From positions 4,593-68,592 of the forward strand of contig JAAZAR010000008.1 of assembly GCA_012514235.1 (NCBI GenBank): a DNA stretch of 64,000 nucleotides. Reading direction: 5' to 3'. The first letter of the stretch is position 1. Every line of letters starts with the position of its first letter. The translations under genes and the position numbers were made by a program. Below the pieces are notes generated by a model. That model did no database searches and had not been told where the DNA came from. It saw only the letters and a list, made by a program, of their open reading frames with translations. Below, one piece after another: positions 1-64,000 of the stretch. Origin of the DNA: Actinomycetota bacterium (GTDB lineage: Bacteria; Actinomycetota; Thermoleophilia; UBA2241).

Positions 1-2250
1 AACCCGGGGCGCAAGAGCATGCCGGACATCGACATGGACTTCAGCGTGGCGCGCCGCGAAGAAGTCATCGACTACGTGGCGCGCAAGTACGGCCGCGACA
101 GGGTCGCCCAGATCATCACCTTCGGCACCATGGCGGCGCGCGCGGCCGTCCGCGATGCCGCGCGCGTCATGGGCAAGCCGTACGCCGTGGGCGACAAGAT
201 CGCCAAGATGATTCCCGAGCAGGCGCCGCCGGCGACCTTCGCCCAGGCCATGCTGCCCGGCAGCGAGCTCAGGCAGGCCTACGACGCCGACGAGGAGGTC
301 CGGGAGGTCGTCGACCTCGCCATGAGCCTCGAGGGGCTCATCCGCAACGACTCCATCCACGCGGCGGCGGTGGTCATCAGCGACAAGCCGCTCACCGAGT
401 ATCTGCCGCTGCAGCAGAAGGGGGACGCCGAGCTCGTCACGCAGTTCGACATGAACGACGTGGCCAGGCTCGGCCTCCTCAAGATGGACTTCCTCGGCCT
501 GCGCAACCTGGACGTCATCGAGAGGGCGCTCGAGATCATCGAGAAGACGCGCGGCGAGTGCATCGAGATCGACCGGGTGCCGCTGGACGACGAGAAGACG
601 TACAAGATGCTCGCCCGCGGCGACTCCACCGGCGTGTTCCAGTTCGAGAGCGCCGGCATGAAGGAGGCGCTGCGCGAGATCGGCCCCACCGAGTTCGAGG
701 ATCTCATCGCCATCGTGGCCCTGTACCGGCCCGGGCCCATGCAGTACATCCCCACGTACGCGCGCAACAAGAAGGACCCGGCCTCGGTCGTCTACGACCA
801 CGAGGCCCTGCGGCCCATCCTCGAGCCGACGCACGGCGTGACCATCTACCAGGAGCAGTACATGGCCATCGCCCGCCGGGTCGGCGGGTTCAGCCCCGCC
901 CAGGCGGACGACTTGCGCAAGGCCATCAGCAAGAAGAACAAGCAGCTGATGGCCACGCTCAAGGAGCCCCTCATGGAGGGGCTCGCCGAGAAGGGCGTCC
1001 CCCAGGCAGTGGCCAATAAGATGTGGGCCAACTTCGAGGCCACCGGCGACTACTCGTTCAACAAGAGTCACGCCGCCTGCTACGCGATGATCAGCTACCG
1101 CACCGCCTGGCTCAAGGCCAACTACCCGGTCGAGTACATGGCGGCGCTGGTCAGCAGCGTCATGAACACCAAGGACAAGGTGCCGTTCTACGTCCACCAG
1201 TGCCACGAGATGGGCATCGAGGTCCTGCCTCCGGACGTCAACACCAGCGACGTCGAGTTCACGGTCGTGGACGGCAAGATCCGCTTCGGCATGAACGCCG
1301 TGAAGGGCGTCGGCGTCGGCGCCATCGAGGCGATCATCGCGGCGCGCGAGGAGGGCGGTCCGTTCGAGTCCATCTACGACTTCTGCGCCCGCGTCGACTC
1401 GCAGATGGCCAACAAGCGGGTGCTCGAGGCGCTCATCCGCGCCGGCGCCTTCGACAGCACCGGCGACCCGCGCCGCGGCATGCTCGAGGCGCTCCCTCTC
1501 GCCATGGCCGATGGGGAGCGCCGGCGCAAGGACGCGGCCCACGGCCAGACCGGCCTGTTCGACCTGGTCGCGGCCGAGGACAGCGGTCACCCGAGGCCGG
1601 TGGTCCCACAGTGCGAGTTCGACCAGGCAACCAAGCTCAAGGCCGAGAAGGAGGCCCTCGGCCTGTACGTCTCGGCCCACCCGCTCCAGGGCCTGCGCGA
1701 GCAGTTGCGGGACGAGATCGAGATGCCCGTCGGCACGCTGGGCGACGCGCACGACGGGGCCGTCACCTGGACCGGCGGCATCGTCGCCAACGCCCAGAAG
1801 CGCGTGAGCAAGAACGGCGGTGTGTGGCTCCTCTTCCGCCTCGAGGACGTGGACGGCGCCGTGGAATGCCGTGCCTGGCCCAAGGTGTTCGAGCAGTACC
1901 GCGACGTGCTGGTCGAGGACGCGATCGTCAAGGTCAAGGGACGCATCGAGAAGCGCGCCGAGGGCGACAGCGTCCTGGCCGTGATCGAGGTCGTGCCGTT
2001 CAACGGCGTGAGCGAGTACCACCCGCTCACGGTGGTCATCGACGCAGGGTGCGTCGCGCCCACGGTCATCGACGACCTCAAGCGGGTGCTGTCCGACTTC
2101 CCCGGATCGGTGCCGGTGGTGCTGCAGATGGTGAACGGCGAGCAGCGGGCGCGTCTGCGCGTGGGGGACAAGTTGCGCGTGGAGCCCGTCGCCGGCCTGT
2201 ATGCCGAGCTCAAGGCGCTGCTCGGCGAGAGCTGCATCGGGGTCGGCTGA
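1..2250 (+). CDS. dnaE: DNA polymerase III alpha subunit, C-terminal ~750 aa (5' end lies outside the window)
   Basis: The reading frame is open to the window edge. The translation carries DnaE core and C-terminal motifs (LGLLKMDFLGLRNL, YRPGPMQYIP, FNKSHAACYA, EKEALGLYVSAHPL). Confidence 0.93.
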   Translation, partial: NPGRKSMPDIDMDFSVARREEVIDYVARKYGRDRVAQIITFGTMAARAAVRDAARVMGKPYAVGDKIAKMIPEQAPPATFAQAMLPGSELRQAYDADEEVREVVDLAMSLEGLIRNDSIHAAAVVISDKPLTEYLPLQQKGDAELVTQFDMNDVARLGLLKMDFLGLRNLDVIERALEIIEKTRGECIEIDRVPLDDEKTYKMLARGDSTGVFQFESAGMKEALREIGPTEFEDLIAIVALYRPGPMQYIPTYARNKKDPASVVYDHEALRPILEPTHGVTIYQEQYMAIARRVGGFSPAQADDLRKAISKKNKQLMATLKEPLMEGLAEKGVPQAVANKMWANFEATGDYSFNKSHAACYAMISYRTAWLKANYPVEYMAALVSSVMNTKDKVPFYVHQCHEMGIEVLPPDVNTSDVEFTVVDGKIRFGMNAVKGVGVGAIEAIIAAREEGGPFESIYDFCARVDSQMANKRVLEALIRAGAFDSTGDPRRGMLEALPLAMADGERRRKDAAHGQTGLFDLVAAEDSGHPRPVVPQCEFDQATKLKAEKEALGLYVSAHPLQGLREQLRDEIEMPVGTLGDAHDGAVTWTGGIVANAQKRVSKNGGVWLLFRLEDVDGAVECRAWPKVFEQYRDVLVEDAIVKVKGRIEKRAEGDSVLAVIEVVPFNGVSEYHPLTVVIDAGCVAPTVIDDLKRVLSDFPGSVPVVLQMVNGEQRARLRVGDKLRVEPVAGLYAELKALLGESCIGVG

Positions 2251-2274
2251 CGCGGCGGCGCGAGGAGGAGTCAC

Positions 2275-3471
2275 GTGATCCCTGAGGGCATGCGGGACGT
2301 GCTGCCGCCCGAGACGCGGCGGCTGCGGGCGGTCGAGGACCGGCTCCGCGAGCGGTTCGCCGCGTACGGCTACGGTGAGGTGCGCACCCCTTGGCTCGAG
2401 TTCGCCGAGACGCTCGAGGCGCCGGACGACGCCACGCTCGCCGCGGGCTACCGCCTGCACGACGAGCAAGGCCACGAGCTCATGGTGCGCACCGACATGA
2501 CGATCTCCGTGGCGCGCATGGCCGCCGACCGCTGCGACGACGATCCCCTGCCGCTTCGCTTCTGCTACGTGGCCCCGAGCATCCGTCCCTGGGCGCCGCA
2601 GCGGGGCCAGGACGGCGAGTTCCGGCAGGCCGGCGCCGAGCTGCTCGGGCTGGACTGGGCCGAGGCCGACGCCGAGTGCGTGACGCTCCTCTGCGACGCG
2701 CTCGCGGGGATCGGCCTGCCCGAGTTCACCGTCACGCTGGGGTCCGCCGCCTACCAGCGGGCGCTCATCGACTCCCTCGGGCTCGCCGAGGACGACCGCG
2801 AGACCTTCACCCAGGCGCTCGCCGACCGCGACTACCCGCTCATGGAGAGCGTGGCCGGCAACGCCGCGGTGGACGAGGACGCGCTCAGGATCCTGTGGCG
2901 CGTCCTCGAGCTGAGCGGCGGGGAGGACATCCTCTCGCAGGCGCGCAAGCTGGCTCGCAACGAGGTGATGCGTGAGGCCGTCGCCCGGCTCGCGCGCGTG
3001 CGCGACCTCGTCGAGGACGCCGGGTTCGGCCGGCACCTCGCCTTCGATTTCGGCCTCATCCAGGAACTCGGCTACTACACCGGGCTGATCGTCGAGGCCT
3101 ATGCGCCCGGCGTCGGGCTGCCGGTCGCCACCGGGGGCCGGTACGATGGCCTGCCGGCGCGCTTTGAGTGGGACATCCCGGGCGTCGGGTTCGCCGTCGC
3201 CGTCGACCGCGCCGCCGACGCTTTGGATGAAGCCGGCGTGGGCCTCGTCATCCCGCCGGCCGCCATCCCCTTCGTCGGCGGTCTCGAGGCGCCGGTGCGG
3301 GCCGCGGAGCTGCGCCGCGCCGGCGTCCCCGTCTCGGCGCTCCCCGAGGACGCCACGGGAGTCGGGCCGCCGCTCCTGGTGCGCCGCGGCGGCGCGTACG
3401 TGCTCCGCCTCGCCGACGGACGTGAGGTCGGCGGCGACCCGGGCGAGATCGCCGCGGCACTGGGGCTTTGA
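2275..3471 (+). CDS. hisZ: ATP phosphoribosyltransferase regulatory subunit (HisRS-like paralog)
   Basis: 398 aa with a class-II HisRS-like catalytic core (MIPEGMRDVLP, RFCYVAPSIRP, GGRYD). It sits directly upstream of a short-form hisG, and its stop overlaps the hisG start. Confidence 0.85.
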   Translation: MIPEGMRDVLPPETRRLRAVEDRLRERFAAYGYGEVRTPWLEFAETLEAPDDATLAAGYRLHDEQGHELMVRTDMTISVARMAADRCDDDPLPLRFCYVAPSIRPWAPQRGQDGEFRQAGAELLGLDWAEADAECVTLLCDALAGIGLPEFTVTLGSAAYQRALIDSLGLAEDDRETFTQALADRDYPLMESVAGNAAVDEDALRILWRVLELSGGEDILSQARKLARNEVMREAVARLARVRDLVEDAGFGRHLAFDFGLIQELGYYTGLIVEAYAPGVGLPVATGGRYDGLPARFEWDIPGVGFAVAVDRAADALDEAGVGLVIPPAAIPFVGGLEAPVRAAELRRAGVPVSALPEDATGVGPPLLVRRGGAYVLRLADGREVGGDPGEIAAALGL

Positions 3472-4094
3472 TGAGGATCGGCCTCGCCTGCGATGCCGGC
3501 GCGCCGCCGCCGGACGTGCTCGACCTGCTCGCTGCGGCAGGCCTGCCGGCCGACGCGCTTCGCGACGGCGAGCCTCCCGCCCTCATCGCCGCCGGCTCCA
3601 CCACCTGGTTCCTCGGCTCCGCTGGCGACGTGCTGCGCGCCTGTGACCGGGGGGCGCTCGACGCCGGTGTGGTCGGCAGCGACCATCTCCTCGAGGGACG
3701 GCTGGGGGCGGCAGACCTCCTCGACCTGTGCCGTTGCCGCGACGAGTTGGTGTTCGCCGTCGCCCCGACGTCGGTGCGGGCGGACCGGCGACTACGGGTG
3801 GCCACCAGGCATCCCGACACGGCGCGTCGCTACTTCGACGAGAGCGGCGCCCAACCGGACGTCTTCGTCCTGGACGAGCCCGTCCTGGCGCCGGCCCTGG
3901 GGCTCGCCGACGGCGTCGTGGAGCTCAAGGCGCGCGTCCGCACCGGCCTGGCGGGCGTCCCGGACCTCGAGACGCGCGCCATCGTCGCCACCTGCAGTGC
4001 CCACCTCGTGGCTTCGCGAGCGGCGCGCGTCCTTCGGCGAGCCGACTTCGCCGCCCTCATCGACCGGCTGCGCGCCGCCCTGGAGGACACATGA
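3468..4094 (+). CDS. hisG: ATP phosphoribosyltransferase, short form
   Basis: 208 aa, the short HisG length that requires HisZ. It lies between hisZ and hisD with ATGA overlaps on both sides. Confidence 0.8.
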   Translation: MMRIGLACDAGAPPPDVLDLLAAAGLPADALRDGEPPALIAAGSTTWFLGSAGDVLRACDRGALDAGVVGSDHLLEGRLGAADLLDLCRCRDELVFAVAPTSVRADRRLRVATRHPDTARRYFDESGAQPDVFVLDEPVLAPALGLADGVVELKARVRTGLAGVPDLETRAIVATCSAHLVASRAARVLRRADFAALIDRLRAALEDT

Positions 4095-5350
4095 GACACG
4101 TGCCCTGGAACGACGACGTGGGTGCGATCGTTGCGACGCTGAGGGCGCTGGCGCCGCCGCCTGCCGAGGTGCACGCCGCGGCGGCGGCCATCGTCGCCGA
4201 CGTGCGGGTCCGCGGCGACGACGCCGTCCGGGAGCAGACGCTGCGCCTCGACGGCGTCGCGCTCGAGGACGAGTACGCCGTGCCCGCCGCCGAGCTGCGG
4301 GCCCGGCTGGACGCACTCGCGCCGTCGCTCCGCGCGGCGCTCGAGACGGCTGCCGCCAACATCCGCGCCTACCACGAGCGCGAGGCGGTCGCGCCGTGGC
4401 GGGCGACCCTGGCCCAGGGCCAGGTCGTGGGGCAGGAGGTCGTCCCGCTGGCGGCCGCCGGGCTCTACGTGCCCGGCGGCCTCGCCGACTATCCGTCGTC
4501 CGTGCTCATGACGGCGATCCCGGCGCAGGTGGCCGGCGTCGAGCGCATCGTCGTCTGCTCGCCGCCTCGACCGGGCGGCGGCGCGGCCGCCGGCGTGGCC
4601 GCCGCCTGCGCCCTGCTCGGCATCGAGCACCTGTATCCCATCGGCGGCGCCCAGGCAGTCGCGGCCATGGCGCTCGGCACTGCCCGCGTGCCGCGCTGCG
4701 ACGTCGTCGTCGGCCCCGGCAACGCCTACGTCACCGAGGCCAAACGGCTCCTCGTCGGCGAGGTCGGCATCGACAGCCTGGCCGGCCCGAGTGAGGTGCT
4801 CATCATCGCCGACGAGACGGGCGAGCCGGAGTGGCTGGCCGCAGACCTGCTCGCCCAGGCCGAGCACGGGTCAGGCGCCATGGCGTGCCTCGCGGACGTC
4901 GGCGGCGCGCTCGCTGCACCCGTCGCGGCAGCAGTCGGCCGGCTCTCCGCCGAGCTGGGGATCGCCACGGATGGCGTCGCCGTCGTCGAGTGCCCGGACC
5001 GTGACGCGGCGCTCGCCCTGAGCAACGCGTTCGCGCCGGAGCACCTCGAGCTGCACTGCACGGACTCACAAGGCCTGCTCGCCGGGGTGCGCAACGCCGG
5101 CGCCGTCTTCGTCGGGCCCTGCGCCGCCACCGCCTTCGCCGACTACATCGCGGGGACGAACCACGTGCTGCCCACCGGAGGCTCCGCCCGCTTCGGCCAG
5201 GGCCTCTCGGTCGACACTTTCCGCAAGCGCGTGGCTGTGGTAGAACTCGACGGCCCCGCCGCCGCCGCCCTGGCGCCGCAGGTGGCGGTCATCGCCGAGG
5301 AGGAGGGCCTGCGCGCTCACGCGCTCTCCGCCCGCCTCCGGGCCGAGTGA
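4091..5350 (+). CDS. hisD: Histidinol dehydrogenase
   Basis: Motifs GGAQAVAAMA, GPGNAYVTEAKR, AGPSEVLIIAD and AQAEHG. I chose the ATG at 4091 (ATGA overlap with the hisG stop). The longer ORF starting at 3728 overlaps hisG out of frame. Confidence 0.93.
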   Translation: MRHVPWNDDVGAIVATLRALAPPPAEVHAAAAAIVADVRVRGDDAVREQTLRLDGVALEDEYAVPAAELRARLDALAPSLRAALETAAANIRAYHEREAVAPWRATLAQGQVVGQEVVPLAAAGLYVPGGLADYPSSVLMTAIPAQVAGVERIVVCSPPRPGGGAAAGVAAACALLGIEHLYPIGGAQAVAAMALGTARVPRCDVVVGPGNAYVTEAKRLLVGEVGIDSLAGPSEVLIIADETGEPEWLAADLLAQAEHGSGAMACLADVGGALAAPVAAAVGRLSAELGIATDGVAVVECPDRDAALALSNAFAPEHLELHCTDSQGLLAGVRNAGAVFVGPCAATAFADYIAGTNHVLPTGGSARFGQGLSVDTFRKRVAVVELDGPAAAALAPQVAVIAEEEGLRAHALSARLRAE

Positions 5351-5360
5351 GGAGCTGGCA

Positions 5361-5999
5361 ATGGACAGCCGTACTCGATCAACCCAGGGGGGCGCCGAAG
5401 GGACACCGCTCCCCGCACGCCGGGCGCGCATCGAACGCGCCACCAGCGAGACCGACATCACCCTCACCCTGGACCTCGACGGGACCGGGCATGCGGACGT
5501 CGTCACCGGCATCGGCTTCCTCGACCACATGCTCACGCTCTTCGCGCACCACGGCCGGTTCGACCTCACGGTGCGCGCGGGTGGCGACCTGCACGTAGAC
5601 GGGCACCACACGGTCGAGGACATCGGACTGACCCTCGGGCAGGCGCTGCGCGAAGCGCTCGGCGACAAGCGCGGCATCCGCCGGTACGGCGCGTTTCTGC
5701 TGCCCATGGACGAGGCGCTCGCCCAGGTGGCCCTCGACCTCTCCGGCCGCCCGTACTTCGCCCACGACCTGCGGCTCTCGGGGGTGCGCATCGGGGAGTT
5801 CGACGCCAGCCTCACGCCGCACTTCTTCCGCTCGCTGGCCACGGAGAGCGGGATGACCCTGCACGTGAGCCTGCTCGCTGGCAGCGACGCGCACCACATG
5901 GTGGAGGCGGTCTTCAAGGCCTTTGCGCGGGCGCTCGCCGAGGCGTGTGACCGTCACGGCCGCGCTGACGAGGTCCCGTCCACCAAAGGCATGCTGTGA
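5361..5999 (+). CDS. hisB: Imidazoleglycerol-phosphate dehydratase
   Basis: 212 aa with IGPD motifs (RATSETDITLTLDLDG, DGHHTVEDIG, DAHHMVEAVFKAFARAL). Confidence 0.93.
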   Translation: MDSRTRSTQGGAEGTPLPARRARIERATSETDITLTLDLDGTGHADVVTGIGFLDHMLTLFAHHGRFDLTVRAGGDLHVDGHHTVEDIGLTLGQALREALGDKRGIRRYGAFLLPMDEALAQVALDLSGRPYFAHDLRLSGVRIGEFDASLTPHFFRSLATESGMTLHVSLLAGSDAHHMVEAVFKAFARALAEACDRHGRADEVPSTKGML

Positions 6000-6000
6000 A

Positions 6001-6660
6001 GTGACCGTGGGCGCGCCCTCCCACGTCCCGCCGCGCGTCGCCGTCGTGGACTACGGCATGGGCAACCTCGCCAGCGTCGCCAAGGCGCTGGCGCGCAGCG
6101 GCGCCGACGTGCGGGTCACGCAGAGCGCCGCGGAGGTCCGCGGCGCCGCGGGCGTGGTCCTGCCCGGCGTCGGCGCCTTCGGCGACGCGGCCGCGCGGCT
6201 CGAGCAGACCGGCCTGGGGGCCGTGGTCCTCGAGCGGATCGCGGCCGGCACGCCGTTCCTCGGCGTGTGCCTTGGCCTCCAGCTGCTCTTCGAGAGCAGC
6301 AGCGAAGGCGGCCGCCGGCCGGGCCTCGGTGTGCTCGGCGGGACCGTCGAGCTTCTGCCGACCGACCTCAAGGTGCCGCACATCGGCTGGAACGACCTGG
6401 AGTGGGGGCCGGCCGGCGCGGGCATGGCCCGCGGACTGCCGGCCCCGGCCATCGTCTACTTCGTGCACTCGTACGCCGCCCTCCCGACCGACCCGGCCGT
6501 GGTCGCGGCGACCACGGACTACGGCGGCCGGGTGGTCGCGGCAGTGGCGCGCGACAACGTATGGGCGGTACAGTTCCACCCTGAGAAGAGCTCCGCCGTC
6601 GGGCTCCAGCTGCTCGGCAACTTCGTCGCCACCATCCGTCAGGAGGCCGGACTCTCATGA
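6001..6660 (+). CDS. hisH: Imidazole glycerol phosphate synthase, glutamine amidotransferase subunit
   Basis: Motifs [14 protein letters not shown], the catalytic-Cys motif GVCLGLQLL, and FVHSY. The start is set at the GTG at 6001, just after the hisB stop; the GTG at 6007 is also possible. Confidence 0.9.
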
Positions 6661-7382
6661 TCGTCTTCCCAGCCGTCGACATCCAGGGCGGCAAGGCCGT
6701 GCGTCTCCGCCGCGGCGACTTCGACGACGTCACGGTCTTCAGCGACGACCCCGTCGAGCTGGCCCGCTACTGGCAGGACCAGGGCGCCGAGGCGTTGCAT
6801 GTCATCGACCTCGACGCGGCCCGCACCGGCGAGCTCACCAACTTCAGGATCGTCGAGCGGATCGTCGAGGCGCTCGACATCCCGGTGCAGTACGGCGGCG
6901 GCATCCGCACGCCCAAGTCGCTCGCCTACATGGCCGGGGTCGGCGTGCACTGGGTCGTCATGGGGACCGCCGCCGTCACGGCACAGGACCTGCTCGGCGA
7001 CGCCGTCAACTGGCTCGGCGGCCGCCTCGTGGTCGGTCTCGACTGCACGGACGGCATGGTCGCCACGCACGGCTGGCAGCAGCGGTCGCAGATGAGCGCC
7101 ATCCGCATGGTCAAGCTGCTGGCGGAGCGGGGCGTCACGCGGGTCGTGTACACGGACACGGCGCGCGACGGCATGCTCGGCGGACCCAACCTCGTGGGTC
7201 TCAAGGACCTCGCCGAGGTGTCGCCGCTCGAGATCATCCTCTCCGGCGGCATCGCGTTGCTCGACGACCTCAGGCGGCTGAGGCGGCTGGAGGAGCCCAA
7301 GGTGGTGGGCGTCATCGTCGGACGGGCGCTCTACGAGAAGTCGTTCACGCTGCCCGACGCGCTCGCAGTCTTCGCCCGCTGA
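6657..7382 (+). CDS. hisA: ProFAR isomerase (HisA; possibly the bifunctional PriA type found in Actinomycetota)
   Basis: 241 aa TIM-barrel protein with [17 protein letters not shown] and GGGIR motifs. Its start forms an ATGA overlap with the hisH stop. Confidence 0.88.
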
Positions 7383-7390
7383 GGGGCCCC

Positions 7391-8206
7391 GTGCACCGCA
7401 AGCGCATCATCCCGTGCCTCGACGTCCGCGACGGCAGGGTCGTTAAGGGCGTCAACTTCGTCGGCATCCGCGACGCCGGCGACCCCGTCGAGCTGGCGGC
7501 GCGCTACGACGCCGAGGGCGCGGACGAGCTCATCTTCCTCGACATCACGGCGTCGCACGAGCGCCGCGACATCATCATCGACCTCGCGGCGCGCTGCGCG
7601 GACCAGGTGTTCATCCCGTTCACCATCGGCGGCGGCCTCGGCAGTGTGGACGACGTGCGCGCGGTGCTGGCGGCCGGCGCCGACAAGGTCTCCATGAACA
7701 CCGCCGCCGTGCAGGACCCCGGGCTGGTCCGCCGTTGCTCGCAGCGGTTCGGGGCGCAGTGCATCGTGGTCGCCATCGACGCGCGCCGCATCCCCGGGCG
7801 CGGGGAGGAGGGCCGCCCGCCGCGCTGGGAGGTCTACCTGCACGGCGGCCGCACCCCCACCGGCATCGACGCCGTCGAGTGGGCGGCGCGCGCCGCGGAG
7901 CTCGGAGCCGGCGAGTTCATGCTCACGAGCATGGACCGCGACGGCACGCTCGACGGTTACGACCTCGAGCTCACGCGCGCGGTGGCCCGCGAGGTCGGCG
8001 TGCCGGTGATCGCCTCCGGCGGCGCCGGCACGCTCGAGCACCTCGCCGCCGGCCTGCTCGACGGCGAAGCCGACGCAGTGCTCGCGGCCAGCATCTTCCA
8101 CTACGGCACGTACTCCATCGCCGAGACCAAGGAGTACCTCGCCGCACGCGGCGTGCCTGTGCGCCCGGTCGCCGCCTCCTCGGGGACGGAGTCAGGCGCA
8201 CCGTGA
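7391..8206 (+). CDS. hisF: Imidazole glycerol phosphate synthase, cyclase subunit
   Basis: Motifs [27 protein letters not shown] and ASGGAG. It starts at the GTG at 7391. The upstream part of the 644-aa ORF lies out of frame over hisH/hisA. Confidence 0.93.
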
Positions 8207-8237
8207 GGCCGGTCACCCGCACGATCTCTGCGGCGCC

Positions 8238-8933
8238 GTGACCGGGCCGCTCGTCGTGGACCTGGCCGGCCCGGAGGGTGCCGACGCGCGGCGGCTGGCC
8301 GGGCTGCTGGCCGGCGCGCGCCTCGCCTGCTTCCCTACCGACACCGTGTACGGCCTGGGCGGGGCGGTGACGCCGGCGGTGCGCGAGGCGCTGGTCGCCG
8401 CCAAGGGTCGCGAAGCGGGCAAGCCGCTCCAGGTCGTGTATGCGTCACTGGGGCTGCTCGAGGCTTCGCTCGAGCTGGGGCCCCGGCTGCTCGAGGCGGT
8501 TCGCCGTCTCCTGCCGGGGCCGTTCACGCTGGTGGTGCCCTGCCCGACAGACGTCGCGGTCCCTCCGGCGGGAGAGGTGCCGCTGCACGCGCTGGGGAGC
8601 GTCGGGGAGACGGGCGTGGCCACACTGGGCGTCCGGGTGCCGGCCTGGCCCGCAGCTGCCCGGGCGCTCGGCGAGCTGCCGTTCCCCCTGCTCGCCTCCA
8701 GCGCCAACCCGAGCGGGGGAGAGGCCCCGCGGTCCGTGGACGAGGTGGACGGCGGCCTGCTGGCCGCCTGCGACCTCGTCCTCGACGCGGGGCCGGTCGG
8801 CGGCGAGGCGTCTGCGGTCGTCGACCTGAGCAGCTACGAGGAGGACGGCGCCTGGCGTATCCTGCGCCCTGGGACCGTCGACGAACGAGGCATCGCCGAC
8901 CTGCTGGCCGGCGGGGAGGAGTCACACGCATGA
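8238..8933 (+). CDS. tsaC: L-threonylcarbamoyladenylate synthase (YrdC/Sua5 domain protein)
   Basis: 231 aa with YrdC-domain motifs (CFPTDTVYGLGG, LASSANPSG). Confidence 0.72.
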   Translation: MTGPLVVDLAGPEGADARRLAGLLAGARLACFPTDTVYGLGGAVTPAVREALVAAKGREAGKPLQVVYASLGLLEASLELGPRLLEAVRRLLPGPFTLVVPCPTDVAVPPAGEVPLHALGSVGETGVATLGVRVPAWPAAARALGELPFPLLASSANPSGGEAPRSVDEVDGGLLAACDLVLDAGPVGGEASAVVDLSSYEEDGAWRILRPGTVDERGIADLLAGGEESHA

Positions 8934-9823
8934 GGACACTGCCCTTCACCCAGCTGGACGTGTTCACGGATCGCCCGTTCTCCGGCAACCCGCTGGCGGT
9001 CTTCCCGGAGGCCGAGGGGCTCACCGCCGTGCAGATGCAGGCCATCGCCAGCGAGATGAACCTCTCCGAGACCGTGTTCATCCTGCCGCCCGAGGGCGAC
9101 GGCGACGCGCGCGTGCGCATCTTCACGCCTGCCCTCGAGCTGCCCTTCGCCGGCCACCCGAGTGTCGGCACCGCCTGCGAGCTCGTGAGACTCCGCCTGG
9201 TCGACGTGTACCAGCCCGTCACGAGGGTCGTGCTCGAGCTCGACGTGGGTCCCACCGTCGTGGAGGTCGCCGTGCGCGAGGGGCAGCCGGTATCCGGGAC
9301 CGTCCACCAGCGGCCCCCGGTCTTCGGCCCGCCCGCTCCACGCGGCGCTGTCGCCGCCGTCCTCGGGCTGGCCGTGGACGACCTGCATCCGGAGTTCGAC
9401 CCTGTTCCCGTCGACACCGGCCTCCGCTACACGATCATCCCGCTCGCCTCGCAACGGGCGCTCGCGCGCGTCTCGCTTCAGCTCGACCTGGCGGAGGAGT
9501 TCGAGCGCCGCCACGCCGAGATCTACCCGTGCGCTTTCACGGGACAGGACACCCCCTGGATCGAGGCCCGCGGGCTGTTCCCGTTCGCCGGCATCACCGA
9601 GGACCCGGCCACCGGCAGCGCCGCCGGGCCGCTCGCCGCGTACATGGCGCGGGAGGGCGTGCTGCCGATGGACGAGGAACGGGTCGTGCTGCAGGGCGCG
9701 CAGATCGGCCGGCCGAGCTTCCTCACGGTGGCCGTCTCGGGCGCGCCGGACGCGATCACCGACGTGCGCGTCGGCGGCCGCGTCCACCCGGTCCTCAAGG
9801 GAGAGCTCTTCCTTCCGGACTGA
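8930..9823 (+). CDS. PhzF-family isomerase-like protein
   Basis: 297 aa with the typical PhzF N-terminus (LPFTQLDVFTDRPFSGNPLAVF), FAGHPSVG, and TEDPATGSA in the C-terminal half. Confidence 0.85.
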   Translation: MRTLPFTQLDVFTDRPFSGNPLAVFPEAEGLTAVQMQAIASEMNLSETVFILPPEGDGDARVRIFTPALELPFAGHPSVGTACELVRLRLVDVYQPVTRVVLELDVGPTVVEVAVREGQPVSGTVHQRPPVFGPPAPRGAVAAVLGLAVDDLHPEFDPVPVDTGLRYTIIPLASQRALARVSLQLDLAEEFERRHAEIYPCAFTGQDTPWIEARGLFPFAGITEDPATGSAAGPLAAYMAREGVLPMDEERVVLQGAQIGRPSFLTVAVSGAPDAITDVRVGGRVHPVLKGELFLPD

Positions 9824-9845
9824 CCGGCGGCCCCAGCGGCGAGAC

Positions 9846-9948
9846 GGCGCCGGCCCGCAAGTGCCGCTCCGGCGCGCGGACTACTGCACGGGAGCGGGAG
9901 TGATCGGGCGCCGGCCCGCAAGGGCCCCGCGGCGCACGGACTGATACA
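9846..9948 (+). repeat. Two tandem copies (period ~61 nt) of a GC-rich stem-loop element with a GCAA tetraloop, downstream of the PhzF-like gene
   Basis: GGCGCCGGCCCGCAAG is perfectly repeated at 9846 and 9907, each followed by GGCGC(G/A)CGGACT. Each copy can fold as GCGCC..GGCCC-GCAA-G(G/T)GCC..GGCGC. Confidence 0.6.
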
Positions 9949-10059
9949 ATCGACCCCCTGTAGCCGCGGCGCGGCCCTGGCCGCCGACGCGCCCGGAGGG
10001 GGCGCTCCGGCGCCTCCTGCCGCGCCGTGCTGTCGCCGTCTGAGCAGAAGGAGCTCGTC

Positions 10060-10503
10060 ATGAAGATCGCCGCCGGTGCCGACCACGGAGGGTACGCCCT
10101 CAAGCAGGCCGTCGTGCGCCGTCTCCGCTCGCTGGGTCACGAGGTCGTCGACGTGGGCACGGAGTCGGGCGAGAAGTCCGTCGACTACCCCGTGTACGGA
10201 CACAAGGTGGCTGAGCTGGTCGCCTCCGGTGAGGTCGAGCGAGGTCTGCTCGTCTGCGGCACGGGCATCGGCATCTGCATGTCCGCGAACCGCCACAAGG
10301 GCGTGCGCGCCGCCGACTGCTTCACGCCATACCATGCCGAGATCACGCGCCGCCACAACGACTGCAACGTGCTGTGCCTCGGCGGCCGCCTGCTGAGCGA
10401 GGACGAGGCATGGGCGATCACCGAGGTGTGGCTCGAGACGCCGTTCGAGGGCGGTCGTCACGAGGGCCGCGTGGCCCTGCTCGACGCGGAGGACCTCGCT
10501 TGA
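10060..10503 (+). CDS. rpiB: Ribose-5-phosphate isomerase B
   Basis: Motifs [30 protein letters not shown] and [17 protein letters not shown] lies 6 nt upstream of the ATG at 10060. Confidence 0.9.
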
Positions 10504-11768
10504 GTCCCGTCGGCCGCGAATGGCGGCGCGAACCCCTCTATCACCTCGACCCGGAACTCAACGAGCTGCTGCGCTGCGAACTCATCCGGCAGCAGGAGAC
10601 GCTCGAGCTCATCGCGAGCGAGAACTTCGCCAGCCGCGCCGTGCTCGAGGCCACCGGTTCGGTGCTCACGAACAAGTACGCCGAAGGTACCCCGGGGCAC
10701 CGCTACTACGGCGGCTGCGACGTCGTGGACCAGGTCGAGCAGCTCGCCATCGACCGCTGCAAGGAGGTGTTCGGCGCGGAGCACGCCAACGTGCAGCCGC
10801 ACTCCGGCTCGTCGGCCAACCTCGCCGCCCTCTTCGCGCTGCTGGAGCCGGGCGACACCATGATGGCCATGGAGCTCACGCACGGCGGCCACCTCACGCA
10901 CGGCCTGGGCATCAACTACTCGGGGCGCACGTACAACGTGGTGCCGTACCACGTGCGCAAGGACACCGAGATCATCGACTACGACGAGGTACGCGCGCTC
11001 GCGCGGGAACACAGGCCCAAGCTCATCATCTGCGGCTACAGCTCCTACCCGCGCATCGTCGACTTCGGCGCCTTCAAGGAGATCGCCGACGAGGTCGGCG
11101 CCCTGCTCATGGCCGACATCGCCCACATCGCAGGGCTCATCGCCGCCGGCGTGCACCCCAACCCGGTGCCCTACTGCGACGTCGTCACCAGCACGACGCA
11201 CAAGACGCTCACCGGTCCCCGCGCCGGCATCATCATGTGCCGGGCGGAGCATGCGGAGGCGATCGACCGGGCGGTGTTCCCCGGCATGCAGGGCGGCCCG
11301 CTCATGCACGTCATCGCCGCCAAGGCCGTGTGCCTGCGCATCGCCCAGAGCGACCAGTTTCGCAAGCTGCAGCGGCAGATCGTGACGAACTGCGCCGTCC
11401 TGGCCGAGACGCTGGCCGAGGGTGGGCTGCGTCTCGTCTCCGGCGGCACCGACGTGCACCTCGCGCTCGTCGACCTGCGGTCCGCCGGCATCAACGGCCT
11501 CGAGTGCCAGGAGTTGCTGGAGCGCGTCAACATCACGGCCAACCGCAACGTCGTCCCGTTCGAGGAGGCGTCGTTCAACGTGGCCAGCGGCCTGCGCGTC
11601 GGCGCCGCGGCGGTCAGCACCCGCGGGTTCATGGAGCCCGAGATGCGCCAGACCGGCCAGCTCATGCTCCGCGCCATCGCCGCCCGCGACGACCAGGCAG
11701 CCCTGCCCGAGATCCGTCACGAGGTCGTCGACCTCCTGGACCGCTTCCCCCTGTACGAGTTCCTGTGA
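10500..11768 (+). CDS. glyA: Serine hydroxymethyltransferase
   Basis: Motifs [38 protein letters not shown]. The start is uncertain. I used the TTG at 10500, which overlaps the rpiB stop and gives 422 aa. Confidence 0.94.
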
Positions 11769-12256
11769 CGGGGGCAGACGACAGCGCGAGCGGCCGCCGC
11801 CGGCCGAGCTGGGACGAGTACTTCCTCCAGCTCGCCGTCCAGGCGGCCACCCGCTCCACCTGCCTGCGTCGCCAGGTCGGGGCGGTGCTCGTGCGCGACA
11901 AGCGTATCCTCGCCACGGGCTACAACGGCGCACCCCGCGGGGTCGCCCACTGCCTGGACATCGGCTGCCTGCGCGAGCAGCTCGGCATCCCGTCGGGCGA
12001 GCGCCAGGAGCTCTGCCGTGCCATCCATGCCGAGCAGAACGCCGTCATCCAGGCGGCGATTCACGGCGTCGCCATCGAGGGTGCGACGCTCTACACGACG
12101 CTGCACCCCTGCGTCCTGTGCGCCAAGATCCTCATCAACTGCGGGGTGCGCGAGATCCACTACGTCGAGGGCTATCCGGACGAGCTCTCGCGTGCGCTGC
12201 TGGACGAGGCCGGCGTCGAGCTGATCAGGGAGGAGCTGTCATCGGCGGAGCGTTGA
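11765..12256 (+). CDS. Deoxycytidylate (dCMP) deaminase, ComEB/CDA zinc-deaminase family
   Basis: Motifs [17 protein letters not shown] and [14 protein letters not shown] (zinc ligands H/C..C). GTGA overlap with the glyA stop. Confidence 0.85.
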
Positions 12257-13377
12257 GTCTCTCCAGTCCGCTTCGCACGGCGATCCTGGGCTTCCTCATC
12301 GCGGCGTTCATCGTCTACGTCCTGACGCCGCTCATGGGACGTCTCGCCCACCGCACGGGCGCGGTCGACACGCCCACGGACGACCGCCGCATGCACGAGC
12401 TGGCGACGCCCCTCCTCGGCGGCCTCGCCATGTACCTCGGCTGGATGGTGCCGGTGATGCTCCTCGTGGAGGTGGACCGCTCGGTGTGGGGCATCATCGG
12501 CGGCGCCACGATCGTCGTCGCGGTCGGGTTGTTCGACGACCTCTACGAGCTCGAGCCTATCGTGAAGTTCGTGGGCCAGCTCCTGGCGATCGGCGTCGCC
12601 ATCTACTTCGACACGCGCGTCACGCGCGTCGGCGTGCCGTTCACGGACGTCCTGTGGCACCTGCCGCTCGTCGCGTCGATCCTCGTCACCGCCTTCTGGA
12701 TGGCGATGATCATCAACATGGTCAACTTCATCGACGGCCTCGACGGCCTCGCCGCCGGCGTCTGCGGCATCTCGGCGCTGACCTTCGCGATCATCTCGCT
12801 GGCCACCGGCTTCGCCGCCATGGGGGTGCTGGCCGCCGTGCTGGCCGGCGCGACGTTCGCGTTCCTGCGCTTCAACTTCCACCCGGCGTCCATCTTCATG
12901 GGAGACGCCGGGTCCATGCTCCTGGGGTTCGTGCTGGCCTGCGTCAGCGTGCAGAGCGTGATGAAGGGCACGGCGGCGATCGCCCTCGTCCTGCCGCTGC
13001 TGGTGCTCGGCGTACCGTTCGTCGACCTGTTCCTCATCGTCTGGCGGCGCTGGCGCCGCGGCGTGCCCTTCTACGCGGCGGGCCAGGACCACGTGCACCA
13101 CGATCTCGTGCTGGTGCATGGCTTCTCGCAGCGCAAGAGCGTGCTCCTGCTCTACTCGTGGTGCCTCTGCCTGAGCGGCCTCGCGATCTCGATCCAGCAG
13201 CGCTTCTGGCCGGCGATCGTCGCGCTCGGCATCGCGTCGGCCGTCTCCACCCTGTACATGGGGCGGCTGCTCAGCAGGTACCGCTCGCGCCGCCGCGGAC
13301 TGCCTGATCCACTGGCGCCCGGTGTGGGGAACAATCCTTCTGAGGGCGCCGGACCCGACGCGGACGGCGCCTCATGA
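12253..13377 (+). CDS. wecA: Polyprenyl-phosphate N-acetylhexosamine-1-phosphate transferase (MraY/WecA family, GT4)
   Basis: Multi-TM protein with the [15 protein letters not shown] motif and a VHHD motif. It sits just upstream of the atp operon, as rfe/wecA does in mycobacteria. The TTG start at 12253 is tentative. Confidence 0.8.
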
Positions 13378-13438
13378 AGGGCCGGCGGCGGGCGCGGCGG
13401 TCCTCGATCCGCGCCGGTGAACGGCATCCGGATCTCAT

Positions 13439-13467
13439 TTGCAGGCCCCTGACCCCACAGGTATAGT
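13439..13467 (+). promoter_or_regulatory. Sigma-70/SigA-like promoter upstream of the atp operon (TTGCAG-17 nt-TATAGT)
   Basis: The -35 TTGCAG is at 13439-13444, followed by a 17-nt spacer and the -10 TATAGT at 13462-13467. Confidence 0.45.
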
Positions 13468-13689
13468 GTGAGCCCGGAAAGCCCCGGGAACGGGGGGAAG
13501 AAGCAACCACAGCGCTCGGCGGCGTCCGCGGAATCGGTCGCCTTTCTGCTGCTCGCCGGCGTCGCCGTCGGGCTCGGGTTCGGCGCCGGCGTCGACTGGG
13601 TGTTCGACACCTTTCCGCTGTTTGTGGTGATCGGCGTCTTCGTCGGCTTCGGGCTGGCGCTGTACGCCATCTATCTGGAGACGAAGTAG
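13468..13689 (+). CDS. AtpZ/ATPase_gene1-like small membrane protein
   Basis: 73 aa with two predicted TM helices (FLLLAGVAVGLGFGAG.., LFVVIGVFVGFGLALYAIY). It is the first ORF of the atp cluster. The GTG start directly abuts the predicted -10 box, so the start or the promoter call is uncertain. Confidence 0.55.
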   Translation: MSPESPGNGGKKQPQRSAASAESVAFLLLAGVAVGLGFGAGVDWVFDTFPLFVVIGVFVGFGLALYAIYLETK

Positions 13690-13770
13690 AGTCCGGGAGA
13701 GCGAGGCGTCATCCGCAGACCGTTCGCAGCACTGCTTCTGCTCATCGCCGCCACTCTGGCCTGCGCCACG

Positions 13771-14091
13771 GTGGCGGCGTTCGTCGGGCAGCCGGTATGG
13801 GCCGCAGTCGCCGGCGCGGGGCTCGTCCTCGTGTACTGGGCGCTCGAGACCGTCGCCTGGCGCTCCGCGTCCCGGGGCACCTTCAACCACGCCGTGCTGG
13901 CCACGGTCGGCGGTGCCGCCGTCCGCATGGCCGTGGCGCTCGTCTGCCTGATCCTGATCGGCGTGTTCGCGCGCCCAGCGTTCGCGGCCGCTGCCCTGTC
14001 GTTCCTCGCCGCCTTCACCGTCTACATGACGGTGCGAGTCTTCACGTTCGCCGGGGACCCGGCTCCCACCCGGGAGGTGAGGTCACGATGA
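13771..14091 (+). CDS. atpI: ATP synthase protein I-like membrane protein
   Basis: A hydrophobic ORF of at least 106 aa immediately upstream of atpB, overlapping it by ATGA. The upstream in-frame region (13690-13770) also encodes a hydrophobic stretch but has no canonical start codon. Confidence 0.5.
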   Translation: MAAFVGQPVWAAVAGAGLVLVYWALETVAWRSASRGTFNHAVLATVGGAAVRMAVALVCLILIGVFARPAFAAAALSFLAAFTVYMTVRVFTFAGDPAPTREVRSR

Positions 14092-14954
14092 TGAAGCGCA
14101 AGCGTCTGATCTGGGCCTTCGTCGCCATCATCGCGCTCGCGGCCGTGATCGGCATCGACGTCCTCAAGGAGCCGGGGCAGGCCGAGGAGTTCGAGATCGC
14201 CGAGGAGTTCGAGCTTCATCCGATCATCGAGCTGCCCAGCATCGGCCCGTTCGACCTGTCGATCACCAAGGCGGTGGTCTACCTGTGGCTCACCGCCGCC
14301 GTGCTCATCGTCTTCGCCCTGCTCGTCCGGCGCTCGCTCAAGCGCGAGACCCCGAGCCGCTTCCGCGTGATGATGGAGCTGCTCTACAGTCTCGCGCACG
14401 ACGGCATCGTCGGGGCCGTCATGAAGAGCGGCCGCGCCACCTGGTTCCCGTACATCGCCAGCGCCTTCTTCTTCGTCCTCACGGCCAATCTCCTCGGCCT
14501 GATACCGCTGCCGCTCGCCGAGCACAACCAGTTCGGGTTCTACACCGCCACGGCCAATCTGTACGTCACGCTCGCCCTGGCGCTGTGCACCTTCGTCTTC
14601 ACGCACTACGCGGGCCTCCGGCAGAACGGTCCCCGGTACTTCGTCAACTGGGCACCGTCCAGCGCCCCGCCGGTGCTCAAGCAGCTCATCTGGGTCATCC
14701 ACGCGGTGAGCGAGGTCTTCCGCCTCGTCTCGCTCGCCGTCCGTCTCTTCGCCAACATGCTGGCGGGGCACGCCATCCTGGCCGTGTTCTTCGCCATGGC
14801 GCTCATCTTCCAGAGCTACCTCGCCGCGGTCGTCCTGCAGGGGGCCTCGGTGCTCATCTACATGTTCGAGATCTTCGTGGCCTTCATCCAGGCCTTCATC
14901 TTCGCCATCCTCTCCGCCGTGTACATCAGCGGGGCGCTGGACCAGGAGCACTAG
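14088..14954 (+). CDS. atpB: F0F1 ATP synthase subunit a
   Basis: Contains the conserved subunit-a motif around the essential Arg (LAVRLFANMLAGH). It starts at the ATG at 14088 (MMKRKRLIW). Confidence 0.93.
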   Translation: MMKRKRLIWAFVAIIALAAVIGIDVLKEPGQAEEFEIAEEFELHPIIELPSIGPFDLSITKAVVYLWLTAAVLIVFALLVRRSLKRETPSRFRVMMELLYSLAHDGIVGAVMKSGRATWFPYIASAFFFVLTANLLGLIPLPLAEHNQFGFYTATANLYVTLALALCTFVFTHYAGLRQNGPRYFVNWAPSSAPPVLKQLIWVIHAVSEVFRLVSLAVRLFANMLAGHAILAVFFAMALIFQSYLAAVVLQGASVLIYMFEIFVAFIQAFIFAILSAVYISGALDQEH

Positions 14955-15236
<282 letters not shown>

Positions 15237-15269
15237 GGGCGGCGGCACCAGACCAGCGAGGAGTGACGC

Positions 15270-15779
15270 ATGCTCGTCCCTGAACCAGGTCTCATGATCT
15301 GGACCCTCATCACCTTCGGGGTGGCGGTCCTGGTGCTCACGCTGCTCGCCTTCAAGCCTCTCCAGAAGGCTCTCGACGCGCGGCGTCAGAGTATCCAGGA
15401 CAGCGTGGACGCCGCTGAAGAGGCGCGCGCCGAGGCGCTGCGACTGCTCGAGGAGTACAAGGCCACGCTCGCCAGGGTCCGCGGCGAGTCCGACGAGATC
15501 CTGGAGCGCTCGAGGACCACGGCAGAGCACGCCAAGGCCGAGATCCTCGCCGAGGCCAAGGCGCAGAGCGAGCGCGTCCTCGAGCGTGCGCACGAGCAGA
15601 TCGAGCGCGACACGCGCGCCGCGCTCCGCGACATCAAGGGACAGATCGCGGAGCTCACCGCGCTCGCCACCGAGAAGGTCGCGGCCGCCAGCCTCAGCGC
15701 GGCCGACCAGCAGCGTCTCATCGACGAGGCGCTCGCCGAGCTCGACGTCGAGAGCCTCGGCGCGGAGGGCCGGGCGTGA
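15270..15779 (+). CDS. atpF: F0F1 ATP synthase subunit b
   Basis: 169 aa with an N-terminal TM helix followed by a long charged coiled-coil, positioned between atpE and atpH. Confidence 0.9.
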   Translation: MLVPEPGLMIWTLITFGVAVLVLTLLAFKPLQKALDARRQSIQDSVDAAEEARAEALRLLEEYKATLARVRGESDEILERSRTTAEHAKAEILAEAKAQSERVLERAHEQIERDTRAALRDIKGQIAELTALATEKVAAASLSAADQQRLIDEALAELDVESLGAEGRA

Positions 15780-16333
15780 GCGAAGAGCAGGCAGCTCGGG
15801 TCTACGCCCAGGCTCTGTTCGACGCCGCCCGGGAGGCGAGCGCGGAGGAGCAGGTGGGCCGCGAGCTGGGCGACTTCGTCGCCGCCCTCGCGGCATCGGA
15901 GCCGCTCCGCGCCGTGCTCGCCGACCCCCAGGTGGAGACGAGCGCCAAGCAGCGGGTGCTCGCCGAGCTCACGCGCGGCGCTCAGCCGCTGCTCGCCAAC
16001 ACGCTGCAGCTCATGCTCGAGCGCGGGCGGTTCGCCGCAGTGCCCGAGCTGCGTGAGGCCTACGACGCCCTGGCCGTCGCCGAGGGGGGCGTCGTCGAGG
16101 TCGAGGTCGTCTCGGCCACCGAGCTTCCGCCCGAGACCGAGAAGAAGATCGCCGCCCGTGTGGAGGGCGCCACCGGGCGCCGGGTTGCACTCGCCCGGCG
16201 CGTCGACCCCTCCATCGTGGGCGGCCTCGTCCTGCGCATCGGCGACGTCATCGTCGACGGCAGCGTCAAAGCACGGATCCGCCAGCTGCGCCGCCGGCTG
16301 GCTACCGCAGAAGTGAGAGGTGACGCCCAGTGA
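15776..16333 (+). CDS. atpH: F0F1 ATP synthase subunit delta (OSCP)
   Basis: 185 aa with an OSCP-like C-terminus ([22 protein letters not shown]). GTGA overlaps with the genes on both sides. Confidence 0.9.
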
Positions 16334-17919
16334 AGCTGCGACCCGAAGAGATCGCCTCGGTCCTCAAGGCCCAGATCGAGGGGTACCAGGCGGAGGTCGA
16401 GGTCGAAGAGGTCGGCACCGTCCTCGAGGTCGGCGACGGGATCGCCCGCATCTACGGGCTCCGCAACTGCGTGGCCATGGAGATGCTCGAGCTTCCCCAC
16501 GACGTCATCGGCCTGGCCCTCAACCTCGAGGAGGACAACGTCGGCGCCGTGCTCCTGGGCGAGGACACGCTGATCAAGGAGGGCGACCTCGTCAAGCGCA
16601 CCGGCCGCGTGCTCCGCGTCCCGGTGGGTGAGGCTCTCGTCGGCCGGGTGGTCGACCCGCTCGGCCGTCCGCTCGACGACAAGGGACCCATCGAGACCGA
16701 CCAGTTCCGTCCGGTCGAGTTCAAGGCTCCCGGCGTGATCGAGCGCCAGGGGGTCAAGGAGCCGCTGCAGACCGGCATCAAGGCCATCGACTCCATGATC
16801 CCGATCGGCCGCGGCCAGCGCGAGCTCATCATCGGCGACCGCCAGACCGGCAAGACGTCCATCATCGTCGACACGATCATCAACCAGAAGGGCCAGGACG
16901 AGATCTGCGTCTACGTGGCCATCGGGCAGAAGGCCTCGACCGTCATGCAGGTGGTGCAGAAGCTCGAGGAGTACGGCGCGATGGAGTACACGATCGTCGT
17001 CGCCGCGACGGCGTCGGCATCCGCGACGCTCAAGTACCTCGCCCCGTACGCCGGGTGCGCCATGGGCGAGTACTTCCTCTACAGCGGCCGCCACTCGGTG
17101 TGCTTCTACGACGACCTCTCCAAGCAGGCCGACGCCTACCGGCAGATGTCGCTGCTGCTGCGCCGGCCGCCGGGCCGCGAGGCGTTCCCCGGCGACGTGT
17201 TCTACCTGCACTCGCGCCTGCTCGAGCGGGCCGTCAAGCTCAGCGACGACCTCGGGGGAGGCTCTCTCACGGCGCTGCCCGTCATCGAGACGCAGGCCGG
17301 CGACGTGTCTGCCTACATCCCGACCAACGTCATCTCCATCACCGACGGCCAGATCTTCCTCACGAGCGACCTCTTCCTCTCCGGCATCCGCCCGGCCATC
17401 AACGTCGGCATCTCGGTGAGCCGCGTGGGCGGCAAGGCGCAGGTCAAGGCGATGCGCCAGGTCGCCGGCCGCCTCAAGCTCGACCTGGCGCAGTACCGGG
17501 AGCTGCAGGCGTTCGCGCAGTTCGGGTCGGACCTCGACGCCGTCACCAGGCGTGCGCTGGCGCGCGGCGAGCGCATGGTCCAGCTGCTGAACCAGGGTCA
17601 GTACGACCCCCTGCCGGTCGAGGAGCAGGTCGCCGTCATCTTCGCCGGCAACCAGGGCTTCCTCGACGACCTCGCGGGCGAGCGCGTGCAGCACTTCGCG
17701 CAGGGGCTGCGCGACTACCTCCGCAGCCAGGCGACCGACGTGCTCGCCGACATCCGCGAACGCGGCGAGCTGACGAAGGAGACGGAGGCGAGGCTCAAGG
17801 AGGTCGTCGCCTCCTATCACAACGCGTTCGCCGCCGAGGTCGGCACCACGTCCGAGGTGGCCGAGCTCGAGGCCGAGGCCAAGGCACTCCAGGAGAAGAC
17901 CGCGGAGGCGGAGGCCTGA
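16330..17919 (+). CDS. atpA: F0F1 ATP synthase subunit alpha (with a ~20-25 aa acidic/Ala-rich C-terminal tail)
   Basis: Walker A GDRQTGKT and other strongly conserved alpha-subunit sequence. 529 aa. Confidence 0.97.
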
Positions 17920-17920
17920 C

Positions 17921-20240
<2,320 letters not shown>

Positions 20241-20250
20241 GAGGGCTCTG

Positions 20251-20682
20251 GTGAGCGACGATCGCACACTCCACGTCGAGGTCGTCACGCCGGACGGTCA
20301 GGTCTACGCCGGGGAGGTCGCCATGGTGGTGCTCCCCGGCGTCGACGGTGAGCTCGGCATCCTGCCGCGCCACCAGCCGCTGGTCACGCTGCTGGGCATC
20401 GGCGAGACGCGCATCCGCACGATCGACGATGACTGGGAGTACATCGCGACCGGGATCGGCTACGCGCAGGTGCTGTTCGACAAGGTCCTCGTCGTGGTCG
20501 ACCACGGCGAGCTCGCCGGCGCCATCGACATCGAGCGGGCCGAGGAGGCCTACCGGCGCGCCCAGGAGCGGATGAAGGAGAGCGGCGATCTGAGCGCACG
20601 GGCCGAGGTGGACTACTTCCGCGCCGAGCAGGCGCTCAAGCGGGCCGAGAACCGCCTGAGCGTGGCCAAGCGCCGTCGCTGA
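20251..20682 (+). CDS. atpC: F0F1 ATP synthase subunit epsilon
   Basis: 143 aa with an epsilon-type beta-sandwich N-terminus (LHVEVVTPDGQVY.., LPRHQPLVT) and a helical C-terminus. It starts at the GTG at 20251. Confidence 0.9.
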   Translation: MSDDRTLHVEVVTPDGQVYAGEVAMVVLPGVDGELGILPRHQPLVTLLGIGETRIRTIDDDWEYIATGIGYAQVLFDKVLVVVDHGELAGAIDIERAEEAYRRAQERMKESGDLSARAEVDYFRAEQALKRAENRLSVAKRRR

Positions 20683-20721
20683 CGCCGCGGCATCGAGACG
20701 AGCTATACTCCTGGGCGTCTG

Positions 20722-22065
20722 ATGGACGGCTTGAGCGAACACGACGCGCGCCTCCAGGTGCGCGGCGGACGGCCACTGGAGGGAGAAGTCGTCCTCTCCG
20801 GCGCCAAGAACTCCGCCCTCAAACTGCTCGCCGCGAGTCTGCTCACGGCCGACCCCTGCGTCATCCGGCGTGTGCCTCGGATCACGGACGTGGCCACCAT
20901 GGTGACCATGTTGCGGGCCCTCGGCGCCGACGCCAGCGACGAGGGCGACGCGGTGAGGGTGGAGGCCGGCGGCCGGCTCAGCGGCTGCGCGCCCTACGAG
21001 CTCGTTCGCACGATGCGCGCGAGCATCATCGTCATGGGCCCGCTCGTGGCGCGTCTCGGTGAGGCCACCATCGCGATGCCCGGCGGCTGCAACATCGGGC
21101 CGCGGAGGATCGACTTCCACATCCGCGGCCTCGAGAAGCTGGGGGCGCGCATCGACATCGAGCACGGGTTCATCCGCGTGCACAGCGATGGTCTCAAGGG
21201 CGCCGTGGTGCCGCTCGACTACCCGAGCGTGGGCGCCACCGAGAACCTCGTCATGGCGGCCACTGCCGCCGAGGGCGAGACCGTGATCGAGAACGCGGCC
21301 CGCGAGCCGGAGATCATGGACCTGTGTGCCTTCCTCCGGGGCATGGGGGCCGAGATCGAGGGCGCCGGCTCCAGCACGATCCACGTGGCCGGCGGCAGGT
21401 CGCTGCACGGTGTGGACCACACCGTGATCGCCGACCGCATCGAGGCCGGCACGTACCTGATCATGGGGGCCGCCACGGGCGGCCGGGTCACGACGATCGG
21501 CCTCGACCCGGCCCACCTGGAGCTCTTCCTCGCCAAGTTGCAGGCCATGGGCGTGCAGGTGGAGGAGGCCGAGGACCGCATCACGGTCACCCGTGACGGG
21601 CCGCTCGCCCCGGTCGACATCTCGACCCTCCCGCACCCCGGGTTCGCCACCGACCTCCAGGCACAGACCATGGTGCTCCTCTCGCTGGCCGAAGGGACGT
21701 CCATCATCACCGAGAACGTGTTCGAGAACCGCTTCGTCGTGGTCGACGAGCTCAACCGCCTCGGCGCCGGCATCGAGACCAGCGGCCATCACGCCGTCAT
21801 CGCCGGGCCGCGCCAGCTGAGCGGCACGGTCGTGGAGGCGCCCGATCTCCGCGGCGGCGCCGCGCTCGTCGCCGCGGGGCTGGTGGCCGATGGGGTCACG
21901 GAGGTGCGGAGCGTGTACCATGTCGATCGGGGGTACGAGGATCTTACCGGCAAACTGTGTGCCCTCGGGGCAGACGTCACGCGCTGGGAGGAGGACCCGC
22001 GAACCGGCCCTCCCGAGGACGCGTCTCTCCTGACATGCGAGGACGAGGCCGTGCGCGGCGCCTGA
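20722..22065 (+). CDS. murA: UDP-N-acetylglucosamine 1-carboxyvinyltransferase
   Basis: Motifs SGAKNSALKLLAASLL, the catalytic-Cys loop PGGCNIGPRRID, and RGYE. 447 aa. Confidence 0.95.
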   Translation: MDGLSEHDARLQVRGGRPLEGEVVLSGAKNSALKLLAASLLTADPCVIRRVPRITDVATMVTMLRALGADASDEGDAVRVEAGGRLSGCAPYELVRTMRASIIVMGPLVARLGEATIAMPGGCNIGPRRIDFHIRGLEKLGARIDIEHGFIRVHSDGLKGAVVPLDYPSVGATENLVMAATAAEGETVIENAAREPEIMDLCAFLRGMGAEIEGAGSSTIHVAGGRSLHGVDHTVIADRIEAGTYLIMGAATGGRVTTIGLDPAHLELFLAKLQAMGVQVEEAEDRITVTRDGPLAPVDISTLPHPGFATDLQAQTMVLLSLAEGTSIITENVFENRFVVVDELNRLGAGIETSGHHAVIAGPRQLSGTVVEAPDLRGGAALVAAGLVADGVTEVRSVYHVDRGYEDLTGKLCALGADVTRWEEDPRTGPPEDASLLTCEDEAVRGA

Positions 22066-22078
22066 GCGCCGGAGGATC

Positions 22079-24136
22079 ATGGGCGAGTACCGGGTCTACA
22101 GAGTCGGAGAGGCCGAGCCTGTCCGCATGGCGTACACTGCGCCGGTGCGGGACCGCACGCGCCGCCTTCGCTCGCGCCACGGCGTGAACCAGGCCGCGGC
22201 TGCGCCGCGGCGATGGTGGCTCTGGGGGCTCGTCGCCGCGGCCGTCGTGGTCGCGGCGTTCTTGTACTGGGCGTACGGGCGGGAGGCTGTCGGCAACTCC
22301 CGCGCCGCCCTCGAGATCCTCCGCAAGCTGGACAGGGTGCCGGACTGGGCGGTGCTGGGGGCGCCGATCGCGGTCGCCGCCGCCGTCGCGCTCGTCACCG
22401 CGTACCTCGCCTTCGGGCGGCGCCTCGCCGTGAAGCTGGCGGGCGTGGCCGTCGTGATCGTCGTCCTGGCCACGCCCGGCCTGGCGGTGGGCTACGCCAA
22501 CGGCCTGGTCAGCGACGTCGGCGACGGCAGCGACGGCCCCGTCACGACGGCCGACGAGCTGGCCGCCATAGCGGCCGCCGACGCGGAGATCGAGCGGCCG
22601 CTCCCGGACAAGCCGATGAACATCCTCCTCATCGGCTCCGACAAGTCGGACATCCCGGGCGACCCCGGCCGCTCGGACACGCAGATGCTCCTCCGGCTGG
22701 ACCCGGGGTCGAAGAGCATCTCCATGCTCTCGCTGCCCCGCGACCTCTACGTCGACATCCCCGGCTACGGCTACGACAAGATGAACTCCGCCTATTCCTA
22801 CGGCGGCCCCAAGCTCGTCATCCAGACCTTCAAGCAGATCACCGGGCTGCCGGTCAACGCCTGGGTCGAGACCGACTTCGCCGGCTTCTGGCACGTGGTC
22901 AACATCCTCGGCGGGGTCTATCTGCCCATCGACCACAAGTACTTCGTCCCGGCGAGCGCCAGCTACAAGTCGATCAACCTGGAGCCGGGCTACCAGCTGG
23001 TGCGCGGCAAGCAGGCGCTCAACTACGTGCGCTTCCGCCACGACGAGTTCTTCGACTTCGGCAGGATGCAGCGTCAGCAGCTGTTCCTGAGAGAGCTGCA
23101 GCGCCAGTCCAGCCGCTGGAGCGGCGACTGGGAGCGCGTCATCAAGCTCATCAAGGCGATCACGAGCGAGACCCGGTCCAACCTGAACTCGCTCGCCAAG
23201 ATAGCGCCGCTCGTGGAGCTGGCGTTCGAGGTCGACACGTCCAAGGTCTACCAGGCGCATGTCGAGGGAGAGACCGGGATGATCAACGGCGCCTCCATCG
23301 TGCAGGCCGCTCCCGAGCGGATCGCCGAGGCCGTGAGCCAGTTCACGCATCCCACGCAGGCGCCGGTGAAGACGCGCGCCAAGGTGGGCAAGAAGGCCTT
23401 CGTCGTGCACGTGTACAACGGCAGCGGCATCGACGGTCTGGCCACCAGCGCGGCGAGCCAGCTCGCTGCCCAGGGCTACCGGGCGCAGGCGGTGGCGGAC
23501 GCCTACGAGTTCCCGGACACGGTGACCGCGGTCTACGCCACGGAGGTCCTCAGGGCGCACGCGACCGCGATCGCGTCCATGATGGGCGCCTCGGAGGTAC
23601 GTATCGTCGATCGCGTCCCGGGCGGCAAGGACGGCATCAGCGTGTTCGTCGCCTCCTCGTTCAGCGGGATCCTGGACGTCCCCGAGGAGAAGGAGGTCCA
23701 GGAGCAGCAGACGTTGCTGAAGGACCAGAAGGTCGACTGGGCCACGTGGCAACAGACCGACGCCGACACGCCGCTCAAGCTGCAGGCGCCGACAGCCTGG
23801 CCGTCCGGCTCCGTCTACGACCAGTTCCGCACCTACACGGTCAAGACGACCAAGGGCAAGAACGTCGCCGCCGCGGTCGCGGTCGCCAGGACTCCGCAGT
23901 ACGGCTACTGGAGCATCCAGTCCATGCGCTGGCTTGACCCTCCCGCCATCGAGCACCCCAGCGGCAAGGAGAAGAGCGGACGGCGCACGTACCTGTTGTT
24001 CTACCAGGGCGTCCATCTGCGCATGGTCGCCTGGAAGGAGCACGGGACGCTGTACTGGGTGCTGAACACGTTGACCAACCAGCTCTCCAACGACGTCATG
24101 ATGGGGCTCGCGAAGTCCTGCAAGCTCGTGAAGTGA
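22079..24136 (+). CDS. LytR-CpsA-Psr (LCP) family cell-wall glycopolymer transferase with a LytR_C domain and an extra C-terminal domain
   Basis: An N-terminal TM region, then an LCP core (NILLIGSDKS..RSDTQMLLRLDP..LSLPRDLYVDIPG..KMNSAYSYGGP..), then a LytR_C-like segment (FVVHVYNGSGIDGLATSAASQL). Confidence 0.85.
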   Translation: MGEYRVYRVGEAEPVRMAYTAPVRDRTRRLRSRHGVNQAAAAPRRWWLWGLVAAAVVVAAFLYWAYGREAVGNSRAALEILRKLDRVPDWAVLGAPIAVAAAVALVTAYLAFGRRLAVKLAGVAVVIVVLATPGLAVGYANGLVSDVGDGSDGPVTTADELAAIAAADAEIERPLPDKPMNILLIGSDKSDIPGDPGRSDTQMLLRLDPGSKSISMLSLPRDLYVDIPGYGYDKMNSAYSYGGPKLVIQTFKQITGLPVNAWVETDFAGFWHVVNILGGVYLPIDHKYFVPASASYKSINLEPGYQLVRGKQALNYVRFRHDEFFDFGRMQRQQLFLRELQRQSSRWSGDWERVIKLIKAITSETRSNLNSLAKIAPLVELAFEVDTSKVYQAHVEGETGMINGASIVQAAPERIAEAVSQFTHPTQAPVKTRAKVGKKAFVVHVYNGSGIDGLATSAASQLAAQGYRAQAVADAYEFPDTVTAVYATEVLRAHATAIASMMGASEVRIVDRVPGGKDGISVFVASSFSGILDVPEEKEVQEQQTLLKDQKVDWATWQQTDADTPLKLQAPTAWPSGSVYDQFRTYTVKTTKGKNVAAAVAVARTPQYGYWSIQSMRWLDPPAIEHPSGKEKSGRRTYLLFYQGVHLRMVAWKEHGTLYWVLNTLTNQLSNDVMMGLAKSCKLVK

Positions 24137-25773
24137 GCTGGCTGCGCGCAGCTGCGCGGCGGCTGGACCCATGGGCCGCGCTCGTGCTCGGCGGCCTCCT
24201 CGCCATGGCGGTCGTCATCCTGCTCGCCACGCCCGGACCGTGGCAGAGGGTCGTCGGCGAGGAGGACCCTCCCGTACGGCTCGAGGCCCCGGCTCCGGAC
24301 GACGTCGCCCTGTTCGTCATGGGCGGGCGCGGCGGCGCGTGCTCCGGCATCGTCTGGCTGCACCTCGACACGGAGCGCCACGCGCTGACTGCCGTCGTCG
24401 TGGCGCCGCTCGTCTCCGGGTTCTCGCCTGACGACGGGTACGCGCCCGTGGCCGACATCGCGGACAGCGCGGGGCCGGGGGCCGCCGCGACGGCGCTCGG
24501 AGGCGCACTCGGCGTGAGCATGGACGCATGGGTCGCCCTGGACCGCCGCGCCTCCGACCTCGCCATCCAGGCGATGTTCCCGATGAGCGACCTGCGGCCT
24601 GCGCGCCCCGACTTTCCAGAGGCGCGCAGCGCCTGGCGCGGCAGGGGCGGGGAGGAGCGCGCCTGGATCACGCAGTTCGAGAGCCTGCGAGTCGCCCTCC
24701 CGCTGATGCCGTTCGAGAAGCTCGGGGTGGTCGCCTTCTCCAACTACGTCCTGGGGTTCGGTTTCGTGCGCAGCGACCTCACGCTCCAGGGCGCGACGTC
24801 GCTGGCGGAGGCCCTCAAGGAGACGGACCGGGCGATGGTGGAGGTGCGGGCGGCGCCGGTCGTCGTGGAGCGCTGCCGTGACGGGAGGGTGTGGCATGCG
24901 GACGCAAGCCGTGTCCAGCCGCTCATCCAGTCGCTCGCGCTCGGCATGGCGCCGCCGGAGACCCGCCGGCTGGTCTCCCGGAGAGAGCGTGCGGCACGCG
25001 TGCTGGTCGTGGCCCCCCTCGGCCGGTCCCAGGCCGCCCGCTACGCGGCGGAGGTGCGCCGGCAGCTGGCGGCCTCGGCCGGCGCCCCGGTCGAGGTGAC
25101 GCTCGTCTCCGGGACCGACGAACGGCTCGCGTTCCGCACGGCGCGCGAGCTCGACAGGCGGCCGGCGCTGGCCGTGCTGGTGGCGCCGGCCCGCCCCGGC
25201 GACCTGGACGGCATCGTCGTCGAGAAGGTGTGCGCCCTGCTGCGGCAGCGACGCCAGCAGGCGGTCGTCTCAAGCTCGCTGACGTCGCGCGGTAAGGACG
25301 CGGCGCTCTCCGCGGCGCTCGAGCAGGCGGTGGCTCGAGGCCGCCTGCCGGTCTCGCGCCTCCCCCGGCGTGAGGGGACCGTCTCCGGCCGGCGCGCCGA
25401 ACTGGCTGCTGCGGCGCGCGCCAACGTACAGACGCTGGTGCGCGCCTGCTGGCCCGGGACGCTGGCGCCCGACCTCGCGTCGACGCGCCTGGGCTTCTCC
25501 TTCGTCGCGGCGCGGCATACGGCGGCCGGAATCGTCAGCGCGTCCGAGGAGACGGGGGAGGCCCTGTCCCGCCGGCTGCGGGTGTGGGGGTTCGTGGCCG
25601 CTCCCCTGCCTGAGGCAGACGCGGGGTCGGTCCCCGACGTGCCCGCCGTGGCCTACCGTCCCGGCTCGCGCACGGCGGCCGAGGCCCTGTCGGCCGACCT
25701 TGGGATGCCGGAAGGAAGTGTCGTCAGAGTGGACGACGTCCCCCGCAAGCTCGTGCTCGTCGTCGGCCGCTGA
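24133..25773 (+). CDS. Membrane-anchored degenerate LCP-like protein with LytR_C-like C-terminal segments
   Basis: GTGA overlap with the upstream LCP gene. It has an N-terminal TM helix. The segment ALFVMGGRGGACSGIVWLHLDTERHALTAVVVAPLV aligns by eye to the LCP core, but the conserved Arg/Asp positions (RSD, PRD) are replaced. Confidence 0.55.
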   Translation: MSWLRAAARRLDPWAALVLGGLLAMAVVILLATPGPWQRVVGEEDPPVRLEAPAPDDVALFVMGGRGGACSGIVWLHLDTERHALTAVVVAPLVSGFSPDDGYAPVADIADSAGPGAAATALGGALGVSMDAWVALDRRASDLAIQAMFPMSDLRPARPDFPEARSAWRGRGGEERAWITQFESLRVALPLMPFEKLGVVAFSNYVLGFGFVRSDLTLQGATSLAEALKETDRAMVEVRAAPVVVERCRDGRVWHADASRVQPLIQSLALGMAPPETRRLVSRRERAARVLVVAPLGRSQAARYAAEVRRQLAASAGAPVEVTLVSGTDERLAFRTARELDRRPALAVLVAPARPGDLDGIVVEKVCALLRQRRQQAVVSSSLTSRGKDAALSAALEQAVARGRLPVSRLPRREGTVSGRRAELAAAARANVQTLVRACWPGTLAPDLASTRLGFSFVAARHTAAGIVSASEETGEALSRRLRVWGFVAAPLPEADAGSVPDVPAVAYRPGSRTAAEALSADLGMPEGSVVRVDDVPRKLVLVVGR

Positions 25774-25808
25774 CGTCGTGCAGGGAGCGGCGGCGCCCCT
25801 CGTACGCG

Positions 25809-25846
25809 CGAACGGCGCCCCCTTCTTCGGAAGGGGGCGCCGTTCG
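25809..25846. terminator. Bidirectional intrinsic-terminator-like hairpin between convergent genes
   Basis: A perfect 17-bp stem (CGAACGGCGCCCCCTTC / GAAGGGGGCGCCGTTCG) closed by a UUCG tetraloop. Confidence 0.7.
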
Positions 25847-25869
25847 CATGGACCTCCGTCCGCCGGCCG

Positions 25870-26238
25870 TCAGGCGCGGCTGCGACGCAGGAGTGCGCCG
25901 CCACCGATGAGCGTGACACCGGCAGCGAGCATCAGGACCATCTCACCTCCGGTGAACGCGAGCTCGCCGCTCTGCTCACCGGGTGCCTGCATGCTCGCCA
26001 GATAGTCTTCGAGGACCCCTTCGAGGTCAGAATACTGCTGGTAGATCGGGTTGTCCCGGATGTATGCCAGCGCGGCACGGATCTCCGCGGCCGTCCAGTC
26101 GCCGTCGATGGTGCCGTCCATTGCGTCCTCGATGATCGCGTCGATCACGGACTGGGGGACGGCCGCCTGAGCCACGACGGCGAACGCCAGGACGAGCAGG
26201 AGTGCGATCGCGATGGCGCTCACGAGCTTGACCCTCAT
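25870..26238 (-). CDS. Small secreted protein with a C-terminal LAxTG (LAFTG) sortase sorting signal
   Basis: A signal peptide (MRVKLVSAIAIALLLVLAFAVVAQA), a ~65-aa acidic domain, then LAFTG plus a hydrophobic helix plus an RRSRA tail. A G-rich RBS precedes the ATG at 26238. Confidence 0.65.
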   Translation of the reverse strand: MRVKLVSAIAIALLLVLAFAVVAQAAVPQSVIDAIIEDAMDGTIDGDWTAAEIRAALAYIRDNPIYQQYSDLEGVLEDYLASMQAPGEQSGELAFTGGEMVLMLAAGVTLIGGGALLRRSRA

Positions 26239-26380
26239 GTCTTCACCCCCCCTCAGGACCTTTGCCCCGGCAAAATGCCCGTTCTTCACTTCTACCATTC
26301 GTCCGCGTAGATGACCATACCCGATTCACAGGAGGTCTGGTCATCATGGTGTCCTGCGGGTGCTGCGCACCGAACGTATA

Positions 26381-28570
26381 ATGCCGTCGATGGAGCTCCC
26401 AGTACAGACCGTCCGGGGCGCGGGAACGCCGCTCTGCAGGGCTCGCAACACCGTCCCCTACGGGCTCGCCCTGGCGGCCGTCGCGGCGTTCTCGTTCCTC
26501 TCAGGCGGCTACGTGATCGGCCGCAGCACGCCCGTGGTCGTGGCGTTCCTCGGGGCCGCCGCGGTCTGGGTCTGGTTCCTTCGCCGGAGCTCGCCGCCCT
26601 CGGCCCTGTTCATCGCCGCGCTCGCCGCCTTCGGCTCTTTCGTCGCCTGGTCGGGGCTGTCCGTGCTCTGGTCGTTCGGTCCGGACCTCACCTGGGTCTC
26701 GTTCAACCTCGCCGCCTTCTACCTGGCGGTGGCCGCGGTGCTCGGCCTCACGTCGGCCCGCGGCCTGCAGCTCTGGACGGTCGCCTACGGCTACCTCGCC
26801 ATCGCGACCGCCATCGGCGTGTACGCCTTCCTCGGCAAGGCCCTGCCGGCGGTGGTGACGCACGCCCACGCGAACGCCCGCCTCGACAGCCCCGTCGGCT
26901 ACTGGAACGTCCTGGCGGTCATGATGGTGATGGGCCTGTGCGTCGCTCTGTCGCTGGCCGGGGATCGGAGCACGCCCGTCGCGCTCAGGACGGTGGCCGC
27001 CGCCGCAGCCGTGCCCATGTGCCTCGCGTTCTTCTTCACGTTCTCCCGCGGCGGGTGGCTCGCCCTGGGCGTGGCGCTCGTCCTGTACTTCGCGTTCACC
27101 ACGACGCGACTCGGGAGCTTCGTCTCTCTCGTCGGCATCGTGACGCCGGTGGCGCTCGTGCTCTGGCGACTGCGCGACCTCGAGACCCTGTTCGCGGCCA
27201 CCTCGGACGATGCGCTGCGGGCGCTCGAGGGCGGCGAGCTCCTGCGGTGGTCGCTCGCCGCCCTTCTCGTCACCGCCGGCGTGCAGCTGGCCGCGGCGCT
27301 GCTCCAGCGCGGCGTCCCCTGGCCGCGCTGGTCCACGATCGCCGCCGGGGCCGCGGTCCTCGCGGTCGTCCTCCTCGTCGTGGTGGGCGGGTCGGCCCGG
27401 TACGTGCAGGCACACGGGGGCGTGAGCTGGATCGAGGACCGGGCGCACGAGCTGTTCACCGATGCGGGGAAGGAGGAGGGCAGAGGCAACGAGGCGGGAC
27501 GCTTGCTCGTGCTCACCACCAACGGCCGCGTCCCCCTGTGGAAGGAGGCGCTCAGCCAGTCCCGTTCGCTGCGCCTCACGGGGTCAGGCGCCGGCACCTT
27601 CCCGTTCACGCACTACCGTTTCCGGGACGGCGGTGGAGTGGTCAAGCATGCGCACGGCCAGTGGTTCAACGTGCTCAGCGAGACCGGGGTCGTGGGCGTC
27701 GTGCTGTTCTCGGTCGCCGTGGTGCTGTTCGTCGTCGCCATGGTCGGCAACCCGTTCTCGCACCGGTGCGACCCCCTGCACCCGATGCTGGTGGCGCTCC
27801 AGGCCGGGGTCATCGCGTTCCTCGTGCACATGTCCTGGGACTGGGACTGGGACATGGCGGCGGTCGGGGCCACGGCGTTCGTGTTCATCGCGGTGTGCGT
27901 CTCGTATCGGGCGACGCGCCGCACCCTGGAGCGGCGAGCGGCGCGCGAGCTCGGGGGGGAGGCTGCGCCCGCCCGCGCGGAGGAGCCCCCCTCCGGAGCG
28001 GCGCAGGGTCGGCCGTCGGGCGCTGCGGCTGAAGCAGGGACCCCGCCGCTGGGCGACGCCGGTGGCGCCGCGGAAGGCGCCGCGCGACCGGCGGGCGAGC
28101 CGGCCTCGGCGGCACGCCGGGGGCGCGGCTCGCGCCGCTGGGGCAGCGCCGGCTGGGCGCCCCGCGTGCTGGCCAGCGCCGCCCTGCTGGTGCTCGCGGC
28201 CAGCTGGCTGCCGCCGTACCTCGCCCAGCGGGCGGAGACGGCGGCCCTCACCGCGGCCAGCGAGGGCGACGTGGCGGCCGCCCTCGACCAGGCTCGCCGG
28301 GCGGCCGCGGTGAATCCGCTCGCCGTGAGTCCTCTGCTCACCGAGGCCGGACTGCTGCAGCAGCTGGGACGCAACCGCGAGGCAGCCGAGCGGCTGCGGG
28401 AGGCGACCAGGCTGCAGCCGCAGAACTACGAGGTCTGGTACAAGCTCGGGCTCCTCGAGCATGCCGCGTTCGGACGCGACAAGGCGGCGCGCGCCGCCTT
28501 CTCGCGCGCCCTCGCCCTCAACCCGAAGGACGCCGCCAGCCGGCACGAGCTCGAGCGGCTGGCGCGCTGA
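26381..28570 (+). CDS. O-antigen ligase (Wzy_C)-like polytopic membrane protein fused to C-terminal TPR repeats
   Basis: About 10-12 TM helices with a Wzy_C-like loop (GSGAGTFPFTHYRF..HAHGQWFNVLSETGVVG), an Ala/Gly/Pro-rich linker, one further TM helix, and TPR-like repeats (QPQNYEVWYKLGLLE..ALALNPKD). Alternative starts are the GTG at 26360 and the ATG at 26390. Confidence 0.75.
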   Translation: MPSMELPVQTVRGAGTPLCRARNTVPYGLALAAVAAFSFLSGGYVIGRSTPVVVAFLGAAAVWVWFLRRSSPPSALFIAALAAFGSFVAWSGLSVLWSFGPDLTWVSFNLAAFYLAVAAVLGLTSARGLQLWTVAYGYLAIATAIGVYAFLGKALPAVVTHAHANARLDSPVGYWNVLAVMMVMGLCVALSLAGDRSTPVALRTVAAAAAVPMCLAFFFTFSRGGWLALGVALVLYFAFTTTRLGSFVSLVGIVTPVALVLWRLRDLETLFAATSDDALRALEGGELLRWSLAALLVTAGVQLAAALLQRGVPWPRWSTIAAGAAVLAVVLLVVVGGSARYVQAHGGVSWIEDRAHELFTDAGKEEGRGNEAGRLLVLTTNGRVPLWKEALSQSRSLRLTGSGAGTFPFTHYRFRDGGGVVKHAHGQWFNVLSETGVVGVVLFSVAVVLFVVAMVGNPFSHRCDPLHPMLVALQAGVIAFLVHMSWDWDWDMAAVGATAFVFIAVCVSYRATRRTLERRAARELGGEAAPARAEEPPSGAAQGRPSGAAAEAGTPPLGDAGGAAEGAARPAGEPASAARRGRGSRRWGSAGWAPRVLASAALLVLAASWLPPYLAQRAETAALTAASEGDVAAALDQARRAAAVNPLAVSPLLTEAGLLQQLGRNREAAERLREATRLQPQNYEVWYKLGLLEHAAFGRDKAARAAFSRALALNPKDAASRHELERLAR

Positions 28571-28671
28571 GGCTGCCGGCGACGGCGGCACGTTCGGCTC
28601 AGACCCTCGCGTGGTAGACTTCCGCCCGTAGAAGGGGCTCTCTTTCACCTGCACTGGAGGTTCAGTTCCGC

Positions 28672-29985
28672 ATGGATGCCGCTCCCATCGGGGTCGTCGG
28701 TACCGGGTACGTCGGCCTCGTCTCGGCCGTCTGCTTCGCCCATCTCGGTCACGACGTCGTATGCATGGACGTCGACGAGGGCAAGATCGCGAAGCTCGAG
28801 CGCGGGGAGGTCCCCATCTACGAGCCGGGCCTCGAGAAGCTCATGGCGGACAACGCGGCTCGCCTCTCTTACACGACGTCGTACGACGCGCTCCTCGAGC
28901 ACTGCCGCATCCTCTTCATCGCCGTCGACACGCCGCCGTCGCCGTCGGGCGATGCCGACCTTTCGCGCGTGCAGCACGCCGTGCGTGAGATCGCCGAGCG
29001 CGGCGGGCAGCGGCTGCTCGTCATGAAGAGCACGGTCCCCGTCGGCACGGGCGAGAAGGTCATGGCCGACCTCGAGGCGCTGGGCGTCACCGGCATCACG
29101 TACGCGTCCAACCCCGAGTTCCTGCGGGAGGGGGCCGCCATCCAGGACTTCCTCGAGCCGGACCGCATCGTCGTCGGGTGCTTCCGGGACGAGGACGGCG
29201 CCGCGGTCGAGGCGCTCTACCGCGGCATCGACACCGAGGTCGTGCGGACGAGCGTCCCCACCGCCGAGATGGTCAAGTATGCGAGCAACGCGTTCCTGGC
29301 CACCAAGATCTCCTTCATCAACGAGATCGCCAACGTGTGTGAGCAGGTCGGCGCCGACGTCCGCACCGTGGCGAGAGGCATGGGTCTGGACCATCGCATC
29401 GGACCCCATTTCCTGCAGGCCGGTATCGGCTACGGCGGGTCGTGCTTCCCCAAGGACGTCCAGGCACTGAAACAGCTGGCGGGCAACACGGGCTACCACT
29501 TCCAGCTGCTCAACGCCGTGATCGAGGTCAACGCGCTCCAGAAGCGGCGCGTGGTCGGCAAGCTCAAGGAGCGTCTCGGTACCCTGCGCGGCACCACCGT
29601 CGCGCTGCTCGGACTCACCTTCAAGCCCAACACCGACGATCTGCGCGAGGCGGCCTCCATCGTGCTGGCGGGCCGCCTCATCCACGAGGGCGCCAAGGTC
29701 ACCGCCTACGATCCGATGCTCGACGCCGGCGACCATCCCCTGTTCCCCGGCGTCGTCATCTGCGAGGAGCCCTTCGAGGCGCTGGCGGGGGCCGACGCCG
29801 CAGTACTCGTCACCGAGTGGTCGGAGTTCGGCCGCCTGGACTGGGCCGCGGCGACCTCCGTCATGACCCGTCCGCTGCTCATCGACGGGCGCAACTTCAT
29901 CGACCCTGCGGCCGCCGCCGAGGCCGGCCTCGAGTACGAGGGTATCGGCCTGGGCGGAGAGCTGCGCGCGCCCATCGTCCGCTGA
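28672..29985 (+). CDS. ugd: UDP-glucose 6-dehydrogenase
   Basis: Motifs GVVGTGYVGLVSAVCFA, the catalytic Cys in GIGYGGSCFPKD, and GLTFKPNTDD. Confidence 0.92.
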   Translation: MDAAPIGVVGTGYVGLVSAVCFAHLGHDVVCMDVDEGKIAKLERGEVPIYEPGLEKLMADNAARLSYTTSYDALLEHCRILFIAVDTPPSPSGDADLSRVQHAVREIAERGGQRLLVMKSTVPVGTGEKVMADLEALGVTGITYASNPEFLREGAAIQDFLEPDRIVVGCFRDEDGAAVEALYRGIDTEVVRTSVPTAEMVKYASNAFLATKISFINEIANVCEQVGADVRTVARGMGLDHRIGPHFLQAGIGYGGSCFPKDVQALKQLAGNTGYHFQLLNAVIEVNALQKRRVVGKLKERLGTLRGTTVALLGLTFKPNTDDLREAASIVLAGRLIHEGAKVTAYDPMLDAGDHPLFPGVVICEEPFEALAGADAAVLVTEWSEFGRLDWAAATSVMTRPLLIDGRNFIDPAAAAEAGLEYEGIGLGGELRAPIVR

Positions 29986-29992
29986 GCCGGGC

Positions 29993-31150
29993 ATGAGCGC
30001 GCGAGGCATCCCCAGGCAGGCCGTCATCCTCGTCGGCGGTGAGGGCACCCGCCTGCGTCCGGTCACGTCTCGCGTCCCCAAGCCGGTCGCTCCCGTGGTC
30101 GAGCGCCCGTTCGTCGCCTACATCCTCGACAACCTCTCCCGCCACGGAGTGGAGCGCGCGATCTTCTCCACCGGCTTCCTCGCCGAGGCCATCGAGGCGG
30201 TGATCGGCGACGGCTCCGCGTACGGTCTCGAGGTGGCCTACGCCGTCGAGGACGAGCCGCTCGGCACGGCCGGGGCGATCGCCAACTGCGACCGGCTGCT
30301 CGACGAGGACAGCTTCTACGTCTTCAACGGCGACGTCCTCAGCGACGTCGACCTGAGCGCTCTCGCCGCGACGCACCTGGAGAAGGGCGGCATGGGCACC
30401 ATCTTCCTGACCCCGGTGGAGGACCCCCGTCGCTACGGGTTGGTGGAGCTGCGGGAGGACGCATCTGTGGCGAGCTTCCTCGAGAAGCCCGGAGAGTGGG
30501 AGGGCACTGCGCTGATCAACGCCGGGGTGTACGTGCTCGAGCCGGAGGTACTCGAGATGATCCCGCGCGGCCGGCTGTTCTCCATCGAGCGCGGGGTGTT
30601 CCCCAAGCTCGCGTCGGCCGGCTCCCTGTACGGGTACGTCGACCACGGCTACTGGCGCGACATCGGGACGCCGGACAGCTACCTGCAGGCGCACTTCGAC
30701 ATCCTCGAGCGCCAGGTGAAGACGGCGGCCGCCGACGAGCTCGGCGACACGTACCTGTACGTCTCGCCGGACGCCGAGGTCGCGCCGGGTGCGCGCATCG
30801 TCCCGCCGTGTTACGTCGGATCCGGCGCGCGGATCCACGCCGGCGCCCGTATCGGGCCGCTCGCCGTGATCGGCGCCGGCGCCGTGGTCGCCGAGGGCGC
30901 CACCGTGACCGAGGCGGTGGTGCAGGCCGGGGTCGTCATCGGCGCCCACGCCCAGGTCGAGGGCAGCATCCTGGTCCAGGGAGCCAGCGTCGGCTCCGGG
31001 TCGCAGCTGAACAGCGCCGTCCTCGGCGAGGGATGCGTGGTCGGCGCCGGCAACCGGCTGGCCGGCGGCATCTGCGTGTACCCGGAGACCGAACTGCCCG
31101 ACAACTCCATCCAGTTCTACGAACAGCTGCGTGGCAGGGAGGGCTCATGA
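29993..31150 (+). CDS. Sugar-1-phosphate nucleotidyltransferase (mannose-1-P guanylyltransferase-like) with a C-terminal left-handed beta-helix
   Basis: Motifs VILVGGEGTRLRPVTSRVPKP and GYWRDIGTP, followed by hexapeptide repeats. 385 aa. Confidence 0.8.
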   Translation: MSARGIPRQAVILVGGEGTRLRPVTSRVPKPVAPVVERPFVAYILDNLSRHGVERAIFSTGFLAEAIEAVIGDGSAYGLEVAYAVEDEPLGTAGAIANCDRLLDEDSFYVFNGDVLSDVDLSALAATHLEKGGMGTIFLTPVEDPRRYGLVELREDASVASFLEKPGEWEGTALINAGVYVLEPEVLEMIPRGRLFSIERGVFPKLASAGSLYGYVDHGYWRDIGTPDSYLQAHFDILERQVKTAAADELGDTYLYVSPDAEVAPGARIVPPCYVGSGARIHAGARIGPLAVIGAGAVVAEGATVTEAVVQAGVVIGAHAQVEGSILVQGASVGSGSQLNSAVLGEGCVVGAGNRLAGGICVYPETELPDNSIQFYEQLRGREGS

Positions 31151-32496
31151 CGATCCCCGACGGCATCTTCAAAGCATACGACGTCCGCGGCCTCTACCCC
31201 GAAGAGCTGGACGAGGCGGCCGCCGAGCGCATCGGCTGCGCCCTGGCGCAGCAGCTCGGCGCCTCCCGGCTCGGCGCCGGCATGGACCCTCGGCCCTCGT
31301 CCACCGGCCTCCTCGAGGCCTTCGCCGCCGGCGCCGCCGCGGGCGGGGCGTCCACGGTGGACTTCGGGCTCGTGCCCACGGAGATGCTCTACTTCGGCGT
31401 CGCCTCGCGCGGTCTGGACGGCGGCGCCATGGTCACGGCGTCGCACAATCCGCCGCAGTACAACGGGATGAAGCTGGTGGGGGAGGGGGCGCTGCCCCTC
31501 AGCGGCGACGCCGGCATCCCGGAGCTCAAGGAGCGGAGCCAGGCGCTTGCGGACCTGCCCGCGCGCGGCGCGGGCACGTCGATCGAGCGCCTCGACCTCT
31601 ATCCGTCCTACGTCGGTCACCTCCACGGCCTGGTCGACGTGACCGCCTTCCGCCCGTACAAGGTCGTCATGGATGCCGCCAACGGCGTGGCGGGCAAGCT
31701 CGCCCCGCTGGTCTTCGGGGCGACCGCCCTCGACTGCGTCGAGATGTACTTCGAGGTGGACGGCACGTTCCCGAACCACGAGCCCAACCCGCTGCTCGAG
31801 GAGAACAGCCGCGAGATCCGCGAGCGCGTCGTGGCCGAGAAGGCCGACCTCGGCATCGCCTGGGACGGCGACGCCGACCGCTGCTTCTTCATCGACGAGG
31901 ACGGCGAGTTCGTGCCCGGCGACTTCGTCACCGCGCTGCTCGCCGAGGCCCTACTGCTCAAGAACCCCGGCGCGAGGATCCTCTACGACCTGCGCGCCAG
32001 CCGCGCCGTGCCGGACGTGATCAGGGCGAACGGAGGCGTGCCCCTGCTCAACCGCGTCGGGCACGCCTTCTTCAAGCAGCGCATGCGCAAGGAGGGCGGC
32101 CTGTTCGGCGGCGAGGTGTCCGGGCACTACTACTTCGCCGACAACTACAACGCCGACTCCGGGTTCATCCCGGCGCTGCTCATCCTCGACCTGCTCTCCC
32201 GCAAGAAGGCGACCATGGCGGAGCTGCTCGAGCCGCTGCGCACCAAGTACTTCATCAGCGGCGAGATCAACTCGACCGTGGCCGACGTCCCGGCGGCGCT
32301 GCGGCGCATCGCGGAGCGCTTCGCCGACGGCGAGCAGGGCGACCTCGACGGTATCTCGGTCGACTACCCGGACTGGCACTTCAACGTGCGGCCGTCCAAC
32401 ACCGAGCCGCTGTTGCGCCTCAACCTCGGCGCCGACTCCCAGGCGCTCATGGAGGAGAAGCGCGACCTGGTGCTGTCCGTGATCCGTGAGGGATGA
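31147..32496 (+). CDS. Phosphomannomutase/phosphoglucomutase
   Basis: Motifs FKAYDVRGLYP, the active-site Ser in VTASHNPPQYNGMK, GIAWDGDADR, and GGEVSGHYYF. ATGA overlap with the upstream gene. Confidence 0.9.
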   Translation: MTIPDGIFKAYDVRGLYPEELDEAAAERIGCALAQQLGASRLGAGMDPRPSSTGLLEAFAAGAAAGGASTVDFGLVPTEMLYFGVASRGLDGGAMVTASHNPPQYNGMKLVGEGALPLSGDAGIPELKERSQALADLPARGAGTSIERLDLYPSYVGHLHGLVDVTAFRPYKVVMDAANGVAGKLAPLVFGATALDCVEMYFEVDGTFPNHEPNPLLEENSREIRERVVAEKADLGIAWDGDADRCFFIDEDGEFVPGDFVTALLAEALLLKNPGARILYDLRASRAVPDVIRANGGVPLLNRVGHAFFKQRMRKEGGLFGGEVSGHYYFADNYNADSGFIPALLILDLLSRKKATMAELLEPLRTKYFISGEINSTVADVPAALRRIAERFADGEQGDLDGISVDYPDWHFNVRPSNTEPLLRLNLGADSQALMEEKRDLVLSVIREG

Positions 32497-32497
32497 G

Positions 32498-35480
<2,983 letters not shown>

Positions 35481-35491
35481 GGTCGAACCGG

Positions 35492-36628
35492 GTGAGCGGG
35501 GCCGCGGACACGGGAGCGAGAGGCGCGGGAGCGGCCGGCGCGCCCGGCGGTTCGCGGCTGCGCGTGCGTACCGTCGAGATCCGGCCCGGCGCCGTCGTGC
35601 TCATCGACCAGGTGGCGCTGCCGCAGGAGGAGCGCTACGTCATCTGCCGCACGTGGCGTGAGGTCGCGGACCGCATCACCGACATGACGGTGCGCGGGGC
35701 GCCGGCGATCGGCGTCACCGCGGCCGGAGGGGTCGCGCTCGCCGCCGCCGAGGCGGCGGCGAGCGCGTCTGACCCGGCCGCCTTCGAGGCCGCGCTCGAG
35801 CAGGCCGCGAGCGGCCTGCTGGCCACGCGGCCCACCGCAGTCAACCTGCGCTGGGCGCTCGACGAGATGCGCGCCGCCTGGCGGGCAGCGCTCGCGACGC
35901 CGGGCGCCACACCGGCCGGCGTGGCGCAGACCCTGCTCGCCCGGGCGCAGGCCATCCACGACGACGACGTCGACCGCTGCCTGCGCATCGGCGAGCACGG
36001 CGCCGCGCTGTTCAAGGCCGGCGATCGCATCCTCACGCACTGCAACGCCGGCGCGCTCGCGACGGCCGGCTACGGCACGGCGCTGGGGGTCATCCGCTCG
36101 GCCGCGGCCGCCCACCCGGACGTCTCCGTGTGGGTGGACGAGACGCGGCCGTGGCTGCAGGGCGCACGACTCACGGCCTGGGAGCTCCAGGTCGAGGGCA
36201 TCCCGTACCGGCTGATCAGCGACAACATGGCCGGGTACTTCATGCGCCGCGGCGAGGTGGACGGCGTCGTGGTGGGCGCCGACCGCATCGCGGCGAACGG
36301 CGACACGGCCAACAAGATCGGCACGTACAGCGTGAGCGTGCTTGCGCGCGAGCACGGCGTGCCGTTCTACGTAGCCGCGCCGCTCTCGACGGTGGACCTC
36401 ACGATCGAGGGCGGCGATGCCATCCCCATCGAGGAGCGCGACCCGGCCGAGGTCACCACGTTCCGCGGCGAGCAGGTCGCGCCGGAGGGCGCGCCGGCCC
36501 GGCACCCGGCCTTCGACGTCACGCCGGCCGCCAACATCGACGCCATCGTCACCGAGGCCGGCGTGCTGCGGCCGCCGTTCGGGCCGGCACTCGCGGCCGC
36601 CTGCGGCGGCGGGGAGTGCCGGCCGTGA
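35492..36628 (+). CDS. mtnA: S-methyl-5-thioribose-1-phosphate isomerase (MtnA / eIF2B alpha-beta-delta-like family)
   Basis: Motifs VRGAPAIGVTAA, the catalytic Cys in ILTHCNAGALAT, ETRPWLQGARLTAWEL, and the Asp in GADRIAANGDTANKIGTY. It starts at the GTG at 35492. Confidence 0.85.
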   Translation: MSGAADTGARGAGAAGAPGGSRLRVRTVEIRPGAVVLIDQVALPQEERYVICRTWREVADRITDMTVRGAPAIGVTAAGGVALAAAEAAASASDPAAFEAALEQAASGLLATRPTAVNLRWALDEMRAAWRAALATPGATPAGVAQTLLARAQAIHDDDVDRCLRIGEHGAALFKAGDRILTHCNAGALATAGYGTALGVIRSAAAAHPDVSVWVDETRPWLQGARLTAWELQVEGIPYRLISDNMAGYFMRRGEVDGVVVGADRIAANGDTANKIGTYSVSVLAREHGVPFYVAAPLSTVDLTIEGGDAIPIEERDPAEVTTFRGEQVAPEGAPARHPAFDVTPAANIDAIVTEAGVLRPPFGPALAAACGGGECRP

Positions 36629-37782
36629 GCGCGCGGCCGGCGAGCACATCCGTGCGCGCGTACCTCATGGCCGCCGGCCTGGGTACGCGCCTCTACCCGC
36701 TCACCGGCCTCACGTCCAAACCCATGGTGCCGATCCTCAACCGGCCCGTCATGGAGCACCTGCTCCACCTGCTGCGCAAGCACGGGATCACGGAGATCGC
36801 CGCCAACCTGCACTACCATCCGGACAAGATCAGCTCGTACTTCGGCGACGGCTCCGAGTTCGGCGTCGAGGTGCGCTACAACCTCGAGGAGCATCTGCTC
36901 GGCACCGCCGGCGGCGCCGACGCCTTCCGCGACTTCCTCTCCGGTTCCACCTTCCTGGTGATGAGCGGGGACGGCCTCACCGACATCGACCTCACCGCGT
37001 TCCTGCGCGCCCACCGCGACTCGGGCGGCGTCGCGACCATGGCCGTCAAGCAGGTCGACGACCCGTCGCTGTACGGCGTCGTCGTGCACGACGACCAGCT
37101 CCGCGTCACCGGCTTCCAGGAGAAGCCTCCGCGTGAGGAGGCACTCTCCAGCCTCTGCAACTGCGGGATCTACGCGTTCGAGCCCGGCATCTTCGACTAC
37201 ATCGAGCCGGGCGCCTTCACCGACTGGGCCACGGACGTCTTCCCGGCGATGCTCCGCGACGGCTTGCCGTTCCACGTCTGGAAGCTCGAGGGCTACTGGA
37301 ACGACGTGGGGAACATCGAACAGTACCGCGTCGGCAACTTCGACGCCCTGCTCGGCCGCGTGGCGCTCGACATCCCCGGGCGCGAGGTCGCGTCCCGGGT
37401 GTGGGTCGGGCAAGGCACCGACATCGAGGCCGGCGCCCGTCTGGAGCCGCCGATCCTCCTCGGCGCCGGGTGCCTCGTCGAGTCGGGGGCGGAGCTCATC
37501 GGCCCGCTCATCATCGGCGACGGATGCGTCGTGGAACGCGGGGCCGTCCTGGAGGGGGTCATCCACTGGGACGGCGCCAAGGCCGGCAAGAACGCGCGCC
37601 TCGCCGGCAGCATCCTCGGCCGCAACGTCGTCGTGCACCACGAGGCGGTGGTGCACGAGGATGCCGTGATCGGCGACCGGTCGGAGGTGGCGCCCCACGC
37701 CGAGGTCGACGCCGGCGCTCGCCTGGAGCCCCGCACCTGCGTGGGGCCGGACGAGCACTGCACGGGAGCCGAGAAGCCGTGA
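36625..37782 (+). CDS. Sugar-1-phosphate nucleotidyltransferase with a C-terminal left-handed beta-helix (paralog of 29993..31150)
   Basis: Motifs MAAGLGTRLYPLTGLTSKPMVP and GYWNDVGN, followed by hexapeptide repeats. 385 aa. GTGA overlap with the mtnA stop. Confidence 0.8.
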   Translation: MSARPASTSVRAYLMAAGLGTRLYPLTGLTSKPMVPILNRPVMEHLLHLLRKHGITEIAANLHYHPDKISSYFGDGSEFGVEVRYNLEEHLLGTAGGADAFRDFLSGSTFLVMSGDGLTDIDLTAFLRAHRDSGGVATMAVKQVDDPSLYGVVVHDDQLRVTGFQEKPPREEALSSLCNCGIYAFEPGIFDYIEPGAFTDWATDVFPAMLRDGLPFHVWKLEGYWNDVGNIEQYRVGNFDALLGRVALDIPGREVASRVWVGQGTDIEAGARLEPPILLGAGCLVESGAELIGPLIIGDGCVVERGAVLEGVIHWDGAKAGKNARLAGSILGRNVVVHHEAVVHEDAVIGDRSEVAPHAEVDAGARLEPRTCVGPDEHCTGAEKP

Positions 37783-38609
37783 AGGCCGGGCTGCGGGTGC
37801 ACGCCGGGGGCGCACTCGACGGCCTGCTCGACCTCGTCTTCCCCCGACGCTGTGTCGTCTGCGGCCGCTCGGGAGGCTGGCTCTGCGACGGCTGCGCCGT
37901 CGGACTGCGCCCGCTCCCGGACGACCGCTGCGGGCGGTGTGGCGCGCCGCTGCGGCGGGCCGGCAGGCCCGCCCGTCCGGCGCGCCCCGGCGCCCTCGGC
38001 CGGCGCATGCCCGCGTGCCGCGAATGCGCCGGCCGCGACCTCGCCTTCTCGAGCGCCTCGGCCGCGTTCTGCTACGACGGCCCGGCCCGGGCGCTCGTCA
38101 CCGCCTGCAAGTTCCGCGCCCTGCGGACGCTGGCCGATGAGCTCGCCGGGCGCGCGGCGCCGGCCTTCGCGCCGGTCGCCGCGCAGGCCGGCGCCGGCGC
38201 CGTCGTCACGTCCGTGCCGGCGCACCGCGACCACCGCCTCGACCGCGGCTTCGACCTCGCCGAGTCGCTCGCCCGCCGGCTTGCGGCCGATGCCGGACTC
38301 GCCTATGCTCCGCTGCTCCGCCGCGTGCGCCACGGGTCCCGACAGAGCGGGCTCGACCGGGCCTCGCGGGCGGCCAACGTCCATGGCGCGTTCGCGTTGC
38401 GCGAGGGCGGTTTGCGGGTAGGTACTAATCGCAAGCGAGTGATCATTGTTGACGACGTCTACACCACAGGTGAAACGTTGAACCAGTGTGCGGAAGCGCT
38501 CGCTGTCGCAGCTCCCGACCTCCGCGTCTTCACCTTCGCACGCACCGTCCGTGCGACGCCTGCCCAAGCATCGCGAGACCACGCCGTCCCGAAGGAGCGA
38601 TGTCGATGA
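37779..38609 (+). CDS. comF: ComF-family phosphoribosyltransferase-domain protein
   Basis: An N-terminal double Cys pair (CVVCGRSGGWLCDGC..CGRCG) and a C-terminal PRTase motif (VIIVDDVYTTGETL). It shows the conserved comF-hpf-secA-prfB synteny. Confidence 0.8.
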   Translation: MKAGLRVHAGGALDGLLDLVFPRRCVVCGRSGGWLCDGCAVGLRPLPDDRCGRCGAPLRRAGRPARPARPGALGRRMPACRECAGRDLAFSSASAAFCYDGPARALVTACKFRALRTLADELAGRAAPAFAPVAAQAGAGAVVTSVPAHRDHRLDRGFDLAESLARRLAADAGLAYAPLLRRVRHGSRQSGLDRASRAANVHGAFALREGGLRVGTNRKRVIIVDDVYTTGETLNQCAEALAVAAPDLRVFTFARTVRATPAQASRDHAVPKERCR

Positions 38610-39217
38610 AAACCCAGATCAAGGGCCGCAACGTCACCGTCACCCCAGCTCTGCAGGACTACGCGAACGAGAAGATCGAACACGTGCACAAGCTCCTGCA
38701 GCAGCGCAAGATCGACGAGGTCACGAGGGTAGAGCTCGAGCTCAAGGTGGAGAAGAACCCGAGCATCCCCGAACCGGCCATCGCCGAGGCGACGGTGTTC
38801 ACGCGCGGTCCGGTGATCAGGGCGCGCGAGTCGTCGACCGACATGTACGCCGCCATCGACCTGGTGACCGACAAGCTCGTGCGCCGCGTCAAGAAGTACC
38901 ACGACAAGATCCACGGAAGGACGAGGCACGGGCACGAGAAGATCATCCCGCCCGCGCCCGACCTGGAGCTCGCCCCGGTCGCGGCGCTCGGCGACGAGTC
39001 CGTCGGTGAGACCGACGAACACGCCGGCGACAACGGACGCATCGTGAAGACCAAGCAGTTCGCGCTCAAGCCCATGTCGGTGCATGAGGCGACGCTCCAG
39101 CTGGAGCTGGTGGGACACGACTTCTTCGTGTTCACCAACGCCGAGTCGAACAGGACCAACGTGGTGTACCGCCGCAAGGACGGTCACTACGGCCTCATCG
39201 AGCCGGCGGAGAACTGA
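38600..39217 (+). CDS. hpf: Ribosome hibernation promoting factor, long form
   Basis: An N-terminal S30AE/RaiA domain (MKTQIKGRNVTVTPALQDYANEKI), a linker, and a C-terminal dimerisation domain (IVKTKQFALKPMSVHEATLQLELVGHDFFVFTN). A GAAGGAG RBS is present. Confidence 0.9.
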   Translation: MSMKTQIKGRNVTVTPALQDYANEKIEHVHKLLQQRKIDEVTRVELELKVEKNPSIPEPAIAEATVFTRGPVIRARESSTDMYAAIDLVTDKLVRRVKKYHDKIHGRTRHGHEKIIPPAPDLELAPVAALGDESVGETDEHAGDNGRIVKTKQFALKPMSVHEATLQLELVGHDFFVFTNAESNRTNVVYRRKDGHYGLIEPAEN

Positions 39218-39227
39218 AGGGCCGGCG

Positions 39228-39305
39228 GAGGGGTGCACCGGGAGAGACACCCCTCGTCTGAGCCGTCGACGCCGCGCCCGGAGGGCACCGCCCTCCGGGC
39301 GCGGC
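39228..39305 (+). terminator. Two consecutive GC-rich hairpins downstream of hpf (terminator-like, no U-tract)
   Basis: Hairpin 1 is GAGGGGTG-12 nt-CACCCCTC (39228-39255). Hairpin 2 has a perfect 16-bp stem, GCCGCGCCCGGAGGGC-acc-GCCCTCCGGGCGCGGC (39271-39305). Confidence 0.55.
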
Positions 39306-39378
39306 GTGCGACGAACGCGGCTCCCTGTGCGACAATGGGTGGAGACTTCGTTCACGCGACCGCGGGAGTCGATCCCCA

Positions 39379-42015
<2,637 letters not shown>

Positions 42016-42030
<15 letters not shown>

Positions 42031-42100
42031 CCGGCTGCGCCGGTCCGGCCCCGTGGAACGCCGCCGGCTTCGCCCTCTCGTTTCACGGGGCGTGACCGGC
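42016..42100 (+). repeat. Perfect 20-nt direct repeat (TCACGGGGCGTGACCGGCTG) containing the secA stop codon, duplicated 65 nt downstream
   Basis: Copy 1 is at 42016-42035 (the last codons and TGA of secA). Copy 2 is at 42081-42100. Confidence 0.8.
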
Positions 42101-42166
42101 TGACCGGCGACGCCGGACCGCGGCTGGCTGAAGCCGCGGGAGGATTTCGGGTACACTACCTCGGTC

Positions 42167-43328
42167 ATGAGTCCCACCGCCTCAGAAGCACTCGTTCATC
42201 TGGATGCGCTCCGCGAGCGGCTGAAGGACGCCTCCGGGCGCCTCGGCTGGCTGCGGGGCTATCTTTGACCCTCCCGGGCTGACAGCGCAGATCGAGGCAC
42301 TCGAGGAGCAGATGCGTGCTCCCGGGTTCTGGGACGACCAGGACAGGGCGTCGGCCGTCTCGGCCGAGTACAGCCGCGCGAAGCGGCGGCTCCAGGAGTT
42401 CGGGGAGCTCGAGAGCCGCTTCGCCGATCTCGAGTCCACCGAGGAGCTGCTGCGCGAGGAGCTCACCGGCGGTTCCGTCGACGACGAGCTGCTGCACGAG
42501 CTGGTGACCGGCGTCGACCAGCTCGAGACCGACCTCCAGCGCGGCGAGGAGAGCCGCTTCTTCACCGGCAAGTACGACGAGGGCGGGGCCATCGTCACGA
42601 TCCACCCCGGAGCGGGCGGCACCGAGTCGCAGGACTGGGCCGAGATGCTCATGCGCATGTACCTGCGCTGGTTCGAGCGCCGTGGCTTCAAGGTCGAGGT
42701 CAACGACCTGCAGGCCGGCGACGAGGCGGGGCTCAAGAGCGCGACGCTCACCGTGGAGGGCGAGAACGTCTACGGGCTGCTGCAGGCCGAGCGGGGGGTC
42801 CACCGGCTGGTGCGCCTGAGCCCGTTCGACTCGGCCAACCGTCGGCACACCAGCTTCGTCTCCTTCGACGCCTCCCCGATCGTGAGCGACGACGTGGACG
42901 TCGAGATCGACGAGGACGAGATCCGCGTGGACACGTACAGGTCCAGCGGCGCCGGCGGCCAGCACGTCAACAAGACGAGCTCCGCGATCCGCATCACGCA
43001 CATCCCCACGGGCATCGTCGTGCAGTGCCAGAACGAGCGCTCGCAGCTGCAGAACAAGACCGTGGCCATGCACATGCTGAAGTCCAAGCTCGTCGAGCTC
43101 GAGGAGCGCAAGCTGGCCGAAGAGCTGGCTCGCGAGCGCGGCGAAGTGCTCAACGTGGACTTCGGCAGCCAGATCCGCAACTACGTGCTGCACCCGTACC
43201 AGATGGTCAAGGACACGCGCACCGGCTACGAGGTCGGCAACGCGCAGGCCGTGCTCGACGGCGACCTCGACGGGTTCGTGCACGCGTACCTGGTCTGGCG
43301 CGCGGGCGGCAGCGAGCCGCGCAAGTAG
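42167..43328 (+). CDS. prfB: Peptide chain release factor 2, expressed via a programmed +1 frameshift (frame 0: 42167-42265; frame +1: 42267-43328)
   Basis: Frame 0 reads [33 protein letters not shown] and hits TGA at 42266. The +1 frame continues [24 protein letters not shown].. and contains the SPF (RLSPFDS) and GGQ ([12 protein letters not shown]) motifs. Confidence 0.93.
42251..42269 (+). promoter_or_regulatory. RF2 autoregulatory +1 frameshift site (SD-like GGGG - N - CUU UGA C)
   Basis: The sequence CTGCGGGGCTATCTTTGAC has a slippery CTT (42263-42265) followed by the in-frame TGA (42266-42268) and a C. Confidence 0.9.
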
Positions 43329-43342
43329 CGCGTCGCCGGGGC

Positions 43343-43864
43343 ATGGACGCGGCGTCCTCCATCCCGGCCGTGCTGCACGGCAGCACCGTCACGCTGAGGC
43401 CGGTCGTGGAGGGCGACCTGCCGGCGCTCCGGAGCATCCTGGAGGAACCCGACGTGGCCCGCTGGTGGCGTCGCGACGAGTGGGAGCGGGTGGACGAGGA
43501 CGACGCCGTCACGTTCGCCATCGTCGTCGACGGCGTCGTCCGCGGTTGCATCCAGTTCTCGGAGGAGACCGACCCCGACTACTTCTCGGCGGCCGTGGAC
43601 ATCTTCGTCGGCACGGCCGTCCAGGGACGGGGGGTCGGTCCGGACGCCATGCGCACCCTCATCGGCTGGCTGTTCGACTCCCGCGGGCACCATCGCGTGA
43701 CCGTGGACCCCGCGGCGGAGAACGCCCGCGCCATCCACGTCTACGAGAAGCTCGGCTTCCGCGTGGTCGGCGTCATGCGGGAGTACGAGCGCGTCGAGGC
43801 CGGCGTGTGGCGCGACGCGCTCCTCATGGAGCTGCTGGCGGACGACCGTCCGGGGCTCGCGTGA
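43343..43864 (+). CDS. GNAT-family N-acetyltransferase
   Basis: 173 aa with a GNAT acetyl-CoA motif region (VQGRGVGPDAMRTLI) and a C-terminal YEKLGFRVVG. Confidence 0.75.
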   Translation: MDAASSIPAVLHGSTVTLRPVVEGDLPALRSILEEPDVARWWRRDEWERVDEDDAVTFAIVVDGVVRGCIQFSEETDPDYFSAAVDIFVGTAVQGRGVGPDAMRTLIGWLFDSRGHHRVTVDPAAENARAIHVYEKLGFRVVGVMREYERVEAGVWRDALLMELLADDRPGLA

Positions 43865-43868
43865 GCCG

Positions 43869-44870
43869 ATGACGGGCCGTCCATACCCCAAGATCGAGCT
43901 GCACGTCCACCTCGAGGCCACCGTGAGACCCGAGCGGCTGCTCGAGATCGCGCGCCGTAACGACGTGGCGCTCCCGGCCCGCACCCCGGACGGTCTGGAG
44001 CGCTTCTGCCGGTTCGGCGGCTTCGAGGAGTTCGTCGTCGTGTGGGTCAAGACGACCGGCGTGCTCCGGCACGGTCGCGACTTCCGGCAGGTCGTGGTGG
44101 ACTACGCCGCCGACCTCGCGGCCCAGGGCTGCCGGTACGCGGAGGCGCTCTTCTCGCCCTCCGAGCCGATGATGCGCGGCGTGCCGTGGCAGGAGGTGTT
44201 CGAGGGCTACTGCGACGGCGCCGACGAGGCCCGGGAGCTCCACGGCGTGGACGTCCGCTTCACGCCGGACATCACGCGCAACTTCCCGCCCGAGATCGGC
44301 GAGCGGCTCGCGAACTGGGCGGTGCGGTACCGCGACAGGGGTGTGGTCGGCATCAGCCTCGGGGGCAGCGAGGACCGGTTCCCGCCGGCGCCGTTCGCGA
44401 GGGCCTTCGCCATCGCCCGTGAGGGCGGACTCAAGGCGGCGCCGCACGCCGGCGAGACCGCCGGCCCGGCGTCCATACGCAGCGCGCTGGACGACCTCGG
44501 CGCAGACCGCCTGCGGCACGGCGTCCGTGCCGTGGAGGACACCGGTCTCCTGTCGGAGCTCGCCGAGCGCGGCGTCGTCTGTGACGTCACGCCGGTGAGC
44601 AACCTGAGGACCGGCGTGGTGGCGTCGCTCGAGGAGCATCCGCTCCCGACCATGCTGGCGGCCGGCGTCAAGTGCTCCGTCGGGAGCGACGACCCCGTGC
44701 TCATGCAGACGTCGCTCACACAGGACTGCGAGGCCGCCGTCCGCCTGGGGCATACGCCCCGGGGGATGTACGAGCACGGGGTGGCGGGCGCGTTCTGCGA
44801 CGAACGCACGCGCGCCCGCCTCGAGGCCGTCGGCGCAACCTTCGACTGGGAGTCCGTCGACACTCGCTGA
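43869..44870 (+). CDS. add: Adenosine deaminase
   Basis: The metal-binding motif KIELHVHLEATVRPE, plus HAGE and SVGSDDP motifs. 333 aa. Confidence 0.88.
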   Translation: MTGRPYPKIELHVHLEATVRPERLLEIARRNDVALPARTPDGLERFCRFGGFEEFVVVWVKTTGVLRHGRDFRQVVVDYAADLAAQGCRYAEALFSPSEPMMRGVPWQEVFEGYCDGADEARELHGVDVRFTPDITRNFPPEIGERLANWAVRYRDRGVVGISLGGSEDRFPPAPFARAFAIAREGGLKAAPHAGETAGPASIRSALDDLGADRLRHGVRAVEDTGLLSELAERGVVCDVTPVSNLRTGVVASLEEHPLPTMLAAGVKCSVGSDDPVLMQTSLTQDCEAAVRLGHTPRGMYEHGVAGAFCDERTRARLEAVGATFDWESVDTR

Positions 44871-44996
44871 GCCCCGCGCGCCCGGCCCGGCGGGCGCGCG
44901 GGGCACCGTGCGTTGCCAGATCTGACAGCACCGGGCCGCGTCGGCTTGAGGAGGAACGGGCAGGCTGTAAACTGCCGATGCTCCCGGGAGGTCTTC

Positions 44997-46205
44997 GTGC
45001 GCTCGTCGTGGCTGCACACCGTCATCGCTCCGCTGGCCGTGGCCTATGCGGTCGCCGCGTTCCTCGCGCCGCTCGAGGTGATGGAAGTGCTCGGCGTGCC
45101 GTTCGTCGTGGCCGGCGCCTACGTCGCCGGCATGCGGGGCGGGCTCGTCTCCGGCCTCTGGGCGGCCGTCGTCACCGGCGCCGCCTTTCTCCTGACGCAA
45201 GCGGAGTACGCCGCCTCCTACGTGGCGACGGCGGCCGGCTACATCGTCATCGGCGTGCTGGTCGGCCTCGCCGTGGACAACTTCGCCGGACAGCGCAAGC
45301 GGCTGCAGGAGGCCGTCGAGGCGGCGCAACTCGCCCGCAGGCAGCTGGAGGTGAGCCAGCGACGATACCGGCTGCTCTTCGAGCAGAGCGCCGACCCCGT
45401 GTATCTGCACGGCCTGGACCACGACGGCGAGCCTACGCGGTTCATCTCCGTGAACGACGCGACCTGCACGCTGCTCGGCTACACGCGCGAGGAGTTGCTC
45501 GGACTCACGCCGCGCGCGATCGACGCATCGCCCAAGCCCGGCCAGCTGCGCCGGATGATGCACGTGCTCCTCCAGGAGGGACAGGTGAGGTACGAGGGCG
45601 TGCGGCGCACGCGCGACGGCGAGCTCGTCCCGGTGGAGATCAGCTCGAGTCTTTGCTACGTGGACGGGGAGCCGATCGTGCTGACTATCTCCCGTGACAC
45701 CCGGGAGCGGCAGGAGGAGGTGCGGCGCCTGCAGGAACTCACCTTGCGCGACGAACTCACCGGCCTCTTCAACCGGCGCGGCCTCGACGTGATGCTGCCG
45801 GAGCAGGCCAAGCGAGCCAAGCGGTCGGGGCACCCGGTCATCGTCATGTACGGCGACATCGACGGGTTCAAGGACCTGAACGACACGTACGGCCACGACA
45901 AGGGCGATGCTGTGCTCGTGGCCGTGGCGTCGGCCTTGCGCGCGACCTTCCGGGAGACCGACCTGATCGCGCGCCTCGGCGGCGACGAGTTCTGCGTGGT
46001 CGCCGAGGACATCGACGCGGCGCGGCTCACCGGCCGCCTCGAGGGTGCGATGGCGTCCGTCAGCCGCGAGCTCGGGCTGCCGGTCGCGATGAGCCACGGC
46101 GAGGTCCTCTCCGACTGGCAGGGGCTGGAAGAAGCCGCGACCCTGCTGGCGCGGGCCGACGCGCGCATGTACCAGTTCAAGCAGGCGCGGCGCCGGGCCC
46201 GCTGA
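44997..46205 (+). CDS. Membrane-associated PAS-GGDEF diguanylate cyclase
   Basis: N-terminal TM helices, a PAS-like region (YRLLFEQSADPVYLHG..), and a GGDEF domain (RLGGDEFCVV, with RxxD upstream). The GTG at 44997 follows a GGGAGG RBS. The ORF is open from the TTG at 44913. Confidence 0.85.
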   Translation: MRSSWLHTVIAPLAVAYAVAAFLAPLEVMEVLGVPFVVAGAYVAGMRGGLVSGLWAAVVTGAAFLLTQAEYAASYVATAAGYIVIGVLVGLAVDNFAGQRKRLQEAVEAAQLARRQLEVSQRRYRLLFEQSADPVYLHGLDHDGEPTRFISVNDATCTLLGYTREELLGLTPRAIDASPKPGQLRRMMHVLLQEGQVRYEGVRRTRDGELVPVEISSSLCYVDGEPIVLTISRDTRERQEEVRRLQELTLRDELTGLFNRRGLDVMLPEQAKRAKRSGHPVIVMYGDIDGFKDLNDTYGHDKGDAVLVAVASALRATFRETDLIARLGGDEFCVVAEDIDAARLTGRLEGAMASVSRELGLPVAMSHGEVLSDWQGLEEAATLLARADARMYQFKQARRRAR

Positions 46206-46521
46206 CCGGCCGCGCATGCCGGTCGGGGCTTGAGGGTAGAATACAGACCTGATAAGGTTTGATTCAGAAGATGGGAGCCGGTTCTCCGCCCAGGCGCCGA
46301 GCGCCGGGCGATTCCTCCCGAGGCAGACCCCCAGACATTGTGACGACCGGGCAGTGTTCTGAACGAAAGGAACACCAGTCCCTATCCAGTCGGGCCGCCC
46401 TGAGGGCGGCCACCCACCAGACGGACTCCCGCGCACACCCCTGATCCCCGGCGAGCACTCCACTGCACCCGGGGAGGCAGGCGTTCCGCCGCGTACGGAC
46501 CCGTCGAGGAAGCGAGTACCA

Positions 46522-48201
<1,680 letters not shown>

Positions 48202-48211
48202 GAGCCGGCTG

Positions 48212-48238
48212 GGTGCATCCCGCTGCCGCGGATGCACC
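48212..48238 (+). terminator. Hairpin downstream of the helicase gene
   Basis: GGTGCATCC-9 nt-GGATGCACC, a perfect 9-bp stem 10 nt after the stop codon. Confidence 0.5.
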
Positions 48239-48260
48239 TGCGCGGCCGCGGCGGCCGCGG

Positions 48261-48289
48261 CTGACACCGCGCCGATAGCTTGCTATACT
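48261..48289 (+). promoter_or_regulatory. Sigma-70/SigA-like promoter for tRNA-Val (CTGACA-17 nt-TATACT)
   Basis: The -35 CTGACA is at 48261-48266 and the -10 TATACT at 48284-48289. The tRNA 5' end lies 14 nt downstream. Confidence 0.55.
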
Positions 48290-48302
48290 CCCGTTCCTGC
48301 GT

Positions 48303-48378
48303 GGGCGACTAGCTCAGTTGGGAGAGCGCCAGCTCGACAAGCTGGAGGTCGTTGGTTCAATTCCAACGTCGCCCACCA
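48303..48378 (+). tRNA. tRNA-Val (anticodon GAC), CCA encoded
   Basis: A manual cloverleaf folds cleanly. The acceptor stem is GGGCGAC/GTCGCCC and the D arm is GCTC-AGTTGGGA-GAGC. The anticodon arm is CCAGC-TCGACAA-GCTGG. The variable loop is AGGTC and the T arm is GTTGG-TTCAATT-CCAAC. The discriminator is A, followed by CCA. Confidence 0.85.
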
Positions 48379-48492
48379 TCCGCCTTCTCTCGCCAGTCCG
48401 TGACGCCGGCCTGTCAGGCTCGGACCCTCACCATGGTCAGCGTTTCCGGCTCGCACCTCCGGCCGGGGCATCCGCGCCGCCGCTCGCTCCCG

Positions 48493-49089
<597 letters not shown>

Positions 49090-49233
49090 GTCGAGGGACC
49101 TCCGTCGCCGTCCTGCTGGTGGCGAGGTCGACGCGCGCGGCAGGGCCGCGCGGGCGTGTTCCTCGTCGTCAGCGTACTCCTTCTGCCGCCCGGCCGGGAA
49201 CGTCGCGCGCGCTGCCGCATGGACGCCGCGCGG

Positions 49234-49893
49234 TCACGAACGAGACGCGGCGATCGCCTCGCGGATGAGCCGCACGCCGCGTGAGGCGTCGTCCGCCCAG
49301 TGGTCGGCGCCGGTCCACTGCGAGGTGTGCTCGTCGACGATGCCGCCGCCGATGATGATGGGCACGCCGCGCAGCTCGTCCTCGGCGCGCACGGCGTCGA
49401 TGGTCGCCTTCATGCCGTCCGTCGCGATGGTGAGCAGTCCCGAGAGGCCGATGATGTCCGGCCGCAGTTCGGCCGCCTTGCGCACGATCTCGTCGGGCGG
49501 CACGTCGACGCCCAGGTCGTGGACGACGATCCCGTACGACCGCAGCATCATGTTGACGATGTTCTTGCCCAGGTCGTGGATGTCGCCGCGCACGGTCGCG
49601 ATGAGCACGCTGCCGTGTGTGGCGTCCTCCGTCTCGGGCGGCAGCAGCGGTCCCAGCGCGACCATGGCCTCGCGGAAGATCTCCCCAGCCATGATGAGGC
49701 CGGAGATGAAGTACTTGCCGGACTGGTAGTGCTCGCCGACCCAGCGCATGCCGAGCTGGCACTCCTCGATGATGGCGAGGGGATCGTCGCCGGCCGCGAT
49801 GCGGGCGTTGACCGCATCCAGCGCGCCCTGCTCGTCGAGCGCGGCGATGCGCGCCGCGAGCGACGCCGGGTCCAGGCTCTCGTACTCTGTCAT
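49234..49893 (-). CDS. Cobalamin-binding corrinoid protein (B12-binding_2 cap + B12-binding Rossmann domain), regulator-linked type (CP1)
   Basis: 219 aa with the His-on motif VRGDIHDLGKN, GLSGLL, and IIGGG. ATGA overlap with the GntR gene upstream. An AAGGAGGAG RBS lies inside the GntR 3' end. Confidence 0.85.
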   Translation of the reverse strand: MTEYESLDPASLAARIAALDEQGALDAVNARIAAGDDPLAIIEECQLGMRWVGEHYQSGKYFISGLIMAGEIFREAMVALGPLLPPETEDATHGSVLIATVRGDIHDLGKNIVNMMLRSYGIVVHDLGVDVPPDEIVRKAAELRPDIIGLSGLLTIATDGMKATIDAVRAEDELRGVPIIIGGGIVDEHTSQWTGADHWADDASRGVRLIREAIAASRS

Positions 49894-50675
49894 CGGCGTC
49901 TCCTCCTTGCGCCGGCCCTGCCCTCCGGTGCCGGCGCCCCGACGCTCGCGCGGAACGAGAACAGCTCACCCCGGGAGATGAAGCATCCCCAGCTCATCGG
50001 CTTCTCGTCGTAGCCGTAGAAGATGTGCTCCAGGACCCACGCCGCGGAACCGGCCGGCAGGCGCAGCCTGCCGGCCTCCTCCTCCGTGAGCACCGAAGCG
50101 TGCAGGATGAGCTCGCCGCGCTTGGGCCCCGAGCCCGCCCCGCCCTCGAACATGTCGCGGAGGGCGGTGACGTCGAGCTCGGATTCGATGGTAGGCCGGG
50201 TCGGATCGTAGATGAGCGACTCGCGGTGGTAGATGAGGGGCGTGTCGCCCCGCTGCAGGATGCGCCGTATGGACACCACGTGGGTGCCGTCCGGCACGCC
50301 GAGATTGGCGGCGGCGCGCGGTCCGGCAGGCAGGACGCGCGCCTCGACCACCCTCGCCGTCACGTCCGGCTGGGACAGGATCTCGTGGAACTCGCTGAGG
50401 TCGAAGGTCGCCGTCGCGAGGCGCAGCGGCTGCACGAACGTGCCGCGGCCGCGCGTGGTGGTGACGGCTCCCTGGTCGAGCAGCATGCCGATAGCGCGCC
50501 GCACCGTCATGGGGCTCACGTCGTAGGCGGCGCAGAGCTCGGACTCGGTGGGCAGCTGGTCGCCCGCCTGGTACTGGCCGCTGGCGATGGCTCCGCGCAG
50601 GATGTTCACCAGCTGGATGTACGCCGGTTCATAGGAAGAACGGTCGATCCCGCGCCCCTGTGGGATGGTCGCCAT
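49890..50675 (-). CDS. GntR-family (HutC subfamily, UTRA effector domain) transcriptional regulator (GntR1)
   Basis: A winged-HTH region (LPTESELCAAYDVSPMTVRRAIGMLLDQGAVTTTRGRGTFV) and a UTRA-like C-terminal half. The start is the ATG at 50675; the ORF is open to 50741. Confidence 0.85.
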   Translation of the reverse strand: MATIPQGRGIDRSSYEPAYIQLVNILRGAIASGQYQAGDQLPTESELCAAYDVSPMTVRRAIGMLLDQGAVTTTRGRGTFVQPLRLATATFDLSEFHEILSQPDVTARVVEARVLPAGPRAAANLGVPDGTHVVSIRRILQRGDTPLIYHRESLIYDPTRPTIESELDVTALRDMFEGGAGSGPKRGELILHASVLTEEEAGRLRLPAGSAAWVLEHIFYGYDEKPMSWGCFISRGELFSFRASVGAPAPEGRAGARRRRR

Positions 50676-50741
50676 GCGCCTGCCAGTCTCGGTCTCGTGC
50701 ACGATGCGGATTCTATCAGCGCCGCAGAACGGGAGCGGCAC

Positions 50742-50774
50742 TTGCCTTCGACAAAATATCTATACATTATGTCC
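50742..50774 (+). promoter_or_regulatory. Candidate promoter/operator in the GntR1-module A divergent region (TTGCCT..; shared motif GACAAAATATCTATACATTATGT)
   Basis: This is an AT-rich island in ~70% GC DNA. The motif at 50750-50774 recurs at 52826-52850. Confidence 0.5.
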
Positions 50775-50820
50775 TACCGAGACACAAGGCGCCGTGCGCG
50801 CGCCGTACAGGGAGGTACAC

Positions 50821-51456
50821 ATGTCGAAGGAGCTGACGAACGCCATCGTCGGCATGGACGAGGCGGAGGCCATGCGTCTCGTCGACGAGATGCTCGACGC
50901 GGGCGCCGACCCGGCTGACGTGCTGGAGGAGGCCAAGGCCGCGATGACCGTGCTCGGCGAGAAGTTCGAGTGCGAGGAGGCTTTCATCCCGGAACTCATC
51001 ATGGGCGGCGAGATCATGAAGGGCATCGCCGACGAGCTCAAGCCCCACATCACGGGTGGGTCGACGGCGCAGAAGCGCGGCACGGTCGTGCTCGGCACCG
51101 TGGCCGGCGATATCCACGACATCGGCAAGGACGTGGTCGTCCTCATGCTCGACGTCAACGGGTACGACGTGCACGACCTGGGCATCGACGTCCCGGTCGA
51201 GCAGTTCGTCGAGGCCGTCAAGGAGCTCAAGCCGCAGGTGGTGGGTCTCTCCGGCCTGCTCACCCTGGCGTTCGACTCCATGAAGGCCACCATCGACGGC
51301 ATCGCGGCCGCCGGCCTGCGCGACCAGGTGAAGGTCATGATCGGCGGCTCGCCGGTGGACGAGCAGGTCTGCGCGTACACCGGCGCCGACGGCTGGGGCC
51401 GGGATGCGGCAGCCGCGGTGCGCATGGTCGCCGAGTGGACCGGGAGCGCGGCATGA
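50821..51456 (+). CDS. Cobalamin-binding corrinoid protein, methyltransferase-linked type (CP2)
   Basis: 211 aa with the cap-domain motif EAFIPELIMGGEIM and the His-on motif VAGDIHDIGKD, plus GLSGLL. A GGGAGG RBS is present. Confidence 0.88.
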   Translation: MSKELTNAIVGMDEAEAMRLVDEMLDAGADPADVLEEAKAAMTVLGEKFECEEAFIPELIMGGEIMKGIADELKPHITGGSTAQKRGTVVLGTVAGDIHDIGKDVVVLMLDVNGYDVHDLGIDVPVEQFVEAVKELKPQVVGLSGLLTLAFDSMKATIDGIAAAGLRDQVKVMIGGSPVDEQVCAYTGADGWGRDAAAAVRMVAEWTGSAA

Positions 51457-52709
51457 CGGCCGCGCCCGAGGAGCTCTATGCGGAGCGCGAGCGGCGCTTC
51501 AACGACGCGGTGGCGCTGAAGGGGACGGACGTCATCCCCGTCATGCCGCTGACGGTGCACAACTTCCCGACTCGCCTCAAGGGCATCTCGAACAAGGTCG
51601 CGGGCTACGATCACGAGGCCCGCTGGCAGGCCACCAAGGAGGCCACCCTGCGGTTCGGCTGGAACTTCGCGCCGACCAACGACGTGCTCGCCTCCGACTT
51701 CTTCGCCTCCTTCGGCTCCAAGCAGATGATGTGGGCCGGGGAAGAGGGGGGTCTCGCCGACGACGCCCCGCATCAGTGGGTCGAGGACGAGTACGTCAAG
51801 GCGGACGAGCTCGAGGAGTTCATCGCCGATCCCAACGGGTTCACGTTCACGAGGATCTTCCCGCGCATGGGGAGCAGGCTGGAGGGCCTCGGGCAGGTCC
51901 CGTTGCCGCCGCTGTACTGGTTCTCCAACGCCTACTACCTGCAGGTGCTCGGCAACATGCTGGGCATCCCGCCGGTCCGCGAGGCGCTGCGTGCCTTCCT
52001 CGACATGGCGGACGCGCAGGCGAAGACCAACGCGGCGAACGCCAGGTACCTCCAGGAGATGAAGGATCTCGGCTATCCGCCCACCTGGGCGGCCGCGATC
52101 ATGCCCGCGTTCGACGTGTGCTCCGACACGCTGCGGAGCCTGCGCGGCAGCACACTCGACATGTTCCGGCAGCCCGACACGCTCCTCAAAGCGATCGACG
52201 TCATGCAGGAGGCGACCCTCGGGCTGGTGCACGCGGCCTTCGCGGTCACCGGCGTGCCACGCCAGTTCATCCCCATGCACAAGGGTGCGGCGGGCTTCAT
52301 GAGCAACGAGCAGTACGCCAGGTTCTACTGGCCGACCTTCAAGGCCCTCATCGAGGAGTGCATCGCGGCCGGCATCACGCCGGTCCCGCTGTTCGAGGGC
52401 GACTACACGCCGCGCCTCGAGTTCCTGGCGGAGCTGCCGCCGGGCAAGGTCGCGGCGCACTTCGACCGCGTCGACCGCAAGAAGTTCAAGGAGGTGTGCG
52501 GCGACGTGCTGTGCTTCTGGGGCAACGTCCCGGCTTCGCTGCTCGTCACCGGGACGCCGCAGCAGGTCAAGGACGACGTCAAGGAGCTCATCGACCTGTT
52601 CGGCGAGACCGGGCTCATCATCGACGGCCCGGGCACGATCCCCGACCAGGCGAAGCCGGAGAACGTCGAGGCGCTGGCCGAGGCCGTCGAGGAGTACGGC
52701 CGGCGTTGA
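51453..52709 (+). CDS. URO-D (uroporphyrinogen decarboxylase)-fold, MtaA/CmuA/O-demethylase-MT-I-like putative substrate:corrinoid methyltransferase (MT-A)
   Basis: 418 aa. The segment FIPMHKGAAGFMSNEQYARFYWPTFKALI..PLFEGDY..HFD aligns by eye to the URO-D family core (lFDSWAG.LS...F.eF..Py.k.i..il.kG....D). ATGA overlap with CP2. Confidence 0.7.
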   Translation: MTAAPEELYAERERRFNDAVALKGTDVIPVMPLTVHNFPTRLKGISNKVAGYDHEARWQATKEATLRFGWNFAPTNDVLASDFFASFGSKQMMWAGEEGGLADDAPHQWVEDEYVKADELEEFIADPNGFTFTRIFPRMGSRLEGLGQVPLPPLYWFSNAYYLQVLGNMLGIPPVREALRAFLDMADAQAKTNAANARYLQEMKDLGYPPTWAAAIMPAFDVCSDTLRSLRGSTLDMFRQPDTLLKAIDVMQEATLGLVHAAFAVTGVPRQFIPMHKGAAGFMSNEQYARFYWPTFKALIEECIAAGITPVPLFEGDYTPRLEFLAELPPGKVAAHFDRVDRKKFKEVCGDVLCFWGNVPASLLVTGTPQQVKDDVKELIDLFGETGLIIDGPGTIPDQAKPENVEALAEAVEEYGRR

Positions 52710-52734
52710 CGCGCGGCGTTGACGCACGTCGCGA

Positions 52735-52787
52735 GCCGGCCGACGAAGTGTCCGTCGGCCGGTTCGTCCCGCCACGCGGAACGAACC
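52735..52787 (+). terminator. Two adjacent hairpins after MT-A, the second followed by a T-rich tract
   Basis: Hairpin 1 is GCCGGCCGACG-7 nt-CGTCGGCCGG (52735-52762). Hairpin 2 is GGTTCGTCCCGC-cac-GCGGAACGAACC (52761-52787), followed by GCTCCGCTCTTTG. Confidence 0.5.
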
Positions 52788-52812
52788 GCTCCGCTCTTTG
52801 ATACGCTGACGG

Positions 52813-52850
52813 TTGACAGGACTTTGACAGAATATCTATATATATGTGCT
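52813..52850 (+). promoter_or_regulatory. Promoter (TTGACA-18 nt-TATATA) with the shared operator-like motif GACAGAATATCTATATATATGT, upstream of the ABC transporter genes
   Basis: The -35 TTGACA is at 52813-52818 and the -10 TATATA at 52837-52842. The motif at 52826-52850 matches 50750-50774 (shared core GACA-AATATCTATA-AT). Confidence 0.55.
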
Positions 52851-52912
52851 GCTCACCAGACATGGGGTCGATCGGAAGGCCCCGCAACGTCCACCGGGAC
52901 AAAGGGGAGACT

Positions 52913-54157
52913 ATGAGACGTTTCAAGCAGACCTTCGGCATGGGGCTCGCCGTGCTGCTCCTGCTGAGCATCATGCTCGCGGGCGGCGTGCTGGCCGCCG
53001 GGTGCGGGAACGACGACGGCGCCGACGGCGAGAGCGGCGGTGAGCTCATCATCGGCGTCGACGCCTCCATGAGCGGTCCGCTGGCCGGTTTCGGCGCGTA
53101 CCAGAAGTGGGCCATCGACAAGGCCGTCGCCGAGATCAACGATGCCGGCGGTCTGGACGTCGGCGGCGAGAAGATGACCGTCAAGACGATCCTCTACGAC
53201 AACAAGAGCGACCCGAACGTCGCCTCGAGCAACGTCGACACGCTCATCAACAAGGACGGCGCGATCGCCATCATCGGCCCGGTGACCCCGGCCGTCGGCA
53301 ACGCCGCCGCCCTTGCCGCCGAGAAGAACGGCATCCCCTACCTCGAGACCGGCAACCCGATCGAGCCCTTCATCGCCGTGAAGGCCGACTCCGGCGGCTG
53401 GAAGTACGCGTTCAACTTCTTCGTGCTCGCCCCGCCGGTGGCCGAGAACGCGTTCAAGTTCCCGGTCGACCTGGGCCTCAAGACCAACATGAAGACCTTC
53501 ATCAGCGTCGACAACAGCCCCGACGGTCCCGTGTTCGGCCCGGCCTGCAAGGCCGCTGCCGAAGCCAACGGCTGGGAAGTCGTCGGCATGGAGACGCACC
53601 CTGCCTCGCAGACCGAGTTCAACAGCCTCATCTCGAAGATGAAGGCGTCGGGAGCCGACTACGTCTACGTGCTCGGCGACACCCCGTCCTTCGTCGCTCT
53701 CAGCAAGCAGATGGCTGCCGCCAACTACGCTCCGAAGATCCTCTACTACCAGCGTGGCGCGCAGCTCCAGGAGTTCGCGGACGCAGCCGGCGATCTCGCC
53801 AACGGCGTGACGCTCGAGGCCTACTGGCTGCCCACCATGCCGTACCCGGGTGCCGCCGAGCTCGGCGCCGCCTACGAGGCCGACACCGGCAAGAAGGCCG
53901 GCCAGATCCTCGGTCCGGAGTACGCCGCGGCCCAGATCATGATGCAGGCCATCAGCAGGGCCGGCAGCACCGAGCCCCAGGCCATCGTGGACGCCCTCGC
54001 GGCGACGGACGACACGTTCGTATGCGGCCCCGTCAAGTTCGACGAGAACCACACCTCCGCGCTGAACCTGGTCGTCGCCCAGTGGCAGGACGGCACGTCG
54101 CAGCAGATCTGGCCCGAGGGTGAGGGCGCGGTCCCGGCTATCTTCCCGATGCCCTGA
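52913..54157 (+). CDS. ABC transporter substrate-binding lipoprotein, LivJ/LivK (Peripla_BP_6) family
   Basis: A lipobox (LAAGC) follows the signal peptide. The family-typical N-terminal segment is IGVDASMSGPLAGFGAYQKWAIDKAVAEINDAGG. A GGGGAG RBS is present. Confidence 0.88.
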   Translation: MRRFKQTFGMGLAVLLLLSIMLAGGVLAAGCGNDDGADGESGGELIIGVDASMSGPLAGFGAYQKWAIDKAVAEINDAGGLDVGGEKMTVKTILYDNKSDPNVASSNVDTLINKDGAIAIIGPVTPAVGNAAALAAEKNGIPYLETGNPIEPFIAVKADSGGWKYAFNFFVLAPPVAENAFKFPVDLGLKTNMKTFISVDNSPDGPVFGPACKAAAEANGWEVVGMETHPASQTEFNSLISKMKASGADYVYVLGDTPSFVALSKQMAAANYAPKILYYQRGAQLQEFADAAGDLANGVTLEAYWLPTMPYPGAAELGAAYEADTGKKAGQILGPEYAAAQIMMQAISRAGSTEPQAIVDALAATDDTFVCGPVKFDENHTSALNLVVAQWQDGTSQQIWPEGEGAVPAIFPMP

Positions 54158-54203
54158 CCCTGCTCCACGCTGAACGTCTGATCTGAGAAGAGGAGACACG
54201 CCG

Positions 54204-55082
54204 ATGCCCAGCAGTACCGAACTGATCACCGCGATCCTCAGCGGGCTGGGCATCGGCGGCCTCTTCGCCGTTGCCGCGCTGGGGCTCTCCCTGGTGTTCG
54301 GCGTCATGCGGCTCATCAACCTCGCCCACGGCGAGCTCATCGTCCTGGGCGCCTATGTGGCCTACAGTCTCACGCAGTGGATCGGCATCGATCCCCTGCT
54401 GAGCATCGTCATCGTTGCGCCGGTGGTGGCTCTGGCCGCCTACCCGCTGCAGCGGTGGGGCCTCACCCCCGTGATGAGCAAGGGCGCCGAGGCGCCCTTG
54501 CTCATCACCTTCGGGGTGTCCATCGTCCTGCAGAACCTGTTCATCCTCATCTACACGCCCGACGTGCGCTCCCTGAGCGCGTCGTACTCGCAGGCCAACT
54601 TCACGATCGGCGGCATCACCATCCCCGTCATCTACGTCATCACGCTGGTGGTGGGCATCGTGCTGCTGTACGCGACACACCTGGTCGTGACCCGTACGGG
54701 CTTCGGCCGGCAGATCAGAGCCGGGTCCGAGGACCCGGCGGCTGCCGGCATGATGGGCGTCAACGTCAGGCGCATGTACGCCTGGACCTTCGCCGTCGCG
54801 GCCGGGTCGGCCGCCATCGCCGGCATCCTGGTCGCCCTGGCCTTCTCCTTCGCGCCCTCCGCCGGCACCGCGTACCTCATCACCGGGTTCGCCGTGGTCG
54901 TGCTCGGCGGCATCGGCAGCATCAAGGGCACGCTCATCGGCGGCCTCCTGCTCGGCGTGATCCAGAGCATCGGCGCCGCCTTTGTGGGCGACGGCTGGCG
55001 CGTCTTCATCGGCTGCGCCGTCGTCCTCGTCGTCCTGTCCATCCGGCCGCAAGGCCTCTTCGGCGCCACGGAGGGCAACTGA
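54204..55082 (+). CDS. ABC transporter permease, LivH type
   Basis: 292 aa, polytopic, with the LivH-like N-terminus GLFAVAALGLSLVFGVMRLINLAHGE. Confidence 0.88.
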   Translation: MPSSTELITAILSGLGIGGLFAVAALGLSLVFGVMRLINLAHGELIVLGAYVAYSLTQWIGIDPLLSIVIVAPVVALAAYPLQRWGLTPVMSKGAEAPLLITFGVSIVLQNLFILIYTPDVRSLSASYSQANFTIGGITIPVIYVITLVVGIVLLYATHLVVTRTGFGRQIRAGSEDPAAAGMMGVNVRRMYAWTFAVAAGSAAIAGILVALAFSFAPSAGTAYLITGFAVVVLGGIGSIKGTLIGGLLLGVIQSIGAAFVGDGWRVFIGCAVVLVVLSIRPQGLFGATEGN

Positions 55083-57679
55083 TGCAGACCGTCCTTCGCT
55101 CTCTCCGTTCGCCGAGGGTCCTTGCGGCGCTGGCCACCGCGATCGCGGCCGTCGTCGTGCTGGCGATCCTCCCGCCGTTCATCGGCCGCTACTACTCCCT
55201 CGTCATCTACGAGATGCTCGTGCTGGTCGCCCTCGCGCAGGCGTGGAACATGCTCGCCGGCTACGGCGGCCTGGTCTCGCTGGCGCCGGCCGTCTCCGTG
55301 GGCGTCGGCGCCTATACGGCCGCGGTGATCGGCGGCCACCTCGGCTGGCCGCTGCCGCTGCTGATCGTCTCCGGCGGTATCGCCGCGGGGCTGTTCGCGG
55401 TCGTCTTCAGCGTGCCGATGTTCCGCTTCCGCGGCCTCTACTTCGCCATCGCCACCCTCGTGCTGGCGCAGGCCGTGTACGTGTTCATGGTCAACTGGAA
55501 CGGCCTCGGCGGCACCACCGGCCTGTTCCTCACCGAGTACACGTCGCAGATCACGACGCTGTATCCCTACGCGCTCGCGCTCGCCGTCATCTCGACCGCG
55601 GTCATCTGGGTGGTGCTCAGGACCCGCCTGGGCCTGAGTCTCCGCGCCCTGCGCGACGACGAGGACACGGCGCAGGAGATCGGCGTCTCCACGTTCCGCA
55701 CCAAGCTCTGGGTGTGGGTGCTCTCGTCGTTCCTCATCGGCATGGTCGGCGCGCTCGAGGCACTGCGCCTCAGCGTCGTCACGCCTGACGGGGCGCTCTC
55801 CATCACGTGGACCATCAACATCGTGACGACGACGATCGTCGGCGGTGTCGGCACCATCATCGGCCCCGCCATCGGCGGCGTGTTCACCGTGTGGCTGGCG
55901 GAGAGCCTCGCCGACTACCCCGAGCTGCACGTGCTCATCACGGGACTCATCGTCATCCTGATCATCCGCTTCGCCCCGTTCGGCATCTGGGGCGTGGTCA
56001 AGCTGATCGCCGGCAGGTTCATCAAACGGAAGACGACGGAGGCCGGCGAGGAAGCCCAGATCGAGCTGACCGCCGAGCGGAGGGCCGCGTCATCGGCGGC
56101 GGCCGCGCAGATCGCCGGCGCGTTGAACGACGCGCCGGCGGAGGCCGCGGCCGCGGGCCCCGTGCTGCTCAGCTGCCAGGGCCTGACCAAGCGCTACGGC
56201 GACGTGGTCGCCGCCTCGGACATCACGCTCGAGGTCCGCAAGGGCGAGGTGCTCGGCATCATCGGGCCGAACGGGGCCGGCAAGAGCACGCTCGTCGGCA
56301 TGCTGAGCGGTGCCACGCACGCCACCTCCGGCACCGTCGTCTTCGACGGTCAGGACGTCTCGCACATGCCGTCCTTCAAGCGGGCGCGTCTGGGCATCGG
56401 CCGCACGCACCAGATCCCCAGGCCGTTCCGTCAGATGACGGTGCTCGAGAACCTGATGGTCGCCCGCCACTACGGGGCTCAGTCGTCGAGCGGCGGCGGG
56501 GTGTACGCCGAGTGCGAGACCATCCTGCACGAGCTCGGCCTGTGGGACGTCGCCCACGTCAAGGCCGAGGACCTGACGCTGCTGCAGCTCAAGCGGCTCG
56601 AGCTGGCGCGCACGCTGGCGCTCGAGCCCCGCATCCTGCTCATGGACGAGATCGGGGCGGGCCTCGTCGAGACCGAGGTCCTCGAGCTCATCGAGGTCAT
56701 CAAGGCCCTGCGACATCGCGTCGAGGCCATCGTCATCATCGAGCACATCATGGACGTCATCACCGAGTGCAGCGACCGGGTCGCCGTCCTGGACTTCGGC
56801 AAGCTCATCGCCGACGGCCCGGTGGCGCAGGTGCTGGCGGAGCCGGATGTCGTCTCCTGCTACCTGGGCACCGGGTGTGAGGAGCTCGTGCCGCGCGTGA
56901 CGCCTCACACGGTCAAGGAGGATGCCCGTCCGATCCTCTCGCTCGACGGCGTGTCGGCCGGCTACGGGCACTTCAAGGCGCTCTCGAACATCACCTTCGA
57001 CGTACACCAGGGCGAGGTCGTGGCCCTGCTCGGCACCAACGGCGCCGGCAAGACGACCGCGGCACGCGTCATCAGCGGCATGATCCCGGTCTCGACGGGC
57101 CGCATCACGCTGAGCGGCAAGGACATGACCGGGCTGCAGTCGCACGATGTGGCCAGACTGGGCCTGGCGCACTGCATGGAGGGCCGGCACATCTTCGCCG
57201 ACCTCACCGTGCACGAGAACCTCGTGCTGGCCGGGTCGGTCAAGAAGGCCGGCCTGCAGGACCGGCTCGCACGCGTGTACGACCTGTTCGAGGTGCTCGC
57301 CGAGCGCCGCGACAAGTCGGGCATGCAGCTCTCGGGCGGCCAGCAGCAGATGCTGGCCATCGGCCGCGCCCTGATGGCCGACCCCGACGTCATCATCTTC
57401 GACGAGATCGCGCTCGGCCTCGCGCCGGCGACGGTCGACCGTCTCTACGACACCCTCGTCAAGATCCGCGACGAGGGCACCACGATGATCCTCATCGAGC
57501 AGAACATGGAGCGGGGACTCAGCCTCGCAGACCGCGTGTTCGTGCTCGAGAAGGGCACGATCGCGCTGGGCGGCACTCCGGACGAACTGCGCGGAGACCC
57601 TCGCCTCGAGGCGCTCTACATGGGCGAGGCGCAGGCGGAAGTACCGACCGCGGCTGGCACCGCAAGGGAGGAACAGTGA
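55082..57679 (+). CDS. Fused ABC transporter protein: LivM-type permease + LivG-type ATPase + LivF-type ATPase in one 865-aa ORF
   Basis: There is no stop codon between the three domains. The permease (YSLVIYEMLVLVALAQAWNMLAGYGGLVSLA) runs to ~56000. ATPase 1 has Walker A GPNGAGKST (~56264) and Walker B ILLMDE. ATPase 2 has Walker A GTNGAGKTT (~57031), the signature LSGGQQQ, and Walker B IIFDE. Confidence 0.85.
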   Translation: MQTVLRSLRSPRVLAALATAIAAVVVLAILPPFIGRYYSLVIYEMLVLVALAQAWNMLAGYGGLVSLAPAVSVGVGAYTAAVIGGHLGWPLPLLIVSGGIAAGLFAVVFSVPMFRFRGLYFAIATLVLAQAVYVFMVNWNGLGGTTGLFLTEYTSQITTLYPYALALAVISTAVIWVVLRTRLGLSLRALRDDEDTAQEIGVSTFRTKLWVWVLSSFLIGMVGALEALRLSVVTPDGALSITWTINIVTTTIVGGVGTIIGPAIGGVFTVWLAESLADYPELHVLITGLIVILIIRFAPFGIWGVVKLIAGRFIKRKTTEAGEEAQIELTAERRAASSAAAAQIAGALNDAPAEAAAAGPVLLSCQGLTKRYGDVVAASDITLEVRKGEVLGIIGPNGAGKSTLVGMLSGATHATSGTVVFDGQDVSHMPSFKRARLGIGRTHQIPRPFRQMTVLENLMVARHYGAQSSSGGGVYAECETILHELGLWDVAHVKAEDLTLLQLKRLELARTLALEPRILLMDEIGAGLVETEVLELIEVIKALRHRVEAIVIIEHIMDVITECSDRVAVLDFGKLIADGPVAQVLAEPDVVSCYLGTGCEELVPRVTPHTVKEDARPILSLDGVSAGYGHFKALSNITFDVHQGEVVALLGTNGAGKTTAARVISGMIPVSTGRITLSGKDMTGLQSHDVARLGLAHCMEGRHIFADLTVHENLVLAGSVKKAGLQDRLARVYDLFEVLAERRDKSGMQLSGGQQQMLAIGRALMADPDVIIFDEIALGLAPATVDRLYDTLVKIRDEGTTMILIEQNMERGLSLADRVFVLEKGTIALGGTPDELRGDPRLEALYMGEAQAEVPTAAGTAREEQ

Positions 57680-58308
57680 CACAGGAGCTGACCCAGGCCA
57701 TCGTCGAGCTGCGTGAGGCCGACGCCCTGGCCATGGTCGACCGGAAGCTGGCGGAGGGGGTCGACCCCGTCGCCATCCTGGCCGAATGCAAGACGGCCAT
57801 GGACACGATCGGGGACAAGTTCGCCGCCGGCGAGGCCTTCATCCCCGAACTCATCATGGCCGGCGAGATCATGTCCGGCGTCTCGGCCAGGCTGAAGCCG
57901 CATCTGCAGTCGACGCCCGCGGACGACGACAAGCTCGGCGTCGTGGTCATCGGCACCGTGCAGGGCGACATCCACGACATCGGCAAGGACATCGTGGTCA
58001 CGATGCTCGACATCGCCGGCTTCGACGTGGTCGACCTGGGCGTGGACGTCAAGGTGGACGAGTTCGTCACCGCCGCACGGGAGAAGGGCGCGAAGATCAT
58101 CGCCATGAGCTGCCTGCTCACGAGCGCCATCGACTCGATGAAGAAGGTCGTCGCGGCCGCTCGCGAGGCCGGGCTGAACGACACGAAGCTCATGATCGGT
58201 GGCGCGCCGATCACGGAGCAGGTCGTCGCGTACACTGGAGCCGACGGCTACGGCAAGGACGCCGTGGAGGCCGTCGAGCTCGCCAGACAGTGGATCGGGG
58301 AGGCGTGA
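57676..58308 (+). CDS. Cobalamin-binding corrinoid protein, methyltransferase-linked type (CP3)
   Basis: 210 aa with EAFIPELIMAGEIM, VQGDIHDIGKD and MSCLLT. GTGA overlap with the fused ABC gene. Confidence 0.88.
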   Translation: MTQELTQAIVELREADALAMVDRKLAEGVDPVAILAECKTAMDTIGDKFAAGEAFIPELIMAGEIMSGVSARLKPHLQSTPADDDKLGVVVIGTVQGDIHDIGKDIVVTMLDIAGFDVVDLGVDVKVDEFVTAAREKGAKIIAMSCLLTSAIDSMKKVVAAAREAGLNDTKLMIGGAPITEQVVAYTGADGYGKDAVEAVELARQWIGEA

Positions 58309-59654
58309 TGGCGTTCACTGAAGACTGGAAGGACCTTGACGCGCGCCAGCGGTACGAGGCGCGCATGGACGCCTGGGCGAACCCGGCGGTCGAGTTCGAG
58401 TCGGACGCGGTCAGACAGCAGTATCAGGACCGCGTCCAGCTCTTCCGCGACGCCGTGGAGCTCAAGAAGCCGGCGCGCGTGCCGATCGCGCCGTGGATGA
58501 GCCTCTTCCCGGGTCTCTCCCAAGGGCTCACCGCCAAGGAGACCTACTACGACTACGCCAAGCTGGCCGATGCCTGGATGAAGTTCCACGCCGAGTACCG
58601 GCAGGACGTGCTGGCTTTCTCCATCAACATCGTGCCGGTGCACATCTACGACGCCCTGGACTACAGGCTCTACGACTGGCCGGGGCACGGCGTGGGTGAG
58701 GACTCGGGCTACCAGTACAACGAGGCCGAGTACATGAAGGCCGACGAGTACGACCTGCTCATCGCCGACCCCTCCGGCTACTGGCAGCGGTTCTACCTGC
58801 CGCGGGTCATCGGAGCGTTTGAGCCGTGGGCCACCCTCGACCCCTTCACCGATCTGGTCGAGGGTCCCACCGTCGGCCCGTTCTTCATCCCGTTCGGCAC
58901 GCCGCCGGTCCAGGAGATGCTCAAGAAGATGATCGACGCCGGCAATGCGGCCATGGAGTGGATCCAGAACTTCTCGGCGATGGACGCAAAGGCGACGGCG
59001 AAGTACGGCCTTCCGGGTTTCGCCGGCGGCGTGACCAAGGCCCCGTACGACATCCTCGGCGACACGCTGCGCGGCACGCGCGGCCTCATGCTCGACGTGT
59101 TCCGTCAGCCGGACAAGGTCCTCGAGGCGTGCGAGCGCCTGGTGCCGCTCGCCATCGACTGGGCGGTGCGCAGCAACGACAAGACGCGGCACCCGTTCGT
59201 CTTCATCCCGCTGCACAAGGGCGCCGACGGGTTCCTCAGCGACGCCGACTTCCGCACGTTCTACTGGCCGACGCTCAAGAAGGTCCTGCAGGGCCTGATC
59301 GACGAGGGTCTCGTGCCGCTGTGCTTCGCCGAGGGCGCGTACAACGACCGCCTCGAGGCGATCCACGACGAGGAGATCCCGGCCGGCAGGATGATCTGGA
59401 TGTTCGACGCCACCAACATGAGCGAGGCGAAGAGGCACCTCGGCGGCTACCAGTGCATCGGCGGCAACGTGCCGGGCGCACTGCTCACCACCGGGACCGT
59501 GCAGGACATGGACGACTACGTGCGCCAGCTCATCGAGGACGTCGCCAGGGACGGCGGGTTCATCCTCGGCTCGGGCATCGTCATCGACGAGGCCAAGCCG
59601 GAGTGCGTCAAGCAGATGATCGAGGCGGGCCTCAAGTACGGCGCACAGGCCTGA
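58308..59654 (+). CDS. URO-D-fold putative substrate:corrinoid methyltransferase (MT-B)
   Basis: 448 aa and a close paralog of MT-C. It contains FIPLHKGADGFLSDADFRTFYWPTLKKVL..CFAEGAY..MFD. TGATG overlap with CP3. Confidence 0.7.
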   Translation: MAFTEDWKDLDARQRYEARMDAWANPAVEFESDAVRQQYQDRVQLFRDAVELKKPARVPIAPWMSLFPGLSQGLTAKETYYDYAKLADAWMKFHAEYRQDVLAFSINIVPVHIYDALDYRLYDWPGHGVGEDSGYQYNEAEYMKADEYDLLIADPSGYWQRFYLPRVIGAFEPWATLDPFTDLVEGPTVGPFFIPFGTPPVQEMLKKMIDAGNAAMEWIQNFSAMDAKATAKYGLPGFAGGVTKAPYDILGDTLRGTRGLMLDVFRQPDKVLEACERLVPLAIDWAVRSNDKTRHPFVFIPLHKGADGFLSDADFRTFYWPTLKKVLQGLIDEGLVPLCFAEGAYNDRLEAIHDEEIPAGRMIWMFDATNMSEAKRHLGGYQCIGGNVPGALLTTGTVQDMDDYVRQLIEDVARDGGFILGSGIVIDEAKPECVKQMIEAGLKYGAQA

Positions 59655-59758
59655 GCGCCTGAGCTCGATGCGCGACCCCGGCGTCTGAAGGCGTCGGGTC
59701 GGACCGTGAGGCCCGCGAAGCGGGTGTGAGCCGGCGCTCAAGCGCCGGAGCCGAAGTC

Positions 59759-59796
59759 GACGGCGGGGGTCGCGAGGCCCCCGCCGTCAGCCTTTT
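59759..59796. terminator. Intrinsic terminator between the convergent MT-B and CP4 genes
   Basis: An 11-bp perfect stem (GACGGCGGGGG-8 nt-CCCCCGCCGTC) followed by AGCCTTTTCT on the + strand. Confidence 0.7.
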
Positions 59797-59823
59797 CTCG
59801 GCGGCGGCGAGCGCCGGGAAGGC

Positions 59824-60498
59824 TCAGGCGATGAGCGCGCGCACGAAGTCCAAACCGCGCGCCGCGTCGACGCACCAGCCGTCGGCGCCCAGGCGGTCGC
59901 TCACCATCCCGTCGACGGCGGCGCCGCCCAGCACGACCGGCAGGTGCGGGTGCCAGGCGGAGGACTGCCTCCGCACGAGGTCGATGGTCTCGCGCAGCGC
60001 CTCGTAGCCGGACGTGAGCAGGCACGAGAGACCCAGCACGTCCGGCCGCTCGCGCTCGACTGCCTCGGCGACGGCCTCCGGGGTCACGTTGACGCCGAGG
60101 TCCACCATCGTGAAGCCCTCGGCGTCGAGCAGCGCGACCACGATGTTCTTGCCGATGTCGTGGATGTCGCCGCGCACGGTGGCGATGACCATCTTCGCGC
60201 CGCCGGAGCCGGCCGCGGCGCCGCCGCCGGTCGCCGTGCCGGCCTGGGCGGCGCCGATGCGAGGGTAGAGCAGCTCGGCGGCTTCACGGATGATCTCGCC
60301 GGCCATGATGAGGGCCGAGATGAAGTAGGTGCCCTCCTCGTACAGCCGGCCCACCCGCTCCATACCGGTGCGACACTCGCCGACGAGCACGGCCGGATCC
60401 TCGCCCGCGCCGAGCCGCTCGCGGATCTGCGCGAGCGCCCCGCGCTCGTCCATGCGCACGATGAGCTCGTCGAGGCTGTCGCCGGGAGTGGTGCTCAC
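59824..60498 (-). CDS. Cobalamin-binding corrinoid protein, regulator-linked type (CP4)
   Basis: 224 aa from the GTG at 60498, which follows an AGGAAGGAG RBS. It contains GTYFISALIMAGEIIREA, VRGDIHDIGKN and LSCLLT. It lies 5 nt downstream of the GntR2 stop. Confidence 0.85.
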   Translation of the reverse strand: MSTTPGDSLDELIVRMDERGALAQIRERLGAGEDPAVLVGECRTGMERVGRLYEEGTYFISALIMAGEIIREAAELLYPRIGAAQAGTATGGGAAAGSGGAKMVIATVRGDIHDIGKNIVVALLDAEGFTMVDLGVNVTPEAVAEAVERERPDVLGLSCLLTSGYEALRETIDLVRRQSSAWHPHLPVVLGGAAVDGMVSDRLGADGWCVDAARGLDFVRALIA

Positions 60499-60503
60499 GA
60501 GGA

Positions 60504-61259
60504 TCAGACTCCTTCCTGGGGGCCGGGGATGCCGACCGTGGTGGTGAAGCTGAGCCGGTCGGCGCGGCCGACGAAGCGGCCCCAGCTCTCCGGCCGGTCG
60601 TCGAAGTCGAAGAAGAGGTGCTCGAGCACCCAGGCGAGCGTGCCGGGCTGCTCTCCGAGCTGGGACGCCTCCGTCTCGGTGAAGGCGGAGGCGTGCAGTG
60701 TGAGGCGGCCGAACTTGAGGTCCGAGCCGTGGGCGCCGGAGAAGAGGTCCTGCAGCGCCGTGGTGGCGAGCTCGGCCTCGACCAGCGGGCGGGCCGGATC
60801 GAAGACGAGGTACTCGCTGTGGTAGAAGACCGGCTCGTCGCCGCGCAGGAGCAGTCGCTTGATGGAGATGACGCGCTCGCCCTCCTCGCGCGCCAGCTTC
60901 TCGGCCACGCGCGGACCGGCCGAGACGATGCGCGCCTCGAGGATGCGCGCTTCGACGTCCGGGCTGGCCAGGTAGCGCATGAGGTCGCCGAGGTCGAAGC
61001 TGGCGGCGGCCAGCTGCGGGGGCTTCACGAACGTGCCGCGGCCGTGCTCCGTGACTACGACGTCCGCGCGGACCAGCTCGCCGATGGCCCGGCGCACGGT
61101 CATCGGGCTGACCGAGAACGCGGCGCAGAGCTCCGCCTCCGACGGCAGCCGGTCGCCGGGCCGGTACGCGCCGCCGGCGATGCGCTCGCGGATGGTGCGC
61201 GCGAGCTGCGCGTAGGGAGGCTCGAACGAGTCTCGGTCGATCGGCGGGCGGTCCTTCAC
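60504..61259 (-). CDS. GntR-family (HutC/UTRA) transcriptional regulator, paralog of GntR1 (GntR2)
   Basis: 251 aa with LPSEAELCAAFSVSPMTVRRAIGELVRADVVVTEHGRGTFV. The UTRA half is colinear with GntR1 (..AWVLEH(I/L)F..). Confidence 0.87.
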   Translation of the reverse strand: MKDRPPIDRDSFEPPYAQLARTIRERIAGGAYRPGDRLPSEAELCAAFSVSPMTVRRAIGELVRADVVVTEHGRGTFVKPPQLAAASFDLGDLMRYLASPDVEARILEARIVSAGPRVAEKLAREEGERVISIKRLLLRGDEPVFYHSEYLVFDPARPLVEAELATTALQDLFSGAHGSDLKFGRLTLHASAFTETEASQLGEQPGTLAWVLEHLFFDFDDRPESWGRFVGRADRLSFTTTVGIPGPQEGV

Positions 61260-61325
61260 CGGGGAGTTCTCCTCGTGCCACGTCAGCGCGTCCGGCTACT
61301 CTGTCGCGGCATTCTAGCACTCTCG

Positions 61326-61366
61326 GACAAACTTCCCTAGACCAGTAGGGTAGTGGTTGGTATGAT
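61326..61366 (+). promoter_or_regulatory. Candidate promoter/operator in the GntR2-module C divergent region
   Basis: The sequence is GACAAACTTCCCTAGACCAGTAGGGTAGTGGTTGGTATGAT. It contains an inverted repeat CCCTA-N6-TAGGG (61335-61350), a -35-like TAGACC, a 17-nt spacer, and a -10 TATGAT (61361-61366). The element GACAAA..CTAGAC resembles GACAAA..CTATAC at 50750. Confidence 0.45.
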
Positions 61367-61464
61367 GGCGCCGGAACCGGCTGGACGCGCCGACCGGCGC
61401 TTGGCCATGGGGGAGGCCGCGAGCCGCTTGCGGGCTCGCGCCCATCACAGACCAGGGAGGTTGC

Positions 61465-62100
61465 ATGTCATCAGCGCTCAAAGAAGCGGTGATCGAGCTG
61501 CGCGAAGACGACGCGCTGCGGATCACGAGAGAGGCACTGCAAGGGGGCGCCGACCCGCTCGACATCGTCGCCGCCTGCCGCGAGGCGATGGACGTGATCG
61601 GGCAGCGGTTCGCCGACGGCGAGGCGTTCATCCCCGAGCTCATCATGGCGGGCGAGATCATGAGCGGCATCACCGCGGAGCTGAAGCCGTACCTCAAGGC
61701 TGAGGGCTCCGGCGGCAAGCTCGGCACGGTCGTGATGTGCACCGTCCAGGGCGACATCCACGACATCGGCAAGGACATCGTCGTGACCATGCTGGACATC
61801 GCGGGCTTCGAGGTCGTCGACCTTGGCGTGGACGTGCCGGTCGCCAAGGTCGTGGACAGCGTGCGCGAGAGCGGAGCGCAGGTGGTCGGGCTGAGCGGCC
61901 TGCTCACCGTCGCCTTCGACTCGATGAAGGCCACGGTGGCCGCGCTCGACGAAGCCGGTCTGCGCGGCCAGGTCAAGGTCATGCTTGGCGGCGCCCCAGT
62001 GACGGACGCCGTGGTGGAGTACGCCGGGGCCGACGCATGGGGCAAGGACGCGGTCGACGCCGTCGAACTCGCCAGGCAGTGGACGGGAGGTGCGTCATGA
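61465..62100 (+). CDS. Cobalamin-binding corrinoid protein, methyltransferase-linked type (CP5)
   Basis: 211 aa with EAFIPELIMAGEIM, VQGDIHDIGKD and LSGLLT. A GGGAGG RBS is present. Confidence 0.88.
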   Translation: MSSALKEAVIELREDDALRITREALQGGADPLDIVAACREAMDVIGQRFADGEAFIPELIMAGEIMSGITAELKPYLKAEGSGGKLGTVVMCTVQGDIHDIGKDIVVTMLDIAGFEVVDLGVDVPVAKVVDSVRESGAQVVGLSGLLTVAFDSMKATVAALDEAGLRGQVKVMLGGAPVTDAVVEYAGADAWGKDAVDAVELARQWTGGAS

Positions 62101-63437
62101 CCCTGCCCGACAACTGGAGCGAACTCACCCCCGACCAGCGGCTGCAGTGGCGGCTGGACGCCTGGCAGAACATCCCCATCGAGTTCGCCTCTCCCGAGGT
62201 CGCCCAGGAGTATCGCGACCGCGTGCAGTTGTACCGCGACGTGCTCGCCGGCAAGAAGCCTGCGACGGTACCGATCGCTCCCTGGATCGGCCTGTTGCCC
62301 TTCCGCTTCTATGGGCACACCGCCAAGCAGGCCTACTACGACTATGAGATCTTCAAGGAAGACTGGTTCCGCTTCCATGAGGAGACCAGGCCCGACGGCA
62401 TCGGACTCACGTTGGGCATCGTGCCGGGCAAGCTGTTCGACATCCTCGACTACCGCCTCTACACGTGGCCGGGCCACGGCACGCCCGACGACACCTGCTA
62501 CCAGTACAGCGAGCAGGAGTGGATGAAGGGCGACGAGTACGCGGCGCTGATCCAGGACCCGGGCTCGTACTGGCAGCGGTCGTACCTGCCGCGCGTGTTC
62601 GGCGCCATGGAGCCGTTCTCCATGCTGCCGCCGTGGACGGACCTCGTGGAGATCCCCTTCACGGCGCCGTTCTTCGCCGGGTTCTCGGCGCCGCCCGTCA
62701 AGGAGATGCTGCAGAAGCTGGCCGAGGCCGGCGACGCGGCCATGGAGTGGCTGCAGGCGGCGATGGCCGCGGACGGCAGGGTCATGGCCACCCTCGGCAT
62801 CCCGCAGACGGCCGGCGGGGCGACCAAGGCGCCGTACGACACCCTCGGCGACACCATGCGCGGCACGCGCGGGCTCATGCTCGACAAGTTCCGCCAGCCG
62901 GAGAACGTCAAGGCAGCCATGGAGAGGCTCGTGCCGCAGTCGGTGGACTGGGCCAGGCGCTCCAACGACATGACCGGCAACCCCATCGTCTTCATCCCGA
63001 TCCACAAGGGCGCCGACGGGTTCATGAGCGACGCCGACTTCAAGGAGCTGTATTGGCCGACCTTCAAGGCCGTGCTGCTCGGCCTGATCGAAGAGGGTCT
63101 GGTGCCGTGGGTGTTCGTCGAGGGCTCGTACAACGAGCGCCTCGAGGTGATCGCCGACGAGGAGATCCCGGCGCATCGCATGATCTGGATGTTCGACGCC
63201 ACCGACATGCAGCGCGCCAAGGAGATCGTCGGCAAGCGGCAGTGCATCGGCGGCAACGTGCCGGCGGCGCTGTTCGCCATGGGCACCCCGGAGGAGATGG
63301 ACGCCTACGTCAAGGGCCTGCTCGAGACGACGGCTCAGGACGGCGGCTTCATCCTCAGCAGCGGGATCGTCCTGGATGAGGCCGACCCGGCCGCGTACAA
63401 GGCGTTCATCGAGGCGGGACGCAAGTACGGCAGGTGA
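62097..63437 (+). CDS. URO-D-fold putative substrate:corrinoid methyltransferase (MT-C)
   Basis: 446 aa with FIPIHKGADGFMSDADFKELYWPTFKAVL..VFVEGSY..MFD. ATGA overlap with CP5. Confidence 0.7.
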   Translation: MTLPDNWSELTPDQRLQWRLDAWQNIPIEFASPEVAQEYRDRVQLYRDVLAGKKPATVPIAPWIGLLPFRFYGHTAKQAYYDYEIFKEDWFRFHEETRPDGIGLTLGIVPGKLFDILDYRLYTWPGHGTPDDTCYQYSEQEWMKGDEYAALIQDPGSYWQRSYLPRVFGAMEPFSMLPPWTDLVEIPFTAPFFAGFSAPPVKEMLQKLAEAGDAAMEWLQAAMAADGRVMATLGIPQTAGGATKAPYDTLGDTMRGTRGLMLDKFRQPENVKAAMERLVPQSVDWARRSNDMTGNPIVFIPIHKGADGFMSDADFKELYWPTFKAVLLGLIEEGLVPWVFVEGSYNERLEVIADEEIPAHRMIWMFDATDMQRAKEIVGKRQCIGGNVPAALFAMGTPEEMDAYVKGLLETTAQDGGFILSSGIVLDEADPAAYKAFIEAGRKYGR

Positions 63438-63441
63438 GAGA

Positions 63442-63478
63442 GGACGGCGGCGGGGGCGTAGCGCCCCCGCCGCCGTCC
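63442..63478. terminator. Bidirectional terminator-like hairpin between convergent genes
   Basis: A perfect 17-bp stem (GGACGGCGGCGGGGGCG-tag-CGCCCCCGCCGCCGTCC) 5 nt after the MT-C stop. Confidence 0.65.
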
Positions 63479-63493
63479 GCCCGCGTACGGTGC

Positions 63494-63934
63494 TCAGTCG
63501 GGCCAGGACGCCGCGACCCCGGCGCCCTCGGCCCACGCGTGCTGGACGAGCGCGGGCAGCCTGGCCTCGTCGACGCCGAAGACGATCACGTTGAGCGTGA
63601 GCTCGGCGTCGGAGACCGGGCCGGCGTGGCCGCCGGCGATCGCCGGCGCCGCGTCCAGTCTGGTGAGGTGGAAGGCCAGGCCGCCGCCGGCGCCGTTCAC
63701 GCCGCCCTTGATGTGCCCGACCAGCGTGCAGCCTGCTGCTGACAGGGCCGAGGAAAGCGCGGCGAGGAACCGCCTGAGCGCCTGCTCGACGTCGTCACCG
63801 CGTGCCGGCGGGTCGAAGAGGAGGCCGGCGCGCGCGGCGTAGACCGCGGGCGAGGCCGCGTCCGGCACGTGACTCAGGTGCTCGTGTCTGTGCCGGTCGT
63901 CGCCGTGGCGATGCTCGTGACCCGCGCCGCTCAC
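63494..63934 (-). CDS. Small His-rich protein, possibly with a CobW_C-like (COG0523 C-terminal) domain
   Basis: 146 aa. The N-terminus is GHEHRHGDDRHRHEH. The C-terminal part (..GHIKGGV..LNVIVFGVDEARLPALV) loosely resembles the CobW C-terminal domain. GTGA overlap with the upstream gene. Confidence 0.4.
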   Translation of the reverse strand: MSGAGHEHRHGDDRHRHEHLSHVPDAASPAVYAARAGLLFDPPARGDDVEQALRRFLAALSSALSAAGCTLVGHIKGGVNGAGGGLAFHLTRLDAAPAIAGGHAGPVSDAELTLNVIVFGVDEARLPALVQHAWAEGAGVAASWPD

Positions 63935-64000
63935 GACATCGCCCGGAGCAGCGCCGGCATGCCCGCGCCGGTGGCGGCCGAGACCGGCAGGACGAGGGCG
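63931..64000 (-). CDS. 3' end of an unidentified gene (the rest lies outside the window); the tail resembles the C-terminus of a P-loop GTPase
   Basis: The last 22 codons read ..ALVLPVSAATGAGMPALLRAMS*. The SA(x)TG(x)G-type end is typical of small or metallochaperone GTPases, but the fragment is too short to assign. Confidence 0.3.
   Translation of the reverse strand, partial: ALVLPVSAATGAGMPALLRAMS

Follow-up and report, generated by a model that had tools for sequence, protein, structure and literature searches.

A probable corrinoid-dependent demethylase cluster with three methyltransferase modules and two regulator-linked B12-binding proteins in a Thermoleophilia actinobacterium

Introduction

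Which methylated compounds would feed a locus in which five B12-binding proteins stand beside three methyltransferases and an importer, and are all these proteins part of the same machinery? Such a locus occupies positions 49234-63437 of the window, the whole 64,000-nucleotide stretch of DNA analysed. It encodes five two-domain corrinoid proteins (CP1-CP5), three UroD-fold methyltransferases (MTA, MTB and MTC), two GntR regulators of the HutC type and an ABC importer of the Liv type. The host is described as a soil actinobacterium of the class Thermoleophilia.

The locus is probably a corrinoid-dependent cluster of the demethylase type that removes methyl groups from imported compounds. Every gene listed for this region by the original prediction, which had been made from the letters alone, is present at the coordinates given there. 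Codon-position GC is supportive for all of them (GC3 0.91-0.96), and the Pfam and NCBIfam domain assignments back the reading of the parts. The DNA is paralogous between modules, with repeat families that are 60-79% identical. The context had been called actinobacterial and housekeeping in type; in agreement with this, the best relatives of MTB are Thermoleophilia MAGs (92-96% amino-acid identity) and the flanking genes are syntenic with locus L003.

Results

The B12-binding proteins are the following:
49234..49893, minus strand: CP1, B12-binding protein with cap and Rossmann domains (PF02607 + PF02310; motif RGDIHDLGKN; GntR-linked clade)
50821..51456, plus strand: CP2, carrier corrinoid protein of module A (PF02607 + PF02310; TIGR02370, E 9e-51; MT-linked clade)
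57676..58308, plus strand: CP3, carrier corrinoid protein of module B (PF02607 + PF02310; MT-linked clade)
59824..60498, minus strand: CP4, second regulator-linked B12-binding protein (PF02607 + PF02310; motif RGDIHDIGKN; GntR-linked clade)
61465..62100, plus strand: CP5, carrier corrinoid protein of module C (PF02607 + PF02310; 62% identical to CP3)

Both domains are matched in each protein (E 1e-11 to 1e-24) and the predicted His motif, GDIHD(L/I)GK, is present in 5/5. The proteins had been taken as five paralogues; all five are real, but they are not equivalent. CP1 and CP4 fall in a separate, exclusive cross-phylum clade whose genes follow a GntR gene (25/26; bootstrap 85/100), and the start of CP1 overlaps the stop of GntR1 by 4 nt. 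CP2, CP3 and CP5, on the other hand, are the carriers coupled to the methyltransferases. Consequently, the locus is composed of three carrier modules (MT I-CP) and two regulator-associated B12 proteins. Gene linkage and phylogeny suggest a role in regulation for CP1 and CP4.

The methyltransferases of the three modules are:
51453..52709, plus strand: MTA, MtvB-like UroD-superfamily methyltransferase I, 418 aa (PF01208; 29.5% to MtvB, E 8e-51)
58305..59654, plus strand: MTB, MtvB-like methyltransferase I, 449 aa (PF01208; 35% to MtvB, E 2e-69)
62097..63437, plus strand: MTC, MtvB-like methyltransferase I, 446 aa (PF01208; 33% to MtvB, E 2e-61)

MTB has 449 residues from a GTG start and 448 from the next ATG, and is 60% identical to MTC. 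As had been predicted, each gene overlaps the stop codon of its own CP gene by 4 nt (3/3 modules). PF01208 is above the cut-off in all three proteins, with most or all of the match in the C-terminal part (residues 235-415 in MTA, 233-441 in MTB and 200-444 in MTC). The AlphaFold2 model of MTB (pLDDT 92) shows a UroD/MtaA fold. Full-length homology was found by blastp to MtvB (about 29-35% identity), which in Moorella thermoacetica is the vanillate:corrinoid methyltransferase I. MtoB (about 25%) and CdmB (23-25%; E 3e-30 for MTA against the CdmB structure 9rui) match less well, and the similarity to OdmB, VdmB, CmuA and UroD is marginal. The zinc ligands His-x-Cys...Cys of CmuA and MecE are absent from MTA, MTB and MTC; MtvB, MtoB and CdmB likewise lack them, whereas the MtaA/CmuA-type enzymes have them. 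The reference sequences were taken from PMC13222342 (Supplementary Data 3). A neighbour-joining tree, a phylogeny of the kind proposed with the original prediction, places MTA, MTB and MTC inside the MtvB superclade. The three enzymes are far from HemE.

By sequence, the closest characterised enzyme to the three proteins is thus MtvB, an O-demethylase, and methoxylated compounds are the most likely substrates. This substrate class is insecure, since identity to MtvB is only 29-35% and CdmB, 31% identical to the O-demethylase MtoB, nevertheless uses haloalkanes (PMC13222342). No genes for aromatic-ring catabolism were seen near the locus.

The importer, also confirmed by its domains, precedes module B:
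52913..54157, plus strand: substrate-binding lipoprotein, Peripla_BP_6, lipobox LAAGC (PF13458, E 1e-50)
54204..55082, plus strand: LivH-like permease (PF02653, E 5e-35)
55082..57679, plus strand: LivM-like permease fused to LivG-like and LivF-like ATPase domains, 865 aa (PF02653 + two PF00005)

The start at 52913 is favoured by a ribosome-binding site. Comparison of the binding protein with the PDB gave distant similarity only, to Leu/Ile/Val-, urea- and aromatic-acid-binding proteins, and no clue to the ligand. The fused reading frame contains no stop codon between its domains, is matched by the LivG and LivF models, recurs in loci L006, L007, L009 and L010, and its own stop overlaps the start of CP3.

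The regulators and the putative control elements are:
49890..50675, minus strand: GntR1, HutC-subfamily GntR with winged helix-turn-helix and UTRA domains (PF00392, E 5e-19; PF07702, E 1e-15)
60504..61259, minus strand: GntR2, HutC-subfamily regulator (PF00392, E 8e-22; PF07702, E 1e-17)
50750..50767, plus strand: AT-rich element GACAAAATATCTATACAT, promoter/operator of module A, flanked by the -35 box TTGCCT and the -10 box CATTAT
52826..52843, plus strand: second occurrence of this AT-rich element, GACAGAATATCTATATAT, upstream of the operon formed by the importer and module B
59759..59788, plus strand: hairpin terminator, GC-rich, in the gap where MTB and CP4 converge (stem of 13 pairs, then a T-rich tail)
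61330..61355, plus strand: candidate palindromic operator of module C, AACTTCCCTA-GACCAG-TAGGGTAGTG, unique in the window

The two predicted GntR regulators are 53% identical, and an identical GntR1 gene call (261 aa) is carried by locus L090. The AT-rich element has two matches only in the whole window, against 0 expected. Its core in module A, AATATCTATAyAT, holds the same position in L006, L007, L010, L011 and L021, and L006, L009 and L010 keep the importer-side copy upstream of the gene for the binding protein. The palindrome of module C lies just upstream of a -10 box (TATGAT) and overlaps the predicted -35 hexamer, with a promoter-like site at 61338-61366. In L010 its repeat, AACTTCCCTA/TAGGGAAGTT, is perfect, and L006 and L007 also conserve it.

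The locus had been closed at 63437, but it extends further. Contig L001, 99.95% identical to window positions 61848-64000, continues with H146, a CobW-like GTPase (cobW, PF02492, E 4e-39) and DUF1638 (PF07796, E 1e-40), and close relatives such as L006 add a fourth MT-CP pair whose methyltransferase, MT4, is a UroD-like protein of 370 aa. Within the window this end comprises:
63494..63934, minus strand: H146, His-rich protein of 146 aa, conserved after the CobW-like gene
63931..64000, minus strand: 3' end of the CobW-like GTPase gene (195 aa), cut by the window end and continued on contig L001

H146 matches no family in Pfam or NCBIfam, even with the threshold relaxed to E 10, and its gene lies downstream of the CobW-like gene in L001, L006, L007, L009, L010, L019 and L094. 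DUF1638 has a genetic tie to corrinoid protein function in Phaeobacter (PMC5764234), which hints at reactivation functions just outside the window.

The search of contigs from one genome per species found 588 related stretches, and the neighbourhood census covered 82 related loci. The CP-MT pair is kept in most of them. In Chloroflexota, Acidobacteriota and Bacillota, clusters of this type often encode a pterin-binding MT II (PRK07535, E 4e-98; 13/21 Chloroflexota and 9/22 Acidobacteriota loci) and a RACo activase (AcsV-like, E 5e-133; 11/21 and 9/22), in the canonical order [CP<-GntR]<>[DUF1638-RACo-MT II-CP-MT I-MFS]. The claim that the architecture matches no described system therefore falls, given the MtvB-like methyltransferases and these related clusters with classical MT II and RACo. 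The predicted lack of both enzymes in the window holds, as a six-frame HMM scan found neither at E <= 1. Comparison of neighbourhoods recovered the same architecture in L006, L007, L009 and L010. Neither MT II nor RACo lies within 10 kb of any of 25 Actinomycetota loci (23 from the census plus L093 and L094). At Stordalen Mire, a site of thawing permafrost, Actinobacteriota are reported to express mtxB genes (substrate:corrinoid methyltransferase) for methylated oxygen compounds, and Bog-752 is one of the three genera named most active (PMC10805028). The MAG that contains locus L014 has the isolate name bog_752 and presumably belongs to this genus.

Discussion

The data support a corrinoid-dependent methyl-transfer system that is demethylase-like, as predicted, and made up of three MT I-CP modules together with an importer and regulators of the HutC type; the alternatives differ in what they make of the enzymes and of their donors. 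That the UroD-like genes are haem-biosynthetic HemE, with the B12 proteins as unrelated neighbours, has next to no probability. The PF01208 matches would fit it, as would the UroD structures that Foldseek returns at the top, but with the HemE equivalog model the proteins reach just 19-27 bits, where the cut-off is 303. Blastp against B. subtilis UroD gives marginal similarity (at best a local match of 26% over 133 residues, in MTB), and three paralogues, every one overlapping a CP gene, in a pairing conserved across most related loci, are not what HemE would give. Dehalogenating methyltransferases of the chloromethane type, similar to CdmBC, are very unlikely. Among solved structures, strong sequence similarity is confined to CdmB (PDB 9rui, E 1e-30), and CdmB demonstrates that its clade can switch from O-methyl to halomethane substrates (PMC13222342). 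However, its identity to the three enzymes lies below that of MtvB, and the conservation set of its authors comprised sequences of at least 40% identity (PMC13222342). Moreover, a haloalkane gas needs no binding-protein-dependent importer, with which module B shares an operon, and the presence of three modules under separate repressors points to several inducers that are soluble.

Donors of the N-methyl or S-methyl kind, such as methylated amino compounds or methylthiols, are unlikely in place of methoxylated aromatics. The methylthiol enzyme MtsA belongs to the UroD family, the characterised members of the Liv/urea (HAAT) importer family bind amino acids, amides and urea, and about 30% identity does not fix the substrate class. 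On the other hand, the enzymes lack the zinc site used in thiol chemistry and their nearest characterised homologue is an O-demethylase; the characterised N-methyl methyltransferases I form the MttB, MtbB and MtmB families, outside the UroD superfamily (PMC12478193). It is rather doubtful, too, that the Thermoleophilia system is mechanistically distinct in dispensing with pterin MT II and RACo, with MT4 as methyl-corrinoid:acceptor methyltransferase and DUF1638, the CobW-like protein and H146 as an alternative for activation or cofactor loading. The absence of both enzymes near the Actinomycetota loci of the census (0/23, against 13/21 and 11/21 in Chloroflexota) would agree with it, as would the conserved operon CP-MT4-DUF1638-CobW-like, with H146 as its final gene where present, and natural DUF1638::CobW fusions (P0246, P0306). 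MT4 keeps His and Cys at 2/3 positions of the HxC...C motif of CmuA and MecE and its clade is seen in Actinomycetota alone in the tree made; DUF1638 conserves three Cys and one His across phyla. Yet the nearest enzymes to MT4 are again MtvB and CdmB, both of the MT I kind, the DUF1638 model gave no informative structural match, and absence within 10 kb is not genome-wide absence, activases being promiscuous and possibly encoded elsewhere in the genome (PMC10805028).

In the preferred reading, a demethylase system of the MtvABC type, a soluble methylated compound would be imported through the Liv-type lipoprotein, the permease and the fused permease-ATPase-ATPase. MTA, MTB and MTC, homologous to known methyltransferases and each translationally coupled to its own CP, would pass the substrate methyl, most likely the O-methyl of a methoxylated and probably aromatic compound, to the Co(I) of CP2, CP3 and CP5. 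The resulting methyl-Co(III) would be relieved by a second methyltransferase located outside the window. In the clusters of other phyla this enzyme is pterin-binding and would form methyl-tetrahydrofolate; in Thermoleophilia it would have to be either encoded elsewhere or replaced, with MT4 as a candidate replacement. Cofactor maintenance and reactivation would probably fall to DUF1638, the CobW-like GTPase and H146, whose genes begin at the window end. The two HutC-type repressors may act at the promoter-overlapping operators, through the AT-rich element common to module A and the importer-module B operon and through the palindrome for module C. A B12 protein of the distinct clade (CP1, CP4) is co-transcribed with each repressor and most likely serves regulation or B12 sensing and not methyl carriage.

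The enzyme type of this locus is already known. It differs in the pairing of each regulator with its own B12-binding protein and, unlike many related clusters elsewhere, in lacking the two usual helper enzymes nearby in Thermoleophilia. With moderate confidence, the locus may be regarded as an actinobacterial, expanded form of the MtvABC-type corrinoid-dependent demethylase system.

Gene content and setting of the locus

The genes named in the original prediction were all reproduced at the locus by codon-position GC (GC3 0.91-0.96) and ORF inspection. The Pfam families expected for the corrinoid proteins (CP), the methyltransferases (MT) of modules A, B and C, the GntR regulators and the binding protein (PF02607/PF02310, PF01208, PF00392/PF07702 and Peripla_BP_6, respectively) were all matched.

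Features of the locus (window positions, strand, description)
49234-49893, (-), CP1, corrinoid protein, PF02607 + PF02310
49890-50675, (-), GntR1, regulator, GntR + UTRA domains
50821-51456, CP2, corrinoid protein, PF02607 + PF02310
51453-52709, MTA, methyltransferase, 418 aa, PF01208 (URO-D)
52913-54157, binding protein, Peripla_BP_6 lipoprotein
54204-55082, permease
55082-57679, (+), fused LivM-like permease, LivG-like and LivF-like ATPases, single 865-aa ORF without stop codons
57676-58308, CP3, corrinoid protein, PF02607 + PF02310
58305-59654, MTB, methyltransferase, 449 aa, PF01208 (URO-D)
59824-60498, (-), CP4, corrinoid protein, PF02607 + PF02310
60504-61259, (-), GntR2, regulator, GntR + UTRA domains
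61465-62100, CP5, corrinoid protein, PF02607 + PF02310
62097-63437, MTC, methyltransferase, 446 aa, PF01208 (URO-D)

The pairs CP2/MTA, CP3/MTB, CP5/MTC and GntR1/CP1 are translationally coupled by 4-nt overlaps, as are the fused ABC transporter ORF and CP3. The paralogy of the modules is detectable in the DNA. At the protein level, MTB and MTC are 60% identical and MTA shares 32% with either; CP2, CP3 and CP5 are mutually 53-62% identical, and GntR1 and GntR2 53%.

The importer is of the HAAT (Liv) type, with a Peripla_BP_6 binding protein, two BPD_transp_2 permease domains and two ATPase domains. Its unusual feature is the joining of the second permease and both ATPases in one ORF, which recurs in the related loci L006, L007, L009 and L010 and is therefore no assembly error. 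In the PDB the binding protein shows only remote and varied similarity, to proteins that bind Leu/Ile/Val, urea or aromatic acids, and no NCBIfam subfamily was assigned.

The actinobacterial housekeeping setting was borne out by reading the rest of the window by eye with Pfam spot checks. It holds dnaE, the his operon, glyA, the atp operon, murA and cell-envelope genes, together with ahcY, mtnA, secA, prfB, add, a PAS-GGDEF protein, a DEAD helicase and pabA/trpG. Among the methyl-cycle and folate genes seen by eye, ahcY and mtnA adjoin at 34206-36628 (+) and glyA lies at 10500-11768, with no evident link to the locus. Two well-supported ORFs without Pfam match, 24133-25773 (+) (546 aa, GC3 0.92) and 33601-34209 (+) (202 aa, GC3 0.86), sit in the cell-envelope/sugar-nucleotide region. 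A tRNA gene (48303-48375 (+), Rfam 68 bits) is placed between the DEAD-box helicase and the pabA/trpG-like amidotransferase genes.

Close relatives are metagenomic. The top matches to MTB belong to an 'Actinomycetota bacterium' MAG (96% amino acid identity) and to 'uncultured Thermoleophilia' MAGs (92% and 79%). The contig L006 and the window share 93% DNA identity across 11 kb, with unchanged gene order, and the flanking add, PAS-GGDEF, helicase and GATase genes are common to the window and L003.

Identity of the methyltransferases

The original prediction could match the combined architecture to no described system. For the enzymes this does not hold, since the MTs are MtvB-like and the enzyme system is already known. 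Blastp was run against characterized MTs (Supplementary Data 3 of PMC13222342), and alignments of about 410 residues were obtained with the closest characterized enzyme, the vanillate methyltransferase I MtvB of Moorella thermoacetica, for MTB (35% identity, E 2e-69), MTC (33%, E 2e-61) and MTA (29.5%, E 8e-51). MtoB1 (E 1e-34 to 1e-36) and CdmB (E 1e-28 to 1e-31) come next, along most of the length, at 23-26% identity (CdmB 23-25%). OdmB, VdmB, CmuA, MecE and Bacillus subtilis UroD show marginal similarity only. In a neighbour-joining tree of 130 sequences, built without bootstrap, MTA, MTB and MTC fall inside the MtvB superclade. CdmB is the chloromethane:corrinoid methyltransferase I of Acetobacterium dehalogenans and belongs to the UroD superfamily beside the O-demethylases MtvB, MtoB, OdmB and VdmB (PMC13222342). 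The conservation set of its authors comprises sequences of at least 40% identity (PMC13222342), a level above the 23-25% of the three MTs, which argues against CdmB-like haloalkane enzymes.

The fold is that of a UroD-type TIM barrel. PF01208 scores above its cut-off for all three MTs, and the structure model of MTB (pLDDT 92.1) is a UroD/MtaA barrel with target-normalized Foldseek TM-scores of 0.66 to UroD and 0.71 to MtaA (4ay7). The CdmB entry 9rui is the sole solved structure with strong sequence similarity (phmmer, E 1e-30); it was not among the Foldseek matches listed for the model, presumably because the fold library holds entries to 8 April 2026.

The zinc site of the thiol-directed enzymes is missing. 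In an alignment with CmuA and MecE, the His-x-Cys ligand position reads LFE in MTA, FAE in MTB and FVE in MTC, and the C-terminal Cys ligand is replaced by Gly in all three, so that the MtaA/MtbA/CmuA-type signature (His-x-Cys ... Cys) is lacking; MtvB, MtoB and CdmB likewise carry no CmuA/MecE-type ligands. The MtaA models match MTA (E 4e-4) and MTC (E 9e-4) far under their cut-offs and do not match MTB. A HemE identity, which would have told against the original prediction, was rejected: TIGR01464 gives 19-27 bits against an equivalog cut-off of 303. The MtvB homology, the missing zinc ligands and the low HemE and MtaA scores together identify MTA, MTB and MTC, as far as sequence comparison can assign them, as MtvB-like methyltransferases I, neither decarboxylases nor thiol-directed MtaA-type enzymes. 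Another methyltransferase group that was considered is MtaA-like, comes from obligate anaerobes and groups apart from the O-demethylases.

Methyl transfer to a corrinoid as such is very probably what the locus performs. The chances that the methyl donors are O-methyl compounds appear about evenly balanced. The substrate class is the weakest point of the assignment, because at about 30% identity the clade may shift from methoxy-aromatics to haloalkanes, as exemplified by CdmB, and neither the binding protein nor the neighbouring genes hint at the ligand.

Two classes of corrinoid proteins and the regulation of the locus

Five paralogous corrinoid proteins had been described, and all five (210-224 aa) are present with the cap and Rossmann domains and the B12-binding motifs (GDIHDxGK, SGLLT/SCLLT and GG). 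TIGR02370 matches them at E 1e-34 to 1e-51 (117-172 bits, under the 215-bit cut-off). They do not, however, form a single class. In a tree of 99 CPs from related loci, those encoded next after a GntR gene constitute an exclusive clade (25 of 26, bootstrap 85/100) with zero MT-linked members. The clade covers Actinomycetota, Chloroflexota and Bacillota and includes CP1 and CP4, placed apart from CP2, CP3 and CP5 in the MT-linked group; the B12-binding motifs are kept in both classes.

GntR1 and GntR2 are HutC-subfamily regulators, with an N-terminal winged helix-turn-helix (PF00392) and a C-terminal UTRA effector domain (PF07702). The conserved GntR-CP operon suggests that CP1 and CP4 would work together with the repressor in a regulatory role. 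Their class could represent conserved cross-phylum corrinoid-state sensors for a HutC-type repressor, and could signal B12 availability or the presence of the methyl donor, for example through their own methylation by the methyltransferase I. Genetic coupling of a B12-binding domain to a transcription factor is known from AerR-CrtJ, PpaA-PpsR and CarH. The likeness of CP1-GntR1 and CP4-GntR2 to these is a functional analogy only, as the factor here is of the HutC/GntR family and CP1 and CP4 retain both the cap and the Rossmann domain in full, as in corrinoid proteins that carry methyl groups. Nothing specific emerged from literature searches on a regulatory pairing of GntR with a corrinoid protein or on an actinobacterial MtvB, and no description of the cross-phylum GntR/B12-protein pair was found.

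We infer the transcription units GntR1-CP1, CP2-MTA, binding protein-permeases/ATPases-CP3-MTB, GntR2-CP4 and CP5-MTC, and a sixth, convergent operon CP6-MT4-DUF1638-CobW-H146 described below. The conserved operators differ between modules. An 18-nt AT-rich element, with 0 expected by chance, is common to module A (50750) and the importer-module B operon (52826); the module A copy is flanked by a -35 box (TTGCCT) and a -10 box (CATTAT), and the core of the element is kept in six relatives. The module C element (61330-61355) is a 10-bp inverted repeat, perfect in L010, immediately 5' of the -10 box TATGAT and overlapping the predicted -35 hexamer. A hairpin terminator is found 3' of MTB. The module C leader (about 100 nt, 61367-61464 (+)) carries GC-rich inverted repeats kept in L006 and L010; an Rfam scan of 48000-64000 assigned no riboswitch or RNA family to it, the sole match being the tRNA.

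Phylum census and the missing partners

One genome per species was scanned with an alignment of MT homologues, which gave 588 related stretches. For 82 related loci the genes were called, the proteins clustered, the large clusters annotated (Pfam, NCBIfam) and the families mapped with custom HMMs. In most of the 82 a CP gene is directly upstream of the MT.

Loci of four phyla with an acceptor methyltransferase (MT II), a reductive activase (RACo), DUF1638 or a GntR-CP pair
Chloroflexota: 21 loci; MT II 13; RACo 11; DUF1638 10; GntR-CP pair 7
Acidobacteriota: 22 loci; MT II 9; RACo 9; DUF1638 0; GntR-CP pair 0
Bacillota: 14 loci; MT II 2; RACo 1; DUF1638 4; GntR-CP pair 8
Actinomycetota: 23 loci; MT II 0; RACo 0; DUF1638 9; GntR-CP pair 14

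The order recurrent in Chloroflexota is [CP<-GntR]<>[DUF1638-RACo-pterin MT II-CP-MT I(-MT I)-MFS] (L027, L033, L034, L040, L043, L052, L066 and L072). The representative MT II sequence hits the model for methyl-tetrahydrofolate:corrinoid methyltransferases (E 4e-98), and the representative activase hits AcsV/RACo (E 5e-133). The family normally feeds methyl groups to tetrahydrofolate, and the actinobacterial branch departs from the rest.

The absence of MT II and RACo genes from the window, already noted by eye, was upheld by a six-frame HMM scan of its whole length, in which neither appeared at E <= 1. Neither a pterin-binding/MtrH-type MT II nor a RACo/RamA-type activase was found within 10 kb in any of the 23 Actinomycetota census loci, nor in L093 and L094, two further actinobacterial loci obtained via DUF1638 homologues. 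The neighbourhoods of these actinobacterial relatives lack the same two components of a complete demethylase system as the window. A substitute MT II was sought among the other conserved neighbour families of the Actinomycetota loci, whose annotation yielded only nitroreductase-like proteins, DHA2 efflux pumps, TetR regulators, SAM methyltransferases and similar.

The operon beyond the window end

Past the window end, exact protein matches led only to contigs of 3.5 kb or less. L001 is 99.95% identical to the final 2.15 kb of the window and carries on through H146 (a His-rich 146-aa protein), a 195-aa CobW-like GTPase (PF02492) and DUF1638. The L006 ortholog of the 195-aa protein matches the NCBIfam 'CobW-related' short family (E 5e-31, under cut-off). 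H146 (window 63494-63934 (-)) always comes after the GTPase and DUF1638, as in L001 (1647-3512). In L006, L009, L010, L003 and L019 the operon begins with a sixth CP (CP6) and a fourth, UroD-like methyltransferase (MT4).

Features beyond the window end (contig positions, strand, description)
L006 17321-18433, (-), MT4, 370 aa, UroD-like
L003 14081-15196, (-), MT4, 370 aa, UroD-like
L006 19397-20065, (+), nitroreductase-family gene, pump from 20088 onward

MT4 is nearest to MtvB and CdmB. Of its three positions that align with the CmuA/MecE zinc ligands, two are still occupied by His and Cys (H-F-D ... G-C-D); in the 130-sequence tree the MT4 clade is found in Actinomycetota alone. The short CobW-like GTPase and H146 occur in 5 Actinomycetota census loci and in no other phylum. 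Natural fusions of DUF1638 to the CobW-like protein exist (P0246 and P0306, 442 and 420 aa), the former at L093 10001-11329, where a CP gene and an MT4-type URO-D gene (370 aa) immediately precede it. L094 has the compact layout [CP<-GntR]<>[CP-MT4-CP-MTA-like-DUF1638-CobW-H146].

A nitroreductase-like gene and a DHA2/EmrB-type efflux pump adjoin the CP6-MT4 operon. The former, which matches the BluB model weakly (E 3e-13, under cut-off), is kept beside the locus in the Thermoleophilia loci L003, L006, L009, L010, L012 and L019. In L003 and L019 nitroreductase and pump come after a third GntR-CP pair.

DUF1638 (alignment A2 and the DUF1638 genes of L003-L052) conserves three Cys (iAC, GlCs, DDCIa) and one His (gLH) across Actinomycetota, Chloroflexota and Bacillota, which hints at a site for a metal or an iron-sulfur cluster. 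The structure predicted for a close homologue (pLDDT 82) had no significant match in the PDB (best E 5e-3, TM-scores of 0.25 or lower). For H146, five orthologues had zero Pfam matches even at E 10; the protein could correspond to the C-terminal domain of CobW in a diverged form, or be a partner that handles metal. DUF1638 mutants of Phaeobacter inhibens have the same methionine-rescued fitness defect as those of the split methionine synthase genes, and no specific function was proposed by the authors (PMC5764234). In Ruegeria pomeroyi the DUF1638 level rises on methylated N-osmolytes such as glycine betaine (PMC12478193).

In the proposed mechanism, deduced from gene content, the imported methyl donor would pass its methyl group to a Co(I)-CP, and tetrahydrofolate or another compound would be the acceptor. 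In Actinomycetota, MtvB-like demethylation may proceed with neither a pterin MT II nor a RACo activase: MT4, specific to this phylum, may serve as acceptor methyltransferase, and DUF1638, the CobW-like GTPase and H146 may constitute a new corrinoid activation or loading machinery, which, if true, would give DUF1638 a function. Should MT II and activase genes sit elsewhere in the genome, the locus would be an ordinary, though expanded, member of the known system. The joint reading, which combines CP1/CP4-type sensors with actinobacterial demethylation via MT4, DUF1638, CobW-like GTPase and H146 in place of a pterin MT II or RACo, is in our judgement unlikely.

Comparison with known systems and biological meaning

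Corrinoid-dependent demethylation is best known in acetogens and methanogens. The closest known system is MtvABC, the vanillate O-demethylase of Moorella thermoacetica, reportedly described in 2001, with a methyltransferase I (MtvB), a corrinoid protein (MtvC) and a methyl-corrinoid:tetrahydrofolate methyltransferase (MtvA). The common traits are full-length MtvB homology, no zinc ligands and an MT paired with a two-domain corrinoid protein, and the CP-MT I-pterin MT II order is seen in Neomoorella (L085) and in loci of other phyla. In contrast to MtvABC, the window and the surroundings of its actinobacterial relatives lack an MtvA-type MT II, three parallel MT I-CP modules are present (four in relatives), an ABC importer lies within the operon, the HutC regulators have their own B12-binding proteins, and the host is a Thermoleophilia-type actinobacterium and no acetogen.

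MtoABCD of methoxydotrophic Methermicoccus shengliensis and CdmBCA also have an MT I of this UroD-superfamily clade and a separate corrinoid protein. CdmB uses haloalkanes, which reach it through hydrophobic channels. The Mto cluster encodes MT II and activase together. The cdmBCA cluster likewise includes its own MT II, CdmA (PMC13222342); both systems are covered in PMC8630106 and PMC13222342.

The split methionine synthase and the MtgBC glycine betaine system of marine Roseobacters (P. inhibens, R. pomeroyi) similarly carry out corrinoid-protein methyl transfer outside acetogens and methanogens, with a DUF1638 gene tied to the corrinoid protein and required in Phaeobacter. Their MT I belongs to the MttB superfamily, whereas that of the locus belongs to the UroD superfamily, and their DUF1638 stands with a RamA-like activase instead of a CobW-like GTPase. 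Peat Actinobacteriota have been reported to express mtxB genes for methylated oxygen compounds, and Bog-752 is named as one of the three genera most active in methylotrophy (PMC10805028); L014 stems from a MAG with the isolate name bog_752. No description was found in the literature of a multi-module island with a fused ABC importer, or of an actinobacterial branch with MT4-DUF1638-CobW-H146 and without nearby MT II and RACo.

The link of DUF1638 to the CobW-like GTPase, fusions included, is relevant to the question of what DUF1638 does for corrinoid proteins, and the conserved pairing of a GntR repressor with a B12-binding protein of its own may represent a new means of tying gene expression to the state of the cofactor or substrate. 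In common soil Thermoleophilia, several MtvB-like modules are accompanied by a dedicated importer. These bacteria would be consumers of methoxyl (lignin-derived) or other methyl groups, supplying one-carbon units to folate metabolism.

Follow-up and report, generated by a model that had tools for sequence, protein, structure and literature searches.

A HutC-type GntR regulator gene paired with a corrinoid protein gene beside corrinoid-dependent methyltransferase operons

Two regulator-corrinoid protein gene pairs and their neighbors

The window, which is the whole 64,000-nucleotide stretch of Thermoleophilia DNA analyzed here, contains two gene pairs in which a HutC-type GntR regulator is followed by a stand-alone corrinoid protein. 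In the first pair, GntR1 (49,890–50,675, minus strand; 261 aa, with its ATG at 50,675) has a winged-helix GntR domain and a UTRA domain (Pfam, 5e-19 and 1e-15, respectively), and the solved structures closest to it are YvoA/NagR and DasR. The downstream gene encodes CP1 (49,234–49,893, minus strand; 219 aa), a regulator-linked corrinoid protein (CP_R) made up of a cap domain and a Rossmann B12-binding domain (PF02607 and PF02310), with the His-on motif GDIHDLGKN identified by translation and Pfam. Its closest solved structure is 4JGI (150 bits), and MetH comes second. The GntR1 stop and the CP1 start share an ATGA at 49,890–49,893, and a Shine-Dalgarno sequence read directly from the DNA, AAGGAGGAG (49,900–49,908, minus strand), lies 6 nt before the CP1 ATG, within the final GntR1 codons, where it is translated as a run of Arg. 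Coordinates and sequence both agree with the initial annotation, which had described this overlap and a ribosome-binding site inside the 3′ end of the regulator gene.

The same annotation placed a second such pair at 59,824–61,259. The pair is indeed there, but the overlap is not. GntR2 (60,504–61,259, minus strand; Pfam GntR and UTRA; 53% identity to GntR1) is separated by a 5-nt gap from CP4 (59,824–60,498, minus strand; assigned by Pfam and in the same clade as CP1), which begins with a GTG 5 nt past the GntR2 TGA and is preceded by GGAAGGAG. The B12-binding_2 and B12-binding domains are found in CP1 and CP4 alike (Pfam, E 6e-24 and 2e-24, above cut-offs).

Both pairs are divergent from, or adjoin, corrinoid-dependent methyltransferase operons on the plus strand, in which a corrinoid carrier of the operon’s own is in translational coupling with a URO-D-type MT I; at pair 1 a Liv-type ABC importer is added. 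Opposite GntR1, CP2 (50,821–51,456) shares an ATGA with the gene for MTa, a URO-D-fold methyltransferase of the MT I type (51,453–52,709; Pfam URO-D 5.5e-14). These are followed by a Liv-type periplasmic substrate-binding protein (52,844–54,157; Pfam Peripla_BP_6 1.5e-50), for which the Met of MRRFKQ, further downstream, is possibly the real start, by a LivH-type permease (54,204–55,082; Pfam BPD_transp_2 5e-35), and by a single 865-aa open reading frame that combines a LivM-type permease with two ABC ATPase domains (55,082–57,679). Next come CP3 (57,676–58,308) and the URO-D-fold MT I MTb (58,308–59,654), which among solved structures is closest to the chloromethane MT I CdmB (9RUI, E 9e-30). 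Opposite GntR2, CP5 (61,465–62,100) again shares an ATGA with the gene for MTc, also a URO-D-fold MT I (62,097–63,437; Pfam URO-D 7.6e-15).

In total, the window holds three MT I with three coupled corrinoid proteins, plus two GntR regulators with two extra corrinoid proteins. Exactly five of its proteins have the D-x-H-x-x-G motif of corrinoid proteins, and cobalamin-binding motifs are retained in all of them. CP1 and CP4 are not coupled to a methyltransferase gene; in the window only CP2, CP3, and CP5 overlap a URO-D gene. Because start/stop overlaps of 4 nt or 1 nt also occur at CP2/MTa, LivF/CP3, CP3/MTb, and CP5/MTc, translational coupling is not peculiar to the regulator pair, and we dropped the overlap as a sign of partnership between GntR and its corrinoid protein.

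Several other components were sought in the window. Searches by tblastn with the proteins of a related locus (L085) detected no MT II, RACo, or DUF1638 in it, an Rfam scan found no cobalamin riboswitch (the sole match was a tRNA-Val), and a scan for sigma-70 promoters found none. NCBIfam has no specific family for any component.

The divergent intergenic region between GntR1 and CP2 contains an imperfect palindrome, GACAAAATATCTATACATTATGTC (50,750–50,773), as a candidate GntR1 operator. A second copy of this operator-like motif, GACAGAATATCTATATAT (52,826–52,843), lies upstream of the ABC transporter genes, past hairpins at 52,732–52,788. The motif is confined to these two promoter regions, where the chance expectation is 0 matches. 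Among relatives the position of the candidate is kept: L001, L004, L092, and L093 have a related motif, ATGTATAGATAT, ~90 nt ahead of their GntR1-type genes, and variants of it occur in L006, L011, L012, L014, and L045. Like operators of the HutC subfamily, the candidate is AT-rich, has partial GT-N-TA-N-AC character, and is located in a divergent promoter. For GntR2 no significant motif was found, the candidate CCCTAGACCAGTAGGG being without significance.

Conservation of the pair across genomes

Among the related loci that were fetched, a GntR/UTRA gene lies directly upstream of the CP1/CP4-clade corrinoid protein gene in 22/22 distinct modules. These span Thermoleophilia, Chloroflexota (Anaerolineae/Chloroflexia), Syntrophomonadaceae, Syntrophorhabdales, and Deltaproteobacteria, and the hosts include the cultured Desulfosarcina variabilis (str. 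Montpellier; locus L039 in NZ_CP159846.1). The initial annotation had suggested asking whether this corrinoid protein subtype co-occurs with GntR genes across genomes, and in this set it does so in every module. The GntR-linked proteins, CP1 included, form one clade in a neighbor-joining tree of the fetched loci, so that CP1 and CP4 are a group of their own as had been claimed, though with moderate bootstrap support (60/100).

Members of this clade are never found inside a methyltransferase operon (0/22 modules). Corrinoid proteins of the carrier type fall in different clades, and their genes lie immediately next to a URO-D methyltransferase gene, mostly upstream of it; a second corrinoid protein of this kind, coupled to a URO-D-type methyltransferase, is adjacent in 19 of the 22 modules. 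A full set of MT I, corrinoid protein, and MT II stands beside the GntR-linked protein in L085, L039, L023, L040, and L050, with RACo in L085, L023, and L040. The genes opposite the GntR-corrinoid protein pair encode DUF1638, MT II, a corrinoid protein, MT I, and RACo in L085/86, and MT II, a porin, a corrinoid protein, and MT I in L039. With complete enzyme sets nearby, the GntR-linked copy is therefore supernumerary.

Unrelated corrinoid protein lineages adjoin GntR as well, in either order and beside full systems (L023, L040/41, and L050). The pair also remains intact across swaps of the methyltransferase partner: L092 has an MTa-like gene under the GntR2 type, whereas in the window such a gene is under GntR1. 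As a separate observation, several modules (L008, L050, L085, L092, and L095) have DUF1638 as a neighbor, either alone or accompanied by CobW.

Cobalamin-binding residues and the possible roles of the linked protein

The base-off/His-on signature of CP1 and CP4 is intact, with GDIHD(L/I)G, SGLL/SCLL, and GG invariant in alignments. Two sets of motifs quoted in the initial annotation are exact in the alignment, namely G(K/T)YFIS(G/A)LIMAGEI(F/I)REA and RGDIHD(L/I)GKN for CP1 and CP4, and EAFIPELIM(G/A)GEIM and (A/Q)GDIHDIGKD for CP2, CP3, and CP5. With D-x-H-x-x-G, S-x-L, and GG retained and a cap like that of MetH, CP_R is predicted from its sequence to bind and protect methylcobalamin.

The further reading of the first set as the mark of a subtype that may not be catalytic does not hold up, because E. 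coli MetH also has TV(R/K)GD(I/V)HD(L/I)GKNIV, GK(Y/M)F, and a Pro preceding the GG motif, and YFI and GKN are also present in the O-demethylase carrier CobDH (4JGI). Since the motifs are common to MetH, we no longer use them as the signature of a non-catalytic sensor. Sites that do differ between CP1/CP4 and the methyltransferase-coupled clade are S64 (Pro in the latter), G65 (Glu/Asp), R74, R50, and P178 (Lys). Net charge and pI are alike in the regulator-linked and carrier clades, and the evolutionary rate of CP_R is about equal to that of the carriers.

From gene context, we put the chances at about even that CP_R is a dedicated accessory to the HutC-type GntR repressor. The module, of which the window has two copies, would then consist of a GntR repressor co-transcribed with a dedicated cobalamin-binding corrinoid protein paralogue, a description that to us is as easily right as wrong. 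The suggestion that CP1 and CP4 are sensors for the regulators is thus retained in part: the GntR linkage in every module and the supernumerary copies speak for it, whereas the arguments from motif, overlap, and light fall away. Further points in its favor are the adjacency of GntR to unrelated corrinoid protein lineages, the persistence of the pair through changes of partner, the retained cobalamin-binding residues, the operator-like motif, and the absence of a B12 riboswitch from the window.

In such a mechanism, GntR would bind the AT-rich, HutC-like operator in the divergent promoter, plus the second copy before the transporter genes, and from there would repress the catabolic operons together with its own operon. 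CP_R, made along with the repressor, would already be present before induction and could serve as the repressor’s accessory sensor. We infer a physical contact between GntR and CP_R, as well as what the signal is and which way it acts: the cobalamin state on CP_R would alter how it acts on GntR, and repression would be relieved. The likeliest signal would be whether the cobalt is methyl-Co(III) or Co(I)/Co(II), which basal MT I would determine once a methyl donor becomes available; holo versus apo protein, or redox state, would be alternatives. A fully specified version, in which the pathway MT I methylates the sensor corrinoid protein and it is the methyl-Co(III) form, not Co(I)/Co(II), that releases GntR from the operator, is tentative and in our estimation rather unlikely.

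The main competing explanation, which we find credible although doubtful, is that CP1 and CP4 just carry methyl groups, in an ordinary or auxiliary capacity, and that the operon is simply an autoregulated regulator with one pathway gene. The extra corrinoid protein would work with an MT I or MT II whose gene lies elsewhere, or provide basal carrier capacity, and GntR would sense a small molecule through UTRA. Genes for HutC regulators often share a transcript with pathway genes, which counts against a special pairing. Every cobalamin-binding and cap residue is kept, the motifs match those of MetH and CobDH, and the window is without MT II or RACo, which means that some of the pathway must be encoded outside it in any case. 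In L005, where an MT I and an MFS transporter lie opposite the GntR-corrinoid protein pair, the GntR-linked protein is the sole corrinoid protein within 11 kb of the methyltransferase, and may act as the carrier there. Moreover, three GntR homologues with 54–57% identity have no corrinoid protein, their neighbors being FTHFS, FTCD_C, or a sulfotransferase; the repressor family therefore does not need one. Conserved polar residues of UTRA also occur in a homologue of this kind.

Gene fusions can be set on the same side. No genuine GntR-corrinoid protein fusion was present among the top matches in searches of 5.8 billion and 1.84 billion proteins, and corrinoid protein-methyltransferase fusions do exist: the long phmmer matches were corrinoid proteins naturally fused to DUF1638, MT II, or MT I. 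A Rosetta-stone search used a profile from a paired, linker-joined alignment of GntR and corrinoid protein. Its top “fusions”, P0241 and P0242, were rejected as frameshift artefacts with scrambled UTRA ends, and the apparent fusions P0224, P0228, and P0234 were frameshift artefacts as well; a phmmer search with P0241 as query, run on 1.84 billion representatives, gave no genuine two-part match. What a carrier role leaves unexplained, however, is why members of a separate clade should always stand behind GntR and be missing from the methyltransferase operon next door, why an extra copy should accompany complete systems that have their own corrinoid protein, and why the pair is kept while methyltransferase partners switch.

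CP_R could instead store cobalamin or act as a chaperone that passes it to the carrier proteins, possibly with DUF1638 and CobW-type GTPases. DUF1638 neighbors at the loci listed above, and the natural DUF1638-corrinoid protein fusion P0387, are consistent with this idea, which we nonetheless consider distinctly unlikely. It does not explain the strict placement behind GntR, and the fused protein, with 36% identity to the query, has an incomplete CP1/CP4 motif set. We also know of no corrinoid protein of the cap-plus-Rossmann type on record as a chaperone.

Light had been among the signals proposed initially. B12-binding domains are sensors in CarH/LitR, where they are fused to MerR, and the stand-alone AerR/PpaA is an antirepressor of CrtJ/PpsR; methylcobalamin is photolabile. 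Beyond this general precedent for photoreceptors, the observations all run against a CarH/AerR-like sensor that renders GntR light-responsive, and we regard it as very improbable. The Wx9EH motif of CarH is absent, since in CP1 W51 and E54-H55 are 3 residues apart and in CP4 they are missing; there is no MerR partner, and CP1 has no NCBIfam CarH match. The controlled genes would be for methyl-transfer catabolism, not photoprotection, and the pair occurs in Syntrophomonadaceae, Anaerolineae, Syntrophorhabdales, and sulfate reducers, groups generally considered to be anaerobes.

Chance operon packing with no functional link, for which one could cite only that start/stop overlaps are generic in this high-GC genome, is effectively refuted by cross-genome conservation, as the order is identical in 22 modules from several phyla, down to ~35–40% identity, and GntR adjacency arises again in independent corrinoid protein lineages.

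Relation to known systems and significance

The proposed accessory-sensor role of CP_R has parallels in known regulators. As with AerR/PpaA and CrtJ/PpsR, the proposal is that a B12-binding protein with a gene of its own modulates the DNA-binding repressor encoded alongside it. Here, however, the partner is a GntR/HutC protein, the neighbors are methyltransferase and transporter genes rather than photosystem genes, and CP_R is of the MetH/MtaC-like methyl-carrier type with a cap domain. Its signal would likely be methylation, cofactor, or redox state instead of light-generated hydroxocobalamin. In CarH/LitR, cobalamin on a helical-bundle plus Rossmann module controls a transcription factor, as is proposed for CP_R; in our case regulator and B12 protein are separate, CP1 and CP4 holding two B12 domains and no MerR, and the Wx9EH adenosylcobalamin motif is not found in them.

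In domain architecture, CP1 and CP4 resemble the methyltransferase-cognate carriers MtaC, MtbC, MttC, CobDH/Dhaf0720 (4JGI), and the MetH B12 domain, with the same two Pfam domains, His-on motif, and MetH-like cap, but they lie behind GntR, have no methyltransferase adjacent on their own strand, and form a separate clade. GntR1 and GntR2 share the GntR winged helix and UTRA effector domain of NagR/YvoA, DasR, PhnF, and HutC. Known members of this subfamily respond to small molecules bound in UTRA, and to our knowledge no HutC-subfamily repressor has a described protein co-sensor.

Corrinoid methyltransferase systems carry out O-demethylation of lignin-derived aromatics and the use of methylamines, quaternary amines, and chloromethane. 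Such systems are common in anoxic carbon cycling and among gut bacteria, with dozens in single genomes. The operons described here are like the O-demethylase and chloromethane CdmBCA systems in having a URO-D-fold MT I with a coupled corrinoid protein, to which relatives add a pterin-binding MT II and RACo. The published descriptions consulted (PMC13222342; PMC3727330) give MT I, one corrinoid protein, and MT II as components, with no regulator named, and the pair of GntR and a second corrinoid protein is absent from them. A 2026 paper describes the control of these systems as mostly uncharted (PMC13222342). The mttB genes of Eubacterium are often near B12-binding proteins and GntR regulators (PMC9303578). 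In agreement with the initial annotation, we found no account of a GntR regulator paired with a stand-alone B12 protein in the literature searched.

A repressor and B12-protein pair conserved in several phyla is a testable candidate for the missing layer of control. If CP_R acts on the repressor, protein-based cobalamin signaling would no longer be confined to light sensors such as CarH and AerR but would include a new repressor family, with methylation state possibly a new signal, and the pair would mark regulated loci for methyl harvesting in the genomes of uncultured Thermoleophilia, Chloroflexota, and Deltaproteobacteria. Should methylation of the sensor by the pathway MT I indeed release the repressor, this would be signal transduction by cobalamin methylation, in which one repressor scaffold could report many chemically different methyl donors.

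Two regulator-corrinoid protein pairs in a methyltransferase locus

In the window, which is 70% G+C, GntR1 (49890-50675, minus strand), a 261-residue GntR-family protein with Pfam GntR and UTRA domains (HutC type), lies upstream of CP1 (49234-49893, minus strand), a 219-residue corrinoid protein (CP) with Pfam B12-binding_2 and B12-binding domains. The initial annotation described an ATGA overlap (49890-49893) joining the end of GntR1 to the start of CP1, with the ribosome-binding site in the regulator's 3′ end, and both are read directly in the sequence: the CP1 Shine-Dalgarno, AAGGAGGAG (49900-49908), is embedded in the last GntR1 codons. GntR1 ends in an Arg-rich tail (…GARRRRR; 49894-49911, minus strand) that is encoded by this Shine-Dalgarno sequence and is probably a side effect of it; GntR1 orthologues have comparable tails. 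A second overlapping pair had been claimed at 59824-61259. GntR2 (60504-61259, minus strand; GntR and UTRA) and CP4 (59824-60498, minus strand; B12-binding_2 and B12-binding) are indeed present, but CP4 starts at a GTG 5 nt past the GntR2 stop, so this pair is adjacent, not overlapping.

The window encodes exactly five D-x-H-x-x-G corrinoid proteins. CP2 (50821-51456) overlaps MTa (51453-52709), a URO-D-fold methyltransferase, both opposite GntR1. After hairpins come a Liv-type binding protein, the LivH permease and an 865-residue ORF (55082-57679, plus strand) that runs without an internal stop codon through a LivM-type permease (BPD_transp_2) and two ABC ATPase domains, one LivG-type and one LivF-type; in the relative L093 the permease and the ATPases are separate genes. 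CP3 (57676-58308, plus strand) overlaps MTb (58308-59654, plus strand); among solved structures, MTb is closest to CdmB, the chloromethane-system MT I. Opposite GntR2, CP5 (61465-62100) overlaps MTc (62097-63437). Thus, every one of the three methyltransferases is paired with an overlapping CP of its own, which leaves one additional CP for each of the two regulators. Start/stop overlaps are common to all neighbors in these operons, including LivF/CP3, so translational coupling is not special to the GntR-CP pair. No pterin-binding MT II, RACo activator, DUF1638 gene or cobalamin riboswitch was found within the window.

The window contains GACAnAATATCTATAnAT at two sites only, 52826-52843 and 50750-50767, the latter within an imperfect palindrome of 24 nt (chance expectation, 0 matches). 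In four related loci (L001, L004, L092, L093), GntR1-type genes are preceded at a distance of about 90 nt by a related motif, ATGTATAGATAT, of which modules from Chloroflexota and Syntrophorhabdales have variants. The motif fits a candidate HutC-type operator that would control both the divergent promoters and the operon for the transporter.

The first 46 kb of the window hold housekeeping genes, and close homologues are annotated as Thermoleophilia. A PAS-GGDEF diguanylate cyclase (44913-46205, plus strand), between adenosine deaminase and DEAD-box helicase genes, is unrelated to the GntR-CP pairs. Relatives L001, L092 and L093 carry a full trpEGDCFBA operon downstream of the pair. The sole remnant in the window and its syntenic relative L005 is a trpG-like class-I glutamine amidotransferase (48493-49089 in the window), here followed by tRNA-Val (48303-48378) and the DEAD-box helicase. 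This difference points to a local rearrangement.

Linkage of one corrinoid protein clade to GntR

A CP1-type alignment was used to search GTDB at one genome per species, and the resulting 80 loci were compared with the window proteins by tblastn. Each CP best-matching CP1 (identity of at least 39%) directly follows a GntR/UTRA gene on its own strand, and the context of metagenomic homologues agrees. The co-occurrence of CP subtype and GntR gene, which the initial annotation proposed checking across genomes, holds in 22 of 22 distinct modules, all in the order GntR then CP. These span Thermoleophilia, Anaerolineae/Chloroflexia, Syntrophomonadaceae, Syntrophorhabdales and Deltaproteobacteria, and include the cultured Desulfosarcina variabilis. 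Most junctions overlap by 1-8 nt; the rest are separated by at most about 28 nt.

Neighbor-joining trees place CP1, CP4 and the other CPs encoded downstream of GntR in a single clade (bootstrap 60/100) that contains no methyltransferase-coupled CP; CobDH, an O-demethylase carrier, and other carriers are placed elsewhere. In the loci compared, this clade was found neither without GntR nor inside a methyltransferase operon. All motifs quoted in the initial annotation are exact in our alignment, but those given for CP1 and CP4 have counterparts in E. coli MetH (IATVKGDVHDIGKNIV, GKMFLP, IPLLIGG) and CobDH (YFIGD, GKN) and cannot serve as sensor marks. The two clades differ instead at S64 (Pro among the carriers), G65 (Glu/Asp), R74, R50 and P178 (Lys).

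The regulators are less constrained. CP-less GntR/UTRA proteins, 54-57% identical to GntR1, adjoin genes for FTHFS (formate-THF ligase), FTCD_C or a sulfotransferase (L094, 1308-3998; L096, 709-2432; L087, 400-2306), and one aligned CP-less homologue keeps the conserved UTRA residues. The GntR1-related subfamily may control C1 and methyl metabolism more generally.

No genuine GntR-CP fusion was found among the database matches examined; true CP fusions have MT I, MT II or DUF1638 as partner. The apparent UTRA/GntR and B12-binding fusions (P0224, P0228, P0234, P0241, P0242) all come from frameshifts at the junction where the two genes overlap, and such artefacts in public metagenome gene calls could mislead domain-architecture surveys.

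An additional corrinoid protein beside methyltransferase systems

A second CP, coupled to an adjoining URO-D methyltransferase, is present in 19 of the 22 modules. The methyltransferase partner varies while the GntR-CP pair holds together: a CP2/MTa-like operon faces GntR1/CP1 in the window and a GntR2/CP4-type pair in L092. Facing GntR-CP are DUF1638, MT II, CP, MT I and RACo in L085/86, MT II, porin, CP, MT I, porin and MFS in L039 (D. variabilis), and DUF1638 alone in L008. The L039 porins are two Phenol_MetA_deg outer-membrane channel genes (5728-6549, 9297-10184) interleaved with MT II-CP-MT I, which points to aromatic (methoxylated phenolic) substrates, at least for that module. CPs outside the GntR-linked clade also adjoin GntR next to complete systems, as in L023 (GntR-CP-MT II-MT I-CP-MFS-RACo), L040 (MT II-CP-MT I-CP-GntR-RACo) and L050 (MT II-CP-MT I-GntR-CP-DUF1638-CobW).

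Several GntR-CP modules have DUF1638 beside them, in many cases together with a CobW-type GTPase (L008, 5370-6101; L050, 10276-11608; L085, 4153-4815; L092, 5043-6379; L095, 1-1022). Because of this recurrence and a natural DUF1638-corrinoid protein fusion (P0387), DUF1638 may be a CP partner. Separately, L001 (1-878) encodes an unusual transporter-corrinoid fusion, a 715-residue product with B12-binding_2, B12-binding and amino-acid permease domains, adjoining split MttB-family genes and a TetR regulator.

Possible roles of the regulator-linked corrinoid protein

The key result is an asymmetry, in which the CP clade accompanies GntR in every module compared while GntR relatives can lack a CP. 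The regulator-linked CP (CP_R) would be made together with the repressor and hence be present before induction, and in several modules it adds to a full catalytic set; such a protein is better explained as an accessory sensor than as a carrier. We put a regulatory role at even chances. Cobalamin state would be the most economical signal, since both the His-on site and a MetH-like cap are retained in CP_R. Basal MT I could methylate CP_R when a methyl donor is present, making methylated cobalamin the leading candidate signal; cofactor loading or redox state could serve instead. This specific methyl relay is a tentative and rather unlikely version of the model.

That CP_R is a plain methyl carrier is possible, if somewhat doubtful: in L005, whose divergent operon consists of MT I and MFS, the GntR-linked CP has no other CP within 11 kb, but in other modules, such as L085/86 and L039, it is additional to a complete set. 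A role in cofactor handling is improbable. Light, suggested as a signal in the initial annotation, has next to no likelihood because CP1 and CP4 lack a motif of the CarH type and their hosts belong to lineages generally considered anaerobic, and chance adjacency of GntR and CP can be dismissed as readily.

The closest functional precedents are AerR/PpaA, which are stand-alone B12-binding antirepressors, and CarH/LitR, in which the B12 domain is fused to the regulator, whereas by sequence CP_R groups with methyl-carrier corrinoid proteins and GntR1/GntR2 with HutC-type GntR proteins. Full-text literature searches returned no description of a GntR and corrinoid-protein regulatory pair, in line with the initial annotation's impression for stand-alone B12 proteins. 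GntR and B12-binding protein genes near mttB genes in Eubacterium have been remarked on as an adjacency only (PMC9303578), and a 2026 paper calls regulation of these methyltransferase systems largely unexplored (PMC13222342). Judged from genome comparison, the pair is a well-conserved association for which we propose a regulatory mechanism; if confirmed, GntR-CP_R would add a new variant to the known kinds of transcription control by B12 proteins.
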